Shown: piece by piece, positions 1 through 64,000 of the stretch | Layout: each line of letters begins with the position of its first letter | Position numbering within the stretch: position 1 is the stretch's first letter | NCBI GenBank assembly: GCA_041640595.1 | Contig: JBEPZY010000004.1 | Coordinates: 294,014 to 358,013, forward strand | Length of the DNA: 64,000 nucleotides | Source of the DNA: Gemmatales bacterium | GTDB lineage: Bacteria > Planctomycetota > Planctomycetia > Gemmatales > HRBIN36 | Direction: 5' to 3' | Translations under genes and position numbers: made by a program | The notes under the pieces: model-generated | Seen by the model: the letters and a program-made list of their open reading frames with translations, nothing else | Databases searched by the model: none | What the model was told of the DNA's origin: nothing

Positions 1-948
1 AAAGACACCTACCACCAGCGTCACCAGCACGCCCTGCCAGCCGACAAACGCACCGATGAGCATCATCAAATCGGCATCGCCGAGCCCGAGGGCTTCCTTG
101 CGGAACGCCCACGAGAACAGTGCTCGAATGAGCCGCAACAACACCGTCCCGAAAAGCGCTCCCACCACAGCACTAACCAGTCCCGTCCACCAGGCGCCCG
201 GCGGCAACCAGTTAGGCAAAGGAAACCAGAAGGGCCAGGGTTGCACACCCAGCGGCACCGGCAGGAACAACTCGTCCACCACTATTCCGCCATAACGCAC
301 CAGCTCCCGTTCCCAGGAGGACAAATTCGGCATCTCCGCAGCCAGGGGCCAGGGCCAGGAGGCCAGCGATCCGGCCAAACATCCCAGCAGCGTGCCGGTC
401 ACCGTCCACCGCAGCGGAATGGTCATGGTATCAATGTCGGTAAAGGTCGCCACCAGAAGCAGTGCCAGAAACACCACGTCGTAGAGCCAGACGCTCAGCA
501 ATCGCGCCGCCAGCTTTTCCTGCAGCGCCCGCAACCGTAACTCCGGTTCCAGTTGTTCCAGCCCCTGCAATTGTTCCCGGGAAAACAGCACTCCGCCCGG
601 CTGGCGAGTAAAACCGTGGCCATCCCGCTGCACCACAAACCAGAAGCACGCCACAAACAGCACCGCTGTCAACAACTCCACCCAGAAATATCGCATCGAA
701 AACGCCTGGCCACATTGCCGACATCGGCCACGCAAGACCCAGTAGCTGACCAGGGGAATGTTGTCGTACCAGCGGATGGGCTGACCGCAACTGCCGCAAC
801 GCGAGCCCGGCCAGAAGATACTTTGTCCCGCCGGCAGCCGGTAGATGCAGACGTTCAGGAAACTGCCGACTATCGCCCCCAGTACAAACACTACCGCTGC
901 CACCAGCCACGGATAATCCAGTACCAATCCGCCAATCAGTGCTGACAC
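1..948 (-). CDS. pilD: Prepilin peptidase (A24 family), runs off the window start
   Basis: Manual translation from GTG at 948 (AGGA upstream): MSALIGGLVLDYPWLVAAVVFVLGAIVGSFLNVCIYRLP...SRCGSCGQPIRWYDNIPLVSYWVLRGRCRQC; KEALGLGDADLM near position 60-100. Not in the ORF track because the stop lies outside the window. Confidence 0.92.
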   Translation of the reverse strand, partial: MSALIGGLVLDYPWLVAAVVFVLGAIVGSFLNVCIYRLPAGQSIFWPGSRCGSCGQPIRWYDNIPLVSYWVLRGRCRQCGQAFSMRYFWVELLTAVLFVACFWFVVQRDGHGFTRQPGGVLFSREQLQGLEQLEPELRLRALQEKLAARLLSVWLYDVVFLALLLVATFTDIDTMTIPLRWTVTGTLLGCLAGSLASWPWPLAAEMPNLSSWERELVRYGGIVVDELFLPVPLGVQPWPFWFPLPNWLPPGAWWTGLVSAVVGALFGTVLLRLIRALFSWAFRKEALGLGDADLMMLIGAFVGWQGVLVTLVVGVF

Positions 949-1395
949 AATCCTGCTCCCGGTGCGTGAAGACTTTTTCCTGTTCGAGCCGCAGCTGGGT
1001 TTTAGACCCCGGATGCCAGCGGTAGCAGAGCGGCACTCACCCGCCATGCCATAGCTGGCTTTACCAAGCATATTACATTTTTCGTCCCCCGAGAGCGACA
1101 ACCTCTCCCTCGCCAGTCTTTTGTGCGAGCATTCGAAATTCGCAAGCCTCGGCATTGTCTTCGTCGCTAATTGCAAGGAAGTTGCCGGACTCTTGTACAC
1201 GTGCGTTTGAAATTCGCAAGCCTCTGGGCTAGGCTTACGGGCACGACCACCACTCCATCGCCACTCTTGTGGACGTGCATCCTGGCGAAAAGCAGGAGTA
1301 TGTCTGCAAGTTCACTGCGCTTCATCGCCACTCTTGTGCACATGCATTGTCCGTTACAGACGGCGATTCTGCGAATCATCGCATCGCCATCCACC

Positions 1396-1598
1396 AGGAG
1401 CGGCTGACGTAAGCCAGCCGTGGGAAAAGATGCGTACTCGTTGGCGCGAAGCGCGTATCTGCAATGACATCCGCACATGCAGCCAAGAGCGGGGGGCGTA
1501 AGCCCCCCGTGGTGCGCGAACGTACTCGCTCCGGGAAAAACTCGCGCCATTGCAGATGCGTTTCGTTCCCACGGCGGGCTGACGCCCGCCGCTCTTGA
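1396..1598. repeat. REP-like palindrome cluster (3 copies)
   Basis: GAGCGGCTGACGTAAGCCAGCCGTGG, CAAGAGCGGGGGGCGTAAGCCCCCCGTGG and the inverted copy CCACGGCGGGCTGACGCCCGCCGCTCTTG. Confidence 0.85.
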
Positions 1599-1630
1599 TT
1601 GCTGCTTGCGGTGGGTTTGGACGGAGATGA

Positions 1631-1929
1631 TGGTGCGAACGGAATTGTTGCGATGGTTTTTTGCGAAGGAGAAAGGCTGAGAAATTAGCGGTCCGGAACG
1701 GCGCCGGTGCTATGGAAACTGTTGCGATGGTTTTTTGTGGAGACCTGGCATCAGGGCTCCGGTCGGGCGACGTGGGTAAAGCGATGGAAGCGGTTGCGAT
1801 TGTGGCTTTTGCGTGGAAAGGTGCAATAATCAAAATGGAGATGTGCATGCTGAATGCGTGGATTTAGGATTTGTTCTGGGTCTTGGTCCCGCGGTGCAAT
1901 AATCAAAATGGAGATGTGCGTGCTGAATG
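1631..1929. repeat. Repeat-spacer units: degenerate 3-copy array (periods 74, 72) plus a 37 bp direct repeat around a 36 bp unique insert
   Basis: TTGCGAT core at 1648, 1722, 1794; GGTGCAATAATCAAAATGGAGATGTGCRTGCTGAATG at 1820-1856 and 1893-1929. Confidence 0.85.
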
Positions 1930-1963
1930 GCGGGCATGGCTCTGAGCTGATGAGTGGGAAACG

Positions 1964-3628
1964 ATGACGGCGACACTGATCGTTGTGCAGGGGCCCTTGC
2001 AGGGCAAACGCTTTTGCCTGGACGGTCCGGTAGTTTCTGTTGGCCGGGATGCCAGCAACCGTATCCGATTGCAGGACACTGAGGTTTCCCGACGCCATGC
2101 GGAGTTCCGTCGCACGGAACGAGGCTATGTGGTGGTGGATTTGGGTTCCAGCAACGGCACCTGGGTCAACAGCCAGCGCGTCCAGGAACATTTGTTGAAG
2201 ACAGGCGATCGGATTCGACTGGGTCAGACGGTGTTGCTTTACAGCGGCGGAGAATTGGCCAGCGACAACGACGTTGCCGAGAAAATCAATTTGATCAGCC
2301 GGGGTGAGCAAGAGCTGACCACCGCTTCCATCGTTCGCCGCATGCCCGAGGAAGAAGGGGCACGGGTTCTGGCGGAGCCGCAGAAAGCCGATAGCCTCTG
2401 GGCGAAAAACGCGCTGGTCAATCTGCGGGTGCTGTTGCAAGCGGCTCAAGTGGTCAGTCAGGTTCTGGATATTCAGCAACTTCTGGGGCAATTGCTGGGA
2501 CTGATGCTGGAAAGTGTCCCGGCAGAGCGGGGCTGCATTCTGCTTCACCAGCCGGAACGGGGCGAATGGCAACCGGTGGTGGCACGCTGGCGGCAACCGC
2601 AAGCCGACCAGGAGCAGTTTCCCATCAGTCGCACCATTCTCGATTACGTGCTGCAGCATCACGAGGGGATTTTGTTATCGGATGCACCACACGACGCGCG
2701 AATTGGCCCGGCTGCCAGCGTGGTGCGCTACGGAATTACCGAGGCGATTTGCGTACCCATGAAAGGTCGGCACGAAACCGTGGGACTGGTTTATCTCGAC
2801 ACCCGCCGACCTCTCCAGGAGACCAGCGCGGAAAACAAACTCACGGAGGAGCATTTGCGGCTGGCGATGGCTCTGGCGCATCAGGCAGCCCTGGCCGTTG
2901 AGGAAACCCGCTATTACCAGGCCCTGGTTCAGGCGGAACGACTGGCCGCGATTGGCCAGACCATCGCTGCCATCAGCCATCACATCAAAAACATCCTGCA
3001 GGGCTTGCGGAGTGGCATGGACCTGCTCGCCATGGGCATCCGCGACAAAAACGAAACCTTCCTGCAGCAGGGTTATCGCATCCTCGAAAAAAACCAGGCA
3101 CGCATTTACGACCTGGTCATGGACATGCTCAGCTATTCCAAGGAGCGCGAACCCAGCCTGGAACCCTGCGATGTCAACGCTCTGATTCAGGATGTCATCG
3201 AGCTGGTCGCTGGTCGGATTGCGGAGCAGCAGGTGCAATGCCAGCTGGAACTGGCAGCTCTGCCCGGGCCGGCTCTTCTCGACGGAGAAGGAATCCACCG
3301 TTGTCTGCTCAATCTGGTCAACAACGCCCTGGACGCTTTGCTGGAAGTAGAACACAAGACGCTGACCATCCGCAGCGAGCTCGATCAGGAACAGCGCCAG
3401 CTTCGCATTCACGTGAGCGATAGTGGGCCCGGCATTCCGCCGGATAAACTCAGCGAACTGTTCAAGCCGTTCGTTTCTACCAAAGGGGCTCGCGGAACCG
3501 GTCTGGGTCTGGCGGTCAGTCGCAAAATCGTGCGGGAACACGGCGGGGATATTCTGGTGCGTTCCGAACCGGGCCGCGGTAGCGAATTCATCGTCTGCCT
3601 GCCGTGGCAACCGGCCCGCAGCGGTTAA
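1964..3628 (+). CDS. FHA-GAF-histidine kinase
   Basis: FHA motifs (VGRDASN, VSRRHA, DLGSSNGT), GAF-like middle region, H-box ISHHIKNIL, N-box NLVNNALDA, G boxes DSGPGI and GTGLGL. Confidence 0.9.
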   Translation: MTATLIVVQGPLQGKRFCLDGPVVSVGRDASNRIRLQDTEVSRRHAEFRRTERGYVVVDLGSSNGTWVNSQRVQEHLLKTGDRIRLGQTVLLYSGGELASDNDVAEKINLISRGEQELTTASIVRRMPEEEGARVLAEPQKADSLWAKNALVNLRVLLQAAQVVSQVLDIQQLLGQLLGLMLESVPAERGCILLHQPERGEWQPVVARWRQPQADQEQFPISRTILDYVLQHHEGILLSDAPHDARIGPAASVVRYGITEAICVPMKGRHETVGLVYLDTRRPLQETSAENKLTEEHLRLAMALAHQAALAVEETRYYQALVQAERLAAIGQTIAAISHHIKNILQGLRSGMDLLAMGIRDKNETFLQQGYRILEKNQARIYDLVMDMLSYSKEREPSLEPCDVNALIQDVIELVAGRIAEQQVQCQLELAALPGPALLDGEGIHRCLLNLVNNALDALLEVEHKTLTIRSELDQEQRQLRIHVSDSGPGIPPDKLSELFKPFVSTKGARGTGLGLAVSRKIVREHGGDILVRSEPGRGSEFIVCLPWQPARSG

Positions 3629-3646
3629 CTCGGACAGGAGAGCCTG

Positions 3647-5311
3647 ATGTCGGCGGCACAGGAGCGATTGCATCTCGGACGACGCTACCTGGTGGGCTTT
3701 CACTGGCGACGAACTCCGCATTACTTCACGGACATTTTGATTTTGGGAGCAGGTCTGGCCGGGTTGCGTGCAGCGCTGGCCGTGCCGCCTTCCCTGGACG
3801 TGCTGGTGGTTACCAAGGATCGCCTGCCGGAATCGAACAGTTTTTACGCCCAGGGAGGCATTGCCGGAGTTCTCGACGCGGGCGACCGTTTCGAAGACCA
3901 CGAACGCGACACTTTGCGAGCCGGCGACGGTTTGTGCGATGCCGAGGTGGTTCGCCGGGTGGTACGCGAAGCACCCAGGGAAATCGAAACACTCCAGCAC
4001 TGGGGAGCCCGATTCGATGAGGAAGGTTCGGGCAAACTTAAACTGGCCAGGGAAGCCGGACACAGTGCCGCTCGCATTGTTCATGTTGGCGACGCTACCG
4101 GGCAGGAAGTAATGCGTGTGGTCATTTCCCAGGCCCAGCAACGGCCTCACATCACCATCTGGGAAAATACTTTCACCCTCGATTTGCTGACAGCGGACGG
4201 GCAGTGTGTCGGGGCAGCGGTATTTCGCCACGGCGAGGTCTGGTTGGTCTGGTCGCGGCAAACGGTGCTGGCTACCGGTGGCGCTGGTCAGCTGTATCGG
4301 GAAACCACTAATCCCGCCGTGGCTACAGGCGATGGTTTAGCGATGGCCTGGCGAGCCGGTGCTCAGATCCGCGATATGGAGTTTCTGCAATTCCATCCGA
4401 CGGTGCTGTATGTGGCCGGTTCGGCTCGCCATCTGATCACGGAAGCAGCGCGGGGAGCGGGGGCGATTTTACGCGATCGTTTCGGCCGACGCTTTATGCC
4501 CGATCTGGATCCTCGCGGTGAATTAGCGCCCCGCGACATTGTGGCCCGGGCAATTGTTCGGCAAATGGAAATCACCAACCATCCCTGCGTGTACCTGGAT
4601 ATGTCGCACCTGCCGGCCGACCGCATCCGCCAGGAGTTTCCGGGTATCGCTCGGGTCTGCGCCAGTTTCGGGCTGGACATTGCCCGCGACTGGATTCCGG
4701 TACGCCCGGCAGCGCATTACATGATCGGCGGAGTGGGTGTGGACCTGCGGGGCCGCACTTCCTTGCCCAACCTCTGGGCCTGCGGAGAAGTCTCGGCGAG
4801 TGGCTTACACGGTGCCAATCGCCTGGCCTCGAACAGTCTGCTCGAGAGCCTGGTTTACGGGCGCTGGTGCGGAGAAGGTTCGGCCGAGGCAGCCCAGCAA
4901 AGCCAGCAACAACCGCGACCGCTTCCCTTATCGGCCAGGCCCGGCGAATGCGATCCGACCATCCGTCTGGACGACATCCGCAATGCTTTGCAGAGCCTGC
5001 TCTGGCGCAAGGCGGGAGTGATTCGCCACGGAACCGCTCTGAAGGACGCCCTGGCCGACGTCCGCTTCTGGGCCGGTTATGTGCTCGCTCAGGAATTTCG
5101 CCAGCCCGCCGGTTGGGAATTGCAGAATCTCCTTACCAATGCCTGGATGCTCGTTTGGGCCGCACTGCAACGAGAGGAATCACGCGGCGTACATTACCGG
5201 GAGGATTTCCCGCACCGCGACGACGAGCACTGGCAACGCCATCTGACCATTCCACCGCCGCTGACGGCAACCGACTCTGGCTCCGAACCGGCCGACGGCA
5301 TAAGATCGTAA
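3647..5311 (+). CDS. nadB: L-aspartate oxidase
   Basis: GAGLAG FAD motif, SFYAQGGIA, REAGHS, QFHPT, HYMIGGV, GLHGANRLASNSLLE, REESRGVHYREDFP. Confidence 0.95.
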   Translation: MSAAQERLHLGRRYLVGFHWRRTPHYFTDILILGAGLAGLRAALAVPPSLDVLVVTKDRLPESNSFYAQGGIAGVLDAGDRFEDHERDTLRAGDGLCDAEVVRRVVREAPREIETLQHWGARFDEEGSGKLKLAREAGHSAARIVHVGDATGQEVMRVVISQAQQRPHITIWENTFTLDLLTADGQCVGAAVFRHGEVWLVWSRQTVLATGGAGQLYRETTNPAVATGDGLAMAWRAGAQIRDMEFLQFHPTVLYVAGSARHLITEAARGAGAILRDRFGRRFMPDLDPRGELAPRDIVARAIVRQMEITNHPCVYLDMSHLPADRIRQEFPGIARVCASFGLDIARDWIPVRPAAHYMIGGVGVDLRGRTSLPNLWACGEVSASGLHGANRLASNSLLESLVYGRWCGEGSAEAAQQSQQQPRPLPLSARPGECDPTIRLDDIRNALQSLLWRKAGVIRHGTALKDALADVRFWAGYVLAQEFRQPAGWELQNLLTNAWMLVWAALQREESRGVHYREDFPHRDDEHWQRHLTIPPPLTATDSGSEPADGIRS

Positions 5312-5634
5312 TGCCGGCACGGCTTGTCAGGCCGGTCAGAATCCCGGCCAGGCGTTCTTTTTGCCTGACGGACACGCTCGGCTGGTAAAGCGTGCCGGGG
5401 CATGCATACGATATTTATGGAAAGCCGGCCCCCGTAATCAGCGTCCGTGGGTCTCAGGGCTCGGCGTGTGAATCCGCTACAGAGAAAACGTCGGCCCACG
5501 GGGATCGGATCTGCTGGGGCATAATGCGGGCGCAATGCCTGCGACACTCCTCGAAACTCGGCCCCTCAATCACCCTGACGCAAAATCTGACCGTCGTCGG
5601 TGGCGACTCGGTGGCTGCGACACTACCGAAACTC

Positions 5635-5708
5635 GGCCCCTTAGCCAAGCGGCCTAAGGCAGCGGATTGCAAATCCGCCATTCCCGGGTTCGAATCCCGG
5701 AGGGGCCT
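5635..5708 (+). tRNA. tRNA-Cys (GCA), CCA not encoded
   Basis: Acceptor stem GGCCCCT/AGGGGCC plus discriminator T, anticodon arm GCGGA-TTGCAAA-TCCGC, T-arm CCGGG-TTCGAAT-CCCGG. Confidence 0.96.
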
Positions 5709-5764
5709 CTAACGTTATTGGTTCTGCCCCGCTGGACACCCCCCACCGTAGTTACAGCGCACCA

Positions 5765-6156
5765 CAAGAGCGGCTGGCGTGAGCCAGCCGTGGCAAAAGT
5801 AGCGTGCTCGTCGCTAAGAAGCGCATATCTGCAAAGACATCCGCACGTGCTGCAACCAAGAGCGGCTGGCGTAAGCCAGCCGTGGTGTTCGAACGTACTC
5901 GTTCCGGAAAAGAAACCCGCGCCATTGCAGATGCGTTTCGTTCCCACGGCGGGCTGACGCCCGCCGCTCTTGATTGCCGCTTGGCCGGTCGCCGAAGGAC
6001 GTTCGATTCTGACCGCACGGCGTTTGTTTCCCGTACCACGGCGGGCTGACGCCCGCCGCTCTTGCTTGCCGTGTCGCTGGTCGCCGATCGATGTTCGATT
6101 CTGACCGCACGGCGTTTGTTTCCCGTGCCACGGCGGGCTGACGCCCGCCGCTCTTG
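5765..6156. repeat. REP-like palindrome cluster (5 copies, includes a ~93 bp tandem duplication)
   Basis: Same hairpin family; the inter-REP sequence resembles 1396-1598. Confidence 0.85.
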
Positions 6157-6227
6157 ATGCTCGTTCACCGGACCTACCCGAGTTTTACCGGGCAAGGTAA
6201 AACTGGTGGTGTTTCCGGAAGGCCGGT

Positions 6228-6324
6228 GTCGGTGTTCCTTGATGTTTCTGACTCATCCAAGCTGGACACTGTTCCACGTTGCCGTCTTTGCCCGTCGGTG
6301 TTCCTTCATGTTTCTGACTCATCC
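6228..6324. repeat. 31 bp direct repeat around a 35 bp unique insert
   Basis: GTCGGTGTTCCTTSATGTTTCTGACTCATCC at 6228-6258 and 6294-6324, 1 mismatch. Confidence 0.9.
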
Positions 6325-6653
6325 CCAGTTTTGCGCGGGGTGCGGGAAAAATGGCGGTGCCTGCGAAGTCCTGTGTTCGTACATGTTTTGCTTGCCACAT
6401 CAGAAGATGCCGCGTAGCATTTAGACAAGGGGTACAGGCAAGCGGCAACGCTTGGGCATGGTCTATCGTGGGCGGGCCCCGATTGGTGGCTGGTGGTCAG
6501 CGCGGGCTGGCAGTCAGGTCTCGGCTTGTGCTGCCTCGACGGACACTTCCTCAGGGAACGTCAAAACAGGGCGACACGAGTGCCCCGCAAAATTTATCCG
6601 CGGCACGGCCATGCACGAAAACTGATTCATCCCGCGTCGGTGAGGATGCGTAA

Positions 6654-7136
6654 ATGAGTTTCGGTGGCAAGGAACGAAGCGATTACCTCACAGCCCGAGG
6701 ACGCGATTGGCCTAGTGTTCGGCAGTTCAATGTCTTTCTGGAAAACCGTGTCGGCATGTTGCTGGAACTGGTGCGGAAGTTAGAGGCATCCAACAACCGC
6801 ATCGTGGCCCTGTCGGTGGACGATTCCGCCGACTATGCCATCGTCCGCATCGTGCTGCGCGACCCGGATCGGGCCAGGGAAACATTCGATCTGTCTGGCA
6901 TCGCCTACGTCGAAAGCGACCTGCTGGTGGTGCAATTGCCGCCCGGCCCTCATCCCCTGGTGCAAATCTGCAAAGCTCTCCTGGAAGCCGAGATCAACAT
7001 CCATTACGCCTATCCGTTGATGCTGGCACGAGAGCGACCAGCGTTGGCATTGCGCGTGGATAACCACGAGCTGGCCGTGAACATCCTCCGGCAGGAAGGT
7101 TTTACGCTGCTCACCGAAGGCGACCTGGAAGATTGA
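6654..7136 (+). CDS. Tandem ACT-domain protein
   Basis: QFNVFLENRVGML and AEINIHYAYP ACT-like motifs; GAGGA upstream. Confidence 0.8.
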   Translation: MSFGGKERSDYLTARGRDWPSVRQFNVFLENRVGMLLELVRKLEASNNRIVALSVDDSADYAIVRIVLRDPDRARETFDLSGIAYVESDLLVVQLPPGPHPLVQICKALLEAEINIHYAYPLMLARERPALALRVDNHELAVNILRQEGFTLLTEGDLED

Positions 7137-7254
7137 CCCCTGGGCGCGACCTCGTTTCCGGCCGGGTTCGTATCCATAACAATCACGTTACCGCCGACTG
7201 CGCAGCAACTGTGGGAAGCCATCTGTTTGTGGGCGTGTTAAACTGGCTATCACG

Positions 7255-8082
7255 TTACCGCCGATCGCGCAAGTTCAGCTGCTGCATCAGGCGATCCGTG
7301 GCGGTGTAGGCTTCCCGAACCCACTCGACCACCTGATCCGGTTGGGGCGGATATTCCAGTTCGACGCTGATGCTTCCGTCTATGTTGAGGTTTTTGATTT
7401 CTTCGAGGTAAGGCAGGAAGTTGACCACGCCACGACCCGGTGGTAAATCGCCATGCTTCTGGCCATCGCAATCGCTGATGTGGACGTGAATCGCCCAGCC
7501 GCGAAGTTGGCGTAGTTCCTGGGGTCGCACTCCGGCCAGTTGCAGATGGGAAATGTCAATATTAGCCCGCACGGCCGGATGATTGACCTCCTGCAAAAAG
7601 GCCAGTATCCGCTCTACGCTGTTCAGCAACGAGAGCCGAAACGGTTCCAGTTCCAGAGCGATTTGCAAACCGAGCTGTTCGGCAGCATCACCGAGCCGGC
7701 GAACGTTTTCCACGGCCAGACGCCACTGTTCTGCCGGTGGGATCACTTCCTGCTGCCAGAGGTATTCGCCCAGCACCAGAAGCACATTGCTGGCCTGGTA
7801 CTCGTAAGCCAGCTCCAGATACGCCTGGCAGCGCTGCAGGTGAAACCGCTGCACCGACCGGTTGAAATCGGTCAATCCCAGCGCCACACAGGCGATGCTG
7901 ACAATGGGCAGACCGACACGGTCGCATTCCCGCTTGATGCGACAGCGTTCACGGATGTCCATCTCCAGCGGATCGGCAAAGATGTCAATGGTGTCAAAAC
8001 CGATCTCTTTGGTAGTGCGAATTCCCCAGGCGGTATCCCGTCCCGATTGTACCCAAACCGAATTGATCAACCCCAGCCGCAT
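7255..8082 (-). CDS. Sugar phosphate isomerase/epimerase (xylose isomerase-like TIM barrel)
   Basis: ALELEP, NIDISH, HVHISD and SVELE metal-binding motifs; start moved to ATG 8082 (MRLGLINS) with GGGAGAGG upstream. Confidence 0.85.
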   Translation of the reverse strand: MRLGLINSVWVQSGRDTAWGIRTTKEIGFDTIDIFADPLEMDIRERCRIKRECDRVGLPIVSIACVALGLTDFNRSVQRFHLQRCQAYLELAYEYQASNVLLVLGEYLWQQEVIPPAEQWRLAVENVRRLGDAAEQLGLQIALELEPFRLSLLNSVERILAFLQEVNHPAVRANIDISHLQLAGVRPQELRQLRGWAIHVHISDCDGQKHGDLPPGRGVVNFLPYLEEIKNLNIDGSISVELEYPPQPDQVVEWVREAYTATDRLMQQLNLRDRR

Positions 8083-8098
8083 GGCAGCCTCTCCCGTG

Positions 8099-9037
8099 CT
8101 AGTGCAGTTGCAGGACGCGACGGAAATATTCGAGGGTGCGGCGCAAGCCTTCCTGCCGGGAAATTTTTGGCTCCCACCCCAGCAATTGCCGGGCTCGCGT
8201 GATGTCCGGTCGGCGAACGCGGGGATCGTCCTGGGGCAGTGGTCGGAAGACAATTTCGCTTTTCCCGCCACTCAGCGCCAGTATCTCCCGCGCAAATTCG
8301 AGGATGGTGACCTCCTCGGGGTTGCCGAGATTGATCGGCTCGGCATAATCGGTGTGCAGGAGGCGGACGATTCCTTCCACCAGGTCATCAATATAGCAAA
8401 AGCTGCGAGTTTGCGAGCCATCTCCGTACACGGTCAGTGGTTCGCCGCGTAACGCTTGCCCCATAAAATTCGGCAATGCCCGACCGTCGTCCAGGCGCAT
8501 CCGCGGCCCATAGGTGTTGAAAATGCGGGCAATCCGCGTTCGCAACCCATGGCAGCGGTGGTAGGCCATGGTCATCGCCTCGGCAAAGCGCTTGGCCTCA
8601 TCATACACCCCGCGTACTCCGATCGGATTGACGTGCCCCCAGTAATCCTCGGACTGCGGATGCACCTGGGGATCGCCATAGACCTCGCTGGTGCTGGCCA
8701 GCAGAAATATCGCGTTCTTAGCTCGGGCCAGACCCAGAGCATTGTGCGTTCCCAGCGAACCCACCTTGAGCGTCTGTATCGGATAACGCAGATAGTCAAT
8801 GGGGCTGGCTGGCGAAGCAAAATGCAGCACCGCATCCACCGGGCCGTCCAGATACAGCGGCCGCGAAATGTCGTGGGCAATCAACTGAAACCGTGGCGAA
8901 CTCAAAAACGCTTCAATGTTGGCGTAGGTGCCGGTAATGAAATTATCCACGCAGATCACTTCGTGCCCATCCTGTAAAAACCGCTCACACAGATGCGAAC
9001 CGATAAATCCCGCACCGCCGGTTATGACCACACGCAC
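8099..9037 (-). CDS. UDP-glucuronate decarboxylase-like NAD-dependent epimerase/dehydratase
   Basis: [52 protein letters not shown]. Confidence 0.92.
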
Positions 9038-9956
9038 GGTTCAAGCTCCTGCTCAGGGACTGGCTTCGGTGGTGATTCGCAACCGGAATAGCTTTTCGCC
9101 ATCCGCGTTCTTGCTGGCTACATGAGCACCGCTCCATCATTTTAGCATAGATTCGCTCGGCTTTTGCTCCCGCGTCTGGCTCGTTTGGAACCGACAAACC
9201 GAAGTTCGGCAGCCATTTTCGCTACGCTTTCCGCAACCAGCAGCCATGCCGGAGATCATCCGGTCGGCTCTTCGGATACCGGCAGAATCTGCCGCTGGGT
9301 GAACGCTGACCGTCACTATCCGAAAACTGTTAACCGCCTCAGTTGCGGAACACCCGCTTCGCCATCTGCCACGTCGCTATTGAGCCACCAGCCGTCAAAC
9401 GCAGGTGCGGTTCGCTTGCAGAGCTACCCGCCTTGCAATCTGCCACCGCCAATGTCTGGCTCGGCCTTACGGTGTCGCAAACACCCAAGGAAGCCGAAAC
9501 GCCTGCATTGCCTGATGCTTCCGTGGGACGAAGATTTTTACGTGATCCGTCGGAAACGGCCAGGAAGCGGATACGCCTGCTGCTGGCCACACATTGTTTG
9601 ATACCCTGTCGCCAGGAGTATCGGTAGAGTTGCTGGACAGACCAGGCCCGCAACCGAGTTTTTCCGTCACATTCTGGGCCCCACTGCCGGCGTGCCTGCA
9701 GCCTTGCCGAACTCACCAGGCCCGCAACCAGGCGCCCAGAAATGGTTATGCCGTGTCCTAATCCGATTGTGCAACGGGATGCCTGTCTGCAACCGGAGGG
9801 CGTAGGGATGCTTATCGAGCCCCTGGACTTTGCCGCCGGCACCATGCCAGTAACCGACCGGCGATGGTTGACAGGTTCTGCGTTACAAAACTGACCGGCG
9901 GTGAGTGATTACCGACAGGGACTCGCGCCGAAGCTGACCGCTATGCTTTCCAGATC

Positions 9957-10140
9957 CCACCGGAACAAAATTGCCCGGCGTGCGGAAAGCGTCAAAAGCC
10001 CGGCGAGTGTGTTGCACACGGGTGGGGGAGCAGCTGGCAAGGACACACACCGTAACAAAATTGCCCGGCGTACGGAAAGTCGCCAAAAGCCCGGCGAGTG
10101 TGTTGCACATGGGTGCAGAAGCAGCTGGCAAGGATCACAC
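9957..10140. repeat. ~90 bp tandem duplication abutting the DUF1501 stop codon
   Basis: AACAAAATTGCCCGGCG...GCAGCTGGCAAGGA starting at 9964 and 10054. Confidence 0.85.
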
Positions 10141-11544
10141 CAGGATAGAGCGAATGACCTTGCCGCGGCTGATGGCGAACGTGCGACCCTGGGCATCGCG
10201 GAATTCGCCATGCGGATCGAGACCCAGACAGTGGAAAATGGTGGCGGTCAAATCTTGCGGTTCGACGCGACCTTCCTTCGGATAGGCACCGCTTTTATCG
10301 GAGGCGCCATAAACCACCCCGCCGCGCACGCCTGCACCGGCCAGCGCTACGGAAAACACATGGCCCCAGTGATCGCGACCGGCCTGGCGATTGATTTTCG
10401 GCGTGCGGCCGAACTCGCCCATCCACACCACCAGCGTTTCGTCCAGCAATCCCCGCGACTGCAGATCATCCAGCAAAGCGGAGCATGCCTGATCCATCGG
10501 TGGCATCAAAGCCGTCTTGAGTCGCTCGGCGTTTTTCGCGTGCGTATCCCAGACGGGAGCGTTGGACGAAGTGTCGTTCGGTTCGCGCGGCCAGTTGACC
10601 TGAACCAGACGCACACCCGCTTCGATAAGTCGCCGGGCCAGCAGCAGACTCTGCCCGAACTTATGCTGTCCGTAGCGAGCACGTAGTTCGGGAGGTTCCT
10701 GCGAGAGATCGAAAGCCCGCCGCCCCGCAGCGCCCCGCAACAGGTCAAACGCTTTTTGGGTAACGTGGTCGTATTGCGCGAGCATGCCCGTGCGCTCGAC
10801 CTGATCCAGGTGGCGATTGACCTGTTCCAGCAAACCCGCCCGCTGTTGCAAGCGTAGCGGTGGCAGTTCCGCAGGCAGGGTCAGTTCGGGAATCTGAAAA
10901 TTCGGCCCCGACGGATCGCAGACCAGTAACCACGGATCCGCAGAGCGTCCGAGAAATCCGGCGTCCTGACCGGGCCAGGGAATGTTGGGATTGTTGATGA
11001 TTCGTTCCGGCAGAGTAACGGCAGCCGGCAACCCTTTTCTGTCGCCGAGCAGTTTGCGTACCACCGCGCCGACACAGGGCCAGTTATTCGGCGGCCCGGG
11101 CTTGGCATTTTCCTGATTCATCGGTTGATGCGGATAACCCGTCAACATCCAGTAACCGCTGGCCGAATGGGCATTATCATTGGTGGACATAGCACGCAGG
11201 ACGGCCCAGAGATGGGCACGCTGAGCCAGTTGCGGCATGAGTTCGCCCACCTGGAGTCCGGGCACGGTAGTCGAAATCGCCCGCAATTCCCCGCGAATTT
11301 CTGCCGGTGCTTCCGGTTTCGGATCCCAGGTCTCGTGCTGAGGCGGCCCGCCAACCAGGAAAATGAGAATGCAACCTTTCGCCTTGCCAAAGGCGCGGTC
11401 ACTGGCGTTTGCCCAGCCCGCCGATGGTGCCGCCAGGAATTGAGGCAACGACAAACCCAGGGTCGTCAACGCCCCGACCTGCAACCAGTCGCGTCGGGTG
11501 ATACCATCGCAAAGCCGGCACGGTGAATCCTGCACCCGTAACAT
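10135..11544 (-). CDS. DUF1501 family protein (Tat-like leader)
   Basis: TRRDWLQVG, GGPPQHETWDPKP, WDTH, GEFGRTPKIN, GRDHW. Confidence 0.9.
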   Translation of the reverse strand: MLRVQDSPCRLCDGITRRDWLQVGALTTLGLSLPQFLAAPSAGWANASDRAFGKAKGCILIFLVGGPPQHETWDPKPEAPAEIRGELRAISTTVPGLQVGELMPQLAQRAHLWAVLRAMSTNDNAHSASGYWMLTGYPHQPMNQENAKPGPPNNWPCVGAVVRKLLGDRKGLPAAVTLPERIINNPNIPWPGQDAGFLGRSADPWLLVCDPSGPNFQIPELTLPAELPPLRLQQRAGLLEQVNRHLDQVERTGMLAQYDHVTQKAFDLLRGAAGRRAFDLSQEPPELRARYGQHKFGQSLLLARRLIEAGVRLVQVNWPREPNDTSSNAPVWDTHAKNAERLKTALMPPMDQACSALLDDLQSRGLLDETLVVWMGEFGRTPKINRQAGRDHWGHVFSVALAGAGVRGGVVYGASDKSGAYPKEGRVEPQDLTATIFHCLGLDPHGEFRDAQGRTFAISRGKVIRSILV

Positions 11545-11722
11545 GGCATTCGCTCCCTCGGCCACTTTTACCCCCGGCCGACAGCAAAAAGCAATGTCCG
11601 TAAGACAGCGCTCTGTCTATGAGATTGGCCACAGAGAGAGCGATGCTCCCCCTGTGGCCGTTTGTCTTTTTCGCAAGGGGTAACGAGCGCGTCGATCGCC
11701 AGTTTGTTGAATGCGCTCCGGT

Positions 11723-13042
11723 TTAGCCGATCAGGGCTTCGATAACTTTGCCTTCGCGGAAGAGCGGCATCGGTCGGCCCGTATTGGTGCGGAGTTCGTA
11801 ATGCGGATCGAGACCGAGCAGGCTGAACATGGTGGCGCAGACATCGTCCGGGGTGCACGGATTGGTAGCCGGCACCATGCCCTGAGCATCGGTCGAGCCG
11901 TATACGAATCCGCCTTTGAATCCGCCACCCGCCAGGAGGACGGCCATAGACCGGCCCCAGTGATCGCGTCCGGCCCGCTGGTTGATCTTGGGTGTGCGGT
12001 TGAACTCACCGGCCACATAGACGATCGTGCTTTCCAGCAAGCCGCGCTGAGCCAGGTCTTCGATCAGAGCCGAGACCGTGCGATCCACCGGCGGGAGCAG
12101 TCGCTGTTTGAGCGAGGTGAAGTTATTGGAATGCGTATCCCAGCCACCAGTCCCAATAGTTACGAAGCGGACGCCAGCTTCGATCAGCCGTCGCGCTGCC
12201 AGTGCAGCCTGGCCGAAACTATCCTGGCCGTAGCGAGCGCGGAGCGCTGCTGGTTCCTGGTCCAGGTCAAACGCTTTCTTGGTCTTATCGGAACGCAGGA
12301 TGTCGAGCGCTTGCTGATGGAAGCGATCCAGACCGGCGGCGAGGTCGGCAGCCTCGTCCAGGGTTCGGAAGCCACTGTCAATGGTTTCCAGCAACTTATT
12401 GCGATTTTCCAGGTCTTCCAGGGAAAAACCGGTCGGCAAGGAAATGCCGCGTACCCGCATGTTCTTGCTGCCGGGCTGGCCTTCGACTTCGAATGGATTG
12501 TAAGCCGTGCCAAGATAGCCACCACCGCCGGCGTTGCCGTTGCGCAGCAGGCCGAAGGTTACGTAAGGTGGTACGCCTTTCGGCGTGGGCAGCACTTTGG
12601 CGCAGATCGAGCCGAGCGACGGGTATTTCAGCGACAACGACGGCCGGTTGCCCGTGGTCATATACAGGGTGCCCAGCTCGTGGGCCCCGATGTTGTGATA
12701 GAGCGAGCGGACGATGGTGCACTTGTCCATGACCTTGGCCATCATGGGCAAATGCTCGCAAATTTCGATGCCCGGAACGTTGGTTTTGATGGGTTTGAAC
12801 TCGCCACGAATGCCTTCGGGCGCTTCGGGTTTGAGGTCCCACATGTCAATCGTAGCCGGGCCACCGGCGAGCCAGACCATGATGATACTCTTGGCCTTGG
12901 CACGAGCACGGGATTGCGGCGAAGCCTGCGCTTCCAACCGCAGCAATTCCGGCAGCGTCAGTCCCAGCAGACCGGCCGTGCCAATCTTGAGAAAATCCCG
13001 GCGATGGAAACCTTCGCAGTCAGTCCAGGTACGAGCGGCCAT
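11723..13042 (-). CDS. DUF1501 family protein (Tat-like leader)
   Basis: HRRDFLKIG, GGPATIDMWDLKP, GWDTH, GEFNRTPKIN, GRDHW; GAGGA upstream of ATG 13042. Confidence 0.9.
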   Translation of the reverse strand: MAARTWTDCEGFHRRDFLKIGTAGLLGLTLPELLRLEAQASPQSRARAKAKSIIMVWLAGGPATIDMWDLKPEAPEGIRGEFKPIKTNVPGIEICEHLPMMAKVMDKCTIVRSLYHNIGAHELGTLYMTTGNRPSLSLKYPSLGSICAKVLPTPKGVPPYVTFGLLRNGNAGGGGYLGTAYNPFEVEGQPGSKNMRVRGISLPTGFSLEDLENRNKLLETIDSGFRTLDEAADLAAGLDRFHQQALDILRSDKTKKAFDLDQEPAALRARYGQDSFGQAALAARRLIEAGVRFVTIGTGGWDTHSNNFTSLKQRLLPPVDRTVSALIEDLAQRGLLESTIVYVAGEFNRTPKINQRAGRDHWGRSMAVLLAGGGFKGGFVYGSTDAQGMVPATNPCTPDDVCATMFSLLGLDPHYELRTNTGRPMPLFREGKVIEALIG

Positions 13043-13160
13043 GGTACAGTCCTCACTGGCCCTGGAGGGATAGCGGGATGGTGGGAGCAATTGGCCAGGG
13101 CTTTCCCGCATGCTCCCGGTTTGGCCGACCCCCAACCCGTTGGGGCCGGCAGGAGGGTTG

Positions 13161-15572
13161 TCAATGGTTCAGCACAAATTCCCGCGAATTCACCAGCGCC
13201 CAAAGCAAATCGCTGAAGGCCGACTGCCGGCCTCGCTTCGCCAAGTGCGCCAGCGCTTCGCTTTTTTCCCGTTCGGTCGGATAGCGACACAGCGTCGCCA
13301 GGAAGAGTTCTTCCACAATCTCGGCGTCAGGCTTATTGGATTTGAGTAGCTGCGGCAAGCGACCGGTTTCGATTTTCCGCAGCACTGCTGTCTCGGTCAT
13401 CAAAAACAGGGTTTGCGGCAGGGCCGGTTCCGGGGAACGCTCGCATTCGCAGGTGGTCAATCGCTGCGGCCTGCCGAAGACCCGGAAAGCTAACGCCGCG
13501 GTAGTGTTCTGAGTCAATCGGTTCGGCGCCACTTCGATGGCCTTGATCCCGCGAGGCACATCCGGCCCGAAGTCCTCGCTGGTACCCAGAGCACAATTCA
13601 GCACGTCCACGAACACCTCGGCCATCATCCGCCGCGGATAGGCACGGGAATAGTTGTTCCGGTCGTGGACGTTGTACTGGTTGGGCTTGCTGCTTCGCTG
13701 ATAGGTCGCGGATTGCAAAATCGTGCGTTCGAGATGGCGGATGTCGAACTTGTGGGCAATGAAATCCTGGGCCAGTGCTTGCAGCAGCTTTTCGTTGGCG
13801 GGTGGATTCGCGGCAGAGAAACTGTCCACCGGCTCGACCAGACCCACACCGAAATAATGGGCCCATACCCGATTCACAAACGATGGGGCGAAATACGGAT
13901 TATCCGGTTGCACCAGCCAGCGGAACAACTGTTCGCGGCAGTCGCCATCGTAAGTGAATTCCGGGCCACCCGGGGCTTTCGGCGGCAGCATGTCGTTGGT
14001 ATCGGGATGCGGCAACCGTCGCAACGCTGTGTTATCTACGTAAATCTCCCGGATAGTCGGCAGCTGTTGCGGTTTGGCAGCACCCGCCTGTTTGCGAAGT
14101 TCCGCATTCGCCCTCTGGATCGCTTCTTGGGAGTCCCTGGGGATACCGAACTTCACCTGGGCAAAAATGTTGGCGTATTGCCGATAATCCACCTGCGACC
14201 AGCGGTCGAACGGGTGCTTGTGGCACTGGGCACACTCGATGCGAATGCCCAGAAATGCCGCTGCGGTATGTTCGGCCATCTCCTCGATCGGGAAATTGAA
14301 GTTGTTCCCCTGCACCCGCCGCCAGAACAGGTCGAGCGATTTGCGATCGGCATAGTTGCTCTCAAAGCCCTGACTGAGTTGCCGCTCGAATTCTACTGCC
14401 TTCTTGACATACTCCTCGGGCGGCAGACCATCGCGACTGGTGGCGCACAAAATACCGCGAACGATTTCGTCATAAGGAACATTTTCGGCAATGCGCTTGC
14501 GGAACCAGTCGTGCCAGGCTTTGGCTCGCCGTGGCCGCAGTTGAACCGGCTGCTCCATGCGATCCACGTTGTTGCCGGTAATATCGCAGAACTTGGTCGC
14601 CCACAGCGCGGCATGGAGCGGATGATGCAGCAACTCTTCGATCTTGCGGTTCCGCTTATCGGGACTCTTGTCGGCCAGGAACTGCCGCACTTCGCCCGGC
14701 GTCGGCAACTGACCGATCGTGTCAATATAGACGCGACGCAGGAACTCCTCATCCGAAGCCAGTTCCGACGGCACCAGGTTCAGCTTCCGAAGTTTCTCCA
14801 GAACCAGCTCGTCAATGAAATTGTGCGTCGGCACCCTGGGGAAAACGAATCCTTTTTCCACCGGCACCGGCAGGATCACTCGCGCTGTCGCCACCAGCCC
14901 GCGATAACCGACGATCACCACCGTGTCGCCCGGTCGCACGATTTTCACGACACCGCCAGGAGCCACTTCCGCCACATAATCGTCGAGGATGCGGTAGTCG
15001 GCAAACTGTGCCAGGTTTTCCTCGCTGCCGTCGCTGAAGCGAACCAGCAACCGGAACTGCTTTTCCTCACCGGGCTGAGCGAAAACATGCTCGGCCGGTT
15101 CCAATCGCATTCCCGCCACCTGTCGAGCACGGCTGGCCTGATCAAACGGTGCTCCCCGGGCAATCCATTCGCGGAAAATCCGATACTGCCAGGAGCCTTT
15201 CGCAAACCGCTGACTGCCCCCATGAGGAACCGCACCGGTGGCTTTCAGCAGCAGCAGGCTCTGATCAGGGTCCACGACATTGATTCGCCGACCGTTACCG
15301 TCCCGCGTGATGGCCAGGTAATCTTTCTCCGGCGAGTAACCGAACAGGCTCAGGAAGAAGCCACCCTTGCCCTGAAACGAACCGTGACAGCCGCCGGAAT
15401 TGCAACCGTGTCGGCTCAGCAAGCCCATAATGTGTTTAGCAAAGTCCGGCTCCTGGACGGTAGTGCCATCGGGTAGTTGGATTGGTTCGGCAAAAAGCCT
15501 GTTCGGCACGCTCAGCCACACGACAGCCAGAATGGTCCCGGCCAACCAGCGTCCAACCGCAGCGTTTCGCAT
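13161..15572 (-). CDS. DUF1549/DUF1553 domain protein
   Basis: Signal peptide, CNSGGCHG, EEFLRRVYID, CAQCHKHPFD, VNRVWAHYFGVG, WALVNSREF. Confidence 0.9.
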   Translation of the reverse strand: MRNAAVGRWLAGTILAVVWLSVPNRLFAEPIQLPDGTTVQEPDFAKHIMGLLSRHGCNSGGCHGSFQGKGGFFLSLFGYSPEKDYLAITRDGNGRRINVVDPDQSLLLLKATGAVPHGGSQRFAKGSWQYRIFREWIARGAPFDQASRARQVAGMRLEPAEHVFAQPGEEKQFRLLVRFSDGSEENLAQFADYRILDDYVAEVAPGGVVKIVRPGDTVVIVGYRGLVATARVILPVPVEKGFVFPRVPTHNFIDELVLEKLRKLNLVPSELASDEEFLRRVYIDTIGQLPTPGEVRQFLADKSPDKRNRKIEELLHHPLHAALWATKFCDITGNNVDRMEQPVQLRPRRAKAWHDWFRKRIAENVPYDEIVRGILCATSRDGLPPEEYVKKAVEFERQLSQGFESNYADRKSLDLFWRRVQGNNFNFPIEEMAEHTAAAFLGIRIECAQCHKHPFDRWSQVDYRQYANIFAQVKFGIPRDSQEAIQRANAELRKQAGAAKPQQLPTIREIYVDNTALRRLPHPDTNDMLPPKAPGGPEFTYDGDCREQLFRWLVQPDNPYFAPSFVNRVWAHYFGVGLVEPVDSFSAANPPANEKLLQALAQDFIAHKFDIRHLERTILQSATYQRSSKPNQYNVHDRNNYSRAYPRRMMAEVFVDVLNCALGTSEDFGPDVPRGIKAIEVAPNRLTQNTTAALAFRVFGRPQRLTTCECERSPEPALPQTLFLMTETAVLRKIETGRLPQLLKSNKPDAEIVEELFLATLCRYPTEREKSEALAHLAKRGRQSAFSDLLWALVNSREFVLNH

Positions 15573-15772
15573 GGGAATCCTCCAGGCGGGTCAGTAAAGG
15601 CGGGATGGTTTGCGTGGATAGGAGGCGATATTGCTAAGGCAGCTCGCTTGGCAGTCCGATCACTCTTTTGTATCTTAGTTCCTGGCGTTGCCAAGTCCAG
15701 TCCGGACACTTTTATCCGCTGTCTTTAACCCCATTCTCAGAAAAAAGTATCGGCAAAATTTCCCTGGTCAAG

Positions 15773-16978
15773 TCAGCGAAGCGAGTAGCGCAGTTCCAGC
15801 CGTTTTCCGTTACGCAGCACCTGCAGGGTAATGGTGTCGCCAACCAGATAATTCTGCCGCACGTAGGCCAGGAGATTTTCGCCTGGCCCCTGGAGGGTAA
15901 CACCATCCACGGCCAGCAAGACATCGCCGGGCTGCAGACCGGCCCGGATCAGCGATTCGTGCAACCGCCCGACCAACCGTAACGCGGCCTGCTGCTGTCT
16001 CAGTCCCAGCTGAGCTTTTTCCCCAGGCGAAAGGTCTTCTCCCGCTATGGGTAATGCTGGCAACAAATCCAGCAACGACGGTCGCCAGGTGATATTGGTC
16101 TTGCGCCACCCAGCTGAGACCCGCAATTCACCTTGCTGCACGTGCCCGTTTCGCTCCCAGATAATCGGAATGCTGCCCTGAGCCGGAGCTTTGTGCAGGG
16201 CATAGCTGACATCGGCAAAGGAAGCGACGGTATAGCCGTTGAGTCGAACGAGGCGATCTCCAGCACGCAGACCAGCACGAGCTGCCGGCGAATTTTCCAG
16301 GACCGCTTCAATTCGATCGCCGGCATCGTTGTCCAGCACCAGACCGACATTCTCCGGCAACGGGTAAACCCAGATACTGTCGCGTTGCCAGGTTCCGGCG
16401 GCCGATTCGGCGGCGCGGCGAAATTCGTTGATGTTGTGACAGTGGATGCAACCGCGATGCTGTTTGGCTGCGGGATAATCTTCAGCACGCAGCGGGCGGC
16501 CTGCTAAACGTGTTGGCGGAGGTGGCTGCCGATGCTGCTCCAGCGCCCGTTCCATTGCGTAGCGCAGCCCTTTCCAGGAAAACCGTGCTTCCGCGCCCCG
16601 CGCGTCTCGACCACCGTATCGCCCGTAAATGGTTTCGTCGGCGTTCAGGAAAAACGCATACCAGGTGACATCGTAATCGAACTCGAAGCGGCGCAGGTCC
16701 ATTCCTTCGATGCGCGTCAGACGCACGCGCACGAACTGCCGGGCCACTTCCGCAATTTCCGGATGCAGACGCACCACCTGGGCGTCAATCTCGGCGCAGT
16801 CCGTTCACGGCTCACAGCGAAACACCAAAAAGATCGGTTTGCCCGTCCGTCGCGCTTCCGCCAGCGCTGCTGGGTAACTCGTCAACCAGCCATAGCGACC
16901 AGCGTCCGGTTTCGCTGGCGCCAGGTTTCCCGCCAGGATCGCACAATAGCTGAAGATGGCAGCGTGAAAACAGCTCAT
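15773..16978 (-). CDS. Thioredoxin-like/PDZ (seleno)protein with in-frame TGA (16807-16805) probably read as Sec
   Basis: From ATG 16978: ...ALAEARRTGKPIFLVFRCEP-TGA-TDCAEIDAQVVRLHPEI, continuing in frame into ORF 15773..16777 (CIHCH motif, two PDZ-like segments); hairpin downstream of the TGA. Confidence 0.85.
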
Positions 16979-17066
16979 CGTCTGACTCCGGTCGGAAAGT
17001 ATTTGCCCGGGTCAGAGGCGCCATTTGTTGCTGTTGGGCCGCCCTCTCGTTTCGAGTAGTTTCGGT

Positions 17067-17750
17067 CTAAGGTTTGTCCTTTTTCTGGCCGGAATCCAGA
17101 ACTTCCAGGCGCACGATGGCCGGGCCGTGTCCGGTTGCCACCCATTCCAGGTGTACCTTCGCCCCCACGGGAGCAGCTCGCACAGCCGCCAGCACTTCAG
17201 GGATCGGTGCCTGCAGTTTCGGATCGAACTGCACGAAGTAGGCGCGGGGTTTTTCTTCGCCGGGAGCCAGCACCTCGATCACCACGTTTTTGCCCTGCTC
17301 TTTCTTGCTGCAAATGGTGCCGGTCACTTTGCCCGAACGCTGTCCGGATGGACTAACTCCAGTCGCTTCCGGTTTGCCCTGGCTGTGGTGAGGCGAATCA
17401 GCTTTCTTCAGGATCTCGAGTTTGACCACCCGCGGTCGTTCCTCGAACTCCCATTCCAGACGCACGCGGCTGCCGACCGGCGTGGCCCGAATATGTGCCA
17501 GCATCTCCTTATCGAATCCACCTCCCTGAGCAGGAGTTCCACCGCGCCAGTGCGGGACATAACGCCGGGCTTTTTCTTCACCGTCGGCCCTGACCTCGAT
17601 CCAGTTGTCCCCCTTTGCAGTAACTACGCCGACGACCGTGCCCTTGCGGTGAGGCGGTTTGTCGGGCTTGTCTTTCGCGGCGTCCGCTTGTGCCAGCAGC
17701 AAACCGGCGCCGCTCAGCAGAACCGATAGCACCACGGCAATCCGCAGCAT
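17067..17750 (-). CDS. Secreted hypothetical protein with two homologous beta-rich domains
   Basis: Signal peptide MLRIAVVLSVLLSGAGLLLAQA; internal repeat IEV...GEEK.R.Y...PVG..V.LEW; AAGGAG upstream. Confidence 0.75.
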   Translation of the reverse strand: MLRIAVVLSVLLSGAGLLLAQADAAKDKPDKPPHRKGTVVGVVTAKGDNWIEVRADGEEKARRYVPHWRGGTPAQGGGFDKEMLAHIRATPVGSRVRLEWEFEERPRVVKLEILKKADSPHHSQGKPEATGVSPSGQRSGKVTGTICSKKEQGKNVVIEVLAPGEEKPRAYFVQFDPKLQAPIPEVLAAVRAAPVGAKVHLEWVATGHGPAIVRLEVLDSGQKKDKP

Positions 17751-17914
17751 GGGTGGGACTCCTTGTTCGGGAGAGAATGCTGAGGCTATTGGGGCGGGAC
17801 TCAGGAACATTTTAGCAAAACGGACGACCGGTCGGAAAGGGCGGCCGCTCTCGGTCGCCACGACGGCGGCCGTGCGAAATATGCGTACTGCATCTGTGGA
17901 TTCGAGACGTTGGC

Positions 17915-18448
17915 CACGGTGCGCTGACACCCGCCGTTCTCGGGGGTGTCCGCTTGCCGCCAAAAGTCGCATTTTCCCCCGTAATCGTGCACCTCGCCAA
18001 CCACGGTGGGCTGACGCCCGCCGTTCTTGCGAACGTGCGTTTGTGCATCGCAAAAATCGTTATTTCGCCGGCAGACGTTCGCACTCCAACACAAGAGCGG
18101 GGGGCGTAAGCCCCCCGTGGCGCCTATAAACGCAATTGCAACGGCCATCCACGCACACGCACACCGTCGGCGATCTGCCGACGAACGACGCTCCTGTCCG
18201 CCGATACGCATTTGCCCGCCCACGGCGGGCTGACGCCCGCCGCTCTTGCGAACGTGCATTTGTGTACCGCGAATGTCGTTATTTTTCAGCCGACCGGCAC
18301 CGTGCAACAGGAGCGGCTGATGTAAGCCAGCCGTGGGAAACGTACCGAATCCGCAGATGGAAACGTGCCCGATCCGCAGGTGGAATACGCATATCACGCG
18401 CGGCGATCGCATTCCCCAACAGGAGCGGCTGCCGTAACCCAGCCGTGG
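17915..18448. repeat. REP-like palindrome cluster (about 6 copies)
   Basis: Alternating-orientation hairpins; spacers shared with 22130-22380. Confidence 0.85.
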
Positions 18449-18530
18449 TTTGCCGGTCGAATCCGCCAATCGTGAGAAGCCGTCGGTCATTGCAGCGTGA
18501 CTTCGCGGCATCGTAAAGCGCAAGCCGGCG

Positions 18531-18839
18531 TCATTCAACCGCCACCTGGATTTCGTCGCCGACGACACGCACCGGATAGGAACCGATTTTCAGTCGGGGG
18601 TTGTCGGCCCAGGCACCGTCGGCGAGACGGAAGCGCCAGGCGTGCCAGGGACAGGTAACAATGCCTTCCTCGACATAACCTTCCGCCAGCGAAGCCCCCA
18701 TGTGCGGACAGGTGTCGTCAATGGCGAAGTATTGTCCGGCATGGCGAAAAACGGCGATTAACTTGCCGTTGACCTCGACGACACGAGCCGATTCGTCCGG
18801 CAGGTCTTCGACACGGAGCACGGAGCGAAATTCCGGCAT
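18531..18839 (-). CDS. Rieske 2Fe-2S ferredoxin (NirD-like)
   Basis: CPHMG and CPWH Rieske ligand motifs; GGAGG upstream. Confidence 0.9.
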   Translation of the reverse strand: MPEFRSVLRVEDLPDESARVVEVNGKLIAVFRHAGQYFAIDDTCPHMGASLAEGYVEEGIVTCPWHAWRFRLADGAWADNPRLKIGSYPVRVVGDEIQVAVE

Positions 18840-18876
18840 CTCCACCTCCGAATCCGGGCCCATCTTGCCCGACCAG

Positions 18877-20205
18877 TTACGATTCCGCAACCGGTACGGT
18901 CTGGCCGATCAGGTAACCACGCAGGTCCTGGTAGATTTTATCGCAATACTCCTGCCAGCGCGGCAAGGGCATGCGGCCGATGTAGGTGATGAGCACTGTG
19001 ACCAGTAACCGCGACTGTTGTTCGGAGGCAGAGCGGAGGTGAAGCTCGACCTCAAACGGTTTGCTCGAACGCCCAAACAGTCGGCCGAAAAAGCCCACCT
19101 GATCGGAGACATCATAGGGCGAATTCTTTCCGCCCAGCCGCAGGATGAGTTGATCGTGGGAATGCCAGGCCAGTTCGCCATGGACGTCCTGCACGAAGCC
19201 GCGAATTTTGTGGGCAGCCAGGGCCGAAGGCATCCAGGCGATCAGCGTGTACTGCCGGCAGAACGGCGATCGCGGTGCACGCACCGGTGCAGCAGAACCA
19301 ACGGAGCCCGTCGCCAGGACTGACTGGTGCTCATCCGACGAGTGTGGCTGCGGTTCGCGGGCTTCCTGCAATGCCTGTTGAAACCGGCAGGCGACTTCCC
19401 AGGCGGAAGCGGGACGGTCTTCCGGACGTTTGGCCAGACAGCTGCGTACCACCGCTTCGATCTCAGGAGGGACAAACACTTCCTCGCTGCTCATCGGAGG
19501 CGGATCTTCGTGCGTGTGGGCCAGCAACACGTCAATGGCCGTCTCTCCGACGAACGGCAAGCGACCGGTCAGCATCTGATAAACAATCACCCCCAGACTG
19601 TACAGGTCCGCGCGATGGTCGAGCGGTTCGTTGCGGATTTGTTCGGGGCTCATGTAATTGGGGGTGCCGACCAGGGCCGATTCTGCTCCCTGCGCTGCCA
19701 AACTACCCGCCCAGCGAAACAGCTCCGCCAGGCCGAAATCCAGAATTTTCACCTTTTCGTAAGGCGTGCTGGCTTCCACGAGCATGATGTTGCTCGGTTT
19801 CAGATCGCGGTGGAGAATCCCGTGATTATGAGCTGCCTGCAGCACCTCGCAGAGTTGCCCGAGCAATCGCGCGACCCGACCGGGTGAAAAACGTCCCTCG
19901 CGCTCTAAAACCGCATCCAGCGGTTGGCCACGCACATATTCCATCACCAGACAGGGGCCCTCCGGCGTATCCAGAGCGGCATCGTAGAGTGTAACGGCAT
20001 AGGGATGCTGAAACCGCGCCAGCAAATACATCTCCTGCTGAAACCGTTCCCGAAAACCAGGATCGTGGGCCACTTCCTCGCGCATCAGTTTCAACACTAC
20101 CGAGCGCGGCAAATCGAGCTGTCGGGCCAGATAGACCCGCCCCATGCCGCCGCGACCGAGTTCCTGAACAATCTCATATCGCCCCAGCACGATCTGCTGC
20201 TGCAT
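18877..20205 (-). CDS. Ser/Thr protein kinase (cytoplasmic)
   Basis: GRGGMGRVY, VVLK, HRDLKPSN, DFGLA, GTPNYMSPE, DLYSLG. Confidence 0.93.
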   Translation of the reverse strand: MQQQIVLGRYEIVQELGRGGMGRVYLARQLDLPRSVVLKLMREEVAHDPGFRERFQQEMYLLARFQHPYAVTLYDAALDTPEGPCLVMEYVRGQPLDAVLEREGRFSPGRVARLLGQLCEVLQAAHNHGILHRDLKPSNIMLVEASTPYEKVKILDFGLAELFRWAGSLAAQGAESALVGTPNYMSPEQIRNEPLDHRADLYSLGVIVYQMLTGRLPFVGETAIDVLLAHTHEDPPPMSSEEVFVPPEIEAVVRSCLAKRPEDRPASAWEVACRFQQALQEAREPQPHSSDEHQSVLATGSVGSAAPVRAPRSPFCRQYTLIAWMPSALAAHKIRGFVQDVHGELAWHSHDQLILRLGGKNSPYDVSDQVGFFGRLFGRSSKPFEVELHLRSASEQQSRLLVTVLITYIGRMPLPRWQEYCDKIYQDLRGYLIGQTVPVAES

Positions 20206-20741
20206 GAGTTTTCCGCTGGCGAAATTGTGTTATCGTGATCCAGGCGACGCTGCTTTCTCGCGTTGCCAGTAACCTGCACGATGCGTACAAGTATAGCTCA
20301 GCATTTCCCCGCTGGTCGGGAACTTCCCTTGGTTCTCCCTAGAGGCAAGCGTTACGGCGTGCCCGAAACCTGCGTCCGTTCTGGTGGCCGTGATCGCTGG
20401 CAGATGGTAAGTCAAGGCGAATGTGTGGGTGGCCGAAGTGGCGTCGCCACTTTGCAACGGTGGACGCCAGGTGGTCAGCGGAGGCTGTTTACCAGTAACT
20501 TTGATCAGCGGGCTGAACAGCCGTGATCCGCTGCCGGGATCGGCGGAGGTCGGGCAATAGATGAATCGTTACTGGCGAGAGCGTGGTTGCACTTCCGCCA
20601 GGTGGCAGCCATTGTAAAATGGTACGATTCAACGCGAAATTGTGTCCCGGCGATAGGCCGGCCAGTCCACGCACACCTGCTTGTGTCGTGCCCCCTTCTT
20701 GCGGCACAAAAAGCAGCGGCGATTGCTAGGCGAGGTCTGTC

Positions 20742-21740
20742 ATGGCTCAAACCAGCGCAACCGGAACCCGGCTGCGAATCCTCTCCGGTGTCCAGCCGTC
20801 GGGCAAACTGCATCTCGGCAATTATTTCGGTGCCATCAAGCAGCACATCGAGCTGCAGGACGAAGGCGAATGTTTTTACTTCATTGCCGATTTGCACGCT
20901 CTGACCACCATCCAGAATGCCGAGGAACTGCAGGCCAACGTCCGCGATGTCGCCCTCGATTACCTCGCCCTCGGGCTGGACCCGAAGAAAACCGTCTTCT
21001 TCCGCCAATCGGACGTTCCGGAAGTAACGGAACTGGCCTGGATTTTTTCGACCGTCACGGGGATGGGCTTGCTGGAACGTGCCCATTCCTACAAGGACAA
21101 AGTGGCGCGAGGCTTGCCGGCCAGCGTCGGCTTGTTCTTCTACCCCGTGCTTATGGCAGCGGACATTCTGATTTACCGTTCTCACCTGGTGCCGGTCGGC
21201 CAGGATCAGGTCCAGCACCTGGAAATCACCCGCGACATTGCCGGCTATTTCAACCGTACCTACGGCGAAATTTTTCCGCTGCCGGAATACCGACTCGGTC
21301 AGGCACCGGTGGTGCCCGGCCTGGACGGAAAAAAGATGAGCAAATCCTACGGCAACACCATCGAAATTTTCGCCGAGGGCAAGGAACTGAAAAAGAAAGT
21401 GATGAGCATCGTTACCGACAGCACACCGCTGGAAGCCCCCAAAGACCCCGATAAGTGCACCGTTTTCAAGTTGTATTCGCTCTTCGCCACACCGCAGGAA
21501 CAGCAGGAACTGGCCGAAAAGTATCGTGCCGGCGGTTTCGGTTACGGTCAGGCCAAACAGATGCTTTACGAGAAGATCGAGCAGTACTTCGCAGCGGCAC
21601 GCCAGCGACGCCGGGAACTGGCGAAAGAGCCGGGACTGGTCGAAGAGGTGCTGCGTCAGGGCGCAGCCCGTGCTCGTGCCGAAGCTCGCGCCACTATGGC
21701 CCTGGTCCGCCGTGCCGTCGGCCTCAACCCACCGCCGTAA
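20742..21740 (+). CDS. trpS: Tryptophan--tRNA ligase
   Basis: SGVQPSGKLHLGNY, YPVLMAADIL, VPVGQDQ, KMSKS. Confidence 0.97.
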   Translation: MAQTSATGTRLRILSGVQPSGKLHLGNYFGAIKQHIELQDEGECFYFIADLHALTTIQNAEELQANVRDVALDYLALGLDPKKTVFFRQSDVPEVTELAWIFSTVTGMGLLERAHSYKDKVARGLPASVGLFFYPVLMAADILIYRSHLVPVGQDQVQHLEITRDIAGYFNRTYGEIFPLPEYRLGQAPVVPGLDGKKMSKSYGNTIEIFAEGKELKKKVMSIVTDSTPLEAPKDPDKCTVFKLYSLFATPQEQQELAEKYRAGGFGYGQAKQMLYEKIEQYFAAARQRRRELAKEPGLVEEVLRQGAARARAEARATMALVRRAVGLNPPP

Positions 21741-21954
21741 ACCATCCGCATGCTCCGGCAAAACAAAATCAACGGCTAGACCTGGACAATTCAACCCCCT
21801 CCGTAAGCCATCCGCACTCGCCGTCGCTTGCTTATTCCCCGACTGGGTTACTGAACCATTCACCTCCTCTCTAAACCAACCGCACCCCCGGACTTAGTTG
21901 CTCGAACAACAGGTTAGCCGTCGGCCCGCACCGATCTCGATAAACCTTCCGTAC
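21724..21954. repeat. Four degenerating copies of the trpS stop region separated by unique sequence
   Basis: TAA(A/G)CC..CCG.A core at 21738, 21804, 21872 and 21941. Confidence 0.75.
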
Positions 21955-21979
21955 CTCCAGGCCCAACCGCTTCACCAGA

Positions 21980-22800
21980 GCCGCCAGCGTGAGCCAGCCG
22001 TGCAACAGCGAGCATCATCGCAAATCGCAAACGCATGTCCGTAACGATCCTCGTGCATGCAACCAGGAGCGGAAGGGCGTAAGCCAGCCGTGGCACACTG
22101 AGTCCGTTGCGAATGCGTTACACTGCCACTTGCGAACGTGCGTTTCTGCATCGAAAAATCGTTTTCTCGCCGGCAAACGGTCGCACTGCACCAAGAGCGG
22201 GGGGCGTAAGCCCCCCGTGGCGCCTATAAACGCAATTGCAACGGCCATCCACGCACACGCATACACACCGTCGGCGATCTGCCGACGAACGACGCTCCTG
22301 TCCGCCGACACGCATTTGCCCGCCCACGGCGGGCTGACGCCCGCCGCTCTTGCGAAGGTGCGTTTGTGCAGTGCGAATGTCGTTTTTCGCAGCGAACGAA
22401 CGTCGTGCAACCAGGAGCGGGGGGCGTAAGCCCCCCGTGGCATGCACTCCGCACGCGAGATCCAAACGCCGATGTTCGTCGCACTGCACTTGCAGATGCG
22501 GTTCCGAAAACCACGGCGGGCTCACGCCCGCCGCTCTTGTGAACGTGCGTTTGTGCACCGCAAAAATCGTTTTTTTCGCCGTTAGACATGCGCATTGCAA
22601 CACAGGGGCGGGGGCGTAAGCCCCCCGTGGGAAACAAACCCCGGCGCAAGTGCGTTACATTACCACCGCGGGCTGACGCTCGGCGCTCTTGGTGGCGTTC
22701 ATTTTCCGGTGAAAGTCGCAGTTCCACCGTAATCGCGTTTCGCTTACCACGGCGGGCTGACGCTCGGCGCTCTTGTAAATGTGCGTTTGTGCAGCGCGAA
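21980..22800. repeat. REP-like palindrome cluster (about 9 copies)
   Basis: Multiple GAGCGG...CGTAAG...CCGTGG units and their reverse complements. Confidence 0.85.
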
Positions 22801-23058
22801 TGTCGTTTTTTGCACGGAAAGCCGGTGCGCACTGCGGGTAGCGTTCTTCTCCTGCGAACCCAGGCTGTGCACCGGGGGTGGTCTTTTTCTCCAGCGAACT
22901 GAGGTTGTGCACTAACAGCGACCGGAGAAGGATTGCCGGTGTTGGTAAGTGTAGCTAAAATTCAAGCAAGGGAGCTGTCTCTGTAGTCACTTCGCTCGGG
23001 TTTGCTGGTCTCTCGGACTCAGGGTGAAACTGGAACTTATGGTAAGCGAGCCGTCTCG

Positions 23059-23622
23059 ATGCCCACCACGCCATATACCCTGTTACAACGGGCCTGCCTG
23101 TTAGACCCGGCGGCATGGGACCGCTTGTGCGCCTTGTATGGGCCTATCGTTTACGGCTGGTGTCGGCAGCGAGGCTTGCAGGAAAGCGACGCTGCTGACG
23201 TTGTTCAGGAGGTCTTCCGTTCCGTCTTCCTGAACCTGAGCCAGTTCGTGCGGCAGGGCGGTGTCTTTCATGCCTGGCTGTGGACAATCACCGCGAACCA
23301 GATTCGGCTGCACTTTCGCCGCGCCAGGCACCAGCCGACCGTAGCGCTAGGCAGTCAGGACCAAGAACTGGCCGACCCGCAGCTGATGGGCGACAGCGAA
23401 CCGGAACCCGAAACGACACGGCAGCGGGTCGTTCACCGTGTTCTGGAGCTGGTGCGCGGTGATTTCCAAGATCAAACCTGGCAATGTTTTGTCCGTACCG
23501 CACTGCGAGGGGAATCCTGTACCGAGGTAGCGGCAGCACTGGGCATGACCGCCAACGCGGTTCGGCAGGCTCGTTTCCGCGTACTGCGGCGGTTACGGGA
23601 AGAACTCGATCAGTTGCTGTGA
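23059..23622 (+). CDS. ECF RNA polymerase sigma factor, kinase-associated
   Basis: AWDRLCALYGP, DAADVVQEVF, FHAWLWTI, EVAAALGMTANAVRQARFRV; directly upstream of a membrane kinase. Confidence 0.9.
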   Translation: MPTTPYTLLQRACLLDPAAWDRLCALYGPIVYGWCRQRGLQESDAADVVQEVFRSVFLNLSQFVRQGGVFHAWLWTITANQIRLHFRRARHQPTVALGSQDQELADPQLMGDSEPEPETTRQRVVHRVLELVRGDFQDQTWQCFVRTALRGESCTEVAAALGMTANAVRQARFRVLRRLREELDQLL

Positions 23623-23717
23623 GCGTTCCCGATCGTTTTTGCGTAACGCCCGCGCATCTTGCCTTATAGAAGGTCGTTTACCGACAAAGGCCATTTACGA
23701 ACAACAAGGAGCCGGTC

Positions 23718-26700
23718 ATGCCCGAGCCACGTATGCCCGATGAGGCGCAGCTTGACCGCCAGCTGGCTGAGCTGGACGAAAACCCTGGCGCCCCTGTGGA
23801 TTCCACAATCCGCCAGCTTCACACGGAGCTGGAAAGGCTCGCCAAAAGTCTGCAAGAACCGGTGTCTCCTGACCCGCACGAGAAGGAATCGGGTTGTCGG
23901 CGCGCTGTTGAGCAGGCCCAGGCTCTGGCCTTCGAAATGACCACGCTGAACCCAGTGGCGGCTTGTCCACCTGCGGCGGACGTTCCGCTTCCGGAACGCC
24001 TCGAGCATTTTCGCATCCTCAGCATGCTGGGCCAGGGAGGCATGGGGGCGGTTTATCTGGCCGAGGACACACGGCTGGGCCGGCACGTGGCGCTCAAGAC
24101 ACTGCGTCGTGAACTCGCTGCCAAACCCCAGGCCAAGGAGCGATTTCTGCGTGAAGCCCGCCTGGCCGCCGCTGTGGAAAACGACCACATCGTTCCTATC
24201 TACCACGTTGGAGAAGATGCCGGGACTCCGTACTTGGCCATGCCCGTGCTGCAGGGACAAAGTCTGGAGGATTTGCTCCGGCAGCGCAGGGTACTGGCAG
24301 TACCCGAGGTGCTGTTCTTGGGTATTCAAATTGCTGAAGGGTTAGCTGCCGCTCACGAGCGTGGCCTGATCCACCGCGATATCAAGCCAAGCAATATCTG
24401 GGTCGAGCCGATCGGTGGCGGGCGTGTGAAAATTCTCGATTTCGGGCTGGCCCGTTCCAGCCAAACCGACACCTGCTTGACGCAAGCGGGCGCGATCGTG
24501 GGCACCCCCTCGTACATGGCCCCGGAGCAGGCTCGAGGGGACAAGCTCGATGCCCGCGCCGACCTGTACAGCCTGGGGGTCGTCCTCTACCGCCTGGCGA
24601 CCGGCGAATTGCCCCTCAAGGGTGTCGATACCATGAGCATGCTCCTGGCCCTGGCCATCAACGAGCCGACGCCCGCTCACGTGGTCAACCCCGAGGTGCC
24701 GGCCGAATTGTCGGTTCTCATCATGCGGCTCTTGGCCAAGGAGCCGAGCGAACGCCCCGCCTCCGCACAAGACGTGATGCGGCAACTGCAAGCGCTGCAA
24801 AAAGCGCCCGCCGAAACCAACCATCAAACGCAACCGCTCCCTCACCGTCGCGGCCCGGAAAAAACAACTGCCGCTCGCGGCTCCGAAAAGGCAACTCCCG
24901 CTCGCGGCTCGGGTCCGCGCAGCCGCTGGCCTCTTGTCGCCGCCGGGTTGCTCTTCGCCTTCTTCGGCGGCGGACTGCTGCTCCAGCAAATCATTCTCCG
25001 CATCACCGACAAGGAGGGCAAGACCCGCGAGATTGAACTGAAGCCGGGCGACCGGATCGAGATCGTGGAGAAATCCGCTCCAAAACCTGATCCCACCACG
25101 ACGCCGCGGAAGAAAGAACCGGAAATCAAGATCACCGCCGGCGACCCCGACCGCCGCGCCGCCGAGTATGTGCTGTCGATCGGGGGGCACGTGCAGATCA
25201 ACGACAAGGACCAGTGGCTCATCGCCGCCCCTTTGCCGAAAGAGCCGTTCCGCCTCACGGCGGTGACCCTGAACGTCAATCCCAAGGTGACGGACGCCGG
25301 GTTGGCTCATTTCATGGACTGCAAGTACCTGACGCACCTCCACCTGGACTTCACCCAAGTGACGGACGTCGGCCTGGCCTACTTCAAGGGCTGCAAGAAC
25401 CTGACGCATCTCTACCTGGGCAACACGCAAGTGACGGACGCCGGTCTGGCCTACTTCAAGGAATGCAAAAACGTGACGCATCTCAGCTTGCGCGAGACCA
25501 AGATCACAGACGCGGGGCTAGTCCCCTTCCAGGACTGCAAAGACCTGACATACCTAGACCTGACCGGCACACGGGTGACGGACGCGGGGCTGGCCCACTT
25601 CAAGAAGTGCAAAGGCCTAACGCATCTCTACTTGGGCAACACGCGTGTGACGGACGCCGGTCTGGCCTACTTCAAGGAATGCAAGAACCTGGCGGGCCTC
25701 ACACTGCATGGAACGTTGGTGACGGATGCGGGTCTGGCCCACTTTCAGGAGTGCAAAGGCCTGACGCATCTCGACTTGGGCAACACGCGTGTGACGGATG
25801 CCGGTCTGGCCTACTTCAAGGAATGCAAGAACCTGGCGGGCCTCACACTGCATGGAACGCTGGTGACGGATGCGGGTCTGGCCCACTTTCAGGAGTGCAA
25901 AGGCCTGACGTACCTCACCCTGGGGGGCACGCACGTGACGGATGTGGGTCTGGCGCACTTCCACGGCTGCAAGAACCTGACGTATCTCAGCCTGTACTCC
26001 ACGCGGGTGACGGACGCCGGGCTGGCCCACTTCAAGGACTGCAAGGGCCTGACGCAACTCTACCTGGAGGGCACGCAGCTTACGGACGAGTCCCTTTCAT
26101 GGATCGGTGGCCAACTGAGACTGAACCGCTTGGCCATCTCCGGCACCCGGATTTCGCTCTTAGGCTACGAACACCTCAAGGCCGCCTTGCCGAAGTGCAA
26201 CATCACCTGGTCCGAGCCGAACCGCAGCGTCGCCGAGAGCGTGCTGGCCCTGGGCGGGACGGTGGAGATCGGTTTCAAGGGCCAGCCGGCACGCCCGGTC
26301 AAGAGCGCGGAGGAACTGCCCAGGGAGCTCTTTCAGGTCCGTCGGGTGTCGCTGACCGGCGTCACCAAGCCGCTCGACAATCTGCCCGATTTGCTTTCAC
26401 AACTGAGATTCAACGAGTTCGACCGGTTGGAAAAACTGGACCTGACCGGTATCAAAGGGCTGAATTACGCATTCCTGGCTCCCTTCGCCGGCCTGGAAGA
26501 ACTGTCGCTGGCCAACGCGGGCCTGAACGACGCCTCGCTGGGCCAACTGCCGAAACTGCCCGCGCTCAAACGGCTGGTGCTCGACGGCAACGACATTCGC
26601 GGCACCGGTCTGACGGCCCTCAGCACCCAGCCGGCACTCGTCGATCTGTCGCTGGGCTGCCCGACCCTGACCGATCTCTATGCGAAAAACCTGGCCGAGC

Positions 26701-26882
26701 TGAAGCAGCTCAAGCGGCTGTCGCTGGCCGGCAGCAGCATCAGCGACGCTGCCATCCAGCACCTCGAAGGCCTGACCAATCTCGAAATGCTCGACCTGAG
26801 CCGGACGAAAATCACTCAGGCCGGCGTCGAACGATTGCGAAAAGCGCTACCCGCATGCACGATCCAGTGGGCCGCAAACTGA
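23718..26882 (+). CDS. Membrane Ser/Thr kinase with C-terminal leucine-rich repeats
   Basis: Kinase motifs (GQGGMGAVY, HRDIKPSN, DFGLA), TM segment WPLVAAGLLFAFFGGGLLL, 24-aa LRRs LTxLxLxxTxVTDAGLAHFxxCK; AAGGAG upstream. Confidence 0.93.
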   Translation: MPEPRMPDEAQLDRQLAELDENPGAPVDSTIRQLHTELERLAKSLQEPVSPDPHEKESGCRRAVEQAQALAFEMTTLNPVAACPPAADVPLPERLEHFRILSMLGQGGMGAVYLAEDTRLGRHVALKTLRRELAAKPQAKERFLREARLAAAVENDHIVPIYHVGEDAGTPYLAMPVLQGQSLEDLLRQRRVLAVPEVLFLGIQIAEGLAAAHERGLIHRDIKPSNIWVEPIGGGRVKILDFGLARSSQTDTCLTQAGAIVGTPSYMAPEQARGDKLDARADLYSLGVVLYRLATGELPLKGVDTMSMLLALAINEPTPAHVVNPEVPAELSVLIMRLLAKEPSERPASAQDVMRQLQALQKAPAETNHQTQPLPHRRGPEKTTAARGSEKATPARGSGPRSRWPLVAAGLLFAFFGGGLLLQQIILRITDKEGKTREIELKPGDRIEIVEKSAPKPDPTTTPRKKEPEIKITAGDPDRRAAEYVLSIGGHVQINDKDQWLIAAPLPKEPFRLTAVTLNVNPKVTDAGLAHFMDCKYLTHLHLDFTQVTDVGLAYFKGCKNLTHLYLGNTQVTDAGLAYFKECKNVTHLSLRETKITDAGLVPFQDCKDLTYLDLTGTRVTDAGLAHFKKCKGLTHLYLGNTRVTDAGLAYFKECKNLAGLTLHGTLVTDAGLAHFQECKGLTHLDLGNTRVTDAGLAYFKECKNLAGLTLHGTLVTDAGLAHFQECKGLTYLTLGGTHVTDVGLAHFHGCKNLTYLSLYSTRVTDAGLAHFKDCKGLTQLYLEGTQLTDESLSWIGGQLRLNRLAISGTRISLLGYEHLKAALPKCNITWSEPNRSVAESVLALGGTVEIGFKGQPARPVKSAEELPRELFQVRRVSLTGVTKPLDNLPDLLSQLRFNEFDRLEKLDLTGIKGLNYAFLAPFAGLEELSLANAGLNDASLGQLPKLPALKRLVLDGNDIRGTGLTALSTQPALVDLSLGCPTLTDLYAKNLAELKQLKRLSLAGSSISDAAIQHLEGLTNLEMLDLSRTKITQAGVERLRKALPACTIQWAAN

Positions 26883-26960
26883 TGGTGTCTCCGTAGGGCA
26901 ACTGGCCGCCCTCCCCAACGAGAAAATCGGCGTTTCGCTACCGCCTGCGCGTTCCCAGCA

Positions 26961-27665
26961 ACCACGGCAGACTGACGCCGCAGTAGTGGCAGCCCCCGCC
27001 TGGCGGTTCCTCATGTCTTCTCGGCACCACGGCAGACTGACGCCCTCCACCGCTTCGACTGTCGCTGTGCCCCGGACACTATTCGATTAATTCGCCGTCA
27101 ACCAGTCAGATCACCGACCACGGCGGGCTGACGCCCGCCGCTCTCGGTCGCGTTCCCGGTAAAAGTCGCAGTTCCAGCGTAATCGCGTTTCGCAAACCAC
27201 GGCGGGCTGACGCCCGCCGCTCTTGCGAACGTGCGTTTGTTCATCGCAAAAATCGTCATTCTTCCAGCGGACGCTCGTTGTACCGGCGCCGAGGAGCGGG
27301 GGGCGTAAGCCCCCCGTGGAACACACTCCGCATACAAGCACGAAACGCCAAAATTCATTGGATTGCACTTGCAGATGCGGTTCCGAAAACCACGGCGGGC
27401 CGACGCCCGCCGCTCTTGAAAACGTGCGTTTGTGCAGCGCGAATGTCGCTTTTCACTCCGAACAAACGTCGTGCAACCAGGAGCGGCTGGCGTAAGCCAG
27501 CCGTGGTACGCTGACCCCGTTGCGAATGGGTTAGACCGCCACCTTCCACCTCCGGCGCGGCTTTGGCTTCGGCCATCCGTGTCGCGGTGACTCTGTTGCG
27601 AATCCGTTACACCGCCACCGCTGGCTGACGCCCGCCGCTCTTGTGAACGTGCGTTTGTGCAGCGC
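26961..27665. repeat. REP-like palindrome cluster (about 6 full copies plus 2 half copies 65 bp apart)
   Basis: Same hairpin family. Confidence 0.85.
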
Positions 27666-27733
27666 GAATGTCGTCTTTTTGGCATTGAAAGCCGATGGCA
27701 AGCGCGAAGGACGGTTTCTTCCACCGAACCAGT

Positions 27734-28777
27734 TTACAAAGCGACGAAGCGGCGTTCGGCAGCGGAACGGTAGATGGCCAGGATGATTTCGACGGCCACA
27801 CGACCTTCCTGGCCATCCACGAGCGGTCGCGTGCCGGTTTCGATTGCCCGCAGGAAATCCGCCAGTTGTCGGCGGTGATACTCATGCGAAATCGCGGCCG
27901 GGTGCGAAGCCCCGCCGGAAGCCCCCACCTTCTGGGCAAAGCGGGCGCGAATCTGCTCGTCTTCGGGTCGCGGCTCGGCAAACTCCCAGCGGAGCACATC
28001 CTCCTGTTCCACGACCACGCTGCCCCGATCGCCGTGAATGGCGATGGTTTTCGGCAAGCCGGGCCAGATGCTCGTCGCCGCTTGTATGACGCCCAAAGCA
28101 CCGTTGGCGAAACGCAAGACCGCCACGGCAGTATCTTCGACCTCGATACGCTGATGGGCCAGCGTGGCCGTGATCGCCGCCACCTCCACCGGCCGACCCA
28201 TCATCCAGTACAGCAAATCCACGTTGTGGATAGCCTGGTTCATGAGTGCTCCGCCGCCGTCCAGCGCTTTGGTGCCTTTCCAGCCGCCCTGATCGTAATA
28301 CTCCTGCGAACGCCACCATTTGCAGGTGGTTTCGCCCAGGGTCAGCCGACCGAACCGCCCTTGTTCGACGGCCTGCTTGAGCACCACGTTGGCGTCGGCA
28401 AACCGCGACGGGAAAATCGTGCACAGCATCACCTTGTTTCGCTCACACGCGGCGATAATGCGGTCGCAGCGATCCAGCGTGATTTCCAGCGGCTTCTCGA
28501 CAACGACATGCTTTTTCGCTTCCGCAGCCGCAACGGCTGGTTCCATGTGAGCGCCGCTCGGCGTGCAGATGTTGACGATGTGCAGATCGCTCCGCCGCAA
28601 CATCGCCGGCAAATCCGTGTAAATGTCGCACTGCACGCCCACGGCCTCCTGCACTCGGCGAGCGTTCTCCGGATTGCGACTGTACAGGGCCACCAGGCGA
28701 GCGTTCGGCAGTTCCTTGATCGCCTGGGCATGAAAGCGTGCGATCATCCCGCATCCGACTATGCCAAATCCGAACAT
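27734..28777 (-). CDS. Gfo/Idh/MocA family oxidoreductase
   Basis: FGIVGCGMI, CTPSGAH, EKP, GGGALMNQAIH; strong GGAAGGAG before ATG 28777. Confidence 0.92.
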   Translation of the reverse strand: MFGFGIVGCGMIARFHAQAIKELPNARLVALYSRNPENARRVQEAVGVQCDIYTDLPAMLRRSDLHIVNICTPSGAHMEPAVAAAEAKKHVVVEKPLEITLDRCDRIIAACERNKVMLCTIFPSRFADANVVLKQAVEQGRFGRLTLGETTCKWWRSQEYYDQGGWKGTKALDGGGALMNQAIHNVDLLYWMMGRPVEVAAITATLAHQRIEVEDTAVAVLRFANGALGVIQAATSIWPGLPKTIAIHGDRGSVVVEQEDVLRWEFAEPRPEDEQIRARFAQKVGASGGASHPAAISHEYHRRQLADFLRAIETGTRPLVDGQEGRVAVEIILAIYRSAAERRFVAL

Positions 28778-28983
28778 GGCTGGTTCACTCCTTCCAGATC
28801 CCTGGTCCGGTGTGAAATCGCCTTTCCGAATGGCACGGGGGCTGCCTCGATCCGCTGTGCCATCGGCAATTCGCAATTGCTCGCATCCTGGCCTTTTTGC
28901 ACGGCTCCTGGATTCACTGTTGCAAGCAGCACGACTCAAAAGGCCACATCGGTCGGCCGTGAAGAGGTCTTGCACGGCTCCTC

Positions 28984-29540
28984 GATCCATTGTGCGATCA
29001 GTGACGCTCCGATTCCAGAGTCTGGGCACCAGGCGAACAATCCGACTGGCGGTAGGCGGTTCCATTCCCCAATCAACGAGGCTCCGATTCCAAAGTCTGG
29101 TCAGCAGGCGAACAACGCGACTGGCGGTAGGCAGATCCATTCCCCAATCAGCGAGGCCCCGATTCCAGAGTCTGGGCAGCAAGCGAACAATCCGACTGGC
29201 GGTAGGCAGATCCATTCCCCAATCAACGAGGCCCGGAATCCAGAGTCTGGGCAGCAGGCGAACAATGCGACTGGCGGTAAGGAGATCCATTCCCCAATCA
29301 GCGAGGCCCGGATTCCAGAGTCTGGGCAGCAGGCGAACAATGCGACTGGCGGTAAGAGGATCCATTCCCCAATCAGCGAGGCTGGGATTCCAGAGTCTGG
29401 GCAGTAAGCGAACACCCCGGTCGGCGGTAGGCGGTTCCATTCCCCAATCAACGAGGCCCGGATTCCAGAGTCTGGGCAGCAGGCGAACAATGCGACTGGC
29501 GGTAGGCAGATCCATTCCCCAATCAGCGAGGCCCGGATTC
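28984..29540. repeat. 75 bp tandem repeat, about 7.4 copies
   Basis: Unit starting GATTCCAGAGTCTGGGCAGCAGGCGAAC at 29011, 29086, 29161, 29236, 29311, 29386 and 29461. Confidence 0.95.
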
Positions 29541-29609
29541 GAGACTCTCCTATGTCCGCCGTTCTTTCTGAGCGTTCCGCGTTTGGTGCGCCAGCCCGGC
29601 ACCGTGCAA

Positions 29610-29996
29610 CCAGGAGCGGGGGGCGTAAGTCCCCCGTGGTGAACGTAGTCGAGTCCGCAGATGAATATGCATGTGTGCTGGGCGCGTTCCCGGACGCAGC
29701 GATGTTCCGGTCGAACTTGCAGCTGGAATACCCATAATTCGCCCAGCGCTCGCATTCCCGACCAAGAGCGGGGCGGCGTAAGCCCCCGTGGTATCGCTGG
29801 ACGCGATGGCAACGGTGATCGGCCCACATACTGCCGGCGGTTTTCCGAGCAATCGCCCTCGTGTCTGCGTAAACGTGTCTGCCGAACCACGGCGGGCTCA
29901 CGGGCGCCGCTCTTGGTGGTATTCATTTCCCGGTAAAAGTCGCAGTTCCACCGTTATCGCGTTTCGCAATCCACGGCGGGCTCACGCCCGCCGCTG
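29610..29996. repeat. REP-like palindrome cluster (4 copies)
   Basis: Same family; internal sequence similar to 31632-31810 and, inverted, to 63800-64000. Confidence 0.85.
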
Positions 29997-30099
29997 CTAG
30001 TAGTGTCGTGTCGGCGTGGAGGCTGGCAAAATCGGATTGCGAGCGACGCCGATCCTGACTTCGTCGCAGCTGCCGGATAGACTAAACGTGGATTCTCGC

Positions 30100-30762
30100 A
30101 TGGCCGAGCCTTTGCCTTCTGATGCTGGTCGCTCCGAATCCGCGGAACAGGACCTGGAGTTGTTGCACCAGGCCCGCCAGGGAAATTTCGCGGCTTTCGA
30201 GGCCCTGGTGCATCGCTTATTGCCGCGGGTAAGCGGTATGGCTCGCCGAATCCTCGGACCCGGCCCCGACGCCGAGGAGGTTACTCAGGAAACTTTCTTG
30301 AGCCTCCTGGAGCACCTGGATCAGTTTCGTGGAGACTCCTCGGTGGCGACCTGGGTTCTGCGCATTGCCACGAACCACGCCCTGCAGGTTTTGCGGAAAC
30401 GACGCGGTTTGACCGTTGTCCCCCTGGAAGTAACCGCACCCGACCAGGACAGCGGGGACACTCCTTTGCCACATCCGGATTACATTGCCCAGTGGCGCGA
30501 TAACCCCGAAGATTTGGCCCAGCAAGCCGAAGTTCGCCAAATCCTGGAGCAAGCCCTGGCGGAACTGGATGAGAAGTACCGCATCGTCTTTGTGCTCCGC
30601 GACATCGAAGGCTTTTCGGTCAAAGAGACGGCCGAAATGCTCGGGCTGAGCGAGGCCAACGTCAAGGTGCGATTATTGCGTGCCCGATTACAATTACGCG
30701 AACGGCTAACCCGCATATTCGGCGACGAGGCGACCCGCGTCTGGCCCAGCCATGCTCACTGA
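30100..30762 (+). CDS. ECF RNA polymerase sigma factor
   Basis: AFEALV, DAEEVTQETF, FRGDSSVATWVLRIATN, FVLRDIEGFSVKETAEMLGLSEANVKVRLLRAR. Confidence 0.92.
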   Translation: MAEPLPSDAGRSESAEQDLELLHQARQGNFAAFEALVHRLLPRVSGMARRILGPGPDAEEVTQETFLSLLEHLDQFRGDSSVATWVLRIATNHALQVLRKRRGLTVVPLEVTAPDQDSGDTPLPHPDYIAQWRDNPEDLAQQAEVRQILEQALAELDEKYRIVFVLRDIEGFSVKETAEMLGLSEANVKVRLLRARLQLRERLTRIFGDEATRVWPSHAH

Positions 30763-30774
30763 CGCCCCGACCGG

Positions 30775-30801
30775 TGTAACCTCCCCGCGGGATAACGCAT
30801 C
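30775..30801 (+). promoter_or_regulatory. Candidate ECF promoter TGTAAC-N15-CGCATC
   Basis: Same -35 hexamer and spacing as the site at 31112. Confidence 0.5.
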
Positions 30802-30831
30802 CATACAGGAAACCCGGGCGAGCTTCCGATC

Positions 30832-31092
30832 ATGACCTGCGAAGAACTGCTCCAGCTGCTCAACGAATACGTAGATGGCACGCTCGACCTGTCACTGGCG
30901 GAATGTCAGCAGTTTGCCGAGCATCTGGCCCAGTGCAATCCGTGTCAGGTCGTGGTGGACAATATCCGCAAAACCATTCGGCTGTATCGTGCCGGCGAGC
31001 CCTTTCCGATGCCGCCGGAGTTTGAGGCTCGGTTGCTTCAGGCGTTGCGCGAACGCTGGAAGGCCAAATTTCCCGACACCGTCAGCAGTTGA
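30832..31092 (+). CDS. Zinc-binding (zf-HC2) anti-sigma factor
   Basis: MTCEE...EHLAQCNPC HxxxCxxC motif immediately after the ECF sigma gene. Confidence 0.88.
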   Translation: MTCEELLQLLNEYVDGTLDLSLAECQQFAEHLAQCNPCQVVVDNIRKTIRLYRAGEPFPMPPEFEARLLQALRERWKAKFPDTVSS

Positions 31093-31111
31093 GCCAAATC
31101 CGCGCCAGGTC

Positions 31112-31138
31112 TGTAACTTTTGCCCGCCCCACCGAACT
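31112..31138 (+). promoter_or_regulatory. Candidate ECF promoter TGTAAC-N15-CGAACT
   Basis: Upstream of the small TGA-containing gene; matches the motif at 30775. Confidence 0.55.
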
Positions 31139-31207
31139 AACAATTAAGGCAGACCCAAACAACCTGGCAGACGATGATCCGCCATGCGACCGATCAAGGA
31201 ATCCGCT

Positions 31208-31492
31208 ATGGAACTGCTCATTTTTGCCGCCATCATCGGGCTGTGGTTGATTTTGCAAATCTGGGTGTTGCCCAAACTGGGCGTACCGACGTGACTGGGT
31301 GGTGCCTGCCGTCCGAGTTCGGACGAATCGCCCTTATCCATCCAACCAGGCGTTGACGAGCATAACCGCGACCCACGCTCCAAAGGCCGTGTATCCGTCG
31401 GACGGGGCATGGGCAAGCATAACGATCCACACCCCGGCGATGTACCCGCTTCGCCTTCCGAACAGCGCAAGCAGCAACCGGAACTGCATTGA
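31208..31492 (+). CDS. Small membrane protein, candidate selenoprotein (in-frame TGA 31292-31294); 28 aa if the TGA is a stop
   Basis: AAGGA RBS; MELLIFAAIIGLWLILQIWVLPKLGVPT-TGA-LGGAC...; hairpin CGTCCG-AGTT-CGGACG 15 nt after the TGA. Confidence 0.65.
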
Positions 31493-31614
31493 TGGGATAT
31501 ACAGGTTAGGCCTGGTTGACTTCCGAACAGCGCAAGCAGCAACCGGAACCCGCTCGCAAACAAGAAACACTCTCGAACGAATAAGCCCCGAACAGCGTGA
31601 GCAACAGCCGAAAC
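31455..31614. repeat. CRISPR-like mini-array: three 30 bp repeats with two 35 bp unique spacers
   Basis: CTTCCGAACAGCGCAAGCAGCAACCGGAAC identical at 31455 and 31520, degenerate at 31585. Confidence 0.85.
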
Positions 31615-31631
31615 GCCACCGGCCCGTGCAT

Positions 31632-31911
31632 CAAGAGCGGGGGGCGTAAGCCGCCGTGGTGAACGTATCGAGTCCGCAGATGCAATACGCATGTGTGCTG
31701 GGTGCGTTCCCGAACGCAGCCATGTTCCGGTGGAACTTGCAGCTGGAATACGCATGATTCCCCTAGCGCTCGCATTCCCGACCTCGAGCGGGGGGCGTAA
31801 GCCCCCCTGTGGGATGCACTCAGCACGCGAGATTCAAACGCCGAAATTCATCGCATTGCACTTGCAGATGCGGTCCGGAAAACCACGGCGGGCTGACGAT
31901 CGCCGCTCTTG
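31632..31911. repeat. REP-like palindrome cluster (3 copies)
   Basis: Same family. Confidence 0.8.
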
Positions 31912-32194
31912 ACGGTGTGCGGTTGGTGCTGGGAGGTACGGTTCTAACGGAACGACGCTTCGTTTGTTACGCTCGTGCAGACGCACGCCAGTCAGCCCGC
32001 GAAATCTGTCGCAGTTCGAGCGGAATCGCGTTTCGTTTGCCCCGAAAGATTGTCGCAGTAACCCGGTTGCTCGGTTTTTGCTCGCAATTCTCGGGCAATT
32101 GCGTTTCGGATGTCACGGGGGCAGTCGGTCAGGGTCTGGGTCGGGGCGATGTTAGTCGTCGCCCGAACCGCGGTACCTCTTAGCCTGTCGGAGA

Positions 32195-34954
32195 TCACTT
32201 CAGGTCGCCGATGTACCAGACCCGCACCGTCTTGTCACGGCTTCCCGAAACGACGTACTTGCCGTCGGGGGCTACCGCGATGCTCAAGACCGCCGACTGG
32301 TGCCCCTCGAACTTCCGCACTTGTTCACCCGTCGCCAAGTTCCACAAACGCACCGTGCCGTCCCAGCCTCCCGAAACGGCGTATTTGCCATCGGGCGTCA
32401 CCGCGACGCTATAAATCCCCCACTGATGGCCTTTGAACTGCCGGACTTCTTTCCCCGTCGCCAGCTCCCACAAACGCACCGTGTTGTCCCAGCTTCCCGA
32501 AACGACATACTTGCCATCGGGCGTCACCGCGACGCTACTGACCGTACTCTGGTGCCCCGTGAACCGCCGCACTTCTTGCCCGGTCGCCACGTCCCACAAA
32601 CGCACCGTGTCGTCATGGCTTCCCGAAACGACGTATTTGCCATCGGGCGTCACCGCGACGCTATTGACCCAATGCTTGTGCCCCGTGAACCGCCGCACTT
32701 CTTGCCCGGTCGCCACGTCCCACAAACGCATCGTTTTGTCCTGACTTCCCGAAACGGCGTATTTGCCATCGGGCGTCACCGCGACGCTATAAATCCCCCA
32801 CTGATGGCCTTTGAACTGCCGGACTTCTTTCCCCGTCGCCAGCTCCCACAAACGCACCATGTTGTCCCCGCTTCCCGAAACGACGTACTTGCCATCGGGC
32901 GTTACCGCGACGCTATTCACATAATCTTTTTGCGCAGCCAGCGGCTGTATTAACGGGCCGGTTATCATGTCGACAACCAAAATTTCGCCAACATTGTTAT
33001 TGTTAGCATTGAGATGACCATTAACAGCTGCGACAAAACAATGCTGCTTCGGCAGGAAAGCTAGAGAGTACACCTCGCGGGGAAGGTTGATCGGCTTACC
33101 GTGAAGGAGCTTGCCCAGTAATGGCGGGGTCTCTGCCCTTAAAGCGGTTATCTCTTTTCTAAGCGTCGTTAAGTCTTCTCTGAGTTTCTGCAGGTCTTCG
33201 CTAAGTTTGGCGGCTTCCGCCTGGCTGAGCTTCTTTTCCAGAGCTTTGATGTTAGCCTCGATCTGACTGGCCTGAGTATCAAGGGCATGGTATTTTTGCT
33301 CGAATTCGCGTCTTTGGTTCTTGAAATGCTCCTCCAGTTCCTTGCGTTGTTCCACCAACTTGTCCTGCAGTTTGTGTAGCTCGTCCATGAGCTTTTCCGC
33401 GTTAGCAGCGGCATCTTTTAACCTCTCCTCCCGAAGCGAAAGCTGACGGTCGGCCTGTTGCAGAAGCATAAGTTCCGTGGCCAGCGACAAGCCCTGAAAC
33501 TCTAGCGGAGGCCATTCGTACAGAGCGTAGCCGATAGTGAATTGAACCTGTTTGATGTCGGCCTGGAATTGCTCTATCCGTTTCGTTATGGAATTTTGCT
33601 CAAGACTAATGGCAACCACAGGCAGGTTGCCCTCGAAATGATCTTTCAGTTCATCGAAAGCTCGCTGGAGAGAATCAATGTGTTCCTTGCGCTGGTTAGC
33701 ATCTAAGCGTTGCTCTTGTTGTTCGCCCTGGGCGTTTGCCTTCCCAAACAAGAAGGACACAGGGCGCAGCCTCAGTTCGGCATCCACTTGCCATTTTTCT
33801 TTATTGCCCTGCTGTCGCGCTTCCCAGTTGTCGAGCAGCTGGCTGAGGTGCTGTTCGCGGGCTTTTCTTTCAGACTGTGCCAGTTTCTTGATCTGCCCTA
33901 GGGTTGCGGTGATGCCGGCCTGGTTGCCAAGTATGAGGTAAACTACCGTCTTTTCGTCAAGGTCGCGCAACTTTACCTGCTCGAAGGCGCGGTCGAGCAA
34001 TGTGCTCAGTAAACGTTCAAGCGTCTCCCGGTCCTTGGAGTCTTGCCTCCGACGAATTTCTATTTGCACCCACTGAGTAACCAATTCGAGTAAATCCACT
34101 GTTTGAACGGCTCCGCCTCCAGCGCTCAAAGGGAGTTGAGCCAAAAATTGCGGTTGTCCGAGGCTTTTCTGCGAGGGTGCGATCGTGTTTTGCAAGTTAA
34201 CTATGCTTTTCTTGAACATGGTCAGACTGGCTTCGATATTGACCAGGTCGAAGCGGGATCGGAACGGGCCCTGAATCGCAATGTAAATGTCTTTGAGGCA
34301 AATTGGTTCTTGGTCGCTTGTAAGCGCCGGGAGGTATTCCAGGACTATCCGTTCCTCTTCGCCTAGCTCCCTGGAGAGGCAGGCTTTGGAGAGACGAATT
34401 GGAGGACAGAGCGGCTGGTCGGGTTGTCCTCCGCCAGGACCTCCGCCGCGTGCTGCAAACAGGGATAGGTAAAATCCGTCTTCGCGAAGGTCAGGCTCCA
34501 CAACCTTGACCGCTTTCACGCCCTGCCGCTCTTGCAGCCTTTTACGGAGCTGGTTGATTATTTCGTCGCAGGTCTTCTCCGTGGCCAAGAGGTTCCTAAT
34601 GCAAAATTTGATTTCGGGCGGCTGGCCATTGATGAGTGTGGGTATTTTCTCGGTGAGTTCGAGACGACGCCATTGAGCCCCGTCGCGGATTTGCGGTTTC
34701 TCAGCCACCCATACCGGAAACAGGACCACAGTATCGTTTGTGAGGCAGTAAGGGATGTGGACCTTGTATTCGGTGTTCCCCAAAGGCAGCGGGACATTAC
34801 GAAGCAGTTTGATGGAAGCCGAAAGGGGCACGATGTTGTCGGCCTGGTTGTTCCCTGCCTGGTTCGGGTTTTGGGCGAAACCGAGGGCGAAAATGAGTAA
34901 GCTCAAGGCACCGGCCGAAACAAACACAGGCGATGCATGGCGACGCATGGTCAT
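32195..34954 (-). CDS. Exported protein: unknown N-terminal domain, coiled coil, C-terminal WD40 propeller
   Basis: Signal-like N-terminus, heptad-rich middle, repeats GH....SVAVTPDGKYVVSGS.D.TVRLW; GGAGGA upstream. Confidence 0.88.
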   Translation of the reverse strand: MTMRRHASPVFVSAGALSLLIFALGFAQNPNQAGNNQADNIVPLSASIKLLRNVPLPLGNTEYKVHIPYCLTNDTVVLFPVWVAEKPQIRDGAQWRRLELTEKIPTLINGQPPEIKFCIRNLLATEKTCDEIINQLRKRLQERQGVKAVKVVEPDLREDGFYLSLFAARGGGPGGGQPDQPLCPPIRLSKACLSRELGEEERIVLEYLPALTSDQEPICLKDIYIAIQGPFRSRFDLVNIEASLTMFKKSIVNLQNTIAPSQKSLGQPQFLAQLPLSAGGGAVQTVDLLELVTQWVQIEIRRRQDSKDRETLERLLSTLLDRAFEQVKLRDLDEKTVVYLILGNQAGITATLGQIKKLAQSERKAREQHLSQLLDNWEARQQGNKEKWQVDAELRLRPVSFLFGKANAQGEQQEQRLDANQRKEHIDSLQRAFDELKDHFEGNLPVVAISLEQNSITKRIEQFQADIKQVQFTIGYALYEWPPLEFQGLSLATELMLLQQADRQLSLREERLKDAAANAEKLMDELHKLQDKLVEQRKELEEHFKNQRREFEQKYHALDTQASQIEANIKALEKKLSQAEAAKLSEDLQKLREDLTTLRKEITALRAETPPLLGKLLHGKPINLPREVYSLAFLPKQHCFVAAVNGHLNANNNNVGEILVVDMITGPLIQPLAAQKDYVNSVAVTPDGKYVVSGSGDNMVRLWELATGKEVRQFKGHQWGIYSVAVTPDGKYAVSGSQDKTMRLWDVATGQEVRRFTGHKHWVNSVAVTPDGKYVVSGSHDDTVRLWDVATGQEVRRFTGHQSTVSSVAVTPDGKYVVSGSWDNTVRLWELATGKEVRQFKGHQWGIYSVAVTPDGKYAVSGGWDGTVRLWNLATGEQVRKFEGHQSAVLSIAVAPDGKYVVSGSRDKTVRVWYIGDLK

Positions 34955-35757
34955 CCTCCTGCTGGTTCGGTGGACGGAGATGCCGTTACTGACCCATTAT
35001 AGGCTCCCGCCGGAACTCCGGGTGAGGCAATCGTTGGGCGAAATGGCCAACCACGACTGCCACCGGGAAACAGATTCCCGCGGTGGGAGACGCCAAAAAT
35101 CCTTCCCTGTAATCGGCGGCCAGGATCGGCGAGCACAAAGGAGACTTCCACAAGGGTAGCCCGCAGGTCGGATGCTTCAGGGAAAATCGGCGACCAGATG
35201 CTTTTTGCGTGCGCCGCAGGGATACGAGGTGGACCGGCAAAGCAAATCCTTCGGCGAAATGCAGGGCCGTCCTTGGCACCACAGCGGGAAGCGGAACGTT
35301 TATCGCTGGTGCCAATTCGTTGTTTGCACGTGTCCGATGGGTCTGTCCGTTGCGTTCCCGATAAAACCCTGCGTGTATGTCGTCGAGCGCGTTATTCGTT
35401 TTCGAGATGCATTCTAGGCGGTTACGGGTTGGGTCGGTTCGGATGGGAGCGGCTGGCCTTGCCGGGGAGGGGATTGTGCGATAGATTAGTAGTGCCGGCA
35501 CTGAGGAAGTGTGGCAATCCTCTGCGGTGTGCGTGACAGAGGGCATTTTTGGAGAACCGATGCCGTAACCCGCATGAGGCCAAGTGTCATCGGTCTGGCG
35601 CTCGCAAGCCCACACGAGAATGGGATCCGAAACCCAGACCTGAGGCCTCACCTGTGAATGTGCGGGTTCTCAAAAAGCCAGCTGCACGGCACCGGCGGAG
35701 GATTTTTTATTTGCGGTTGGCTGCGAGGCTGGCAGCGTGTTGCGGGCTAAATCGGGG

Positions 35758-35786
35758 CTGACCGCTCTGGGCGTTGGACATACAAT
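35758..35786 (+). promoter_or_regulatory. Candidate housekeeping promoter for tRNA-Arg/rplU
   Basis: CTGACC-N17-TACAAT about 22 nt before the tRNA. Confidence 0.5.
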
Positions 35787-35808
35787 AATGGTTGCCTGTG
35801 GGCGGAAT

Positions 35809-35882
35809 GTCCCCGTAGCTCAACTGGACAGAGCGTCGGCCTCCGGAGCCGAAGGTTGCAGGTTCGAGTCCTGCCGGGGATA
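35809..35882 (+). tRNA. tRNA-Arg (CCG), CCA not encoded
   Basis: Acceptor stem GTCCCCG/CGGGGAT, anticodon arm TCGGC-CTCCGGA-GCCGA, T-arm GCAGG-TTCGAGT-CCTGC. Confidence 0.96.
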
Positions 35883-35964
35883 CTGGCGAACGAGCTGCTG
35901 CTAACCGACGCAACCGGCACCAGCGGCGAGCGTTGGTCCGCTGTGCTGGGGACGGAGAACGAGC

Positions 35965-36282
35965 ATGTACGCGATCTTCGAGGATGGCTCGCGGCAATAT
36001 CGGGTCAGCGAAGGTGACCATGTGATTGTGGACTATCGGCCGGCCGAGAAAGGTACGCAACTGGTTTTCGACCGGGTGCTGCTGGTGCAGACCAATGCCG
36101 GCTTGCAGATCGGTCGGCCCTATGTTCCCGGTGCCCAGGTGCTCGGTGAGGTGGTGGCTCATCCTTCCGAGAAGTATTACATCCAGAAGTTCCGCCGCCG
36201 GAAAAACTACCGCCGCTATCGCGGACACCGCCAGCATTACTGCGAGGTGCGAATCCAGCAAATCATTACGCCTGGCGCTTGA
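35965..36282 (+). CDS. rplU: 50S ribosomal protein L21
   Basis: MYAIFEDGSRQYRVSEGD...KFRRRKNYRRYRGHRQ. Confidence 0.96.
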   Translation: MYAIFEDGSRQYRVSEGDHVIVDYRPAEKGTQLVFDRVLLVQTNAGLQIGRPYVPGAQVLGEVVAHPSEKYYIQKFRRRKNYRRYRGHRQHYCEVRIQQIITPGA

Positions 36283-36437
36283 AGCGTAGCAACGTCGAAG
36301 TTGGACGGCATGGCAAACACTACGGGCTGACCAGGCGGTGCAAGCTGTCGGGAGTAAACCCAGCCGGGGTTGCATAATCCGCCGACTTCATCGCCGCCAG
36401 AATCAGACGGCGAAAGATTCAGCGCAGGAGAGCAAGG

Positions 36438-37946
36438 ATGCTCACGAACCTATGCGGGCAGGGAATGTCCAGCGGCACAGTTGATTGCTCCCGCAAACCG
36501 AAGGAAGGTTGGTTCGCAGTCCGCGCGAATCTCGGTTCAACCGAAGGCGCGGGCGAATTCCGTTCCCTGCGGCAGTGTTCCTCGTGGTACCGGCAAAGGA
36601 AGGTTCCGCAGGCGTCGGTTATCGGTTGGCCCGTGGTGGTGATGGCAGTTGTGGTGGTTAGTTGCGGCATGGATGGAGCCATCGGTGAGCTGGCTGGCCA
36701 GAATCAACCGGCAAAACCGTCGGCCTCTGAAACCCAACCGATTACGGCAGCGGAAGCGGAACGTTTCGGGCCGATGCAACGCACGTTTTATGCGGCGGCG
36801 TTACGCGGTTCGGAATGGATTGCCCGGCAGCAGCGAGCCGACGGCACATTTCCGAGCGGACTGGAACCAGCACTGGGTTGCCCGCTGGATGAGGACAATT
36901 ATCTGCGGCAAATCCAGGCGACCCTGGCGCTGGCACAAGCCGCGCGACTGACTGGCGAAGATCGCTGGGCAGCTCGGGCCCGGCAAGCGGTTCTGGTGCT
37001 GCTCGCCGGCACGGTAACCGATCCGCAGGATGCTCAGTGCCGATTTCCCCGTCCGCCGTTGGTGAGCACCGGTCGGCTCAGCGCCGCGGGGCTGTTGCTG
37101 GCGGCGATTCACCAGTTGCCACAACCCGGCGACGATTTGCTGGAGTCGGGTGAACAACTGGCGCGGTGGATTTCCCGCCAGCAACAAGCGGACGGTACAT
37201 TGCACCCGCTCGGCCTCGGGTCAGCCCTGCCGCTAACGGCCGGTATCGAGGAAGAACAACAGCCGTTACACTACGGTCCGGGCCAGGCATTGTGGGGCCT
37301 CATGCGAAGCCAGGCGAGATGTCCGCAATCCTGGAAAATCGAGATGCTTCGCCGGGCTCGCCAGCCCTATGTGCGACTCTGTCAGGAACAATTTGCCAAA
37401 CTTGGGCTGAACCCTGGTGCGACACCCCAGGTGCCCGCGAGTTCGACACCGGCCGGTTCACCGATTCTTGCGGTGTGGCATCTGGCCGCCTGGAGCGAAG
37501 CATTCCGTCATTGCCAGGAACGAGCGTTCGCCGAGTTTGTTTTCGAGTTCGCCGACCGTTTGCTGCCCCTGCAATACACCGACTCCACCAGTCCCCTGTT
37601 TCTGGGCGGATTCACCGAGTCTGTGGCGGCACGATTGCGGCAGCAACCGCCGGACTGGCGAACCGGCTGGTATGCTTGGGCGCTGGTGTACGCAGCGAAC
37701 ACAGCGCGACTGGCAGGCGATCAGGCTCGCTTTCAGCGTTACACCGCCGCCGCTGAGTCGGCCTTGCAATTCGTGACCACACTGCAATACACCAGCGTCA
37801 ACACGGCCCATTTCACACCGGAATACCAGCCGCGAGTGCTGGGCGGATTTCGTCGCGGCTTGCGGGACGGCGTGATCACTCTGGAAGCCCAGCAGGCCGC
37901 GGTGTCTGCGTTGTGGACCTATTTGGAACTGCTGGCGCGTCGCTGA
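36438..37946 (+). CDS. Hypothetical helical protein, possibly an alpha/alpha-barrel; true start probably further downstream
   Basis: Long ORF with two W(I)xRQQxADG motifs resembling prenyltransferase/squalene-cyclase repeats. Confidence 0.6.
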   Translation: MLTNLCGQGMSSGTVDCSRKPKEGWFAVRANLGSTEGAGEFRSLRQCSSWYRQRKVPQASVIGWPVVVMAVVVVSCGMDGAIGELAGQNQPAKPSASETQPITAAEAERFGPMQRTFYAAALRGSEWIARQQRADGTFPSGLEPALGCPLDEDNYLRQIQATLALAQAARLTGEDRWAARARQAVLVLLAGTVTDPQDAQCRFPRPPLVSTGRLSAAGLLLAAIHQLPQPGDDLLESGEQLARWISRQQQADGTLHPLGLGSALPLTAGIEEEQQPLHYGPGQALWGLMRSQARCPQSWKIEMLRRARQPYVRLCQEQFAKLGLNPGATPQVPASSTPAGSPILAVWHLAAWSEAFRHCQERAFAEFVFEFADRLLPLQYTDSTSPLFLGGFTESVAARLRQQPPDWRTGWYAWALVYAANTARLAGDQARFQRYTAAAESALQFVTTLQYTSVNTAHFTPEYQPRVLGGFRRGLRDGVITLEAQQAAVSALWTYLELLARR

Positions 37947-38019
37947 TGGCTTGGCCCCATAGTCCGTCTCTTGGTACACGGCCCGCCGTGATTGCATAAA
38001 ACCGGTGGAAAGCGGCCGG

Positions 38020-38330
38020 GCATAGATGTGTGCGTCCGTTGCCGTGTACGGTCGAAACGTCGTGGAGGTTTATGAAGACGGGGAGGCAGTTATAGCAGAT
38101 GTGCGCGCCCGTTTCCGTGTACGGTTGAAACAGTCGCACACCACCAGGCGGTCCAGGAGACTGGCCACCATTTCTGTTTCTGTGTACGGCTGAAAAAGTC
38201 CGCGGTGAAAGCGCACCTCACCTTAGCTGTGATGGCTCGGCCCCGGAGCCGGTTTCTGTTTACGGGGCATGCCGTCATTGCATAAAGTGGATGCGCGTAG
38301 ATGTACGTCCGTTTGTGTGTAGGGGGCATA
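38020..38330. repeat. Degenerate CRISPR-like array, repeats ending in GAAAC
   Basis: GT(G/T)TACGG core at 38044, 38117, 38182 and 38258; best copy AGATGTGCGCGCCCGTTTCCGTGTACGGTTGAAAC. Confidence 0.55.
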
Positions 38331-38332
38331 CC

Positions 38333-38446
38333 CTGCGGAACACGCCCGGCAATGGTTCACCACGAATGCCGTTTTCTTGGTACACAAATGCGACGAACGT
38401 AATTTCTGCGGAACACGCCCGGCAATGGTTCACCGCGAACGCCGTT
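38333..38446. repeat. ~41 bp direct repeat around a 32 bp insert (period 73)
   Basis: CTGCGGAACACGCCCGGCAATGGTTCACC at 38333 and 38406. Confidence 0.88.
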
Positions 38447-38590
38447 CGGCTCGATGGCACCTGCGACATTTCCGACACACAACCTCCAAATTCACGTTCG
38501 TGCCACACAAGAGCGGGGGGGCGTAAGCCCCCCGTGGTTATCCATTACGTATGCGCGGCGGCGATCGTCAACACAACGTGGGCAGTCTCT

Positions 38591-39268
38591 CCGGGCGAGA
38601 CCATGCGATGGATTGCGGACTATGGGCGACTTGCTCGCCGAATCTCTCCTCAACTTGCCAGACCATCCCACGGATTGCGGGCTGTAGGCGAAGCGACTGC
38701 CTCGCCGGATTTCTCCACAGCCGGCGAGACCGTGCGATGGATTGCGGACTATGGGCGACTTGCTCGCCGAATCTCTCCTCAACTTGCCAGACCATCCCAC
38801 GGATTGCGGGCTGTAGGGGAAGCGACTGCCTCGCCGGATTTCTCCAGAGCCGGCGACACCACGCGATGGATTGCGGACTATGGGCGACTTGCTCGCCGAA
38901 TCTCTCCACGGCTTGCCAGAGCATGCGACGGATTGCGGGCCGCAGGGCAAGCGACTGCCTCGCCGGATTTCTCCACAGCCGGCGGCACCATGCGATGGAT
39001 TGCGGACTATGGGCGACTTGCTCGCCGAATCTCTCCACAACTTGCCAGACCATGCGATGGATTGCGTATTGCACGCGAACTGACCTCCTCAGCGGATTTC
39101 TCCACAGCCCGCGAGACCACGCGAAGAATTGCGGACTATGGGCGACTTGCTCGCCGAATCTCTCCACAACTTGCCAGACCATGCAATGGATTGCGGGCCG
39201 CAGGGGAAGCGACTGCCTCGCCGGATTTCTCCACAGCCGGCGAGACCGTGCGATTGATTGCGGAGGGC
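38591..39268. repeat. 129 bp tandem repeat, about 5 copies, each made of two related halves
   Basis: ATTGCGGA motif near 38611, 38740, 38869, 38998, 39127 and 39256. Confidence 0.95.
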
Positions 39269-39504
39269 ACACTGGCGGGTATAATGGCCATCAACGGGAG
39301 CGAGTGTGCCGAGTGTGTCGGCAGGTGTCGGCTGGGCGGTAACGCTGAGCATAGCGCGGACGGTGCCCCAGCCAGGAACGTGCACGGCCTGTCGGGAAGT
39401 GCCGGCTGGGCGGAGACGCTGCGGATGAGGCTGACCGCGTGCCAGGAACGAGTGTGCCGAGTGTGTCGCCGGGTGCGGCTGGGCGGTAAGCACTGTAGCG
39501 ATAG

Positions 39505-39840
39505 TCGCCTGTGACATGGCTTTGGCATGACGTCGCCTCCGAGCCGGCCGAGCAAACAACGCAGGGAGGGTCGGCTATGACATCGCTTGGGCACTAAGTC
39601 GCCTCTGAGTCGGCCGAGCAGGCAACGCCGCGAAAATCGCCTATGGCATCGCTTCGGCACTAAGCCGCCTCTGAGCCGGCCGAGCAGGCAACGCTGCGAA
39701 AATCGCCTATGACATCACTTCGGCACTAAGCCGCCTTTGACGCAGCCGAGCAAACAACGCCGCGAAAATCGCCTATGATATCGCTTGGGCACTAAGTGGC
39801 CTCTTAGCCAGCCGAGTAGGCAATGCGGCGAAAGTCGTCT
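39505..39840. repeat. 66 bp tandem repeat, 5 copies
   Basis: TCGCCTATGACATCGC-like unit starts at 39505, 39571, 39637, 39703 and 39769. Confidence 0.92.
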
Positions 39841-39958
39841 GCGATACAGCAGCCAGAAGGTCGCGGGTTGCAACGAGGGTCGCCTATGACGCAGCAGCCA
39901 GAGGTCGGAACAGGGCTGGCCGGCCGGAGGGTCCGCTAGGTTGCAGCGAGGGTCACCT

Positions 39959-42559
39959 ATGATGCAGCAGCCACAGGGTCGCGGATTTCAGGCAGAGGGA
40001 CACGGGTTGCAGCGAGAGGAGCGCGGGTTGCAGCCGGAAGGTCGCGGGTTGCAGGCGGTCGTGGACTTTTTGCGACGGAACTACGGCTGGGGGCTCGACC
40101 ACGAAATCGGCCAGGGCGGGTTCGGCGTGGTGTATCGGGAAGTCGTGGATGGCGTCGAACGGGCCGTCAAAATCAGCCGGTTTTCGCTGGAAGAAATGGG
40201 GGCTAGTCCGGGCAACGCGAACGATGTGCAGGCGGCGGTGCAACGCGAACTCGAAGCCATCGAGTTGCTGCGTCGGGTCGGCAACCATCCGCACGTGTTG
40301 ACGCTGATTCGCTACGAAATTGTGCTCGGCCACCTGGTTACCGTCTGGGAACTGGCCAGCGAGGGGACGTTACTCGACCGGCTCAAGGAGCATCAGCGGC
40401 AAAACGGACAATGCGGATTGCCGTTGGATCAATTGATGCCGTGGATGGAACAGGCGGCGGAAGGCATCGAGTTTCTCAACAGCCGCGGCATTTTCCACCG
40501 CGACATCAAGCCGCAGAACCTGTTTCTGGTGGGCGGGCAGGTGAAGGTGGGCGATCTCGGATTTCTGAAGCTGGCGGGGCTGAGCACAGTGTCCCAGACG
40601 GGCATGGGCACGGTTGGCTATCTGCCGCTGGAGGCGTATCCGCGGAGTGCGAACGAGAAGGGTCAGTTGCATCGCACGATAGATGTGTACGGACTGGCGG
40701 CGACGTATGTGCATCTGCGGACGGGCAAGCCGCCGTTTGGCACGACCCCGCACGAGATCACCGCTCGTCAGCAACGCGGTGAGCCGTGCACGGAGGGTAT
40801 GACCGCGGCGGAGGCGGAATGGGTGCGGCAGGCGTTATCGCCTCGGCCCAACGACCGCCCCACCTCGGCTAAGAGCTTCGTCCAGCAACTCGAAAGCCGA
40901 CTGATGCTCGGCCAGATGACGACCAGGCCGGCCGTTGTCGCACAGGTGCCGGATTTACCGTCGCTCGATGCCGTCCAGGTCGGGCCAGTGCAGCCACGGG
41001 AGCATCGTCCTACGCTATTGCCGCCGGTGCCTGAAGACCTGGCGAGTTTGCAGGGGCAATTTCTCGCACTCACGGAGGCCATCGAGCAGGTGGAAGCGGA
41101 ATCGCATCCCGACCTGCGACCGGTTCGTGCTGCCCTGGAGCAAGCCGAACAAACATTGCGGCAAGCGTTCTTGGAAAGGAAAGCGGAACTGGACAAACTG
41201 CCCTTGCCGCCGGGCGTGAATCGGGAGCTGGTGCAGCAACTCTACCAGGAATTGCGGAAGGGCGAGTCGTTGCCGCCGAGTGCGTTTCTGCGCTACTGTC
41301 CTGAAAGCGGGCGGTGGGCGTTTTTCCAGTGGCTGTTGCAGGCGAAGAGCGTGGCGGGCAGTGTGGCGGACATCGAACGCAAGCTGGCCGAACTGCGACA
41401 ACAATGGTCGGCGAAGAAGCAGCAATTACTGGCCCGGTTGCATAGTCAGCGGCAGCAGGTCTGGCAGCAGCTGGAGCGTCGGCAACGCGAGGATTTGCGG
41501 GAGTGCTGGTCGCAGGTGGAACGCGGCATGGCATCGGTGCCTGGCGTGTTGCCGCTGGAGGTGTGGGTGCGTTACGGCCCGGAACTGAGCCAGCGCTACC
41601 TCGGCTGGGAGGAGACCCAACTCCTGACTATCGCGGAGGAGAGATGGCGCGCTCCGCTACTCCCGGTGCTGAGGGGGCACGCGTGGGCGGTCAATAGCGT
41701 CGCGGTAACGCCCGATGGCAAATACATCGTTTCGGGAAGTGATGACCAAACGGTGCGGGTGTGGGAGCTGGCGACGGGGCAAGAAGTACGGCGGTTCAGG
41801 GCGGGGCTTTTGAGCGCGGTCAAAACCCTCGCGGTGACGCCCGATGGGAAATATGTCGTTTCGGGCATGGACATCAACGGCACGGTGCGTTTGTGGGAGC
41901 TGGCGACGGGGAAAGTAGTGCGGCGGTTCAGGGGGCACCGGGTCGGGGTCAATAGCGTCGCGGTGACGCCCCATGGCCGCTATGTCGTATCCGGAGGCTG
42001 GGACGGAACGGTGCGTTTGTGGGAGCTGGCGACGGGGCAAGAAGTGCGGCGGTTCACGGGGCACGAGGATTGGGTCAGGAGCGTCGCGGTAACGCCCGAT
42101 GGGAAATACGTCGTTTCGGGAAGCAGGGACGGAACGGTGCGGGTGTGGGACCTGGCGGCGGCGCAGGAAGTGCGGCGGTTCACGGGGCACTGGGGTGTGG
42201 TCAGGAGCGTGGCGGTGACACCCGGTGGGAAATACGTCGTTTCCGGAAGCGAGGACAAAACGGTGTGTGTGTGGGACCTGGCAACGGGGCAGGCAGTGCG
42301 GCGGTTCACGGGGCACGAGAGTTTGGTCAATAGCGTCGCGGTGACGCCCGATGGCAAATACGTCGTTTCGGGAAGCAGGGACCTCACGGTGCGTGTGTGG
42401 GACCTGGCGACAGGGAAAGAAGTGCGGCGGTTCACGGGGCACGCGGGTTGGGTCACCAGCGTCGCGGTGACCCCCGATGGCCGATACGTCGTTTCGGGAA
42501 GCGATGACAAAACGGTGCGGGTGTGGTACATCGGCGATTTGCGCAAACAGGCGCGATGA
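39959..42559 (+). CDS. Ser/Thr kinase, coiled coil and seven WD40 repeats
   Basis: GQGGFGVVY, AVK, HRDIKPQN, DLG; C-terminal GH..WV.SVAVTPDGKYVVSGS repeats; start placed at ATG 39959 (GAGGG upstream). Confidence 0.9.
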   Translation: MMQQPQGRGFQAEGHGLQREERGLQPEGRGLQAVVDFLRRNYGWGLDHEIGQGGFGVVYREVVDGVERAVKISRFSLEEMGASPGNANDVQAAVQRELEAIELLRRVGNHPHVLTLIRYEIVLGHLVTVWELASEGTLLDRLKEHQRQNGQCGLPLDQLMPWMEQAAEGIEFLNSRGIFHRDIKPQNLFLVGGQVKVGDLGFLKLAGLSTVSQTGMGTVGYLPLEAYPRSANEKGQLHRTIDVYGLAATYVHLRTGKPPFGTTPHEITARQQRGEPCTEGMTAAEAEWVRQALSPRPNDRPTSAKSFVQQLESRLMLGQMTTRPAVVAQVPDLPSLDAVQVGPVQPREHRPTLLPPVPEDLASLQGQFLALTEAIEQVEAESHPDLRPVRAALEQAEQTLRQAFLERKAELDKLPLPPGVNRELVQQLYQELRKGESLPPSAFLRYCPESGRWAFFQWLLQAKSVAGSVADIERKLAELRQQWSAKKQQLLARLHSQRQQVWQQLERRQREDLRECWSQVERGMASVPGVLPLEVWVRYGPELSQRYLGWEETQLLTIAEERWRAPLLPVLRGHAWAVNSVAVTPDGKYIVSGSDDQTVRVWELATGQEVRRFRAGLLSAVKTLAVTPDGKYVVSGMDINGTVRLWELATGKVVRRFRGHRVGVNSVAVTPHGRYVVSGGWDGTVRLWELATGQEVRRFTGHEDWVRSVAVTPDGKYVVSGSRDGTVRVWDLAAAQEVRRFTGHWGVVRSVAVTPGGKYVVSGSEDKTVCVWDLATGQAVRRFTGHESLVNSVAVTPDGKYVVSGSRDLTVRVWDLATGKEVRRFTGHAGWVTSVAVTPDGRYVVSGSDDKTVRVWYIGDLRKQAR

Positions 42560-43150
42560 TGGGCCGATCCCCCGCACTCGCAGCGTAAATGAGCAAGACA
42601 GCGACCATCGGGCATGTTGTCGGCTTGGCGGTCATGCGTGTGCTCGCCGCACGGATCAGCAAGACGGCGATCTCCTGGCGCACACGTGGCCCGGATGACC
42701 GGCGTGGTCAGTTACGGTTCGTAGCTCGGGTTTGGCTGGCGATAGTGAATCCAGTCCGCCAGCGAGCTGCTCTCATGGTGTTACGGATGCACAGTGTTAC
42801 AGTCGGGATGGCTGGCGATAATGAATCCAGTGCCGCCGGCATGACCGGCGTGGTCAGCACGGTTCGCCAGCAGCCACACGGGAGAGATGGGCTTCTGTAC
42901 CACGGGTGCAAGGCCCCTGACAGCCCGTCAGTACGGTTGGCCCACGCAGCGGCACGCGACAGCACGACACGAAGCCGTTATGGAAGCTGGGGCGAGGCAC
43001 GATTAGTACGGTTCACCAGCAGCCACACGCGACAGACTGTGAACAGGCCGCTCCCGACGAACAACAGATTTTGCGACGGCCTGCGACGATTGGTTATCAC
43101 CCCGTTACCGGGAGCTGAGTCCGAGCACGCCGAACTGCGCACCATGCGTC

Positions 43151-43246
43151 GCCTATGTCGCTGAGGAAACAGGGGCGAGTGGCCGTTACGTTTGGGCGGG
43201 GCGTGGGGCTGGTCCTGCCTACGTTGCTGCGGAAACCGGGGCGAGT
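43151..43246. repeat. 30 bp duplication of the GH3 gene 3' end around a 36 bp insert
   Basis: GCCTATGTCGCTGAGGAAACAGGGGCGAGT versus GCCTACGTTGCTGCGGAAACCGGGGCGAGT. Confidence 0.88.
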
Positions 43247-44916
43247 TCCGTGAGCACGGGAAGTTGCTCGCGGAAGGAGAAGTCGGGCACCAGGACGGGA
43301 TGCTTGTACTGCTCCGGAGTGCCGCCGGTTCGGCGTAAGCGCTGGCGATCCCAATCGTGCAGAGCGTTAGCGGCGACCACCAGCACACGGATGCTGCCGA
43401 GGCGACTTTTGCGTTTCTCCTCGTATTCGGAGTTGGCCTGCCGCAATCGGCGGTCGAGCGCGTCGGCCAGCCGAAGCAGATCCGCCTCGCTCACCGGCTC
43501 GTTCTTCTCAACAAACAGGCCGTAGTAAGGGCGTTCGTCGTCCCAGCACGGGGCGAGCGTGTAGTTGGTCAGAGCGAGATCGAGTTCGGCCAGGGCTTGC
43601 CGCATCGCCTCGCTGACCTGGAAGGCAGAGAGTTTTTCACCGGTGATGCTGGCAAAATGGCTGCCCTTATTGAGAAAGGCGATCATCGGCGTGCGGTGAT
43701 AGAAGCCGGTGACGCGTACCACGTCGAAGATGTTGTAACGGTACAGACCGTAGGCGGTGGTGAGGATGAGGAAGTAATCGCGGCCTTCCTGCACTTCGTC
43801 CACGGTGAGCACGGTTGGTTGCGGCGACTCGATTTCGTCAACGGGAATAAACTCGAAAAAGTGGCTGGTGATGTCGAGCACGCCGCTGGAGGTATTGTCC
43901 TCGATGGGGATGCTGAAACGTCCTTCGCTGGCCAGCAGGCCCAGATCGCGCACCGGAAGATTGTCGAAGTAACGGGGATAGAGTCGCAAATAGGCACCGA
44001 CACTGCCGCCCGTCCAGTTGCCGAGCATGGCCAGGCTTGGCCAGACGTCCACCGGTCGCAGGGTTCCGGTGCGTTCAGCAAGCCGGTCGAGTTCACGAGC
44101 ACGACGGCGGTGTCGGCCAAGACGAGGGCGTAAGGCCGAGCGAATCTCCGGCGGCACCTGCACGCCCGACCAGAGTCCGCCGTCGAACAGGTCGCGAATG
44201 AGCTGTTCCTTATAGCGATCCAGCGTGCGGGCCAGGTTGATGATGGTGCTGGGATTGGCGGAAATGATTAGCCCCAGCGGTCGCGGCAAACTCAAGCGGA
44301 GGGCGACGTAGTATTTGGCCTGAATGTCGCGGATTTTCGCTGTGCAGGCCGGCATGCAATAAACCCAGCGAATCACCCGACCCTGCATTTGTGCGGTCAA
44401 TCCGCTGACACTGCCGCAGGGAATTCCCGCTTCGGTGCGAAACTCCTCCCAATCGCTGACCAGTTGCAGGATCGGTCGCAGCAGCGCATGGGGATGCGCC
44501 TGGTACACATGCCAGCCCCAAACCGTCCAACCCCGGCGGTAGTCAGCGAGATACTGGTCGGTCACGGGGATGAATTTGCGGCTGGCCGTAGTACCGCTGG
44601 TCAAAGCGAACATGAGCACACGGTCATCGCCCAAGAGGGCATCGAGTTTGCCGCGTTTGACCTGCTCGATGTACGGCTCAAAATCCTCGTAGCGGCGAAT
44701 GGGGAGGTGCTTGCGAAAATCCGCCAGGGTGCGAATCTGTGAGAAATGATGTTCTCGGCCGAATTGCGTCTGACTTGCACGTGTGATAATACGCTGCAAC
44801 AACGCTGACTGAACCTCCCGCGGTGAATGCGTAGCCTGGTCGAAGGCTTGCGCCCAGCGGCGTGCCTGCCGTTTTGCAAAATGGGCCAGAATCTTCCGCG
44901 CTAACCACAGGAACAT
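43219..44916 (-). CDS. GH3 family acyl-acid amido synthetase-like protein
   Basis: TSGTT...KFIP, ASEG, FFEFIP, GLYRYNIFD, GEK motifs. Confidence 0.88.
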   Translation of the reverse strand: MFLWLARKILAHFAKRQARRWAQAFDQATHSPREVQSALLQRIITRASQTQFGREHHFSQIRTLADFRKHLPIRRYEDFEPYIEQVKRGKLDALLGDDRVLMFALTSGTTASRKFIPVTDQYLADYRRGWTVWGWHVYQAHPHALLRPILQLVSDWEEFRTEAGIPCGSVSGLTAQMQGRVIRWVYCMPACTAKIRDIQAKYYVALRLSLPRPLGLIISANPSTIINLARTLDRYKEQLIRDLFDGGLWSGVQVPPEIRSALRPRLGRHRRRARELDRLAERTGTLRPVDVWPSLAMLGNWTGGSVGAYLRLYPRYFDNLPVRDLGLLASEGRFSIPIEDNTSSGVLDITSHFFEFIPVDEIESPQPTVLTVDEVQEGRDYFLILTTAYGLYRYNIFDVVRVTGFYHRTPMIAFLNKGSHFASITGEKLSAFQVSEAMRQALAELDLALTNYTLAPCWDDERPYYGLFVEKNEPVSEADLLRLADALDRRLRQANSEYEEKRKSRLGSIRVLVVAANALHDWDRQRLRRTGGTPEQYKHPVLVPDFSFREQLPVLTELAPVSAAT

Positions 44917-45029
44917 GACGCCTGGTTCTTCTCCCGTCGCATTGGCTGCAGACCGCACCGATCAGCGTCTCGCCCTGGGTGGGCAAGAGCACACTGTGCC
45001 GGTCACCCTGGCTAACGTCGGCAGCCGAA

Positions 45030-46043
45030 TCACGCAGGCATGACTGCCGGCGAAGGCTCGAAGCTGGTTTTGCGCCGGCCGGCCAGGTGTGTCAGGAAAA
45101 ATTGGCAAATCCGCCGCTGGTATTCCTCGGCAGCGACCTGGACGGCCTGGTTGTGCTTGGCCCCTTCGACGATCCAGAGTTCTTTCGGCTGGCCGGCACG
45201 ATCGAACAATTCCCGGGCCCATTCCGGCCGGATGTAGTTGTCATTACCGCCGTGGATCATCAACAACGGTCGCGGAGCAAGTTGCCCAATGGCTCGCTCC
45301 AGGCTTGGAAATTGACAGCGGCGTTGCTGTGACAATCGCCACAAGGCCATCCGGGCTGCCAGAACGTATATCCAGCGCGGCAGATAGCGGTAGATATTCC
45401 AGCGCAGGCTATACAGACTCACCCACTTCTGCATGTATGGTACCATGGTGCTGATGGTGGCGAAAGCACCGTCGGTAACGACGCAGCGAATATACGGTTC
45501 GTCAGCGGCGGCGATCAGACCGGCCGAGCCACCCCGACTGACTCCGAAAAAGCCGATGCCCCGCGGATCAGCGTCGGGTCGTTTCCGCAGGTAACGGATG
45601 GCCGCTCGCACATCCTCCACCTCATAATTGGTAACCCATTGCAACGGCTCGTAGTCGGGCAAACCCTGGCTGTCGCCGCAATTCCGAAATTCAAAGGTAA
45701 AGACGTCAAATCCTGCCTCGAGCAAGCCGCGACAATACTGGTAACAGGACCAGCGATTCGAGCCGAATTCGGTGCCAAATAGAATCACCCCGCGGCGACG
45801 CGAACCCTGGCCCCGCAGATAACTTCCGGTTAGCCACAAGCCATCGCGGGTCGGGAAAGTTACGTCCTCAGCTTCGGGCAGCGGTTCGCCCCGGGGAATG
45901 ATGAAAATCGGTTTCTCCTGGAAAATTCGCATGATGATGCCGACGTAACGCAGGAAAATCCACACCATCAACAACCCAAAGGCTGCCGTAACGGCAACGG
46001 CGAGCCAAAGCAAACAAGTCAGCAGGCTGGTCAGCCAGTCCAC
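45030..46043 (-). CDS. Membrane-anchored alpha/beta hydrolase
   Basis: N-terminal TM segment, GVSRG nucleophile elbow, IHGGND, GAKHN. Confidence 0.88.
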   Translation of the reverse strand: MDWLTSLLTCLLWLAVAVTAAFGLLMVWIFLRYVGIIMRIFQEKPIFIIPRGEPLPEAEDVTFPTRDGLWLTGSYLRGQGSRRRGVILFGTEFGSNRWSCYQYCRGLLEAGFDVFTFEFRNCGDSQGLPDYEPLQWVTNYEVEDVRAAIRYLRKRPDADPRGIGFFGVSRGGSAGLIAAADEPYIRCVVTDGAFATISTMVPYMQKWVSLYSLRWNIYRYLPRWIYVLAARMALWRLSQQRRCQFPSLERAIGQLAPRPLLMIHGGNDNYIRPEWARELFDRAGQPKELWIVEGAKHNQAVQVAAEEYQRRICQFFLTHLAGRRKTSFEPSPAVMPA

Positions 46044-46177
46044 GGTTACCTCCTCCTGGTGCTCATCTCAGGGCTGGCCGGATATTATCCGTTTCCGGGC
46101 AAATTTAGGTGGTTATTTATGGAAAAATCGCTGGGGTTCAAGAGAAAGTTTACCACGTCTCCGAGCGGGAAAGCCAA

Positions 46178-47470
46178 TCAATCGCGGAATCGGCTGACGA
46201 CCAGGGAAACGTTCTGTCCGCCAAATCCGAAACTATTGCTCAGGACGTGCTCGACCTGCTGCTGGCGGGCGACGTTGGGGATGTAGTCGAGGTCGCATTC
46301 TGGGTCGGGATGTTCGTAGTTTATCGTGGGAGGCAGCACGCCGTGCCGAATGGCCAGAACGCAGGTGATCAGTTCCACGACGCCGGCAGCAGCGATGAGG
46401 TGACCCAGCATGCTCTTGCTGGAAGAAATCGGCACGCGGTAGGCGTATTCACCGAATACTTTTTTGATGGCCAGCGTTTCGACACGGTCGTTCACCTGAG
46501 TGCTGGTCCCGTGGGCATTGATGTAGCCGATGTCTTCGGGTCGTAAACCGGCGTCGCGGATAGCATCGGCCATGCAAGCAATCGCCCCGCGACCTTCGGG
46601 ATGGCTGTCGGTAATGCGGAAGGCATCCGCACTCAGGCCGTAACCGGTAATCTCCGCATAAATATGTGCCTTGCGTCGGCGGGCATGTTCGAGTTCTTCG
46701 AGCACCACCATGCCGGCCCCTTCGCCGAGCACAAAACCGTCGCGGAGTGCATCAAACGGTCTGGACGCTTTTGTCGGTTCGTCGTTGCGGGTGGATAAAG
46801 CCGTCAGCAGGTTGAAACCGGTTACGCCGAACGGATGGATCATGCTATGACTGCCGCCGGACAGCACGATGTCGGCATCGCCGCGGCGGATCAGTTCCAC
46901 GGCTTCGCCGATGGCCTGGCTGCTGGCAGCGCAGGCGGTGAGGCAGTTGTAGTTCGGCCCGCGCAGGTCGAAATATTCGGCGAGATGCCCTGCGGTGGTA
47001 TGCGGTTCCTGTTCGCGTTCGCGTCCGGCGTGGAGTTCCTGCAAGGCCAGCTCGGTAAAACGTCGCGTGTCCACCGTTTGCGTGTCGGGCTGGTAACAAC
47101 GACCGATCAGGCTGATGAAGGCAAAGAAGTCCTGCTGTCCCTCGCCTGTGCCCAGATATAGGCCGAAACGCCGACGATCCACGCCACCGGATAAGACCCC
47201 GGCATCTTCCAGGGCCTGACGAGCTGCAGCCAGAGCGAATCGGCAATTGGCTCCGGCATGTTCAAACCGCTGGGCGTCGCTGCCGAGAAATCGCCGCAAG
47301 TCGAAATCGCGTACTTCCGCCGCTATTTGCGTGGGAAACGTGCGGGCGTCGAAATGGGTAATGCGACCGACGCCACTGCGGCCTTCGATCTGCTGGCGGT
47401 AGAGCTCCTCGGCATTATGCCCCAGCGGCGTAATCGCACCCATGCCAGTTATGACGACCCGGCGACGCAT
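46178..47470 (-). CDS. fabF: Beta-ketoacyl-ACP synthase (FabF-like, catalytic)
   Basis: TACAASS (Cys), NAHGTST and KSMLGHL: Cys-His-His triad intact. Confidence 0.9.
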   Translation of the reverse strand: MRRRVVITGMGAITPLGHNAEELYRQQIEGRSGVGRITHFDARTFPTQIAAEVRDFDLRRFLGSDAQRFEHAGANCRFALAAARQALEDAGVLSGGVDRRRFGLYLGTGEGQQDFFAFISLIGRCYQPDTQTVDTRRFTELALQELHAGREREQEPHTTAGHLAEYFDLRGPNYNCLTACAASSQAIGEAVELIRRGDADIVLSGGSHSMIHPFGVTGFNLLTALSTRNDEPTKASRPFDALRDGFVLGEGAGMVVLEELEHARRRKAHIYAEITGYGLSADAFRITDSHPEGRGAIACMADAIRDAGLRPEDIGYINAHGTSTQVNDRVETLAIKKVFGEYAYRVPISSSKSMLGHLIAAAGVVELITCVLAIRHGVLPPTINYEHPDPECDLDYIPNVARQQQVEHVLSNSFGFGGQNVSLVVSRFRD

Positions 47471-47488
47471 ACTTCACGGCCCGTCTGG

Positions 47489-48769
47489 TTAGCGAAAGCG
47501 GCGAAATACCGCGGCAGCACAGTGCCCGCGTTCTCCGATGGCGACTTTCAGAAAATAATCGCTTCGCGGTTCGTGCCAGCGACCGGCCAGAACGTGAATC
47601 GGACAGTCGGGATCCGGTTCGCGGTAATTGCGTGTCGGAGGCAGCAAACCACGCTGAAAAGCGAGCAGACTGATGGCGAGTTCAGCCACAGAGCCGGCCG
47701 CACCGAGATTGCCCCAGTAACTCTTGGCGGCAAAGACGGGTACACGGGGATTGTTCCGGCCAAAGATACGTGCCAGCCCGGCCGACTCCCAGATGTCATC
47801 CTGCCGCGTGCTGTAACCGTGAGCGTTGATATGGTCAATGTCTTCGGGACTGATGCCGGCCCGCTGCAATGCCTGGCCAATCACCTCCGCCAGGACCTCT
47901 CCGCTTCGCCGCGGATCGAAACCGCACGCGAAACCGACGATTTCGGCGTAAATCCTGGCGCCCCGTTGCTGGGCATGTTTTTCGGTCTCCAGAACCAGTA
48001 TGGCTGAGCCTTCCCCGGGTACCAGGCCGTCGCGGTCACGGTCGAACGGACGGCAGGCTTCTTCAGGGGCCTGGTTGCGTCGGCTCACCGGCGCAAACAA
48101 ACAGAGCCGGGCCATGCTCAACGGATTGAGCCGACTGTCGCCACCGCCCGTGAGCATAACATCAGCCAGTCCCCGCCGCAAGATGTGCCATGCCTCGCCC
48201 AGCGCCAGCAGGGATGAGACGTCGCCTTGCGTGATGGAATTATTGGGTCCCTGGGCGTTGTGCAGGATGGAAACATGGCAGGCCAGCATATTGGGCAGGT
48301 ACTTGAGCATCCACAGCGGAGGCATGGCGGCCAGACCGTCGCGCCCCCACTTTTCCATATCCACGAAATACGGCTGGCCGTTGGTGCATAACCGTGCGGC
48401 TGGGCCGAGTTCTTCCAGTTCACTGGCGATCAGTCCGGCTCCGTAAATCACGCCGAACCGTGTCGGATCGAGTCGAGCCGGATCGAGCCCGGCATCCTGC
48501 AGGGCCAGGTTGGTAGCACACACGGCCAGTTGAATTGGCCGCGACATTACTTTCAGCGCCTTGCGATCCTTGCGATCGACGAAATCCTTTGCGTCGAAGT
48601 CGGGGATATACCCGGCAAACTGAGTGGACAGGGCGCTGGGGTCAAACAGCTCAATCCGGCGGACACCACTGGTTCCGGCTTGGAGATTCTGCCAGATCTG
48701 CTCCTGCCGCCAGCCCAGCGGGGTCAGCAAACCCAGGCCGCTTATGACAATTTTCTGCTCCATGCTCAT
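47489..48769 (-). CDS. Ketosynthase-like protein lacking the catalytic Cys (chain-length-factor-like)
   Basis: FabF-fold motifs, but TQGDVSS replaces TACASS and KSYWGNL replaces KSxxGHL. Confidence 0.85.
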   Translation of the reverse strand: MSMEQKIVISGLGLLTPLGWRQEQIWQNLQAGTSGVRRIELFDPSALSTQFAGYIPDFDAKDFVDRKDRKALKVMSRPIQLAVCATNLALQDAGLDPARLDPTRFGVIYGAGLIASELEELGPAARLCTNGQPYFVDMEKWGRDGLAAMPPLWMLKYLPNMLACHVSILHNAQGPNNSITQGDVSSLLALGEAWHILRRGLADVMLTGGGDSRLNPLSMARLCLFAPVSRRNQAPEEACRPFDRDRDGLVPGEGSAILVLETEKHAQQRGARIYAEIVGFACGFDPRRSGEVLAEVIGQALQRAGISPEDIDHINAHGYSTRQDDIWESAGLARIFGRNNPRVPVFAAKSYWGNLGAAGSVAELAISLLAFQRGLLPPTRNYREPDPDCPIHVLAGRWHEPRSDYFLKVAIGERGHCAAAVFRRFR

Positions 48770-49275
48770 TCCCGGGCAGAACTCGGCTGCGCTGATTCGG
48801 TCGGCAGCAAGCGATTCAGCCCCAGCAAGCGTTTCAGGCTACCCGTAAAGACGAAATTGTCCGCTTCCGCAGAAAGCGCCTCGCCGGCTTTTTCCGGGCG
48901 AACGTGAGCGAAGAGGATTTCTGCCTCGGCGACCAGTTCATCGCCGACCCGTGCTCGGCCGTGCACGGTCGCTCCTTCGGCTCGGTAATCGAGCAATTCC
49001 ACCTCGTACTGCAGCTGCTCGCCCGGATAGACCTCGCGATGAATCTGGACGGCGTGGATTTTCGCCAGCACCACATTGTGGCGAAAATCACCTGCCTGGC
49101 CTACCAGGATACCTCCGGTTTGCGCCAAGCCTTCCAGCAGCAACGTCGCCGGAAAGACCGGATAGCCAGGCAGATGGTCGCGAAAGTAATCTTCGGCCTG
49201 GCTCAGGTTTTTCACCGCACAGGCACGCCGGCCTGGCTCAAAAGCGACAAAGCGGTCCACCCAGATCCAGCGCAT
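48766..49275 (-). CDS. 3-hydroxyacyl-ACP dehydratase (FabZ-like)
   Basis: WVDR, FRDHLPGYPVFPATLLLEGLAQ, VYPG. Confidence 0.88.
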   Translation of the reverse strand: MRWIWVDRFVAFEPGRRACAVKNLSQAEDYFRDHLPGYPVFPATLLLEGLAQTGGILVGQAGDFRHNVVLAKIHAVQIHREVYPGEQLQYEVELLDYRAEGATVHGRARVGDELVAEAEILFAHVRPEKAGEALSAEADNFVFTGSLKRLLGLNRLLPTESAQPSSARE

Positions 49276-49286
49276 GTCTGCTCGAC

Positions 49287-49703
49287 TCAGCGAGCCGGTG
49301 GCGCAGCAGCTTCTTCGGACTGGAGCTTGCTTTCAATGTAGCGGGTGATCATTTCGACGGTGAACAGGTCGCTGATTTTGCTTACCTGCGGGTCTTTGGC
49401 GAAGGAATCAATATCGGCGAAGGGCAGCCGTTGCCGCAGCAACTCGATCCCTTTGGGCGTGACCTTGCCGTCCTGCACGTATTCCGGGTCGCCCTGGAAA
49501 ATGGACTCCGGGAACAGTTCGCCCCGCGGAATCTTGATACCGAAACCACGTTCCAGCCGGAACACGATGTCCAGGAAATCAATGGATTCCGCTCCCAGGT
49601 CGCCCTGCAACGTGGCTTCCGGGCGTATATCCTCCGGGTCCACGTTCAGGGAGTCCACCAACGTGGCGACCACCTTTTCGTAAATTTCCTGTTTGGACGG
49701 CAT
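49287..49703 (-). CDS. Acyl carrier protein (extended, 138 aa)
   Basis: DLGAESIDFLDIVFRLE; AGGAGG RBS before ATG 49703. Confidence 0.9.
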   Translation of the reverse strand: MPSKQEIYEKVVATLVDSLNVDPEDIRPEATLQGDLGAESIDFLDIVFRLERGFGIKIPRGELFPESIFQGDPEYVQDGKVTPKGIELLRQRLPFADIDSFAKDPQVSKISDLFTVEMITRYIESKLQSEEAAAPPAR

Positions 49704-49836
49704 AGTTCGATACCTCCTTTGCTGAAGCGGTCGGCTGCTGCCTGGGGCATTTCGCATGGTCAAGGGGCTTGCCAGAGCCGGTTCAGTCGGTCATCGCCAG
49801 TTGCTGCCGACGAGCACTGGCCAGCCACTCTTGCCG

Positions 49837-50595
49837 TTATGCTGAAATTCCGCCCAGGCTCAAGCCTCCGTCCACCGTGATCACTTGTCCGGTTATATAC
49901 GCGCTATCCTCGCTGGCCAGGAAGAGGGCGACTTTGGCCACGTCTTCGGGTTTGCCCAACCGTCGCATCGGAATAGCTTTCTGGATTTGCTCCCCAGCGA
50001 CGTTACGCACCGCCTGGGTCATATCGGTCTCGATGAACCCAGGAGCAATGGCATTGACGGTGATATTGCGACTGGCCAGTTCGACGGCCAGGGCTCGGGT
50101 GAACGCATTGATCGCTCCCTTGCTGGCAGCGTAGTTGGTCTGGCCGCGGTTGGCTCGTTCCGCAGCCACGCTCGATATATTGATAATTCGTCCACGCCGA
50201 CGCCGAAACATTGGCTCGACCACCGCCCGACAGAAGTGAAATGTGCCGTGCAGGTTCGTCTGCACCACCCGGTACCACGCCTCCGGTTCCATCTGCAAAA
50301 ACAAACCATCCTGAATGACGCCGGCGTTATTGACGAGAACGTCAATCTGTCCCCAATCGGCCAGCACCTGCTCGACGCAATTCTTCACCGCCGCAAAATC
50401 GGTCACGTCCACCTGATAGGCACGCGCACACCCGCCTTTGTGAACGATACCGGCGGCAACCTGTTCAGCAGCATCCCGCTGTCCCCGGTACACGATGGCC
50501 ACGCGGGCACCTTCCGCGGCAAACAGTTCCGCTATAGCCCGACCAATGCCGCGACTCCCGCCGGTTACTATGGCCACCTGTCCGTTCAGTCGCAT
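49837..50595 (-). CDS. fabG: 3-oxoacyl-ACP reductase
   Basis: TGGSRGIG, NNAG, NYAASK, APGFIETDMT. Confidence 0.92.
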   Translation of the reverse strand: MRLNGQVAIVTGGSRGIGRAIAELFAAEGARVAIVYRGQRDAAEQVAAGIVHKGGCARAYQVDVTDFAAVKNCVEQVLADWGQIDVLVNNAGVIQDGLFLQMEPEAWYRVVQTNLHGTFHFCRAVVEPMFRRRRGRIINISSVAAERANRGQTNYAASKGAINAFTRALAVELASRNITVNAIAPGFIETDMTQAVRNVAGEQIQKAIPMRRLGKPEDVAKVALFLASEDSAYITGQVITVDGGLSLGGISA

Positions 50596-50930
50596 CCGTT
50601 TCTCCGGATTTCAGTTTTCGTGCTGCAGGGCCCGGACTGAACCAGCAGTCCGAACCGGCTACTTATCCAGGATTGAGCATTTTCTCCGAATTGCTTTATG
50701 ATACGCGCTTTGCAAGTCCCGGCCAGGCCGTCACTAATTGCGTACAGGTTTTGTCGCCCCCTGGAAATCCGGGTATAGGCCTGCCAGCCCGCAAATGGAA
50801 GCCACGCCAGCTGGCCAGCTGGCAGGTGCCAAGTCAGGTAAGTCGGCAGGCGCTGGCATGGATTGCACACTCTCCGCGGGCTGGAGTTACCCAGCCGATC
50901 CGCATATCCCAGCGAGATATTCCCGGCGAC

Positions 50931-51410
50931 TCACCGAAGCAGGAGCGCTAATTGACGCCGATATACGTTTTTCAATTCCGCGTCAAGCTCCACTCCATGA
51001 GTTAAACGGTCGGACAGATTATATCGGGCCAAGCCAATACGAGCAGAGACGGTAAGCGTTCCGTCCACCTCCCCAACTCCCTTGAGCCAGACCAGTTCCG
51101 GAGGCGAAGGAAGTCGGGAATCGGTCAGTTCGACGCTCAGGTGCAGGCATTTTCCAGGTTCGACGAAGTTTCCGTATTTTACTCCTTTTGCCTGTCTCAG
51201 AACAATTACGCTGTGGGCAAAATCTTCGCTCAGCCGCACCAGCCAGCTTCCCGCCTGAACCAGGGCTTCCAGCATCAGGACGCCTGGCATTACCGGAAAG
51301 GACGGAAAATGTTCCGCCAGATACTCCTCGGCCAGCGTGAGCTGTTTCACAGCCTGGAGCCGCTTGCCCGGCTCATAGTTGGCAATTCTGTCCAGCAGCC
51401 AGAACCGCAT
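50931..51410 (-). CDS. Second FabZ-like dehydratase
   Basis: LLDRI, LAEHFPSFPVMPGVLMLEALVQ, FVEPG. Confidence 0.88.
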   Translation of the reverse strand: MRFWLLDRIANYEPGKRLQAVKQLTLAEEYLAEHFPSFPVMPGVLMLEALVQAGSWLVRLSEDFAHSVIVLRQAKGVKYGNFVEPGKCLHLSVELTDSRLPSPPELVWLKGVGEVDGTLTVSARIGLARYNLSDRLTHGVELDAELKNVYRRQLALLLR

Positions 51411-52411
51411 GCTGCGTCAATCCTGTTTGAATCCTTCGCAAGTTCAAAGAGAACCAATATAGTCAATTTACTCGCCCAGGGCAACTGGAAAATTTCGCCG
51501 TCGAGGTCTTGCCTCTTGTGGAAAGGAAAGCCGTGCGTTCGGTTCGCCCGCGAGAGCCGACAAGGTTTTGCAACAGGGGATTAACATTCTGGCGTTCGGT
51601 CAGAGAAGACACTCGTGATTACTGGCGGCCTATCACCTTGGACCGCCGACGCTCGTTTTCAGAGCAACTTCAGTGCGCCCCGATAACCAATTGCGACCAG
51701 GAGTGGCCAGCATCCCACCATAATTTGGGGAGCGGGTCTGCAACTTACGGTACGAAAGAGATAGCTCTGCAAGTTTTGGAGCATCAGCCCGGCATAATTT
51801 GAGAAGGGGGTCTGCAACCGCAATGACTCACCTCTTGCACGGGCACGTGGCGTGTCCGGAGCGGTGCCTGGGCAGCCTGGCGTGAGGGAAAACGCAGCTG
51901 TAAATGCTGTTTGGATAGCTTCGCCGTACTGCTCCAGCGCTGCGCCGACGAAGGCCACTGCGATCGCATTGCCACAATCCCCGGTGGCCAACGGGCCCGC
52001 TCTTTTTGCGTGTGCGAATGCCTCTCTGCGGGCTAGGTGTGAAGCTCCCAGTGCATGCCGGCCCTCACGCGAGGCTGGTGCTCCTGGTTACGGTGCGAGT
52101 AACGTTGGCTGCTTGCCACCCCACCAGCGGGCCGACAGAAGCGTCTTCTGCATCCATCTACCGCGGGCCAAACAAAAAGTAGCGAGGTATAAACCGGATA
52201 ACCGATACTTTCAGTAGCCTGGCTTACCGAGAGCCAAAGGGGTACCCCTCCGCCAGAGCCACCGCATTGGCGAATCGAACTCGTTGAGTCTGCGCCGTGG
52301 TGGCTGCGGGGCGACGGTGCGGAACCGCGAATGACCGCCGGCTAGTTGTGCATCGGCTGTTTCGCGCAAAAGCGGCTCCAAAGGGTCTTCGGCGTGGAAC
52401 AGGGACTGCAC

Positions 52412-53998
52412 ATGAAAGTCCTGACTTACAGCGGGTTGCTCAGCATGATGCTTATGCTGGGCTGCTATCCGGCGGCTCTCCGCGATGCTTACGAATTGCC
52501 AGCGGAGACGGAAGCCGTCCAGGCCCTGCCGGTGACCGGGATTGAAGAAGACAAGCCGCCGCCGGGAACACCTGCGGAGACGAAAGTACCGCTGCCGAAT
52601 AGCGAAGGCAGCAGCACTCGGACATTGCCGATCAATCTGCCGACGGCGTTGCGGTTGGCGGGAGTCAATCCGCTGGATATAGCCCTGGCCAGCGAGCGGT
52701 TGCAGCAAGCCGAGGCCGAACTTCAGCGGGCGCAGGTGCTCTGGCTACCGACTATTTTCCTGGGTGCGGATTATTTTCGCCACGATGGCCGAATCCAGGA
52801 TGTAGCCGGACACCTCTTCGATACCAGCAAGCAATCGCTGATGCTGGGAGCATCACCAGGAGTGCTCTTTGCGGTAACAGATGCGATCTATGCACCACTG
52901 GTAGCCCGGCAGGTAACGGCAGCCAGACAAAGCGAACTGCAGGCGGTGCGCAACGATGTGCTGCTGGAGGTGGCGGAAGCCTATTTCGCCGTGCAGCAGG
53001 CCCGGGGCGAGGTGCTCGGTCTGGCGGCGACTCTCCAGCGCACTGAGGAGCTGGGCAAGCGGGTGGACAGACTGGTCGAGGCTGGTCTTGTCCCGGGTCT
53101 GGAACGCAGCCGCGTCACCGCTGAGATCGCCCGGCGACGCCAGGCTCTGGAAAACGCCTACGAACGCTGGAAAGTCGCCAGTGCCGAATTGAACCGCATT
53201 CTCCGGCTGGAAGCCACTGCTCTCGTCGTCCCGCTGGAACCGCCACATTGGCGAATCGAGCTCGTCGAGCCGAACCGCGGTCTCGACGATCTGGCCGCTG
53301 TCGCTTTGCGAAACCGACCGGAACTGGCGTCGCAGCGCGCTCTGGTCGAAGCCACGCTGACACAGGTACGGCAAGAACGGTGGCGACCCTTGCTTCCCAC
53401 TGTGGTGATTCGCGGAGCGGCGACGAATCCCGGCGGTACGCTGGCCGGCGGATACTTCGGCGGAGGTCTCAATGACGACCTTGGGGCGTTCGGCTGGCGC
53501 AACTCTATTGACTTTCAGCTGCTGTGGCAGTTCCAAAACCTTGGTCTGGGCAATGATGCGGTGGTGCGGCAGCAGGAAGCGGTGCATCAACAAGCCCTGC
53601 TCCAATTCTTTCGCCTGCGCGATCGGATTCTCGCCCAGGTAGTTCAGGCACACGCCCAGCTGCAAAGTGCCCTGCGACGCGTTCGACTCGCCGAAGAGGA
53701 ACTCAAGCAAGCACTGGCCACCGTACAAATCAGCCTGGAAGGAATCCAGCAAACTAAAGCGATCGGCGGGGTGCCTATTCTGGTCATCCGTCCGCAGGAA
53801 GTAGTCGCGGCCATCGGGCAACTGGACCAGGCCTATCGCGACTATTATGCCGCCGTGGCCGACATTAATCGTGCCCAATTTCGCCTCTATCACGCGTTGG
53901 GTCAGCCGGCTCAGCTCCTGATCGAGTCTGCGGTTCGTTCGGAAAAGCCCAGGTCCGAAGCGCCGGCCCACGATCAACCCGCAAAGCCCCAACCGTAA
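52412..53998 (+). CDS. TolC-family outer membrane efflux protein (probable lipoprotein)
   Basis: Lipobox-like LMLGC, LLEVAEAYF, ALRNRPEL; lies upstream of the RND and MFP genes. Confidence 0.85.
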   Translation: MKVLTYSGLLSMMLMLGCYPAALRDAYELPAETEAVQALPVTGIEEDKPPPGTPAETKVPLPNSEGSSTRTLPINLPTALRLAGVNPLDIALASERLQQAEAELQRAQVLWLPTIFLGADYFRHDGRIQDVAGHLFDTSKQSLMLGASPGVLFAVTDAIYAPLVARQVTAARQSELQAVRNDVLLEVAEAYFAVQQARGEVLGLAATLQRTEELGKRVDRLVEAGLVPGLERSRVTAEIARRRQALENAYERWKVASAELNRILRLEATALVVPLEPPHWRIELVEPNRGLDDLAAVALRNRPELASQRALVEATLTQVRQERWRPLLPTVVIRGAATNPGGTLAGGYFGGGLNDDLGAFGWRNSIDFQLLWQFQNLGLGNDAVVRQQEAVHQQALLQFFRLRDRILAQVVQAHAQLQSALRRVRLAEEELKQALATVQISLEGIQQTKAIGGVPILVIRPQEVVAAIGQLDQAYRDYYAAVADINRAQFRLYHALGQPAQLLIESAVRSEKPRSEAPAHDQPAKPQP

Positions 53999-54351
53999 TA
54001 ATCCTGCCCTGTGTCGGGTTGTTGCCCCGGGTACTGCGGGACTGGCCTCGGCTATCACAGACGCTTCCCGCACAGGTCTGTGGTGGTCGCGGACTTGGTC
54101 CCCAACAAGCAGAACCGCCGAAATCTGTGTCCGTCTCCGGTGTTGTTTTGCCAGAGGCAGAGTTATCTTCTCACCGACGCGACATGCCGTGCCTTTACCG
54201 GCGGTGAGGAAGTTTTCGCACTATAATGAACACGACTGCCGGATTTAGTGTCGATCTACCACGGGTGAACTTTGGTGCCGAGACCTGTGTAAAGAACTGC
54301 AAAGCCCGCCGCACTGACCAGCAACCTGCGATCGTTCAGGAGTGTGCTTTG

Positions 54352-57300
54352 ATGAATCCCCTGGAATTTGCCCTGCGCCGACCCATTACGATCCTGGTAA
54401 TGATGACGGGATTGGTCGGCGCCGGTTGGCTCGCCTACAACCGGATGAGAGTGGACATCTTCCCCTCGCTCAACCTCCCCGTCATCTACGTCTGCCAACC
54501 CTACGGCGGCATGGACCCGTTGCAGATGGAGGGGCTGCTCACCAACTATTACGAATACCACTTCCTGTACATCAACGGCATTCACCACGTTGAGTCGAAG
54601 AATGTGCAGGGCGTGGCGATCATGAAGTTGTTTTTCCATCCCGGCACGGACATGGCACAGGCTATGGCCGAGACAGTGGTACAGGTCAATCGTTCGCGTG
54701 CGTTCATGCCTCCGGGCGCGGTACCGCCATTCGTCATGCGCTTCGATACGGGGAGCCTGCCGGTCGGCTATCTGGTGTTATCCAGCGATCGCCTGCCGAT
54801 TGAGGAGATTCAAGATAAAGCGCTGTTCCGGGTACGGCCGATGTTTGCGTCTATTCCAGGCGTATCGGCTCCACCGCCATTCGGGGGCAGTGCACGCACC
54901 ATTGTCATTCACGCCGATCCGGATCGGCTGCGCAGTTACAATCTGTCGGCCGACGACGTGGTGCACGCCCTGATGACCGGCAACACCATCAGTCCCTCTG
55001 GCAACATTCGCACCGCGACCAGCATGCCGCTGGTTCCGGCCAACACCATGGTGCTCCGCCCGCAGGAACTTGGGGACATCGCGATTCGTCCGGGAGTGTT
55101 CCTGCGCGATGTCGCCCCGCGGATTGAAGACGCCGGCGACATCGTGACCGGTTACGCGCTGGTGAACGGCCGGCGAGCAGTGTACCTGCCGGTGACCAAA
55201 CGAGCCGATGCCAGCACGCTCGCCGTCGTCAACGCTGTCAAAGCCGAACTCCCTCGCATGCAGAGTGTTCTGGATGCTGTCACGCCTCAACCGGGCGACA
55301 TCCGGGTGCGCTTCGAATTCGACCAATCGCCCCTGGTCACCAATGCCTTGCGGGGCCTGGCTTTCGAAAGTTTGCTGGCGGCCGGACTGGTCGGGCTGAT
55401 GGTGCTGGTCTTCCTGCGCGACTGGCGCAGCGTGCTGGTGGTGATCTTCAACATCCCCCTGGCGTTGGTTGCCGCACTGATTGCCCTGGCACTTTCGGGG
55501 CAGACCATCAACCTTATGACCCTGGGCGGCCTGGCACTGGCCGTGGGTATTCTCGTGGATGAAGCAACTGTCGCTGTCGAGAATATCCATCGTCAGCTGG
55601 AAACCACCGATTCGGTGGCGCTGGCAGTTTGGCGGGGCGTGCACGAGACGCAAGTACCTCGGCTGCTGGCCATGCTTTGCGTCCTCGCCGTGTTCATTCC
55701 CGCCTTGTTCATGCGTGGCGTGGCCCAGGCCTTATTCATTCCCCTGGCGCTGGCGGTAGGCTTCGCCATGATCGCCAGCTACATTCTTTCCAGCACATTT
55801 GTTCCGGTGCTGTCGGTGTGGCTGCTGAAGAAAAACAGTAAGCATCCCGGGCCGCACACCGCGGGGGATTCGCACCCTTTGCCGTCGGATCCGGTTTTCG
55901 TTCGCGGTCTGGATCACATCCTGGGCTGGTTGCTGCGCTGGCGCAAAGCGCTAATCAGCGGATATGCGCTGGTAGCTGTGGTCGGGACGATTGCGCTGGG
56001 CAGCATTCTAGGAATGGAAATATTCCCGCCGGTGGATGCCGGGCAATTGCAATTCCGCCTCCGCGCTCCCCCGGGCACCCGTATCGAGGAAACCGAAGCG
56101 CTGGCGTGCGAAGCACTGCGGTTCATCGCCCAGGAAGTTGGACCCGACAATGTGACCATGTCTCTCGGTTACGTTGGAGCCATTCCGTCAACCTATCCGA
56201 TCAATGCCATCTATCAGTGGATGGGCGGGCCGGAGGAAGCAGTCTTGCGAATGGCCTTCCGGCGTGGGGTATTCCGCATGGAAGAACTGAAAGAGCGGCT
56301 ACGGCAAAAATTGCCTGAGCATTTGCGCTGGTGGACGGCCCAGCGATGGGTCGCTGCCGGCGAAGACCCGCAGGAAGTCGAAACGCGTTTGCGGCAACTT
56401 TCACTGGCATTTGAGCCGGCCGACTTAATCAGCGAGGTGATGAGCCTGGGTTCGCCGGCGCCGATCGAAGTCGCCGTCAGCGGACCGAAGCTGGACGACC
56501 TGCGTGCCTACGCGGAAAAGCTCCATGCTCAGCTGAGCAAAATCGCATCGCTGCGCGACCTGCGTTTCGCCCAGTCCCTCGAATATCCGACCGTTGAGGT
56601 GGTGATTGACCGACAAAAATCGGGCATGACCGGTGTCAGCGTGCAGGAGATCGCCCGATCTTTGGTAGCCGCTACTTCTTCGAGTCGGTTTCTGGTGCCG
56701 AATTTCTGGCGTGATCCGACCAGCGGCATCGGTTATCAGGTGCAGGTAGAAATTCCCCAGGCGCTGATGCGCTCCCCCAAGGATGTCGAACTGGTCCCGG
56801 TGAAAGGCAGCGGAGACGAGTCGCCCCTGCACGACACGGGAAGCTCACATCCCCTGTTGCTGCGTGATGTGGCCGAGGTTCGACCCGCGACCATGCCCGG
56901 CGAGGTGGACCGTTACAACATGCGTCGGCTGATCAGCCTGACTGCCAATATCGCGGGGGAGGACCTGGGACGTGTCCGGCAAAAAGTGTTGCGCGCCCTG
57001 GCCGCTGCCGGTAAGCCGCCCGAAGGCGTGCAGGTAGATGTTCGCGGCCAGCTGGTGCCGATGCAGGAACTCTTCGAAGGGCTGGGCTTTGGTTTGTTCG
57101 TAGCCGTGGTGGTCATCCTGCTTCTTTTGACCGGCTACTTCCAGTCGCTGCGGCTGGCGTTGACAGCGCTGGCCGTGCTGCCGGCCGTGTTATTCGGCGT
57201 GGTGCTGGCACTGCTGCTCACCCGCACCACACTGAACATCCAGTCGTTCATCGGGGCGATCATGGCGATTGGCGTGGCAGTGGCCAACGCGATCCTGCTG

Positions 57301-57702
57301 GTGGCTTTTGCTGAACAATATCGCCGCCAGGGGCACTCCGCCGAGGAGGCCGGACAACTCGGTGCTCGCAGCCGCATCCGCGCCATCGCCATGACCAGTC
57401 TCGCCATGATCGCGGGTATGCTTCCCATGGCCCTGGGTGGGAGCGAAGGCGGCGAGCAGACGGCCCCGCTGGGCCGAGCCGTCATCGGCGGACTGCTGGC
57501 CTCGTTGATTACCGCCTTGCTGGTGTTGCCGACTATTTTCGCGGTACTCATGAAGGGCGCGAGTACGGTCTCCCCTTCACTGTCGCCCACCGATCCTGCA
57601 AGTCGCTATTATGCACCAATAGACCGTCTGCAAGGAGCCATGGATGATGCTGCTGCGAACCAGACGAATCTGGCCGCGGTTAGTGGTACTGCTGGCCATT
57701 AG
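54352..57702 (+). CDS. RND efflux permease (CusA/AcrB superfamily)
   Basis: DIFP, INLMTLGGLALAVGILVDEATVAVENI, PLGRAVIGGL; AGGAG before ATG 54352. Confidence 0.93.
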   Translation: MNPLEFALRRPITILVMMTGLVGAGWLAYNRMRVDIFPSLNLPVIYVCQPYGGMDPLQMEGLLTNYYEYHFLYINGIHHVESKNVQGVAIMKLFFHPGTDMAQAMAETVVQVNRSRAFMPPGAVPPFVMRFDTGSLPVGYLVLSSDRLPIEEIQDKALFRVRPMFASIPGVSAPPPFGGSARTIVIHADPDRLRSYNLSADDVVHALMTGNTISPSGNIRTATSMPLVPANTMVLRPQELGDIAIRPGVFLRDVAPRIEDAGDIVTGYALVNGRRAVYLPVTKRADASTLAVVNAVKAELPRMQSVLDAVTPQPGDIRVRFEFDQSPLVTNALRGLAFESLLAAGLVGLMVLVFLRDWRSVLVVIFNIPLALVAALIALALSGQTINLMTLGGLALAVGILVDEATVAVENIHRQLETTDSVALAVWRGVHETQVPRLLAMLCVLAVFIPALFMRGVAQALFIPLALAVGFAMIASYILSSTFVPVLSVWLLKKNSKHPGPHTAGDSHPLPSDPVFVRGLDHILGWLLRWRKALISGYALVAVVGTIALGSILGMEIFPPVDAGQLQFRLRAPPGTRIEETEALACEALRFIAQEVGPDNVTMSLGYVGAIPSTYPINAIYQWMGGPEEAVLRMAFRRGVFRMEELKERLRQKLPEHLRWWTAQRWVAAGEDPQEVETRLRQLSLAFEPADLISEVMSLGSPAPIEVAVSGPKLDDLRAYAEKLHAQLSKIASLRDLRFAQSLEYPTVEVVIDRQKSGMTGVSVQEIARSLVAATSSSRFLVPNFWRDPTSGIGYQVQVEIPQALMRSPKDVELVPVKGSGDESPLHDTGSSHPLLLRDVAEVRPATMPGEVDRYNMRRLISLTANIAGEDLGRVRQKVLRALAAAGKPPEGVQVDVRGQLVPMQELFEGLGFGLFVAVVVILLLLTGYFQSLRLALTALAVLPAVLFGVVLALLLTRTTLNIQSFIGAIMAIGVAVANAILLVAFAEQYRRQGHSAEEAGQLGARSRIRAIAMTSLAMIAGMLPMALGGSEGGEQTAPLGRAVIGGLLASLITALLVLPTIFAVLMKGASTVSPSLSPTDPASRYYAPIDRLQGAMDDAAANQTNLAAVSGTAGH

Positions 57703-58957
57703 CTACCTGGCTAGCGGTTGCCACCGCAGCACGGCCGAACCCACTCCTCAGGATACCTCGCCAAGGGATGCCAGCGTCCCCGTGATCTCTCCGCAGCGAC
57801 GCAGCCTGGAAATTACCGTCGAACAACCGGGCAGCATCTACCCCTACGAGGAGACCTACCTGTTTGCTCGCGTGGCAGGCTATGTCAAACAGGTGCACGC
57901 GGACATTGGCCAGAGGGTGCATGCCGGGCAAGTGCTGGCGGAAATTGATGTGCCGGACCTGCTGGCCGAGGCCAACCACAAGCGGGCCCTGCTCCGTCAG
58001 ACGGAGGCCGAAGCCGAGCAGGCACGTAAAGCGGTAGCCGCTGCCGAGGCCAATATAGTGGTCGCCGAAGGAGCGGTTTTGCAGGCCCGCGCCACATTGC
58101 AACGCTGGCAAACGGAACACCGGCGTGTTACCCGACTGGTACAAAGCGGCAGCCTGGACGCCCAGACCCGCGATGAAATCAACAACCAGCTCCAAGCTGC
58201 CGAGGCACAATTGCTCGCCAGCGAGGCAGCCGTTCGCAAAGCCAAAGCGGATCACCAAAAGGCCCAGGCCGAGCTCGCAACAGCACTGGCACGCGTAGCC
58301 GTGACTCAGGCCGAAGTGCGTCGGCTGGAGACTTTGCTCGGTTTTGCCGCCATTCAGTCGCCGTTCGACGGCATCGTCACCCGCCGGCAGGTCAACACCG
58401 GGGATTTCGTTCAGCCGAATCAGAACGCCAACCGCTGGCTGTTCAGCGTGGCCCGGCTGGACCCGGTACGCGTGGCGATCTACGTTCCGGAAACCGAGGC
58501 GGCCCTGGTACACGAGAAGACACCGGTCGTCCTGTGGATCAAAGCCGCCCAGAACGAACCCATCCACGCCACGGTCAGTCGCATTTCCTGGTCCCTGGAG
58601 CCGGGGCCACGCACGCTGCGAGCGGAAGTGGATTTGCCGAATCCCGACGGACGATTCCGCCCGGGCATGTACGTCTCAGCGCAGCTGCGCCCACGCACAC
58701 CGGAAGTGCTCACGCTGCCACGTTCCGCGTTGATTCTGCGAGGCAGGGAAACCGCCTGTTTCCTGGTTCAGAGCCAGCGCGCTGTCCGTGTCGCTGTTCG
58801 CACCGGTCGCAGTGATGGCCAGTACGTCGAGGTGCTGCAATGGCAGCCGCCGGGTGGCGATGACAAATGGGTCAACTTCACCGGCCAGGAGCTGGTGGCG
58901 GCTTCGACGACCGGTCTGTCTGATGGCCAGCCGGTGCAGCTCGCTTCTGCGCGATAG
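57644..58957 (+). CDS. RND periplasmic adaptor (membrane fusion protein)
   Basis: Lipobox LASGC, ARVAGYV...GQVLAEI, ISPFDG-like motif, FRPGMYV. Confidence 0.92.
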   Translation: MMLLRTRRIWPRLVVLLAISYLASGCHRSTAEPTPQDTSPRDASVPVISPQRRSLEITVEQPGSIYPYEETYLFARVAGYVKQVHADIGQRVHAGQVLAEIDVPDLLAEANHKRALLRQTEAEAEQARKAVAAAEANIVVAEGAVLQARATLQRWQTEHRRVTRLVQSGSLDAQTRDEINNQLQAAEAQLLASEAAVRKAKADHQKAQAELATALARVAVTQAEVRRLETLLGFAAIQSPFDGIVTRRQVNTGDFVQPNQNANRWLFSVARLDPVRVAIYVPETEAALVHEKTPVVLWIKAAQNEPIHATVSRISWSLEPGPRTLRAEVDLPNPDGRFRPGMYVSAQLRPRTPEVLTLPRSALILRGRETACFLVQSQRAVRVAVRTGRSDGQYVEVLQWQPPGGDDKWVNFTGQELVAASTTGLSDGQPVQLASAR

Positions 58958-59349
58958 ACCGGCACCGGAACCTCAGTCGCTTCACCAGAACTCGATTGCC
59001 CTGGCGCGGCAACTGCCCGGTTTGCAATCAACCATCGTCATCGCGGGGCACAGTTGCGCTGCACGGGCATTCGCTCATCGCAGCCGCAAATGGTCTCTAG
59101 TTAGCAAGAATGCGCAGGGTGTGCGCTTCACCGTTGACTGCCACGACACTGGCGTTCCTGGTCGGTTTAGCGATGGTGCAGGAGGTGTGCTCTTCACCTG
59201 GCCTCGACACACCTGTACGGGTGCGAAAAACGGAAAACCAACCATCTGACCGACTCAGAAACCGCCACTCTGGCCCGTTCGCCACCGTGGGTTGTTGACG
59301 CTTGCCGCTCCCTGGCGCATTTGCCGGTGCCCCAACCCGCGACCGTTCC

Positions 59350-60654
59350 TTAACCGCCGACCGTGGGTTTATCAGGAAGTTCGGCGGCGAGGGTGCCGCG
59401 CATGGTCAGCGACAGCAGCAGGGCCAGCAGCAACAGAGCAGCGGCGGCGTAGTACGGAAGCTGATGCGAACCGTGTTTCGGGCCGTATAAAGAATTGCCC
59501 AGCACCGGGCCGAGGATGCGGCTCAGCGAGGCCGCCGATTGATTCACGCCCAGTATCTGCCCCTGGCGATCGGCAGGAGCATTGCGCGAAACCAGCGATT
59601 GCAGCGAAGGCGTGCAAAATGCAAATCCACTCACCGCCAGCGCCAGGGCGAGCAGGGTGATGACCAGCGACGTACCAGCCTGCCACCAGACCATGACCAG
59701 CAGAGCCGTTATCAGCAGCCCGATGCCCGCACGCACCATCGTAACCTCTCCGATCCGCGACACCAGCGGCCGAACTATCAGCCCCTGCACGAGCATGAGA
59801 ATCACACCGACATAGGCAAAAAGCAGGCAAATCCGCGTTTGCCGACTGGTCAACGAAACGCCCAGCAGCACCGGCCCGGTAGCGGTATGGGTATCAGCAA
59901 AAATTTCGTCCTGAGCATAGCGAGCCAGGATGGATTCGAAGCTGGCAAACGCCAGGGTTACCAGAAAGAACACGGCAATTGGCAGGGCAGTCGTTTGGCG
60001 CGACAGGGCAATTCGCCATCCTTCGGCAGGCCACCAGCTCCGCGCTGCCGACACTCCTTCCCGCCTAGTCTCCGGTAACAGGAACCAGGCCAGGAGCAGT
60101 GCGGCGAACGAAAGCATGGCGGCCAATAAGCCCGGAACAACGCTCGGCTCGTCCCCTTCGCGGGCCAGCGAAATCGCTCCGAGCACGGGCCCGATGGTGA
60201 AACCGATGCCAAACGCCATGCCCACTAGAGCCATGCCAGCTGCACGTTGCTCTGAAGGAGTGCAATCGGCAATCACCGCCTGGGCTGTGCCGATGGTCGC
60301 CCCGCAGATCCCCGCTCCAATCCGTGCTACAAAGAGCAGCACCACGCTTTTCCACGCCGAGGCCAGCGCAAACAGAGAGTAAAACACGACCGAACCCAGC
60401 AAACCAATCAGCAGGACCGGCCGGCGACCTATCCGATCCGAGAGCCGTCCCCACAACGGGGCAAACAAAAATTGCATCGTGGAGAACGACGCCATCAGTA
60501 GCCCGATCAGCACATTGCGCGTCAGCGTGTCGAACAGCGGAAAAATACGGTCGGCGTAAACCGGCAACAACGGTAACACCAGACCAAACCCCAGCAGGTC
60601 AATGGCCACGGTGACGAAAGCCACCAGCATGGGGCCGCGTGTTTTTCCTGGCAT
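59350..60654 (-). CDS. MFS transporter (TetA/DHA1-like)
   Basis: WGRLSDRIGRRPVL motif A and multiple TM helices. Confidence 0.92.
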   Translation of the reverse strand: MPGKTRGPMLVAFVTVAIDLLGFGLVLPLLPVYADRIFPLFDTLTRNVLIGLLMASFSTMQFLFAPLWGRLSDRIGRRPVLLIGLLGSVVFYSLFALASAWKSVVLLFVARIGAGICGATIGTAQAVIADCTPSEQRAAGMALVGMAFGIGFTIGPVLGAISLAREGDEPSVVPGLLAAMLSFAALLLAWFLLPETRREGVSAARSWWPAEGWRIALSRQTTALPIAVFFLVTLAFASFESILARYAQDEIFADTHTATGPVLLGVSLTSRQTRICLLFAYVGVILMLVQGLIVRPLVSRIGEVTMVRAGIGLLITALLVMVWWQAGTSLVITLLALALAVSGFAFCTPSLQSLVSRNAPADRQGQILGVNQSAASLSRILGPVLGNSLYGPKHGSHQLPYYAAAALLLLALLLSLTMRGTLAAELPDKPTVGG

Positions 60655-60941
60655 TGCCAATCCTCAGTCCGTTTCGATGATCCCGCCCGGCAGCGCTTGC
60701 CTTCGCGCAGCACGTCTTCTGATAAGACCGATGAACAGTTAGAATATACCGGCAAGGGGCAACCTGCACTGGCACGAAACCCAACTGACTTGCGATCTTA
60801 CTTATAGCGAAGCTGTCCTGGTGAACGAAGAGCCGGCGATTGGATTGATTTCTGGCGGTCTGGCTTGCCGCGATCCCGGCTGCTGGGCCGGCAAGGCATT
60901 ATCCCGCTGATGCTTCTTTTTGACACTCGAGGCCAACACGC

Positions 60942-61652
60942 ATGCCTGCGGTAACGTTTCAGGTGATAGACGGTGTAGATAAAGGGCGGATTTTCCGCGA
61001 TATTCCCACGCCGTTTACCATCGGTCGGGAAGAAGGGAATCGCATCTGCCTGAACGACGAACGGGTCAGCCGGTTTCACCTGAAAGTTTTCCACGACCAG
61101 GACGACATCGTGATTGTGGACATGAACAGCACCAACGGGACAACGGTCAACGGCAAGCCGGTGACCGTGTGCCGATTGCAGGTGGGCGACTGCATTCGCA
61201 TCGGCCGAACGTCGCTGCTTTACGGTTCGCCGGCAGAGATTCACCGGTTGCTGCAACAAATTCGGGGTGAGCCTGTTTCCGCTGCCTCGCCCGCAAGTCA
61301 TGCCGAGCAGACGCCGCTTGTGCCAGCAGACCAGATTCCGGAGGAGCCAGCCGAATTTTCGCTGGAACCCGACCAGGCTGTCCATCTGGCTCGATTGCTC
61401 ACGGACCGCCCCGATTCTCCGCCGCCACCACCGCGCCGGCTCACGGCATCGCAGCTGGCCAGGATTGTTGGTTTCCTGGAACTGATACACGAACGTTTGG
61501 CGCGATGCAGCCGGGAAGGCGTGCGCGATTCCGACCAGCCCTGGGTGCGCTTGCCTGTGCATATCTGGCATGAGCTGCTCGACCTGCAAATGCTGGTGGC
61601 TCGTTACTGTCGCAGCCTCACCGAACCGGAAGATTGGGAACAACTGTCCTGA
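60942..61652 (+). CDS. FHA domain protein
   Basis: IGREEGN, VSRFH, DMNSTNGT. Confidence 0.88.
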   Translation: MPAVTFQVIDGVDKGRIFRDIPTPFTIGREEGNRICLNDERVSRFHLKVFHDQDDIVIVDMNSTNGTTVNGKPVTVCRLQVGDCIRIGRTSLLYGSPAEIHRLLQQIRGEPVSAASPASHAEQTPLVPADQIPEEPAEFSLEPDQAVHLARLLTDRPDSPPPPPRRLTASQLARIVGFLELIHERLARCSREGVRDSDQPWVRLPVHIWHELLDLQMLVARYCRSLTEPEDWEQLS

Positions 61653-61702
61653 ACGCCGTTTTCGGTACCCTGGGCAAAATCGGTAAAAAGGATGTTTTTT
61701 TC

Positions 61703-61731
61703 TTGACTTGCGCTATTTGCTTTTGTAAACT
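61703..61731 (+). promoter_or_regulatory. Candidate sigma70 promoter
   Basis: TTGACT-N17-TAAACT in an AT-rich patch. Confidence 0.6.
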
Positions 61732-62130
61732 CTAGTGAGCAGCCCGCAGAGCCAGGTTCGCTCTGCACCGGTGAATGCCGGTAGTGGCTGCGGGAACCGA
61801 CAAGCCCCAAACTGCCCTCACGTGGCCGAGCCGCTTAGCAGACCCCGTGTCGTTCTGCGAAAGCGTCGGCCCTGAATTACCCGCTTCGGTCAAGCGGTCG
61901 AGGGCGCTGAGGGCCAATCTCATGGCGAGCTTATCCACGCCGCGATGGCGCTGCGCCCCGTGTGCGCGAGCAAGCTGTTGCTATCGGGCCGACCCCAGGC
62001 CCGGGTGGGTCTTTCCCCTCTACCCACCTCGACTCGCCTATCGTCGGGTTATGCGGGCAAGGAAGTTTCGCCTGCTGGAGCAGGGCCAGCCATCAGTCTT
62101 CTCCCCGCAACAGCCGCGAGGTGATGGTGC

Positions 62131-63579
62131 ATGCCCCAGCATCGCTACGCTCTGATTGCGGACCATCCGCAGCTGATTGAGACGGCCCGCTGGGAATTGA
62201 GACGACTGGCCGGTTCCAGCTCCCGGTTTTCCGAAACGGTGGAGGGAGGGTCTGCGTCTCGCTCGGCCGTGATGCCGGAGAACTGGCCTGTGGTGAGCTG
62301 GAATGCTGCCAGTTCGTTGCTGCAGGCTTGGCAGGCCAGTCTGGTGCTCGGTATCGCTGACCCCGCCGAAATCCCACTCGCCCACCGACTGGTCCAGGAG
62401 ATCACCCTGCGGCGATTGCCGTTTGTCGTGGTCGCGCTCGTGGCCGAGTCTTGCTGGTCGGAGGTGCAGGAGTGGGCACGGTACGGGTTGCGGCTCTTGC
62501 TCTGGCCCCGGGATCTGGCCGGCCTGACACCAGCATTGCGCCGCCACCGCGAGCATCCCCGCGAACTGGAACTGGCACGTTTTCCCGAAGGTACACTCGA
62601 ACAGCAAATCGCTTTGCGACTGGTTCCTTACACCCCTTCGCTACTTCCTCTGGTCGAGAAACTGGCGCTGGCAGCCCGGCACGATGTCACGGTTCTGCTG
62701 ACCGGTGAAACGGGCACCGGGAAAACTTACCTGGCGCGGCTGATCCACGAATTTTCCTCTCGTGCCAAGGAACGTTTCCTCCATGTGCCGTGCGGCGCCC
62801 TGGCTCCAAATCTGATCGAAAGCGAACTGTTCGGCCACGTCCGAGGTGCCTTCACCGGAGCTGACCGCAACCGTCCCGGCAAATTCGCAGCTGCCGGGCA
62901 TGGCACACTTCTGCTCGACGAAATTGACGCTTTGCCCTTGGAACAGCAGGCCAATTTACTCCGCGTGGTCGAAACCGGTGAATATGAGCCGGTCGGCAGC
63001 AACGAAACTCACAAGACCACTTGCCGACTCATTGTGGCCAGCAATCGCAATCTCGCCGAGGAAGTTCGCCGCGGTCGGTTCCGCGAAGACCTGTATTATC
63101 GGCTCAACGTGATGTCGTTCCATCTGCCGCCTTTGCGTGAACGTCCGGAAGATATTGAGCCGCTGGTGCGAAACATGGCGGCCCGCTTTTGCGCCCGCTT
63201 CCACAAAGAGCTGTTCGACGTGAGCTCGGAAGCCCTGAGCATTCTCGAGACCTACCACTGGCCGGGCAACGTCCGCGAACTGGAAAATGCCATTCAGCAT
63301 GCCGTGCTGGTCAGTCGCGGTCCGCTGCTGTTGCCGGAACATTTGCCCGACTCGGTTCGCCAGCACGCCGAACAGCACAGCAACGGCAACCAGCTCCAGG
63401 AAAGCCGCGATGGCCTGAGCTACAACCGCGAGTTGCTGGAACGCACCATCATTTTGCGGGCCCTTTCGCAGCATGGTTTCAGCCGTACCCGCGCTGCCCA
63501 CGAACTGGGTATCAGCCGCGTGACGTTGTATAAGAAGATGAAAAAGTACGGCCTGCTTCCTCGCACCAGCCACGAGTAA
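62131..63579 (+). CDS. Sigma-54-dependent transcriptional activator (AAA+, Fis-type HTH) with an atypical N-terminus
   Basis: GETGTGKT, ESELFGH, GAFTGA, FREDLYYRL, WPGNVREL, LGISRVTLYKK. Confidence 0.93.
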   Translation: MPQHRYALIADHPQLIETARWELRRLAGSSSRFSETVEGGSASRSAVMPENWPVVSWNAASSLLQAWQASLVLGIADPAEIPLAHRLVQEITLRRLPFVVVALVAESCWSEVQEWARYGLRLLLWPRDLAGLTPALRRHREHPRELELARFPEGTLEQQIALRLVPYTPSLLPLVEKLALAARHDVTVLLTGETGTGKTYLARLIHEFSSRAKERFLHVPCGALAPNLIESELFGHVRGAFTGADRNRPGKFAAAGHGTLLLDEIDALPLEQQANLLRVVETGEYEPVGSNETHKTTCRLIVASNRNLAEEVRRGRFREDLYYRLNVMSFHLPPLRERPEDIEPLVRNMAARFCARFHKELFDVSSEALSILETYHWPGNVRELENAIQHAVLVSRGPLLLPEHLPDSVRQHAEQHSNGNQLQESRDGLSYNRELLERTIILRALSQHGFSRTRAAHELGISRVTLYKKMKKYGLLPRTSHE

Positions 63580-63800
63580 ACGCTGCGACCGTGGGCGGCC
63601 CCCGGGAGGTGCAGCTATTGACAGATATCTGCTTCCTCGCTCCAGCCACGAGTAAACGCTGCGTCCGTGGGCGGCCCCGGGAGGTACAGCTATGACAGAT
63701 ATCTGCTTCCTCGCTCCAGCTACGAGTAAACACTGCGTCACCACCGGACGGGGCTGACCGCTTGTCTATCCCTAAGCTGCTTGCTCGCACCAGCCACGCG
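63553..63800. repeat. Four copies of the activator gene's stop region (periods 76, 74, 74)
   Basis: CTGCTTCCTCGCWCCAGCYACG at 63553, 63629, 63703 and, degenerate, at 63777. Confidence 0.9.
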
Positions 63801-63814
63801 TGCGAATTCGATAC

Positions 63815-64000
63815 GTTCACCACGGCTGGGTTACGCCCCCCGCTCCTGGTCGGGAATGCGAGCGCTGCGCGAATTATGCGTATTCCAGCTGCAAATTCGA
63901 CCGGAACATCGCTGCGTCCGGGAACGCGCCCACCACACATGCGTATTCCATCTGCGGATTCGTTACGTTCACCACGGGGGGCTTACGCCCCCCGCTCCTG
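63815..64000. repeat. REP-like palindrome cluster (2 copies, continues past the window end)
   Basis: CCACGGCTGGGTTACGCCCCCCGCTCCTGG and CCACGGGGGGCTTACGCCCCCCGCTCCTG. Confidence 0.8.

Follow-up and report, generated by a model that had tools for sequence, protein, structure and literature searches.

The window, i.e. the whole 64-kb stretch of DNA analysed here, holds a series of loci at which a short local sequence is directly repeated around an unrelated insert. It belongs to a 4.45 Mb metagenome assembly of 42 contigs from a hot-spring bacterium, labelled G000 in the comparison with relatives. The genes adjoining these loci include an FHA-GAF histidine kinase gene (1964), a tRNA-Cys gene (5635-5709), a kinase-WD40 gene starting at 39959, a GH3 gene (43219-44958, minus strand) and a sigma-54 activator gene. 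An Rfam search of the window returned two tRNAs and the 6S RNA only, and neither CRISPR-DR nor any other RNA family was found on the repeat loci. These loci, hereafter called scars, have no assigned strand and are as follows:

1126..1224: weak 74-nt-class scar, 25-nt repeat and 49-nt insert, copies 88% identical
1253..1347: 67-nt-class scar, 28-nt repeat, 39-nt insert and second repeat
1632..1737: older 74-nt-class scar, detectable repeat of 32 nt, 84%
1820..1929: 73-nt scar, 37-nt repeat and 36-nt insert, 1 mismatch, upstream of the FHA-GAF histidine kinase gene
5541..5645: 75/76-nt scar, second copy taking in the first bases of tRNA-Cys
6228..6324: 66-nt scar, 31-nt repeat and 35-nt insert, 1 mismatch
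7182..7271: weak 67-nt-class scar, detectable repeat of 23 nt
28984..29548: whole-unit tandem array, 75 nt x 7.4, full units 83-87% alike
31455..31614: neo-array, three copies of a 30-nt repeat (1 and 2 identical, the third 73%) and two unrelated 35-nt inserts
38024..38131: 73-nt scar, 35-nt repeat with a GAAAC end and 38-nt insert
38111..38200: 65-nt-class scar, detectable repeat of 25 nt, overlapping the scar at 38024
38333..38446: 73-nt scar, 41-nt matching stretch and 32 nt, 2 mismatches
39316..39421: older 74-nt-class scar inside an array at 39297-39486
39498..39837: whole-unit tandem array, 66 nt x 5.2, 82%
39866..39977: 73-nt scar, 39-nt repeat and 34-nt insert, second copy holding the kinase-WD40 start
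42733..42831: weak 76-nt-class scar, detectable repeat of 23 nt
43151..43246: 66-nt scar, 30-nt repeat and 36-nt insert, second copy overlapping the stop end of the GH3 gene
51708..51818: 74-nt scar, 37-nt repeat and 37-nt insert, copies 81% identical, old
63553..63829: neo-array, four repeats of about 36 nt at steps of 76, 74 and 74

The initial annotation had counted about 20 such loci. Nine strict scars, the weaker ones at 1126, 1632, 5541, 7182, 38111, 39316 and 42733, and the arrays at 63553, 28984 and 39498 come close to that figure. The six loci it had named were all found again as repeat-insert-repeat structures, with sizes of 37+36 at 1820, 31+35 at 6228, 30+35 at 31455, 30+36 at 43151, 39+34 at 39866 and 37+37 at 51708. 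Of the repeats that it had described as ordinary host sequence, four were verified: those at 43151 and 63553 overlap the stops of the GH3 and sigma-54 activator genes, the one at 39866 overlaps the start of the kinase-WD40 gene, and the one at 5541 overlaps the 5' end of tRNA-Cys. At 63553, the first repeat contains the final codons and stop of the activator gene; unit duplication has left inserts 1 and 2 nearly identical, and insert 3 is unlike them. Since the two inserts at 31455 are unrelated, this site was struck twice. The array at 28984..29548 appears to be a CRISPR-sized unit that was amplified later.

Period classes, geometry and location of the scars

The entire genome, with its native CRISPR arrays masked, was scanned for direct repeats displaying at least 23 identities out of 28 at each offset from 30 to 130 (101 offsets). 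This sensitive scan produced 1184 segments, 219 of which lie at 65-68 nt and 283 at 72-76 nt. Most of the remaining offsets hold 0-10 segments each, with at most 17 flanking the peaks, and a control shuffled in 7-mer blocks gives 0 segments at all 101 offsets. Counted as loci under the same masking, 114 have a period of 65-68 nt and 124 a period of 72-76 nt, for 0-9 per other period outside the 87-94 range. The two narrow period classes proposed from the window are borne out genome-wide, and the distribution is sharply peaked rather than flat.

The duplicated length has its mode at 30-31 nt for periods of 65-68 nt (class A) and at 36-39 nt for periods of 72-76 nt (class B). A strict set of 258 scars was retained, 153 in class A and 105 in class B. 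The repeat differs from locus to locus, a property claimed for the window that extends to the genome, and encloses an unrelated insert of 35-38 nt. When the copies of the strict scars are compared at the repeat offset, identity is 0.81-0.94 within the repeat and 0.20-0.33 beyond it, for a background of 0.264. The inserts are not decayed copies of their flanks, as identity outside the repeat stays at the background level. The copies have mostly diverged by 2-6 mismatches. Similarity over the whole unit, as expected of a tandem duplication or minisatellite, is absent from the 258 strict scars and present in a minority of arrays, e.g. 28984 and 39498. The non-coding DNA of this genome thus holds several hundred small scars, and their scale is exceptional.

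Most scars are intergenic (135 of 153 in class A, 86 of 105 in class B), while 76.5% of the genome is called coding by a crude in-house gene caller. Among the 28 scars located at gene edges, a stop is contained in 21 and a start in 7. All nine 'coding' scars have a period divisible by 3, four of them being low-complexity coding repeats (Met-rich or Gly-rich); the approximately five plausible cases that remain are suggestive of in-frame selection within genes. Clustering of scars near CRISPR loci was also considered and dropped, the enrichment being only 2-3 fold with uncorrected p values of 0.02-0.04 in 2 of 12 comparisons.

The best identity of ectopic to native repeats is 11.9/30 (11.4 for random intergenic sites) and 14.4/37 (13.9 for random sites). 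No likeness above random intergenic sites was detected, barring 4 of the 153 class-A entries, which correspond to two orphan mini-arrays with native-like repeats. Being unique to their locus and unlike the native repeats, the scar repeats do not qualify as canonical arrays. The first repeat base is a G at 49% (class A) and 43% (class B) of the ends, versus 28.6% in the background. Class A shows no enrichment of the native end hexamers, and a TGAAAC-like 3' end is found in 14 of the 105 class-B scars versus 4.9% of controls (p = 0.0006).

Native arrays, insert donors and related genomes

Two native arrays are present. Array A comprises 344 copies of a 30-nt repeat and 341 spacers of 35 nt (36 spacers), 36 nt (165), 37 nt (108), 38 nt (26), 39 nt (5) and 40 nt (1). 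It adjoins a type I-B module composed of cas1, cas2, cas4, cas3, cas5 and cas7, plus cmr2-6. Array B comprises 246 copies of a 37-nt repeat with spacers ranging from 35 to 39 nt (12 of 35 nt, 81 of 36 nt, 99 of 37 nt and 37 of 38 nt), and adjoins cas1, cas2 and a separate 542-aa group-II-like reverse transcriptase (RT). The dimensions predicted for the native arrays, 30+35/36 and 37+36, were therefore found, with a spacer mode of 36 for the 30-nt repeat and modes of 36-37 for the 37-nt repeat. The genome contains two cas1 genes in all, one per native array, on contigs C1 and C8 and thus outside the window; the Cas1-like integrase anticipated by the initial annotation exists, and its observation that the window holds no cas gene is confirmed. 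For 149 ectopic class-A scars, a chi-square test detects no departure of the periods from those of array A (p = 0.32). Class B and array B cover the same range with a different shape (p = 0.0025), in part because of coding low-complexity repeats at periods 72 and 75.

A match elsewhere in the genome at E < 1e-3 was obtained for 29 of the 258 inserts, the other 229 having no detectable donor. The comparison of inserts with potential donors and the search for a PAM, both suggested initially, gave positive results. Four inserts copy ordinary host DNA, namely a gene on C1 (33/33), a gene on C3 (34/36), a gene on C2 (30/31) and, at 33/34, a stretch that we take to be 23S rRNA. Among 31 protospacers, 26 show 5'-CCN as the native I-B PAM, and CCN lies flush with one donor end in three of the four host donors on which this PAM test is based. 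In addition, the ectopic insert at C2:174386 overlaps a native array-A spacer at 30/31 with an offset of 2-3 nt. An insert-free, single-copy paralog, in which the left flank, one repeat copy and the right flank are contiguous, exists for 14 of the 258 scars. In one dispersed element, two copies were struck independently and bear different inserts. The empty sites that had been called for were consequently obtained as paralogs within the genome, and no orthologous empty allele was found in the strain contigs.

Relatives were sampled at 242-400 kb each. The congener G001 has only the RT-type cas1 with a 37-nt native repeat; in 242 kb, its 25 segments all lie at 69-76 nt and none at 65-68 nt, two of the 25 belonging to the native array, and about 20 scars are present. 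The congener G002, with the same cas content, has no segment at 65-68 nt in 373 kb, for about 18 expected at the density of G000, and two ectopic 37/38-nt scars. Both cas1 types and both scar classes occur in G003. Neither cas1 nor scars were found in G010 and G027 (359 and 400 kb). G004 and G019 also have cas1 and yet showed no scars, in 376 kb for the former and in 320 kb distant from the cas loci for the latter. The scar classes track the cas1 types across the sampled relatives, and the presence of cas1 is not sufficient for scars.

Genomes of the same genus are 72-79% identical even in coding DNA, with fragmented synteny. A metagenome scan with 30-nt words returned two contigs, one identical to the window and another, 97.3% identical, which carries the scars at 38024, 38111 and 38333. 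No orthologous filled/empty polymorphism was seen in the latter contig or in four public runs over 30000-38590, and none of these four runs displays, over the same interval, a joint skipping exactly one unit at a scar. Joints at 31807-31883 have sides of only 22 nt and fall within dispersed repeats. The contigs of three related-strain runs stop at or before 31484 and are uninformative for 31455. One run, from a different study, has contigs that match 30000-32398 and 32830-38534 without a single difference; they include three scars and span 31455. The assembly support on which the initial annotation had made its proposal depend is thus provided by this independent run and by the 97.3%-identical contig.

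Origin of the scars and relation to known systems

The scars very probably result from ectopic spacer integration by the genome's own I-B Cas1-Cas2(-Cas4) and Cas2-RT-Cas1 modules. The proposal of one or two promiscuous integrases inserting short DNA throughout the genome is supported by sizes equal to those of the native arrays, by donors with a PAM, by insert-free paralogs and by the co-occurrence with cas1. The mechanism can be derived from established Cas1-Cas2 chemistry. The integrase would attach a 35-38-nt prespacer by its two 3' ends, one to each target strand, with the two joins a fixed distance apart, presumably 30 bp with the I-B enzymes and 37 bp with the RT-linked ones. Filling of the gaps would then duplicate the host sequence between the joins, so that the insert ends up between two local repeats at a period of 65-68 or 72-76 nt. 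The enzymes seem to gauge the repeat length in the absence of the native repeat sequence, their only apparent target preferences being for G as the first base of the repeat on each strand and, in the 37-nt class, for a GAAAC-like end. The surviving events would be those that spare genes, either by being intergenic or by duplicating a gene end. Scars struck again may become neo-arrays, and whole-unit amplification may give rise to the 66- and 74/75-nt minisatellites.

Slippage or unequal crossing-over could in principle have created tandem duplications of about 66 and 74 nt that decayed to partial repeats, as in MIRU-like minisatellites. Whole-unit arrays do exist at these periods (28984-29548, 39498-39837 and a 150-nt double unit present three times at C2:229093), and matches over at least 61 nt account for 15 of 219 class-A and about 81 of 281 class-B segments of the sensitive scan. 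These arrays are however better read as scars amplified later; at C2:229093, two different inserts alternate between copies of a single repeat. Neutral decay cannot spare half a unit, as would be needed for identity to drop to background just outside the 30- or 37-nt repeat, and copying errors provide no reason for two periods equal to those of the native CRISPR arrays. They also leave unexplained the inserts copied from distant genes with a PAM and the lack of class A in congeners devoid of the I-B module, so that this origin is very unlikely.

Another mobile element or integrase, inserting pieces of about 36 nt with target duplications of 30 or 37 bp, would be in keeping with target sites unlike the native repeats and with a window free of cas genes, the cas1 matches being restricted to C1 and C8. 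It is nevertheless highly improbable given that the only two Cas1 homologues each possess an array of exactly matching dimensions, that donors have the I-B PAM, that one insert overlaps a native spacer and that the scar classes follow the cas1 types among relatives. To our knowledge, no other known integrase gives target duplications as long as 30-37 bp, those of casposases being about 14-15 bp.

The units could also be functional rather than accidental, either as regulatory direct repeats or as small horizontally acquired CRISPR arrays. Some repeats do coincide with the start or stop of a gene, three or more repeat copies with differing inserts are present at 11 class-A and 8 class-B loci, and the two orphan mini-arrays have native-like repeats. 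Such a role is scarcely credible for repeats that are unique to each locus, whose copies have mostly drifted, that coincide with no RNA family of Rfam in the window and that have insert-free paralogs; the repeats found at gene ends are merely duplicated gene ends. Finally, the probability of an assembly or binning artefact, conceivable in a 42-contig metagenome assembly where contig C15 (GC 0.498) is probably a foreign element binned in, is negligible in view of the scars recovered from the independent run and the 97.3%-identical contig, and of cas loci borne by two long contigs that are themselves scarred.

Non-canonical (off-target) spacer integration by Cas1-Cas2 creates 'neo-CRISPR' loci (Nivala, Shipman & Church, Nat Microbiol 2018, as cited in PMC7054753, PMC6698737 and bioRxiv 10.1101/148544), and was demonstrated in E. 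coli overproducing the type I-E Cas1-Cas2, the case for two other species being circumstantial only (bioRxiv 10.1101/148544). As far as these sources go, engineered E. coli supplies most of what is known of the phenomenon. Searches of a full-text collection that leaves out most subscription journals gave no description of many such scars in a natural genome. The scars share with the E. coli loci a spacer-length insert, a repeat-length duplication, a non-CRISPR site and repeated hits leading to small arrays. They differ by their natural occurrence, in hundreds within one genome rather than from an overproduced I-E enzyme, by the involvement of two modules (I-B and RT-linked) with a ruler each, by targets with almost no sequence requirement and by the availability of donors with a PAM, insert-free paralogs and classes tracking the cas1 of congeners.

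Canonical adaptation by I-B systems with Cas4 or by RT-associated Cas1 is comparable in insert length, duplicated length, CCN PAM (I-B class) and first base G; in the 30-nt repeat of Pyrococcus furiosus, G1 and C30 are among the positions tested for integration (PMC6698737). Unlike canonical adaptation, the scars lack a leader, duplicate a sequence that is not a CRISPR repeat, mostly hold one insert and tolerate self-derived inserts. MIRU/VNTR minisatellites are likewise intergenic, with units of 50-130 nt, copy-number amplification and gene-end overlap, whereas most scars repeat only 30 or 37 nt of a 66- or 74-nt step, the remainder being unrelated and sometimes traceable to a distant donor.

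We lean slightly towards a broader view, in which off-target spacer integration has been a major source of natural mutation in this lineage. Two sequence-independent rulers of 30 and 37 bp would have installed several hundred host- or invader-derived fragments, extended gene ends and seeded new arrays and minisatellites, and the RT-linked module may record fragments of host transcripts ectopically. If so, integrase specificity and self-spacer uptake would be recorded naturally in this genome. Native arrays cannot hold such a record, since self-targeting spacers located there are lethal. On the reading of the scars as ectopic integration, this genome and the congener with about 20 scars in 242 kb provide hundreds of natural events from two modules, from which one can directly read target rules, the precision of the rulers, PAM use and how often self DNA is taken up. 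The same events explain concretely how some bacterial intergenic minisatellites and de novo CRISPR arrays could originate. Insertions arising from CRISPR adaptation can be substantial in number, a point relevant to what it costs a cell to carry CRISPR. A simple test is applicable to other genomes, namely whether the period of local repeats equals that of the native array.

A further period class, at 87-94 nt, which the initial annotation had not set apart, is distinct from the scars. Its 171 loci belong to one dispersed hairpin family whose repeats are not locus-specific, the element consisting of a GC-rich hairpin of about 29 nt together with about 63 nt and recurring at many loci, often in tandem. 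It resembles REP/BIME-like elements as a dispersed palindrome. A search of the genome, which is 95% complete, for the Y1/RAYT transposase (PF01797) gave no match. Some hairpins of this family served as integration targets.

Scars in the window and periods across the genome

The initial annotation had proposed that promiscuous CRISPR-type integrases inserted short DNA at about 20 intergenic loci of the window. Upon re-inspection of the sequence, the six loci it named proved real, each being a local stretch directly repeated around an unrelated insert. Such a structure is called a scar hereafter and is described by its repeat and insert lengths in nt, the sum of which is the period. Together with a looser listing and several arrays, the named loci match the total of ~20.

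1820: scar, 37+36
6228: scar, 31+35
31455: scar, 30+35, plus a diverged third repeat copy
39866: scar, 39+34
43151: scar, 30+36
51708: scar, 37+37
1126, 1253, 1632, 5541, 7182, 38024, 38111, 38333, 39316, 42733: extra loci from the looser listing
63553: four-copy array
28984-29548: whole-unit array, unit of 75 nt
39498-39837: whole-unit array, unit of 66 nt
43219-44958, minus strand: GH3 gene, its stop within a scar repeat
62131-63579: sigma-54 activator, its final codons and stop within a scar repeat
39959: start of the kinase-WD40 gene, within a scar repeat
5635: first bases of tRNA-Cys, within a scar repeat

The inclusion of gene ends in the repeats was thus borne out at the last four features. 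At 31455, two repeat copies are young and identical and one is old, which is what two hits at this site would leave. The assembly is supported by another study, one run of which yielded contigs covering 30000-32398 and 32830-38534 with 0 differences and spanning three scars.

The search was extended to the whole assembly of the genome under study, G000 (4.45 Mb, 42 contigs, numbered C1 onwards), in which the window occupies C4:294014-358013. Perfect direct repeats (14 nt or longer), counted at every offset from 15 to 300, concentrate at offsets 65-68, 72-76 and their multiples, a large share of this signal being due to two very large genuine CRISPR arrays. After masking of these native arrays 582 loci are left, with 114 at 65-68, 124 at 72-76, 171 at 87-94 and 0-9 for each other period. 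A more sensitive scan (at least 23/28 matches) returned 1184 segments, including 219 at 65-68 and 283 at 72-76; a 7-mer-block shuffle of the genome returned zero segments at all 101 offsets. The presence of the named loci, the peaked periods and the empty shuffle confirm the observation of scars with CRISPR geometry, and we hold with high confidence that their interpretation as off-target spacer integration is supported as well.

In a period-by-length table, the stretch that matches measures 28-33 nt (mode 30-31) at periods 65-68 and 36-39 nt at periods 72-76. Strict sets were defined as class A (period 65-68, repeat 26-35 nt, n=153) and class B (period 72-76, repeat 33-42 nt, n=105). Since these sets were chosen by length, the non-circular evidence is the length distribution of the table. 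Mean identity at the repeat offset over the 258 strict scars is 0.81-0.94 within the repeat and 0.20-0.33 on either side of it, for a background of 0.264; the insert is therefore unlike either flank. Decay of whole-unit tandem duplications is ruled out for the strict scars, as the insert matches neither flank.

Scar density is 8-12 per Mb on contigs C6 and C7, versus 78-103 per Mb on C2, C3, C4 and C8; the low values may stem from regional variation or from binning.

Native arrays and adaptation modules

The native CRISPR systems lie outside the window and have the dimensions of the scars, with repeats of 30 and 37 nt. The Cas1-like integrase called for by the initial annotation is present as well, in the form of two cas1 genes each adjoining one array.

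C8:1-21081, extending onto C10: array A, 30-nt repeat x 344; 335 of 341 spacers of 35-38 nt (mode 36), the other 6 of 39-40 nt
C1:359749-377936: array B, 37-nt repeat x 246; spacers mainly of 36-37 nt

Array A is flanked by cas2, cas1 (best NCBIfam model, type I-B), cas4, cas3, cas5 and cas7, followed by cmr2-6, and array B by cas2, a separate 542-aa group-II-intron-like reverse transcriptase (RT) and cas1. The periods of class-A scars outside the arrays (65:20, 66:69, 67:42, 68:18) are indistinguishable from those of native array A (chi-square p = 0.32). Class B and native array B cover an equal range but differ by a surplus of class-B units at 72 and 75 (p = 0.0025), to which coding low-complexity repeats contribute.

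At the leader end of array B (C1:359749-360500) several adjacent spacers overlap each other, which indicates repeated uptake from one short region. The spacers of this array are also C-rich (C 0.32, G 0.25). Overlap and base composition would each fit an RT-linked module that takes up one strand preferentially or starts from RNA.

Relatives were sampled with the scan used for G000, and as related genomes they do not constitute independent trials.

Scar segments in sampled genomes (genome; relation; cas1 content; sample; result)
G000; genome under study; both cas1 types; random 380 kb; 26 segments at 65-68 and 32 at 72-76
G001; same genus; one cas1, RT-type, 37-nt native repeat; 242 kb; 25/25 segments at 69-76 (2 of them native array), none at 65-68 or other periods
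G002; same genus; one cas1, RT-type, 37-nt native repeat; 373 kb; 0 at 65-68 (~18 expected at G000 density), two ectopic 37/38-nt scars
G003; same genus; cas1 of both types; 354 kb; both scar classes
G004; same family; one cas1; 376 kb; 0 scars
G010; same family; no cas1 found; 359 kb; 0 scars
G019; same order; two cas1; 320 kb away from the cas loci; 0 scars, and one 42+30 unit 670 bp before the array
G027; same order; no cas1 found; 400 kb; 0 scars

From these results, the scar class tracks whichever adaptation module a genome has. Presence of a module alone is insufficient for scars, as seen in the G004 and G019 samples.

In G001, four scar segments (L132, that is G001:C17, 3746-4279) lie less than 3 kb from cas1 and the native array, and G003 has a scar at 1.1 kb from its native array. 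Enrichment of scars around the CRISPR loci of G000 is weak.

Empty sites, targets and insert donors

Because some scars lie within dispersed repeated sequence, the genome holds its own controls. The empty sites expected under integration exist: 14 of the 258 scars have a paralog that runs from the left flank through a single repeat straight into the right flank (52 HSP pairs), for example:

C1:320840 (38+37): empty at C3:~426149
C3:417921 (39+36): empty at C8:~38320
C9:75166: empty at C8:~175698
C10:64665 and C1:1188417: each empty at C1:~12346

Each of the last two represents a separate hit, with its own insert, on a different copy of one element. Filled paralogs exist for 37 scars, which were duplicated together with their element.

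Most scars are intergenic (135 of 153 in class A, 86 of 105 in class B) in a genome that is 76.5% coding according to a crude gene caller. Twenty-eight scars span a gene end, the stop in 21 and the start in 7; a gene ending within the duplicated stretch retains one intact copy. Repeat copies usually differ by 2-6 mismatches and are identical in just 13 scars, so most events are old, and the presence of 38024, 38111 and 38333 in a strain contig of 97.3% identity is consistent with this age.

At least three repeat copies with unrelated inserts occur at 11 class-A and 8 class-B loci. Small new arrays of this kind include 31455 and 63553 in the window and C1:328961 elsewhere. At C2:229093 a repeat-insert1-repeat-insert2 structure was amplified x3 as a 150-nt unit, and we infer that the 75-nt and 66-nt whole-unit arrays of the window arose by scar amplification in the same way. 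A 129-nt tandem array at window 38594-39264 (5.2 copies, 87-98% identical), whose unit has internal repeats at 62- and 67-nt steps, may likewise be an amplified double unit from two scars.

The repeat differs at every listed locus of both classes, and it resembles the native repeat, at best, just as much as random intergenic sites do (both orientations, shifts up to 3 nt). The exception is four of the 153 class-A entries (one at C3:328836, the others on C20); these are orphan mini-arrays whose repeats resemble the native one, and they were dropped from later class-A counts. The first repeat base, read on each strand, is G in 49% of the ends in class A and 43% in class B, for a background of 28.6%. 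A TGAAAC-like 3' end is found in class B only (14/105 scars versus 4.9% of controls, p = 0.0006). GAAAC terminates both native repeats, and the 30-nt repeat begins with G on either strand.

The orphan mini-arrays at C3:328836 and C20:1210-1480 carry degenerate native 30-nt repeats (26/30 and 23/30), and a spacer of the former aligns with contig C15 (31/34), where the PAM is CCG. Off-target origins were reportedly proposed for some mini-arrays in a 2020 orphan-array study.

Of the 258 inserts, 29 have a match at another genomic position (E < 1e-3), in many cases another copy of a dispersed element that had been filled before. Four inserts correspond to ordinary host sequence with unrelated flanks:

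C1:732923: in a gene, 33/33
C3:406663: in a gene, 34/36
C2:57231: in a gene, 30/31
C5:166631: 33/34, a stretch that is probably 23S rRNA

Contig C15 (9585 bp, GC 0.498 versus ~0.60 for the genome) probably represents a virus or plasmid that was binned with the host contigs. Thirty-one array-A spacers match it, most of them leader-proximal and most matching one and the same strand. These spacers signal a recent burst of adaptation and define the native I-B PAM, CCN being found 5' of 26/31 protospacers. In three of the four host donors, CCN directly borders the copied stretch on one side; as its chance is ~0.16-0.25 per donor and n=4, this is suggestive. The ectopic insert at C2:174386 overlaps a native array-A spacer (30/31, offset 2-3 nt), which indicates that one invader, or two very similar ones, supplied DNA twice, once to the proper array and once to an off-target site. 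A second ectopic insert is similar to C15 (28/30).

In mechanism the scars correspond to off-target Cas1-Cas2 integration, which is shown in E. coli overproducing the two proteins and has circumstantial evidence in two other species (bioRxiv 10.1101/148544). A copying-error origin is disfavoured by the agreement with the native arrays, by the insert donors and by the pattern among relatives. A full-text literature search, with most subscription journals outside its coverage, found no published natural genome with many such scars. The event type is known and is found here in nature, on an unprecedented scale and with two rulers operating simultaneously.

Hairpin family and other features of the window

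Periods of 87-94 nt belong to one dispersed family, in which a GC-rich hairpin of ~29 nt is joined to ~63 nt of recurring sequence; it has 171 loci genome-wide, often in tandem. It is outside the CRISPR-geometry finding. The stems show compensatory variants, and copies usually come in tandem pairs with a spacing of 79-93 nt. A search of the G000 genome for a Y1/RAYT transposase gave no match. Some of these hairpins served as integration targets. Copies in the window are:

1392-1512, 5762-5885, 5944-6158, 17914-18043, 22644-22780, 27099-27230, 29868-30004: hairpin family

A 6S RNA (Rfam RF00013, 59.9 bits) is located at window 35516-35705 on the plus strand, shortly upstream of tRNA-Arg (35809-35883). 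In a related-strain contig (L115:2259-2300, aligning with window 35812-35822), the 5' end of tRNA-Arg bears a 22-nt tandem duplication which is absent from the window and lacks CRISPR dimensions.

Follow-up and report, generated by a model that had tools for sequence, protein, structure and literature searches.

The paradigm of an intragenic SECIS read by SelB is fdhF of E. coli. Among small membrane selenoproteins, SELENOK and SELENOS are single-pass proteins of the ER membrane with a disordered cytosolic tail rich in Pro, Gly and charged residues and one Sec, which in SELENOS is able to pair with a nearby Cys as a selenenylsulfide. AcrZ is a small single-helix partner of an RND pump. The bacterial SECIS has been described as a stem-loop that begins about 11–17 nt past the UGA and whose small apical loop includes a G, often as GU (PMC1088965). 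The prokaryotic selenoproteins tabulated in a 2026 review are mostly soluble thioredoxin-fold enzymes. Table 1 of PMC13188914 lists TsoA, the "LULAXC motif selenoprotein" (NF045695), in a three-selenoprotein operon with a rhodanese-like selenoprotein and the ArsR-type TsoR. Reactive-sulfur operons are represented by bigR of Xylella and Agrobacterium, with an ArsR-type persulfide sensor and the sulfur transferase/dioxygenase Blh (PMC5823870), and by cst of S. aureus, which serves sulfide detoxification with CstB (PMC12934615); the abstracts of these two papers name no small membrane (seleno)protein component.

The DNA analyzed here, referred to as the window, is a 64,000-nt stretch of a Gemmatales bacterium genome (GenBank assembly GCA_041640595.1, contig JBEPZY010000004.1, forward-strand positions 294,014–358,013). 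An earlier note, made from the letters of the window, proposed an unannotated small membrane selenoprotein at 31208–31492 that was absent from the list of open reading frames and combined a good ribosome binding site, one hydrophobic helix and the sequence VLPKLGVPT-TGA-LGGAC. The program-made list does lack the full gene, holding just a truncated 36-aa ORF at 31184–31294, and the other elements were all read directly in the sequence. The features of the locus are as follows, in window coordinates.

30016–30762, + strand: ECF-type sigma factor gene (Pfam Sigma70_r2, Sigma70_r4_2 and Sigma70_ECF); start codon putative
30832–31092, + strand: gene for a small soluble zinc-finger anti-sigma factor (zf-HC2, H-x3-C-x2-C; Pfam zf-HC2, E 1.9e-8)
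31196–31201, + strand: Shine-Dalgarno-like AAGGAA, 6 nt before the ATG at 31208; relatives are purine-rich at the same place
31208–31492, + strand: proposed selenoprotein gene, 94 codons with Sec as codon 29 and a terminal TGA at 31490–31492, translated with TGA as U
31211–31276, + strand: predicted transmembrane helix (about residues 2–23), from the AlphaFold2 model of the Cys homologue P0006
31292–31294, + strand: UGA selenocysteine codon (residue 29); relatives have TGA or a Cys codon at this column
31307–31309, + strand: partner Cys codon TGC (residue 34, U-x4-C), invariant in alignments A1, A3 and A4
31310–31325, + strand: putative SECIS hairpin, with a 6-bp stem CGTCCG (31310–31315)/CGGACG (31320–31325) and loop AGUU (AGTT, 31316–31319), 15 nt after the UGA
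31326–31489, + strand: low-complexity, non-conserved tail, with no alignment to relatives past the hairpin and coil in the homologue model
31455–31614, + strand: local tandem repeat with a 30-nt unit at 65-nt spacing, two exact copies and one degenerate copy; overlaps the end of the gene

The best overall explanation of this locus is a membrane selenoprotein with a U-x4-C site, to which a probability of roughly 0.85 is given. Very likely, 31208–31492 (+) is a genuine gene whose product is a membrane selenoprotein of very small size with a single pass, and the decoding of its in-frame TGA as selenocysteine is almost certain. At the start column 17 of 20 relatives have ATG or GTG, and the remaining three have ATG one or three codons upstream; a second possible start in the window is the ATG at 31184. 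The hydrophobic stretch reads LLIFAAIIGLWLILQIWVL and is followed by PKLGVPT, and the codons after the TGA (CTG GGT GGT GCC TGC) encode LGGAC. In the 20-locus family alignment A1 the helix has conserved residues at W13, L16, Q17, W19, L21 and P22. The AlphaFold2 model of P0006 placed the helix at residues 2–23 with pLDDT above 90, and the remainder was coil (pLDDT 54–69). Products of the family are about 55–95 residues long, with Sec as residue 29 of 54–94, seven residues past the helix. A single transmembrane helix and, in the model of the Cys homologue, a disordered tail are shared with SELENOK and SELENOS, a likeness of architecture only. The Sec of the family does not lie at the extreme C-terminus, the proteins are bacterial and SelB/SECIS-decoded, and a Pfam search returned no match that would relate the two by sequence.

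Homologous loci were collected in three sets (same-order, phylum and public) that may overlap. In the same-order search 26 places in 24 of 60 genomes matched at E <= 1e-4, with a TGA inside every match; across the 19 best of these loci and the window the TGA occupied the same column in 20/20, and the next stop lay 25–65 codons further on. Residues W19, L21, P22, G25, T28, U29, C34 and P36 are invariant in that alignment (A1). The 300-genome phylum sample gave matches in 28 genomes with U at the motif in 27, and TGA stood at the motif column in 27/27 true matches. Public genomes, searched with the narrower alignment A5, yielded 241 confirmed loci of the small-protein family, of which the best 80 comprised 47 with TGA and 33 with TGC or TGT at the column. 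Carriers include the single-contig same-order genomes G006 and G027, both with the TGA form, and Lacipirellula limnantheis I41, with a Cys form (locus L074). Cys was also found at the Sec position in 8 of 11 full-length database matches and in 46 of the 50 representatives read. Helix and motif residues are strongly conserved across phyla.

In gene calls and public records the protein stops at this codon, for instance as 29–61-aa "hypothetical proteins" in Gemmataceae and Gemmatales MAGs, as would be expected if the TGA were an ordinary stop closing a hydrophobic micropeptide of 28 or 36 residues and the hairpin were a terminator, an attenuator or a repeat palindrome. The richness of the downstream region in palindromic repeats is compatible with such an account. 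Against it, conservation continues in frame past the TGA, where Gly+3 (G32) is nearly invariant and Cys+5 (C34) invariant while the third positions of these codons vary, and homologues with TGC or TGT at the column continue into the same motif. The note had named homologues with Cys or a conserved TGA, together with conserved downstream residues, as support, and both were found; it had named homologues ending in TAA or TAG, or conservation stopping at the TGA, as grounds against, and neither TAA nor TAG occurred at the column in any homologue examined. A stop codon at this position is scarcely credible on these data.

The hairpin bears on the same question. The perfect stem with a loop G, 15 nt past the TGA, was found as the note had described it, the loop G being 31317. 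Its further claim, that this is where a bacterial SECIS would be, was borne out by the relatives; taken as a single sequence, the hairpin cannot be told from chance, since the fold of 31285–31360 was not significant (z = -1.49, with 13 of 200 shuffles at least as stable), a point in favor of an ordinary stop. The significance of the hairpin therefore comes from the comparison with relatives only. A simple rule was set that called for a stem with 5 bp or more, beginning 11–17 nt past the codon, and a loop of 3–6 nt with G in its first two bases. Such a hairpin followed 18/20 same-order and 20/27 phylum-sample UGAs, against a background of 10–12%, both at the remaining positions and at other TGA triplets in these loci. 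Among the best 80 public loci it followed 42/47 TGA forms versus 7/33 Cys forms, so the hairpin goes with the TGA, contrary to what an ordinary stop would predict. Failures of the rule among TGA forms numbered 2/20, 7/27 and 5/47 in the three sets. Across the phylum the stem sequences are wholly different between lineages and the position is kept; within the order the position is likewise conserved and one pair changes TA/GC/AT, a modest covariation in that most stem pairs are invariable and the pairing requires two registers. The hairpin lacks a U tract, and a scan for sigma-70 promoters and terminators called nothing on the + strand near the gene, which also speaks against a terminator. Rfam, at a permissive threshold, gave no match in 31150–31700. 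On this comparative evidence the hairpin behaves as a SECIS.

The genome carries the machinery for decoding. A tRNA-Sec was found at 75.7 bits (ARAGORN anticodon tca), selB scored 386.8 bits against a cut-off of 242, selA (568 bits) adjoins selB, and selD (390 bits) is of the Sec type with an in-frame TGA of its own in ...CAG-U-AGK. SelB was present in 23 of the 24 same-order genomes carrying a family match, and 4 of 5 same-order genomes lacking SelB had no family match at E <= 1e-4; in the exception, G007 (470 contigs, 91% complete), a TGA form is present, and SelB was not found. The earlier note had drawn support for Sec usage from a second Sec candidate in the window. That candidate could not be identified: a crude scan returned 27 TGA-plus-hairpin places, none of them convincing. 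The most ORF-like of these places, with its TGA at 48005, matched nothing in Pfam and was rejected as an apparent wrong frame. Sec use in the host is accepted because its Sec machinery is present, independently of any second candidate. With its in-frame UGA, near stem-loop, Cys homologues and the presence of selA, selB, selC and selD, the locus resembles other bacterial selenoprotein genes. It differs from known bacterial selenoproteins in lying outside the 119 families of the 2026 table, in having no Pfam or NCBIfam model, in its single transmembrane helix, and in its U-x4-C motif as compared with the usual UxxC or CxxU.

Beyond the hairpin the gene loses its likeness to relatives. Nucleotide similarity to same-genus relatives ends at 31323, by the hairpin, and the last 12 codons lie within copy 1 of the repeat (31455–31484), so the note's suggestion of a possibly secondary C-terminus is a reasonable one for a tail that is unconserved and ends in a local repeat. 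The 65-nt-period repeat was considered as a CRISPR-like array and rejected, as it consists of two exact copies and one degenerate copy and its unit has no other occurrence in the genome. In same-genus relatives the gene stands between a sulfatase gene and hisF; in the window it follows the ECF sigma/anti-sigma pair, and downstream of it there is no transporter or rhodanese, only palindromic, REP-like repeats. The altered synteny, the missing partners and a tail that runs into the unique repeat and REP-like elements could all be explained if the window copy were a decaying, non-functional remnant, split from its operon partners by rearrangement and repeat insertion. This is highly improbable given that no damage is seen in the start codon, helix, UGA, Cys or hairpin and that the strain variants in the core (31282 C>T and 31285 A>G) are synonymous, none being listed between the TGA and the hairpin. 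The linkage to ECF sigma and anti-sigma genes, moreover, recurs at 17 loci. Contigs from four metatranscriptome libraries cover 31069–31484, 31210–31428 and 30038–31281 and thus the gene; such contigs can hold DNA, are weak evidence, and are silent on transcript ends, strand and level.

In the membrane selenoprotein reading that we prefer, a ribosome would start at the ATG at 31208 and synthesize a transmembrane helix of about 22 residues, SelB with Sec-tRNA(Sec) would be recruited at the UGA (31292–31294) by the hairpin at 31310–31325, inside the coding sequence, and selenocysteine would be inserted in place of termination. The product would carry L-P-x-x-G-V-x-T-U-x-x-G-x-C right after the helix, followed by the non-conserved disordered tail. 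Positive charges follow the helix (LP-K/R, and N-R-W in many relatives), and the N-terminus has 2–5 near-neutral residues. From this charge distribution alone we infer that the N-terminus lies outside and that the cytoplasmic face of the membrane carries the U-x4-C site. There the selenol/thiol pair might form a reversible selenenylsulfide or accept sulfane sulfur or a soft electrophile.

Neighborhoods were counted over 127 family loci; since loci of related genomes are not independent, these counts exaggerate the support. Rhodanese genes, metallo-beta-lactamase-rhodanese fusions included, occurred at 47 loci, ArsR-type regulators at 26, TauE directly downstream at 23, an RND adaptor at 22 with AcrB at 16, thioredoxin at 18, ECF sigma with zf-HC2 at 17 (window included) and a type III SQR-like gene at 9. 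At least one of rhodanese, ArsR, TauE, thioredoxin and SQR was present at 66/127 loci, or 52/80 of those with 5-kb flanks, and none of these five sulfur/thiol neighbors at 61/127. Two gene orders recur: an ArsR-type regulator, a rhodanese/persulfide dioxygenase, the small protein, a TauE exporter and an SQR-like enzyme; and a thioredoxin or an ECF sigma/zinc anti-sigma pair, the small protein and an RND pump. The gene often heads operons, directly ahead of TauE, HlyD-AcrB or a cytochrome-bd-like gene. From these neighborhoods it is suggested, tentatively and at somewhat less than even odds, that the U-x4-C site may serve the adjoining reactive-sulfur and thiol-stress systems. A more specific proposal, that in this multi-phylum family U/C-x4-C might be a membrane-face sulfane-sulfur acceptor, a selenol-based persulfide relay joining SQR, rhodanese and persulfide dioxygenase to TauE/RND exporters, is considered fairly unlikely. 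If the relay did exist, the protein would be a missing piece of bacterial sulfide and reactive-sulfur detoxification, and selenium would be used directly in defense against sulfur stress.

The same neighborhoods can be read differently. Metal sensing is the classical role of ArsR/SmtB regulators, and for the regulator neighbor the best NCBIfam name is "metalloregulator ArsR/SmtB family". An RND adaptor adjoins or follows the gene at 22 of the 127 loci, with AcrB at 16, and a representative of the adaptor matches the model of the CzcB/NccB metal-efflux adaptor, below its cut-off. The 2026 review table, too, includes several metal-handling selenoprotein families, and the conserved Trp and Gln/Asn within the helix suggest specific helix-helix packing. 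The protein might accordingly be a real selenoprotein whose U-x4-C binds a soft metal (Cu, Hg, Zn, Cd or Ag), or one that acts as an accessory or regulatory subunit of the adjacent RND HlyD-AcrB or TauE. We regard this as possible but on the unlikely side, since the commonest neighbors are sulfur enzymes (rhodanese, TauE, thioredoxin and SQR-like, at 47, 23, 18 and 9 loci) and the gene has at least four unrelated membrane systems as neighbors, and often has none, so that a stand-alone function fits better than that of a dedicated subunit. AcrZ offers a parallel by gene adjacency alone, in that a tiny single-pass protein is encoded, and probably co-regulated, with an RND pump at 16–22 of 127 loci; the family differs from it in having no sequence similarity, in its redox-type U/C-x4-C, and in occurring also with TauE, with cytochrome-bd-like genes or by itself.

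Regulatory genes adjoin at 26 (ArsR) and 17 (ECF sigma/zf-HC2) loci, the window among the latter, where the translated anti-sigma factor contains HLAQCNPC and has no hydrophobic segment. Together with the frequent position of the gene at operon heads, this would suit a sensor or regulator that passes a redox or selenium signal to the ECF sigma/anti-sigma pair or the ArsR repressor, or an upstream frame that tunes the following operon through how efficiently its UGA is decoded, a matter of selenium supply. One RNA-library contig spans the sigma gene, the anti-sigma gene and the start of the small gene, although a contig across genes is no proof of a single transcript. Cys forms are common (33 of the best 80 loci) and keep the same residues without a UGA, so UGA-dependent control cannot be the basic function of the family, and a leader peptide would not usually have its helix and motif residues so strongly conserved across phyla. 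A sensor or regulator is thus quite unlikely, and a membrane selenoprotein with a U-x4-C site is again preferred.

Of the described reactive-sulfur operons, bigR and cst, as far as their abstracts describe them, resemble the loci with an ArsR-type regulator, a metallo-beta-lactamase-rhodanese fusion, a TauE-type exporter and an SQR-like flavoprotein as neighbors; they differ in that the neighbors score below the model cut-offs (BigR 44.8 vs 155 bits, Blh 41.4 vs 625 bits). TsoA, as presented in Table 1 of PMC13188914, shares with the family a short motif of Sec and Cys in which Leu follows Sec (U-L-A-x-C in TsoA, U-L/M-S/G-G-x-C in the family) and the linkage to a rhodanese and an ArsR-type regulator; the ArsR neighbor of the family also gives a weak score on the TsoR model (38 bits vs a cut-off of 115). 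The two differ in spacing, U-x3-C in TsoA and U-x4-C in the family, in a comparison made by motif and model only. The TsoA model NF045695 (144 positions, cut-off 170 bits) had no match in the genome at E <= 10 and none among the 20 + 47 family members scanned.

No existing family was recovered for the protein. Scans of the 20 + 47 members against Pfam and NCBIfam gave nothing at E <= 1 beyond chance-level matches to unrelated membrane families (best E 0.025–0.21), and there was likewise no match to the mercuric transport selenoprotein MerT (PF02411) or to any other catalogued membrane selenoprotein for which Pfam or NCBIfam has a model. A profile search of PDB sequences returned chance matches to a GPCR helix only (E >= 0.28), and the nearest ESM Atlas cluster was a Planctomycetota "hypothetical protein" with a score of 0.84, under the level that counts. 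The 2026 review table of 119 prokaryotic selenoprotein families contains nothing alike; the candidate lists of Haft & Tolstoy 2025 and Deng et al. 2026 could contain the family. This is an uncatalogued, widespread bacterial family whose members are cut at the TGA codon in databases. Hundreds of genes in Planctomycetota and Desulfobacterota-type MAGs are in this way reduced to "hypothetical proteins" of 28–60 residues or missed, and a profile combined with a UGA rule would mend these annotations. With this family the prokaryotic selenoproteins would gain a new architecture, of about 55–95 residues, single-pass and with U-x4-C directly at the membrane, and the recurrent rhodanese, persulfide dioxygenase, TauE, SQR, thioredoxin and thiol-sensing regulators make it a testable hypothesis that it is a new membrane component of defense against reactive sulfur and thiol stress. 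Because Sec and Cys forms occur in close relatives and some Cys forms have the hairpin, the family offers a clean natural system for comparing Sec with Cys.

Fused or longer forms of the family were not found at E <= 0.001, which is weak evidence. One representative, P0228 (208 aa), runs on into thioredoxin sequence; possibly two adjacent genes have been read through as one, and it was counted as adjacency only. The Cys-form loci L109 and L123 retain the hairpin. Table S9 of PMC4807772 lists a "hypothetical" Sec candidate with a Rhodopirellula Cys homologue, which might be a member of the family.

The small gene at 31208-31492 on the forward strand very probably encodes a selenoprotein (probability about 0.9), with one transmembrane helix followed by a U-x4-C motif in which selenocysteine (Sec) is residue 29. 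The features of the locus are as follows.

30016-30762, ECF sigma gene, 5' of the small gene, named by Pfam
30832-31092, soluble anti-sigma gene, 86 residues with H-x3-C-x2-C
31196-31201, + strand, AAGGAA upstream of ATG 31208, read in the sequence
31208, + strand, start ATG, read in the sequence
31292-31294, + strand, in-frame TGA, then CTG GGT GGT GCC TGC (LGGAC)
31310-31325, + strand, perfect hairpin CGTCCG-AGTT-CGGACG, 15 nt 3' of the TGA
31490-31492, + strand, terminal TGA of the read-through frame, reached by translation through the first TGA
32195-34954, - strand, WD40 gene, 919 residues, coiled-coil-like over a long N-terminal part, WD40 propeller at the C-terminus

The frame from ATG 31208 up to the first TGA encodes MELLIFAAIIGLWLILQIWVLPKLGVPT. 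The ribosome-binding site, ATG, TGA-LGGAC and hairpin read as the earlier note had described them, and the full gene was absent from the ORF track as claimed, the mechanical ORF list holding just a truncated 36-aa frame from an alternative ATG at 31184.

The organism uses selenocysteine. Its genome (4.45 Mb, 42 contigs) carries tRNA-Sec (75.7 bits on RF01852; called tRNA-SeC, anticodon tca, by ARAGORN), selB (386.8 bits, cut-off 242) directly adjoined by selA (568 bits), and selD (390 bits; locus L066, G000 contig C1:725715-726641, - strand, G000 being the genome carrying the window). This selD is itself a selenoprotein gene: an in-frame TGA falls within its motif ...CAG-U-AGK, and a 9-bp hairpin (loop GUG) begins ~25 nt downstream of that codon. 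SelB was matched in 55/60 sampled same-order genomes and in 23 of the 24 family carriers, the exception (G007) being a 470-contig assembly; four of the five genomes lacking a SelB match also lacked a family match at E <= 1e-4.

A six-frame search of these 60 genomes, with the read-through protein as query (E <= 1e-4), gave 26 places in 24 genomes, all 26 with a TGA within the match. When the window was aligned with the 19 best same-order loci, the TGA fell at one common column in 20/20; the start column, 28 codons 5' of it, held ATG or GTG in 17/20, and the other three had ATG 1 or 3 codons earlier. W19, L21, P22, G25, T28, U29, C34 and P36 were invariant and W13, L16, Q17, G32 and S38 nearly so, while the Gly and Cys codons 3' of the TGA varied at third positions. 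The stop came 25-65 codons after the TGA, and neither length nor sequence of the tail was kept beyond the hairpin; at nucleotide level the window resembled its same-genus relatives only over 31232-31323, which runs from within the helix to the hairpin end. An even phylum-wide sample of 300 genomes gave 28 with a match, U standing at the motif in 27; the 28th, L064, is not a family member. In public species genomes 241 family loci were confirmed, and the best 80 comprised 47 with TGA and 33 with TGC/TGT at the same column. The same-order, phylum-wide and public locus sets may share members, and their counts are non-independent among related genomes. The Cys or TGA homologues and the conserved downstream residues that the earlier note had named as support were both found, the residues being C34 and G32. 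The public loci were mostly from Planctomycetota (Pirellulales, Planctomycetaceae, Isosphaeraceae, Thermoguttaceae). TGA forms beyond that phylum came from MAGs labelled Deltaproteobacteria, Geopsychrobacter, Syntrophobacteraceae, Desulfuromonadaceae and Thermodesulfobacteriota. Cys forms were seen in the isolate Lacipirellula limnantheis I41 and also in MAGs under the labels Myxococcales and Omnitrophota.

Taken alone, the window hairpin is unremarkable (fold of 31285-31360, z = -1.49; 13/200 shuffles fold at least as well), and therefore the whole case rests on comparison with relatives. A hairpin lay at the same place in 20/20 same-order loci. Its pairing followed one of two registers, of CCG-AGUU-CGG type (8 sequences) or GCCGC-GGUC-GCGGC type (11), and was shifted in one sequence; paired cells numbered 44/48 and 63/77 in the two registers, against 9-28/48 and 21-46/77 in slid controls, and one stem pair varied TA/GC/AT. 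Across the phylum the stems were entirely different (e.g. TGCTCCGC/GCGGAGCG, ATGCGA/TCGCAT, GTGCTCTCC/GGAGGGCAC), yet in most loci they started 11-16 nt 3' of the UGA; their loops included GGA, GUC, GGUC and AGUU. A fixed rule (stem >= 5 bp, spacer 11-17 nt, loop 3-6 nt, G among the first two loop bases) was passed by 18/20 same-order and 20/27 phylum-sample family UGAs, against a background of 10-12% at all other positions and other TGA triplets of the same loci. The cleanest control lay within the family: among the best 80 of the 241 public loci, 42/47 TGA forms passed but only 7/33 Cys forms. Two of the latter, L109 and L123, have hairpins like those of TGA relatives (L109 has the GTGCGGT-GTC-ACCGCAC of L135), which suggests recent Sec-to-Cys conversion. 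After Cys34 the TGA forms keep x-P-x-S-x-P (same order) or A-V-S/D-P-R/H (elsewhere), whereas Cys forms do not, a difference best explained by RNA structure. A stem-loop immediately 3' of the UGA, with a guanosine in a small apical loop, is the hallmark of the bacterial SECIS (PMC1088965, in the part covered), and on this comparative evidence the family hairpin is a predicted SECIS.

At E <= 0.001 the family profile matched 829 of 1.84 billion representatives. Cys stood at the Sec column in 46 of 50 examined, in the context W-x-x-L-N/Q-x-W-V-L-P-x-x-G-x-x-T-C-M-S-G-x-C, and the other four had W (two), R or S, each one base from TGA. In all, the full-length database members noted with L, R, W or S at this column, each one base from TGA, are P0003, P0005, P0007, P0123, P0132, P0157 and P0159; such members may be gene calls under a TGA=W code, sequencing errors or true variants. 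By word-indexed search, most of the 120 matches listed were 29-61 residues long and covered only query residues 1-28; all ten short ones examined end exactly at ...T, right before the TGA, so public annotation truncates TGA forms. The named short matches are 'hypothetical protein' entries from Gemmataceae or Gemmatales MAGs, and no Pfam, NCBIfam, PDB-sequence or ESM Atlas entry names the family.

A May 2026 review of the prokaryotic selenoproteome tabulates 119 families/subfamilies with motifs and model accessions (PMC13188914), among which there is neither a U-x4-C motif nor a small single-pass membrane family; 'Planctomycet', 'transmembrane' and 'membrane protein' are absent from its text. 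The nearest tabulated motif is that of TsoA (LULAxC, NF045695), a model unmatched in the genome or any scanned member. No description of the family was found in the selenoprotein literature compared, which included neither Haft & Tolstoy 2025 nor the candidate lists of Deng et al. 2026; one 'hypothetical' Sec candidate in a planctomycete, entered without a name in Table S9 of PMC4807772, might be a member. Within this limited literature scope the small gene is therefore filed as a new family of bacterial SECIS-decoded selenoproteins, of unusual architecture.

The natural Cys homologue P0006, which shares 67% identity over the core, was modelled with AlphaFold2: one helix spans residues 2-23 (pLDDT > 90), and the rest is coil (pLDDT 54-69). 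Ahead of the helix stand 2-5 residues without net positive charge (ME, MD, MKD, MSE...), and the positive residues come after it (LP-K/R; in many relatives N-R-W). By the positive-inside rule, this charge pattern would put the U-x4-C site on the cytoplasmic side of the membrane, with an external N-terminus.

Around 127 family loci (47 with only 1.5-kb flanks), every open frame of 110 codons or more lying within 3.6 kb was clustered, and the recurrent clusters were named by Pfam/NCBIfam. The neighbours were rhodanese-domain proteins, including persulfide-dioxygenase-type fusions of a metallo-beta-lactamase with a double rhodanese (47/127 loci), ArsR/SmtB-type regulators with weak, sub-threshold likeness to BigR and TsoR (26), a TauE/SafE exporter, in most cases on the same strand with its start ~80-250 nt 3' of the Sec/Cys codon (23), an RND adaptor (22), a methyltransferase (19), thioredoxin (18), ECF sigma with zf-HC2 anti-sigma (17), AcrB (16), a flavoprotein most like type III sulfide:quinone reductase (SQR; 9) and a cytochrome-bd-subunit-I-like protein (8). 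At L098, L102, L104, L110, L123, L132, L141 and L143 the small gene heads a conserved set with the last of these and two large proteins (clusters 'unk18' and 'unk21') lacking a Pfam/NCBIfam match. Of rhodanese, ArsR, TauE, thioredoxin and SQR, one or more occurred at 66/127 loci (52/80 with long flanks). One recurrent order, ArsR - dioxygenase/rhodanese - rhodanese - small gene - TauE - SQR - methyltransferase, resembles the bigR operon with Blh, in which sulfide is detoxified under an ArsR-type persulfide sensor (PMC5823870, in the part covered). From these sulfur and thiol genes a selenol/thiol pair at the membrane face is proposed, which would act in reactive-sulfur and thiol-stress defence, either by cycling via a selenenylsulfide or as a carrier of sulfane sulfur (or some other soft electrophile). 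This assignment, drawn from the neighbourhood, is tentative and stands at somewhat under even odds: none of the five neighbours occurs at 61/127 loci, and in same-genus relatives the small gene sits between a sulfatase and hisF, both of which count against one defined role. The small protein may instead have a metal-binding or pump-accessory role, or that of a sensor. The second recurrent order is thioredoxin or ECF sigma/anti-sigma - small gene - HlyD - AcrB. The window locus belongs to this order, with no pump 3' of the small gene, only repeat-rich DNA and the convergent WD40 gene, and the several unrelated membrane systems found as neighbours argue against a single dedicated partner.

Four hot-spring metatranscriptome libraries yielded contigs over 30038-31281, 31069-31484, 31210-31428, 31170-31299 and 31270-31445, weak evidence of expression as RNA libraries may hold DNA and contigs show neither ends nor strand. 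They show the stretch including the TGA in other strains; the differences listed in the conserved core are synonymous (31282 C>T, 31285 A>G), with none listed between TGA and hairpin. Contigs also pile up on short intergenic repeats, to a depth of 11433 at 31844-31924.

These repeat families (27117-27680, 29600-30008, 31630-31946 and 32008-32108, in three intergenic regions around the small gene; e.g. ACCACGGCGGGCTGACGCCCGCCGCTCTTG and the palindrome GAGCGGGGGGCGTAAGCCCCCC) look like REP/MITE-type elements. At 31455-31614 a 30-nt unit recurs at 65-nt spacing (two exact copies, one at 73%) in CRISPR-like geometry, but it is found nowhere else in the genome and is probably a local duplication. 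The last 12 codons of the small gene run into this local tandem repeat, where the earlier note had placed the end of the tail in a spacer-like insert. Upstream of the sigma gene, 28909-29623 is a tandem array of 75-nt period with at least 7 copies (central copies 86-89% alike), open in several frames on both strands, and the WD40 protein is encoded by 126-nt near-repeats.

Follow-up and report, generated by a model that had tools for sequence, protein, structure and literature searches.

The 3′ end of a GH3-family gene in this Gemmatales genome (G000) very probably carries the scar of an off-target CRISPR spacer integration, accompanied by duplication of a 30-bp target; we infer both the role of Cas1-Cas2 and the chemical steps. 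The gene lies in the window, by which we mean the whole 64,000-nt stretch of DNA that was analysed, and the features of the locus and of the adjoining intergenic region are collected in Table 1. The two 30-mers at the end of the gene (43151-43180 and 43217-43246) are direct copies that are identical at 26 of 30 positions, with a start-to-start distance of 66 nt and 36 nt between them. An earlier reading made from the sequence only had described one 30-mer as the code for the GH3 C-terminus LAPVSAAT with its stop codon, and had noted a second copy 66 bp away with four substitutions; the first statement is borne out by the open reading frame on the minus strand (43219-44958), the second by the identity and spacing just given. 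The encoded 579-aa protein matches the Pfam GH3 models with E values of 7e-69 (N-terminal), 8e-24 (central) and 1e-16 (C-terminal), and GH3 here denotes the acyl-acid amido synthetase family, not a glycoside hydrolase.

Table 1. Features at the 3′ end of the GH3 gene and in the adjoining intergenic region (positions in the window)
Feature	Position	Strand	Description
Gene-proximal copy of the duplicated 30-bp target	43217..43246	(-)	GCCTACGTTGCTGCGGAAACCGGGGCGAGT; last 8 codons of GH3 (LAPVSAAT) + TAG + 2 nt
Downstream copy of the 30-bp target	43151..43180	(-)	GCCTATGTCGCTGAGGAAACAGGGGCGAGT; 4 substitutions relative to the gene-proximal copy
GH3-family gene	43219..44958	(-)	579 aa; protein ends in ELAPVSAAT, then stop; ORF and Pfam
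Spacer-sized 36-nt insert	43181..43216		72% GC; once in genome; missing from L039/L040
Older 66-nt-class unit, same intergenic region	42577..42672		30-mers 42577-42606 and 42643-42672, 22/30; L039/L040 lack 66 nt
72-76-nt-class units	42703..43036		pair 42728/42804 (76-nt step, 25/30); pair 42847-42887/42996-43036 (149 nt apart)

As the duplicated segment includes the stop codon of GH3, the gene has remained intact. The downstream 30-mer is located past this stop, in phase with the gene (66 nt = 22 codons), and would read LAPVSSAT followed by a stop; a TAA is also present between the two copies. Three of the four substitutions fall at third codon positions, given that the downstream copy is in phase, an outcome with a chance probability of about 0.11 (binomial). 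The idea that the downstream copy is a remnant of the C-terminus of a paralogue was dropped, since the empty site described below explains the copy better.

The 26/30 pair is not due to chance, since not one of 20 order-2 Markov simulations of the window contained any pair of at least 26/30 at distances of 31-150. Similarly, the 30-36-30 structure is not an assembly artefact, because it is found in a second assembly (L038), as well as in contigs of two public runs. In L038 the GH3 gene is 100% identical and 2 nt differ farther downstream. One public-run contig (X1, 3272 nt) spans 43026-46297 with zero differences, and the other (X2, 20836 nt) spans 43098-46500 with 14 differences and no gap; the public runs with this stretch are labelled as hot-spring and microbial-mat metagenomes. 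Among the matches listed for public-run contigs we found no joint that skips the 66-nt unit, a result that has no bearing on variants absent from them. Within G000 (4.45 Mb, 42 contigs), the 201-nt stretch that contains the unit occurs a single time.

The proposal that the repeats are a target-site duplication was to be checked by looking for relatives without the insert and one 30-mer, and we find two, L039 and L040, which came from a scan of metagenome contigs. Their GH3 proteins are 89% identical to that of G000, and the order of GH3, intergenic stretch and convergent kinase-WD40 gene is common to all three. Based on a MAFFT alignment, both lack exactly 66 nt compared to G000, a length equal to the insert of 36 nt and one of the 30-mers. 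At this empty site, the sequence that is duplicated in G000 is ordinary target DNA in a single copy, and the lone 30-mer matches the downstream copy at 22/30 and the gene copy at 21/30. The G000-position stop codon of GH3 is gone in both relatives (L039:3195-3240 and L040:3201-3246), and the protein is 6 codons longer (ELAPASPERHATHAE, then stop); the C-terminal tail of GH3 is free to vary.

GH3 orthologues were found in 41 of the 41 genomes searched, G000 included, and point in the same direction. The three same-genus proteins (G001-G003; 81-83% identity) end in ELHPTVSVH, ELHPSFSFH and EWVPTVPSVA, each followed by a stop; the first two of these tails have the same length as that of G000, with the stop at the identical position, which argues for a native GH3 tail and against its recruitment from a repeat. 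Recruitment from a pre-existing repeat, the case named in the sequence-only reading as the one that would speak against it, is thus not what the orthologues show, and their native single-copy tail, together with the empty site of L039 and L040, supports a target-site duplication. When the last 30 nt of the gene were used as a probe, a second copy at distance 66 was found in G000 and L038 only. No second copy was found in 28 other orthologous loci with a stop codon (best matches of 13-19/30 at scattered distances; L022, in which no stop occurs within the contig, was left out), and the best second match in L039 and L040 was 17/30.

The dimensions of the locus are those of a CRISPR array in the same genome. 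A short-range direct-repeat scan delimited a 30-nt-repeat array at C8:2-21080, continued at C10:65228-66999, with 317 + 27 repeat copies and spacers of 35 nt (36 spacers), 36 nt (165), 37 nt (108) and 38 nt (26). The mode of 36 nt accounts for 165 of 341 spacers, and the 30/36/30 of the GH3 locus equals the repeat length and modal spacer length of this array. Adjoining this type I-B array are genes for Cas2 (95 aa), Cas1b (TIGR03641, 425 bits versus a cut-off of 304), Cas4, Cas3, Cas5b and Cas7, and a Cmr module. A 37-nt-repeat array (C1:359748-377934, 247 copies), in which spacers of 36, 37 and 38 nt number 81, 99 and 38, is adjoined by Cas2, a group-II-intron-type reverse transcriptase (RT) and Cas1. 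The genome therefore has both cas1 and cas2, with two Cas1 genes and one Cas2 per module. The 30-mer of the GH3 gene is not a pre-existing CRISPR repeat, as had been claimed from the sequence: it matches the canonical repeat of the genome at 8-9/30, and the locus is not a canonical array, having two copies only, one of them coding.

Two observations concern the I-B module itself. The open frame of Cas1b (L034:1441-2817, minus strand) is 458 aa long, with the Cas1 domain beginning at residue 156 and no Pfam or NCBIfam match for the N-terminal part; the homologue in G003 is also a long open frame (477 aa), and the long N-terminus reflects either a true extension or a start called too far upstream. 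In addition, the leader of about 1.1 kb between the 30-nt array and cas2 contains two ectopic 66-nt-class units, at C8:21408-21507 and C8:21882-21979 (L034:409 and L034:883).

In the mechanism that we propose, the type I-B adaptation module (Cas4, Cas1b and Cas2), which normally targets a 30-nt repeat and inserts spacers of about 36 nt there, would have acted on ordinary DNA at the 3′ end of GH3. Both 3′ ends of a 36-nt prespacer would have been joined to opposite strands, 30 bp apart, and gap filling by host repair would then have copied these 30 bp on either side of the insert. The scar would subsequently have drifted neutrally, such that its copies are now four substitutions apart.

The insert itself has been searched for a source, as the sequence-only reading had advised, and the searches of the genome, of viral_contigs and of phages yielded none: there was no second match in G000, no exact match of the 36-mer in viral_contigs and no blastn match in phages. 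A recent insert elsewhere in the window (31485-31519) similarly had no exact match in viral_contigs. Because no protospacer was found, the spacer nature of the GH3 insert rests on its size and context. The insert does not have the features of an IS or MITE, as it is unique, no terminal inverted repeats were found at 43181..43216 and the duplication is 30 bp; nor does it have those of a tandem duplication or minisatellite, as the middle 36 nt occur once and are missing at the empty site. Two candidates, a 66-nt tandem duplication and a remnant of the attachment site of an integrative element, were rejected because the empty site has no insert-like DNA.

To count pairs of this kind throughout the genome, we scored isolated pairs of at least 25/30 at each distance from 30 to 120, with arrays and all head-to-tail tandem repeats masked. 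The background away from peaks was a mean of 1.25 pairs per distance in 4.45 Mb. A 66-nt class comprises 151 pairs (21, 64, 44 and 22 at distances 65, 66, 67 and 68), and a 72-76-nt class comprises 178 pairs (23, 47, 55, 41 and 12 at distances 72 to 76), a count that may be slightly inflated because a few distance-72 pairs may reflect the coding periodicity of leucine-rich repeats. The peaks at 65-68 and 72-76 mirror the spacing distributions of the 30-nt and 37-nt arrays, and a stricter catalogue puts the most frequent duplicated lengths at 30-31 in the 66-nt class and at 37-38 in the 74-nt class. A third peak, at distances 87-96, is due to a dispersed hairpin repeat and is a separate phenomenon. 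Lowering the threshold to a minimum of 24/30 brought the two classes to 213 and 238 pairs, respectively. The identities of the 66-nt class range from 35 perfect pairs, through 49 pairs at 26/30 (the value of the GH3 locus), to about 50 at each of 22-24/30, compared to 0-9 pairs at control distances; this spectrum, from perfect to 22/30, indicates a process that is old yet has continued until recently.

The units are under-represented in long open frames. With one unit removed, only 18% of the 66-nt class (66 units) and 33% of the 74-nt class (61 units) lie in frames of at least 250 codons, compared to 81% of random sites (n = 1479). Their density per 100 kb is uneven across contigs, with 14.7 on C2, 11.5 on C4, 10.5 on C3, 3.1 on C1, 1.2 on C7 and 0.8 on C6, and no units occur among the matches listed for C1 from about 467 kb to 918 kb.

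We applied the same scan to part of the sequence of each of five other genomes. Three pairs were found in G002 (same genus, one Cas1; 373 kb), at distances 75, 75 and 76, and three in G003 (same genus, both Cas1 types; 376 kb), at distances 72, 74 and 74, with no pairs of the 66-nt class in either sample. There was one pair in G004 (same family; 386 kb), two in 320 kb of bulk DNA of G019 (same order, two Cas1 genes and arrays at 71-73 spacing) and none in G027 (no Cas1 found; 400 kb), compared to a density of 29.6 pairs per 400 kb in G000. The scarcity of pairs in G002 and G003, despite their related Cas1 genes, implies that the presence of Cas1 alone does not predict the phenomenon. Among the genomes sampled, the burst and the entire 66-nt class are specific to the G000 lineage.

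A few inserts can be tied to the CRISPR arrays or to the DNA that they sample. In the strict catalogue about 115 of 127 inserts are single-copy in the genome. The insert at C2:174418 overlaps the canonical spacer C8:12371-12406 by 31 nt, with one mismatch and a register shift of 2 nt, and the two are independent captures of one target. Contig C15 (9585 nt) has a GC content of 0.50 versus 0.58 for the genome and is probably a virus or plasmid that was binned with it. The 30-nt arrays have 31 spacers (of 341) that match this contig, nearly all located at the leader-proximal end, a clustering that looks like primed adaptation, and a CCN PAM lies directly 5′ of the protospacer in 26 of 32 C15 match rows. 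The inserts C3:561426 and C2:407699, which represent one duplicated locus, derive from C15, as does the insert of an orphan mini-array at C3:328836, whose two repeats are a 25/30 variant of the canonical repeat. Two other inserts copy the chromosome (C1:732923-732959, 37/37, and C3:406663-406698, 34/36), with CCC or CCG beside the protospacer. Overall, CCN is found beside the protospacer in three of four traceable inserts of the class, of which one is offset by 1 nt and one comes from the C3:328836 mini-array. In GC content the inserts (0.54 and 0.57) hardly differ from the canonical spacers (0.55 and 0.57).

Pooled over both ends, the duplicated segments show an excess of G at +1 (29/56 and 30/58) and of T at +2 (21/56 and 24/58) at their borders, and in the 66-nt class T is under-represented at -1 (2/56). 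The 30-mer of the GH3 locus begins with G at one end only and with A at the other, a point against the proposed integration. GAAAC was not enriched at the ends of the duplicated segments. The segments all differ from one another in sequence and are no more similar to the canonical repeats than random DNA is (12.2 versus 11.6/30, and 14.2 versus 13.7/37). According to PMC6698737, Cas1-Cas2 of Pyrococcus furiosus, with a 30-bp repeat and 37-bp spacers, uses paired non-CRISPR plasmid sites in vitro, on opposite strands and 30-31 bp apart, with a strong G preference at the integration site (G1, T2) and with favoured off-target sites that resemble the repeat. The G000 scars are like the P. furiosus reactions in their 30-bp duplication and in the enrichment of G at +1 and T at +2. 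They differ in being fixed genomic scars instead of in-vitro events and in having targets that are no more repeat-like than random DNA. This last difference counts against off-target integration in G000, as the integrase would have to be unusually permissive.

The intergenic region that contains the GH3 scar has other units of both classes (Table 1). In L039 and L040, the segment that corresponds to 42703..43036 lacks 76 nt and about 225 nt (3 x 75). Altogether 433 of the 659 nt between the GH3 and kinase genes of G000 are missing from these relatives (66 + 76 + ~225 + 66), and since the gaps are whole steps, the region grew by repeat-plus-spacer steps of both classes.

Several further repeats were noted in the window. 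Three 30-mer copies lie in 65-nt steps at 31455-31614, the first two identical and the third 73% alike; this looks like a growing mini-array, in which a second spacer was added to an older ectopic unit. Head-to-tail arrays in which the whole unit is conserved occur at 39498-39837 (period 66, 5.2 copies), 28997-29548 (period 75, 7.4 copies) and 63553-63739 (period 74, 2.5 copies); their periods equal the unit lengths of the two CRISPR arrays, and they may be ectopic units that were amplified by slippage. A dispersed GC-rich hairpin repeat (CCACGGCGGGCTGACGCCCGCCGCTCTTG and its complement) is found at 22644-22780, 27099-27230, 29868-30004, 31630-31660, 38510-38537 and elsewhere, often as direct pairs 79-93 nt apart; the genome has 164 pairs at spacings of 87-96. 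The hairpin spots have very high depth in metagenome contigs, and the family is distinct from the spacer-like units. Apparent joints at 31650-31911 and at 38515 were set aside as cross-matches between dispersed hairpin repeats.

We weighed three other explanations for the GH3 locus against off-target spacer integration. The regular step lengths might be the product of a lineage-specific error of replication or repair, unrelated to CRISPR, that copies short segments by one fixed step of about 66 or 74 nt in the manner of a minisatellite. Such an error would account for the whole-unit tandem arrays in the window with periods of 66, 74 and 75 nt, for the near lack of sequence preference at target sites and for the whole steps by which relatives differ. 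However, the 36 nt between the copies are missing at the empty site and were thus inserted, not copied from local DNA, and the two step sizes and two duplicated lengths are those of the two CRISPR arrays of G000. Moreover, inserts overlap a canonical spacer, derive from the same putatively mobile contig and have the same PAM, and whole-unit arrays can arise secondarily by slippage between copies, all of which makes fixed-step copying very unlikely. A very small, non-autonomous mobile element could also leave a target duplication, an insert and empty sites in relatives, as could an integrase that cuts with a stagger of 30 bp. We give hardly any credence to this explanation, as the 36-nt segment is single-copy in G000 and lacks terminal inverted repeats, about 115 of 127 inserts lack the second copy that would define an element family, and the dimensions coincide with those of the CRISPR arrays.

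The remaining alternative concerns polarity, namely that the 30-36-30 structure is ancestral and that recombination between the copies removed one unit from the lineage of L039 and L040, in which case the site there is a deletion and not an empty site. Recombination between direct repeats does remove exactly one unit, and presence or absence alone gives no polarity, but the single copy is also found in G001-G003 and in 25 further relatives. With all outgroups single-copy, one gain in the G000 lineage is more parsimonious than loss, and our assignment of polarity rests on this parsimony. Furthermore, the two 30-mer copies have diverged by 13%, compared to 23% for the neutral flank between G000 and L039, as would fit a duplication that arose after the split of the two lineages. 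We therefore consider ancestral loss highly improbable; it would alter only the dating of the event, not its mechanism.

Off-target spacer integration can also be compared with systems of other kinds. Target-site duplications of IS elements and transposons are 2-14 bp as a rule. The GH3 scar is like these in having a direct target duplication around inserted DNA, which in their case results from staggered strand transfer, but differs in that the duplication is 30 bp and the insert is a unique 36-nt segment without inverted ends or a transposase. The earlier statement that 30 bp is far longer than IS duplications stands, and the excess is explained by the I-B array of G000, whose repeats measure 30 nt and whose spacers most often measure 36 nt. 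With intergenic minisatellites (VNTR) the units share fixed step lengths and the gain or loss of whole steps among relatives; unlike minisatellites, they repeat only the flanking 30 nt, and the middle 36 nt are new DNA, missing at the empty site.

Non-canonical integration by Cas1-Cas2 ('neo-CRISPR') was reportedly described by Nivala, Shipman and Church in 2018 for the over-expressed type I-E system of E. coli, with duplications of about 28 bp, and isolated arrays are said to have been treated by Shmakov et al. in 2020. Like neo-CRISPR, the GH3 locus combines a spacer-sized insert and a repeat-length duplication of ordinary DNA with cas1-cas2 in the same genome. Unlike the E. coli events, the case in G000 is natural, has type I-B geometry and has an empty site in relatives, and the GH3 scar is one of several hundred, which are ascribed to two different adaptation modules. 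Thus the GH3 locus has the geometry, the cas1 and cas2 genes and the empty site that characterize off-target Cas1-Cas2 integration and, if we infer the catalyst correctly from these, is a natural case of a known process. According to a preprint (bioRxiv 10.1101/148544, citing Nivala et al. 2018), it was unclear whether neo-CRISPR arrays commonly arise in bacteria, and the evidence in two other species was circumstantial. Three aspects of G000 seem to be unreported, namely the scale of the process, the involvement of two modules within the same genome and a choice of targets that is nearly random: our literature search found no published natural genome with such numbers of scars, a weak negative, as the key papers on neo-CRISPR and isolated arrays lay outside that search.

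Off-target spacer integration has so far been known from over-expression and test-tube assays. The GH3 locus offers a clear example from nature, complete with an empty site, and its gene owes its survival solely to the duplication of the stop codon along with the target. Several hundred further scars, of a range of ages and from two integrases, form a natural data set on the rulers of the integrases (30 and 37 bp), on their site preferences and on the birth of new CRISPR arrays, and also suggest that CRISPR adaptation can reshape non-coding DNA. We think it likely that, in this hot-spring lineage, the I-B Cas1b-Cas2-Cas4 and the RT-Cas1-Cas2 have long been integrating spacers almost anywhere in the chromosome, leaving about 330-450 scars, or one per 10-13 kb. 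Intergenic DNA would have been lengthened by whole repeat-plus-spacer steps, minisatellites with periods of 66 and 74-75 nt seeded and small new arrays started. If this is true, CRISPR integrases in nature would act as a major insertional mutagen and would also give rise to new arrays.
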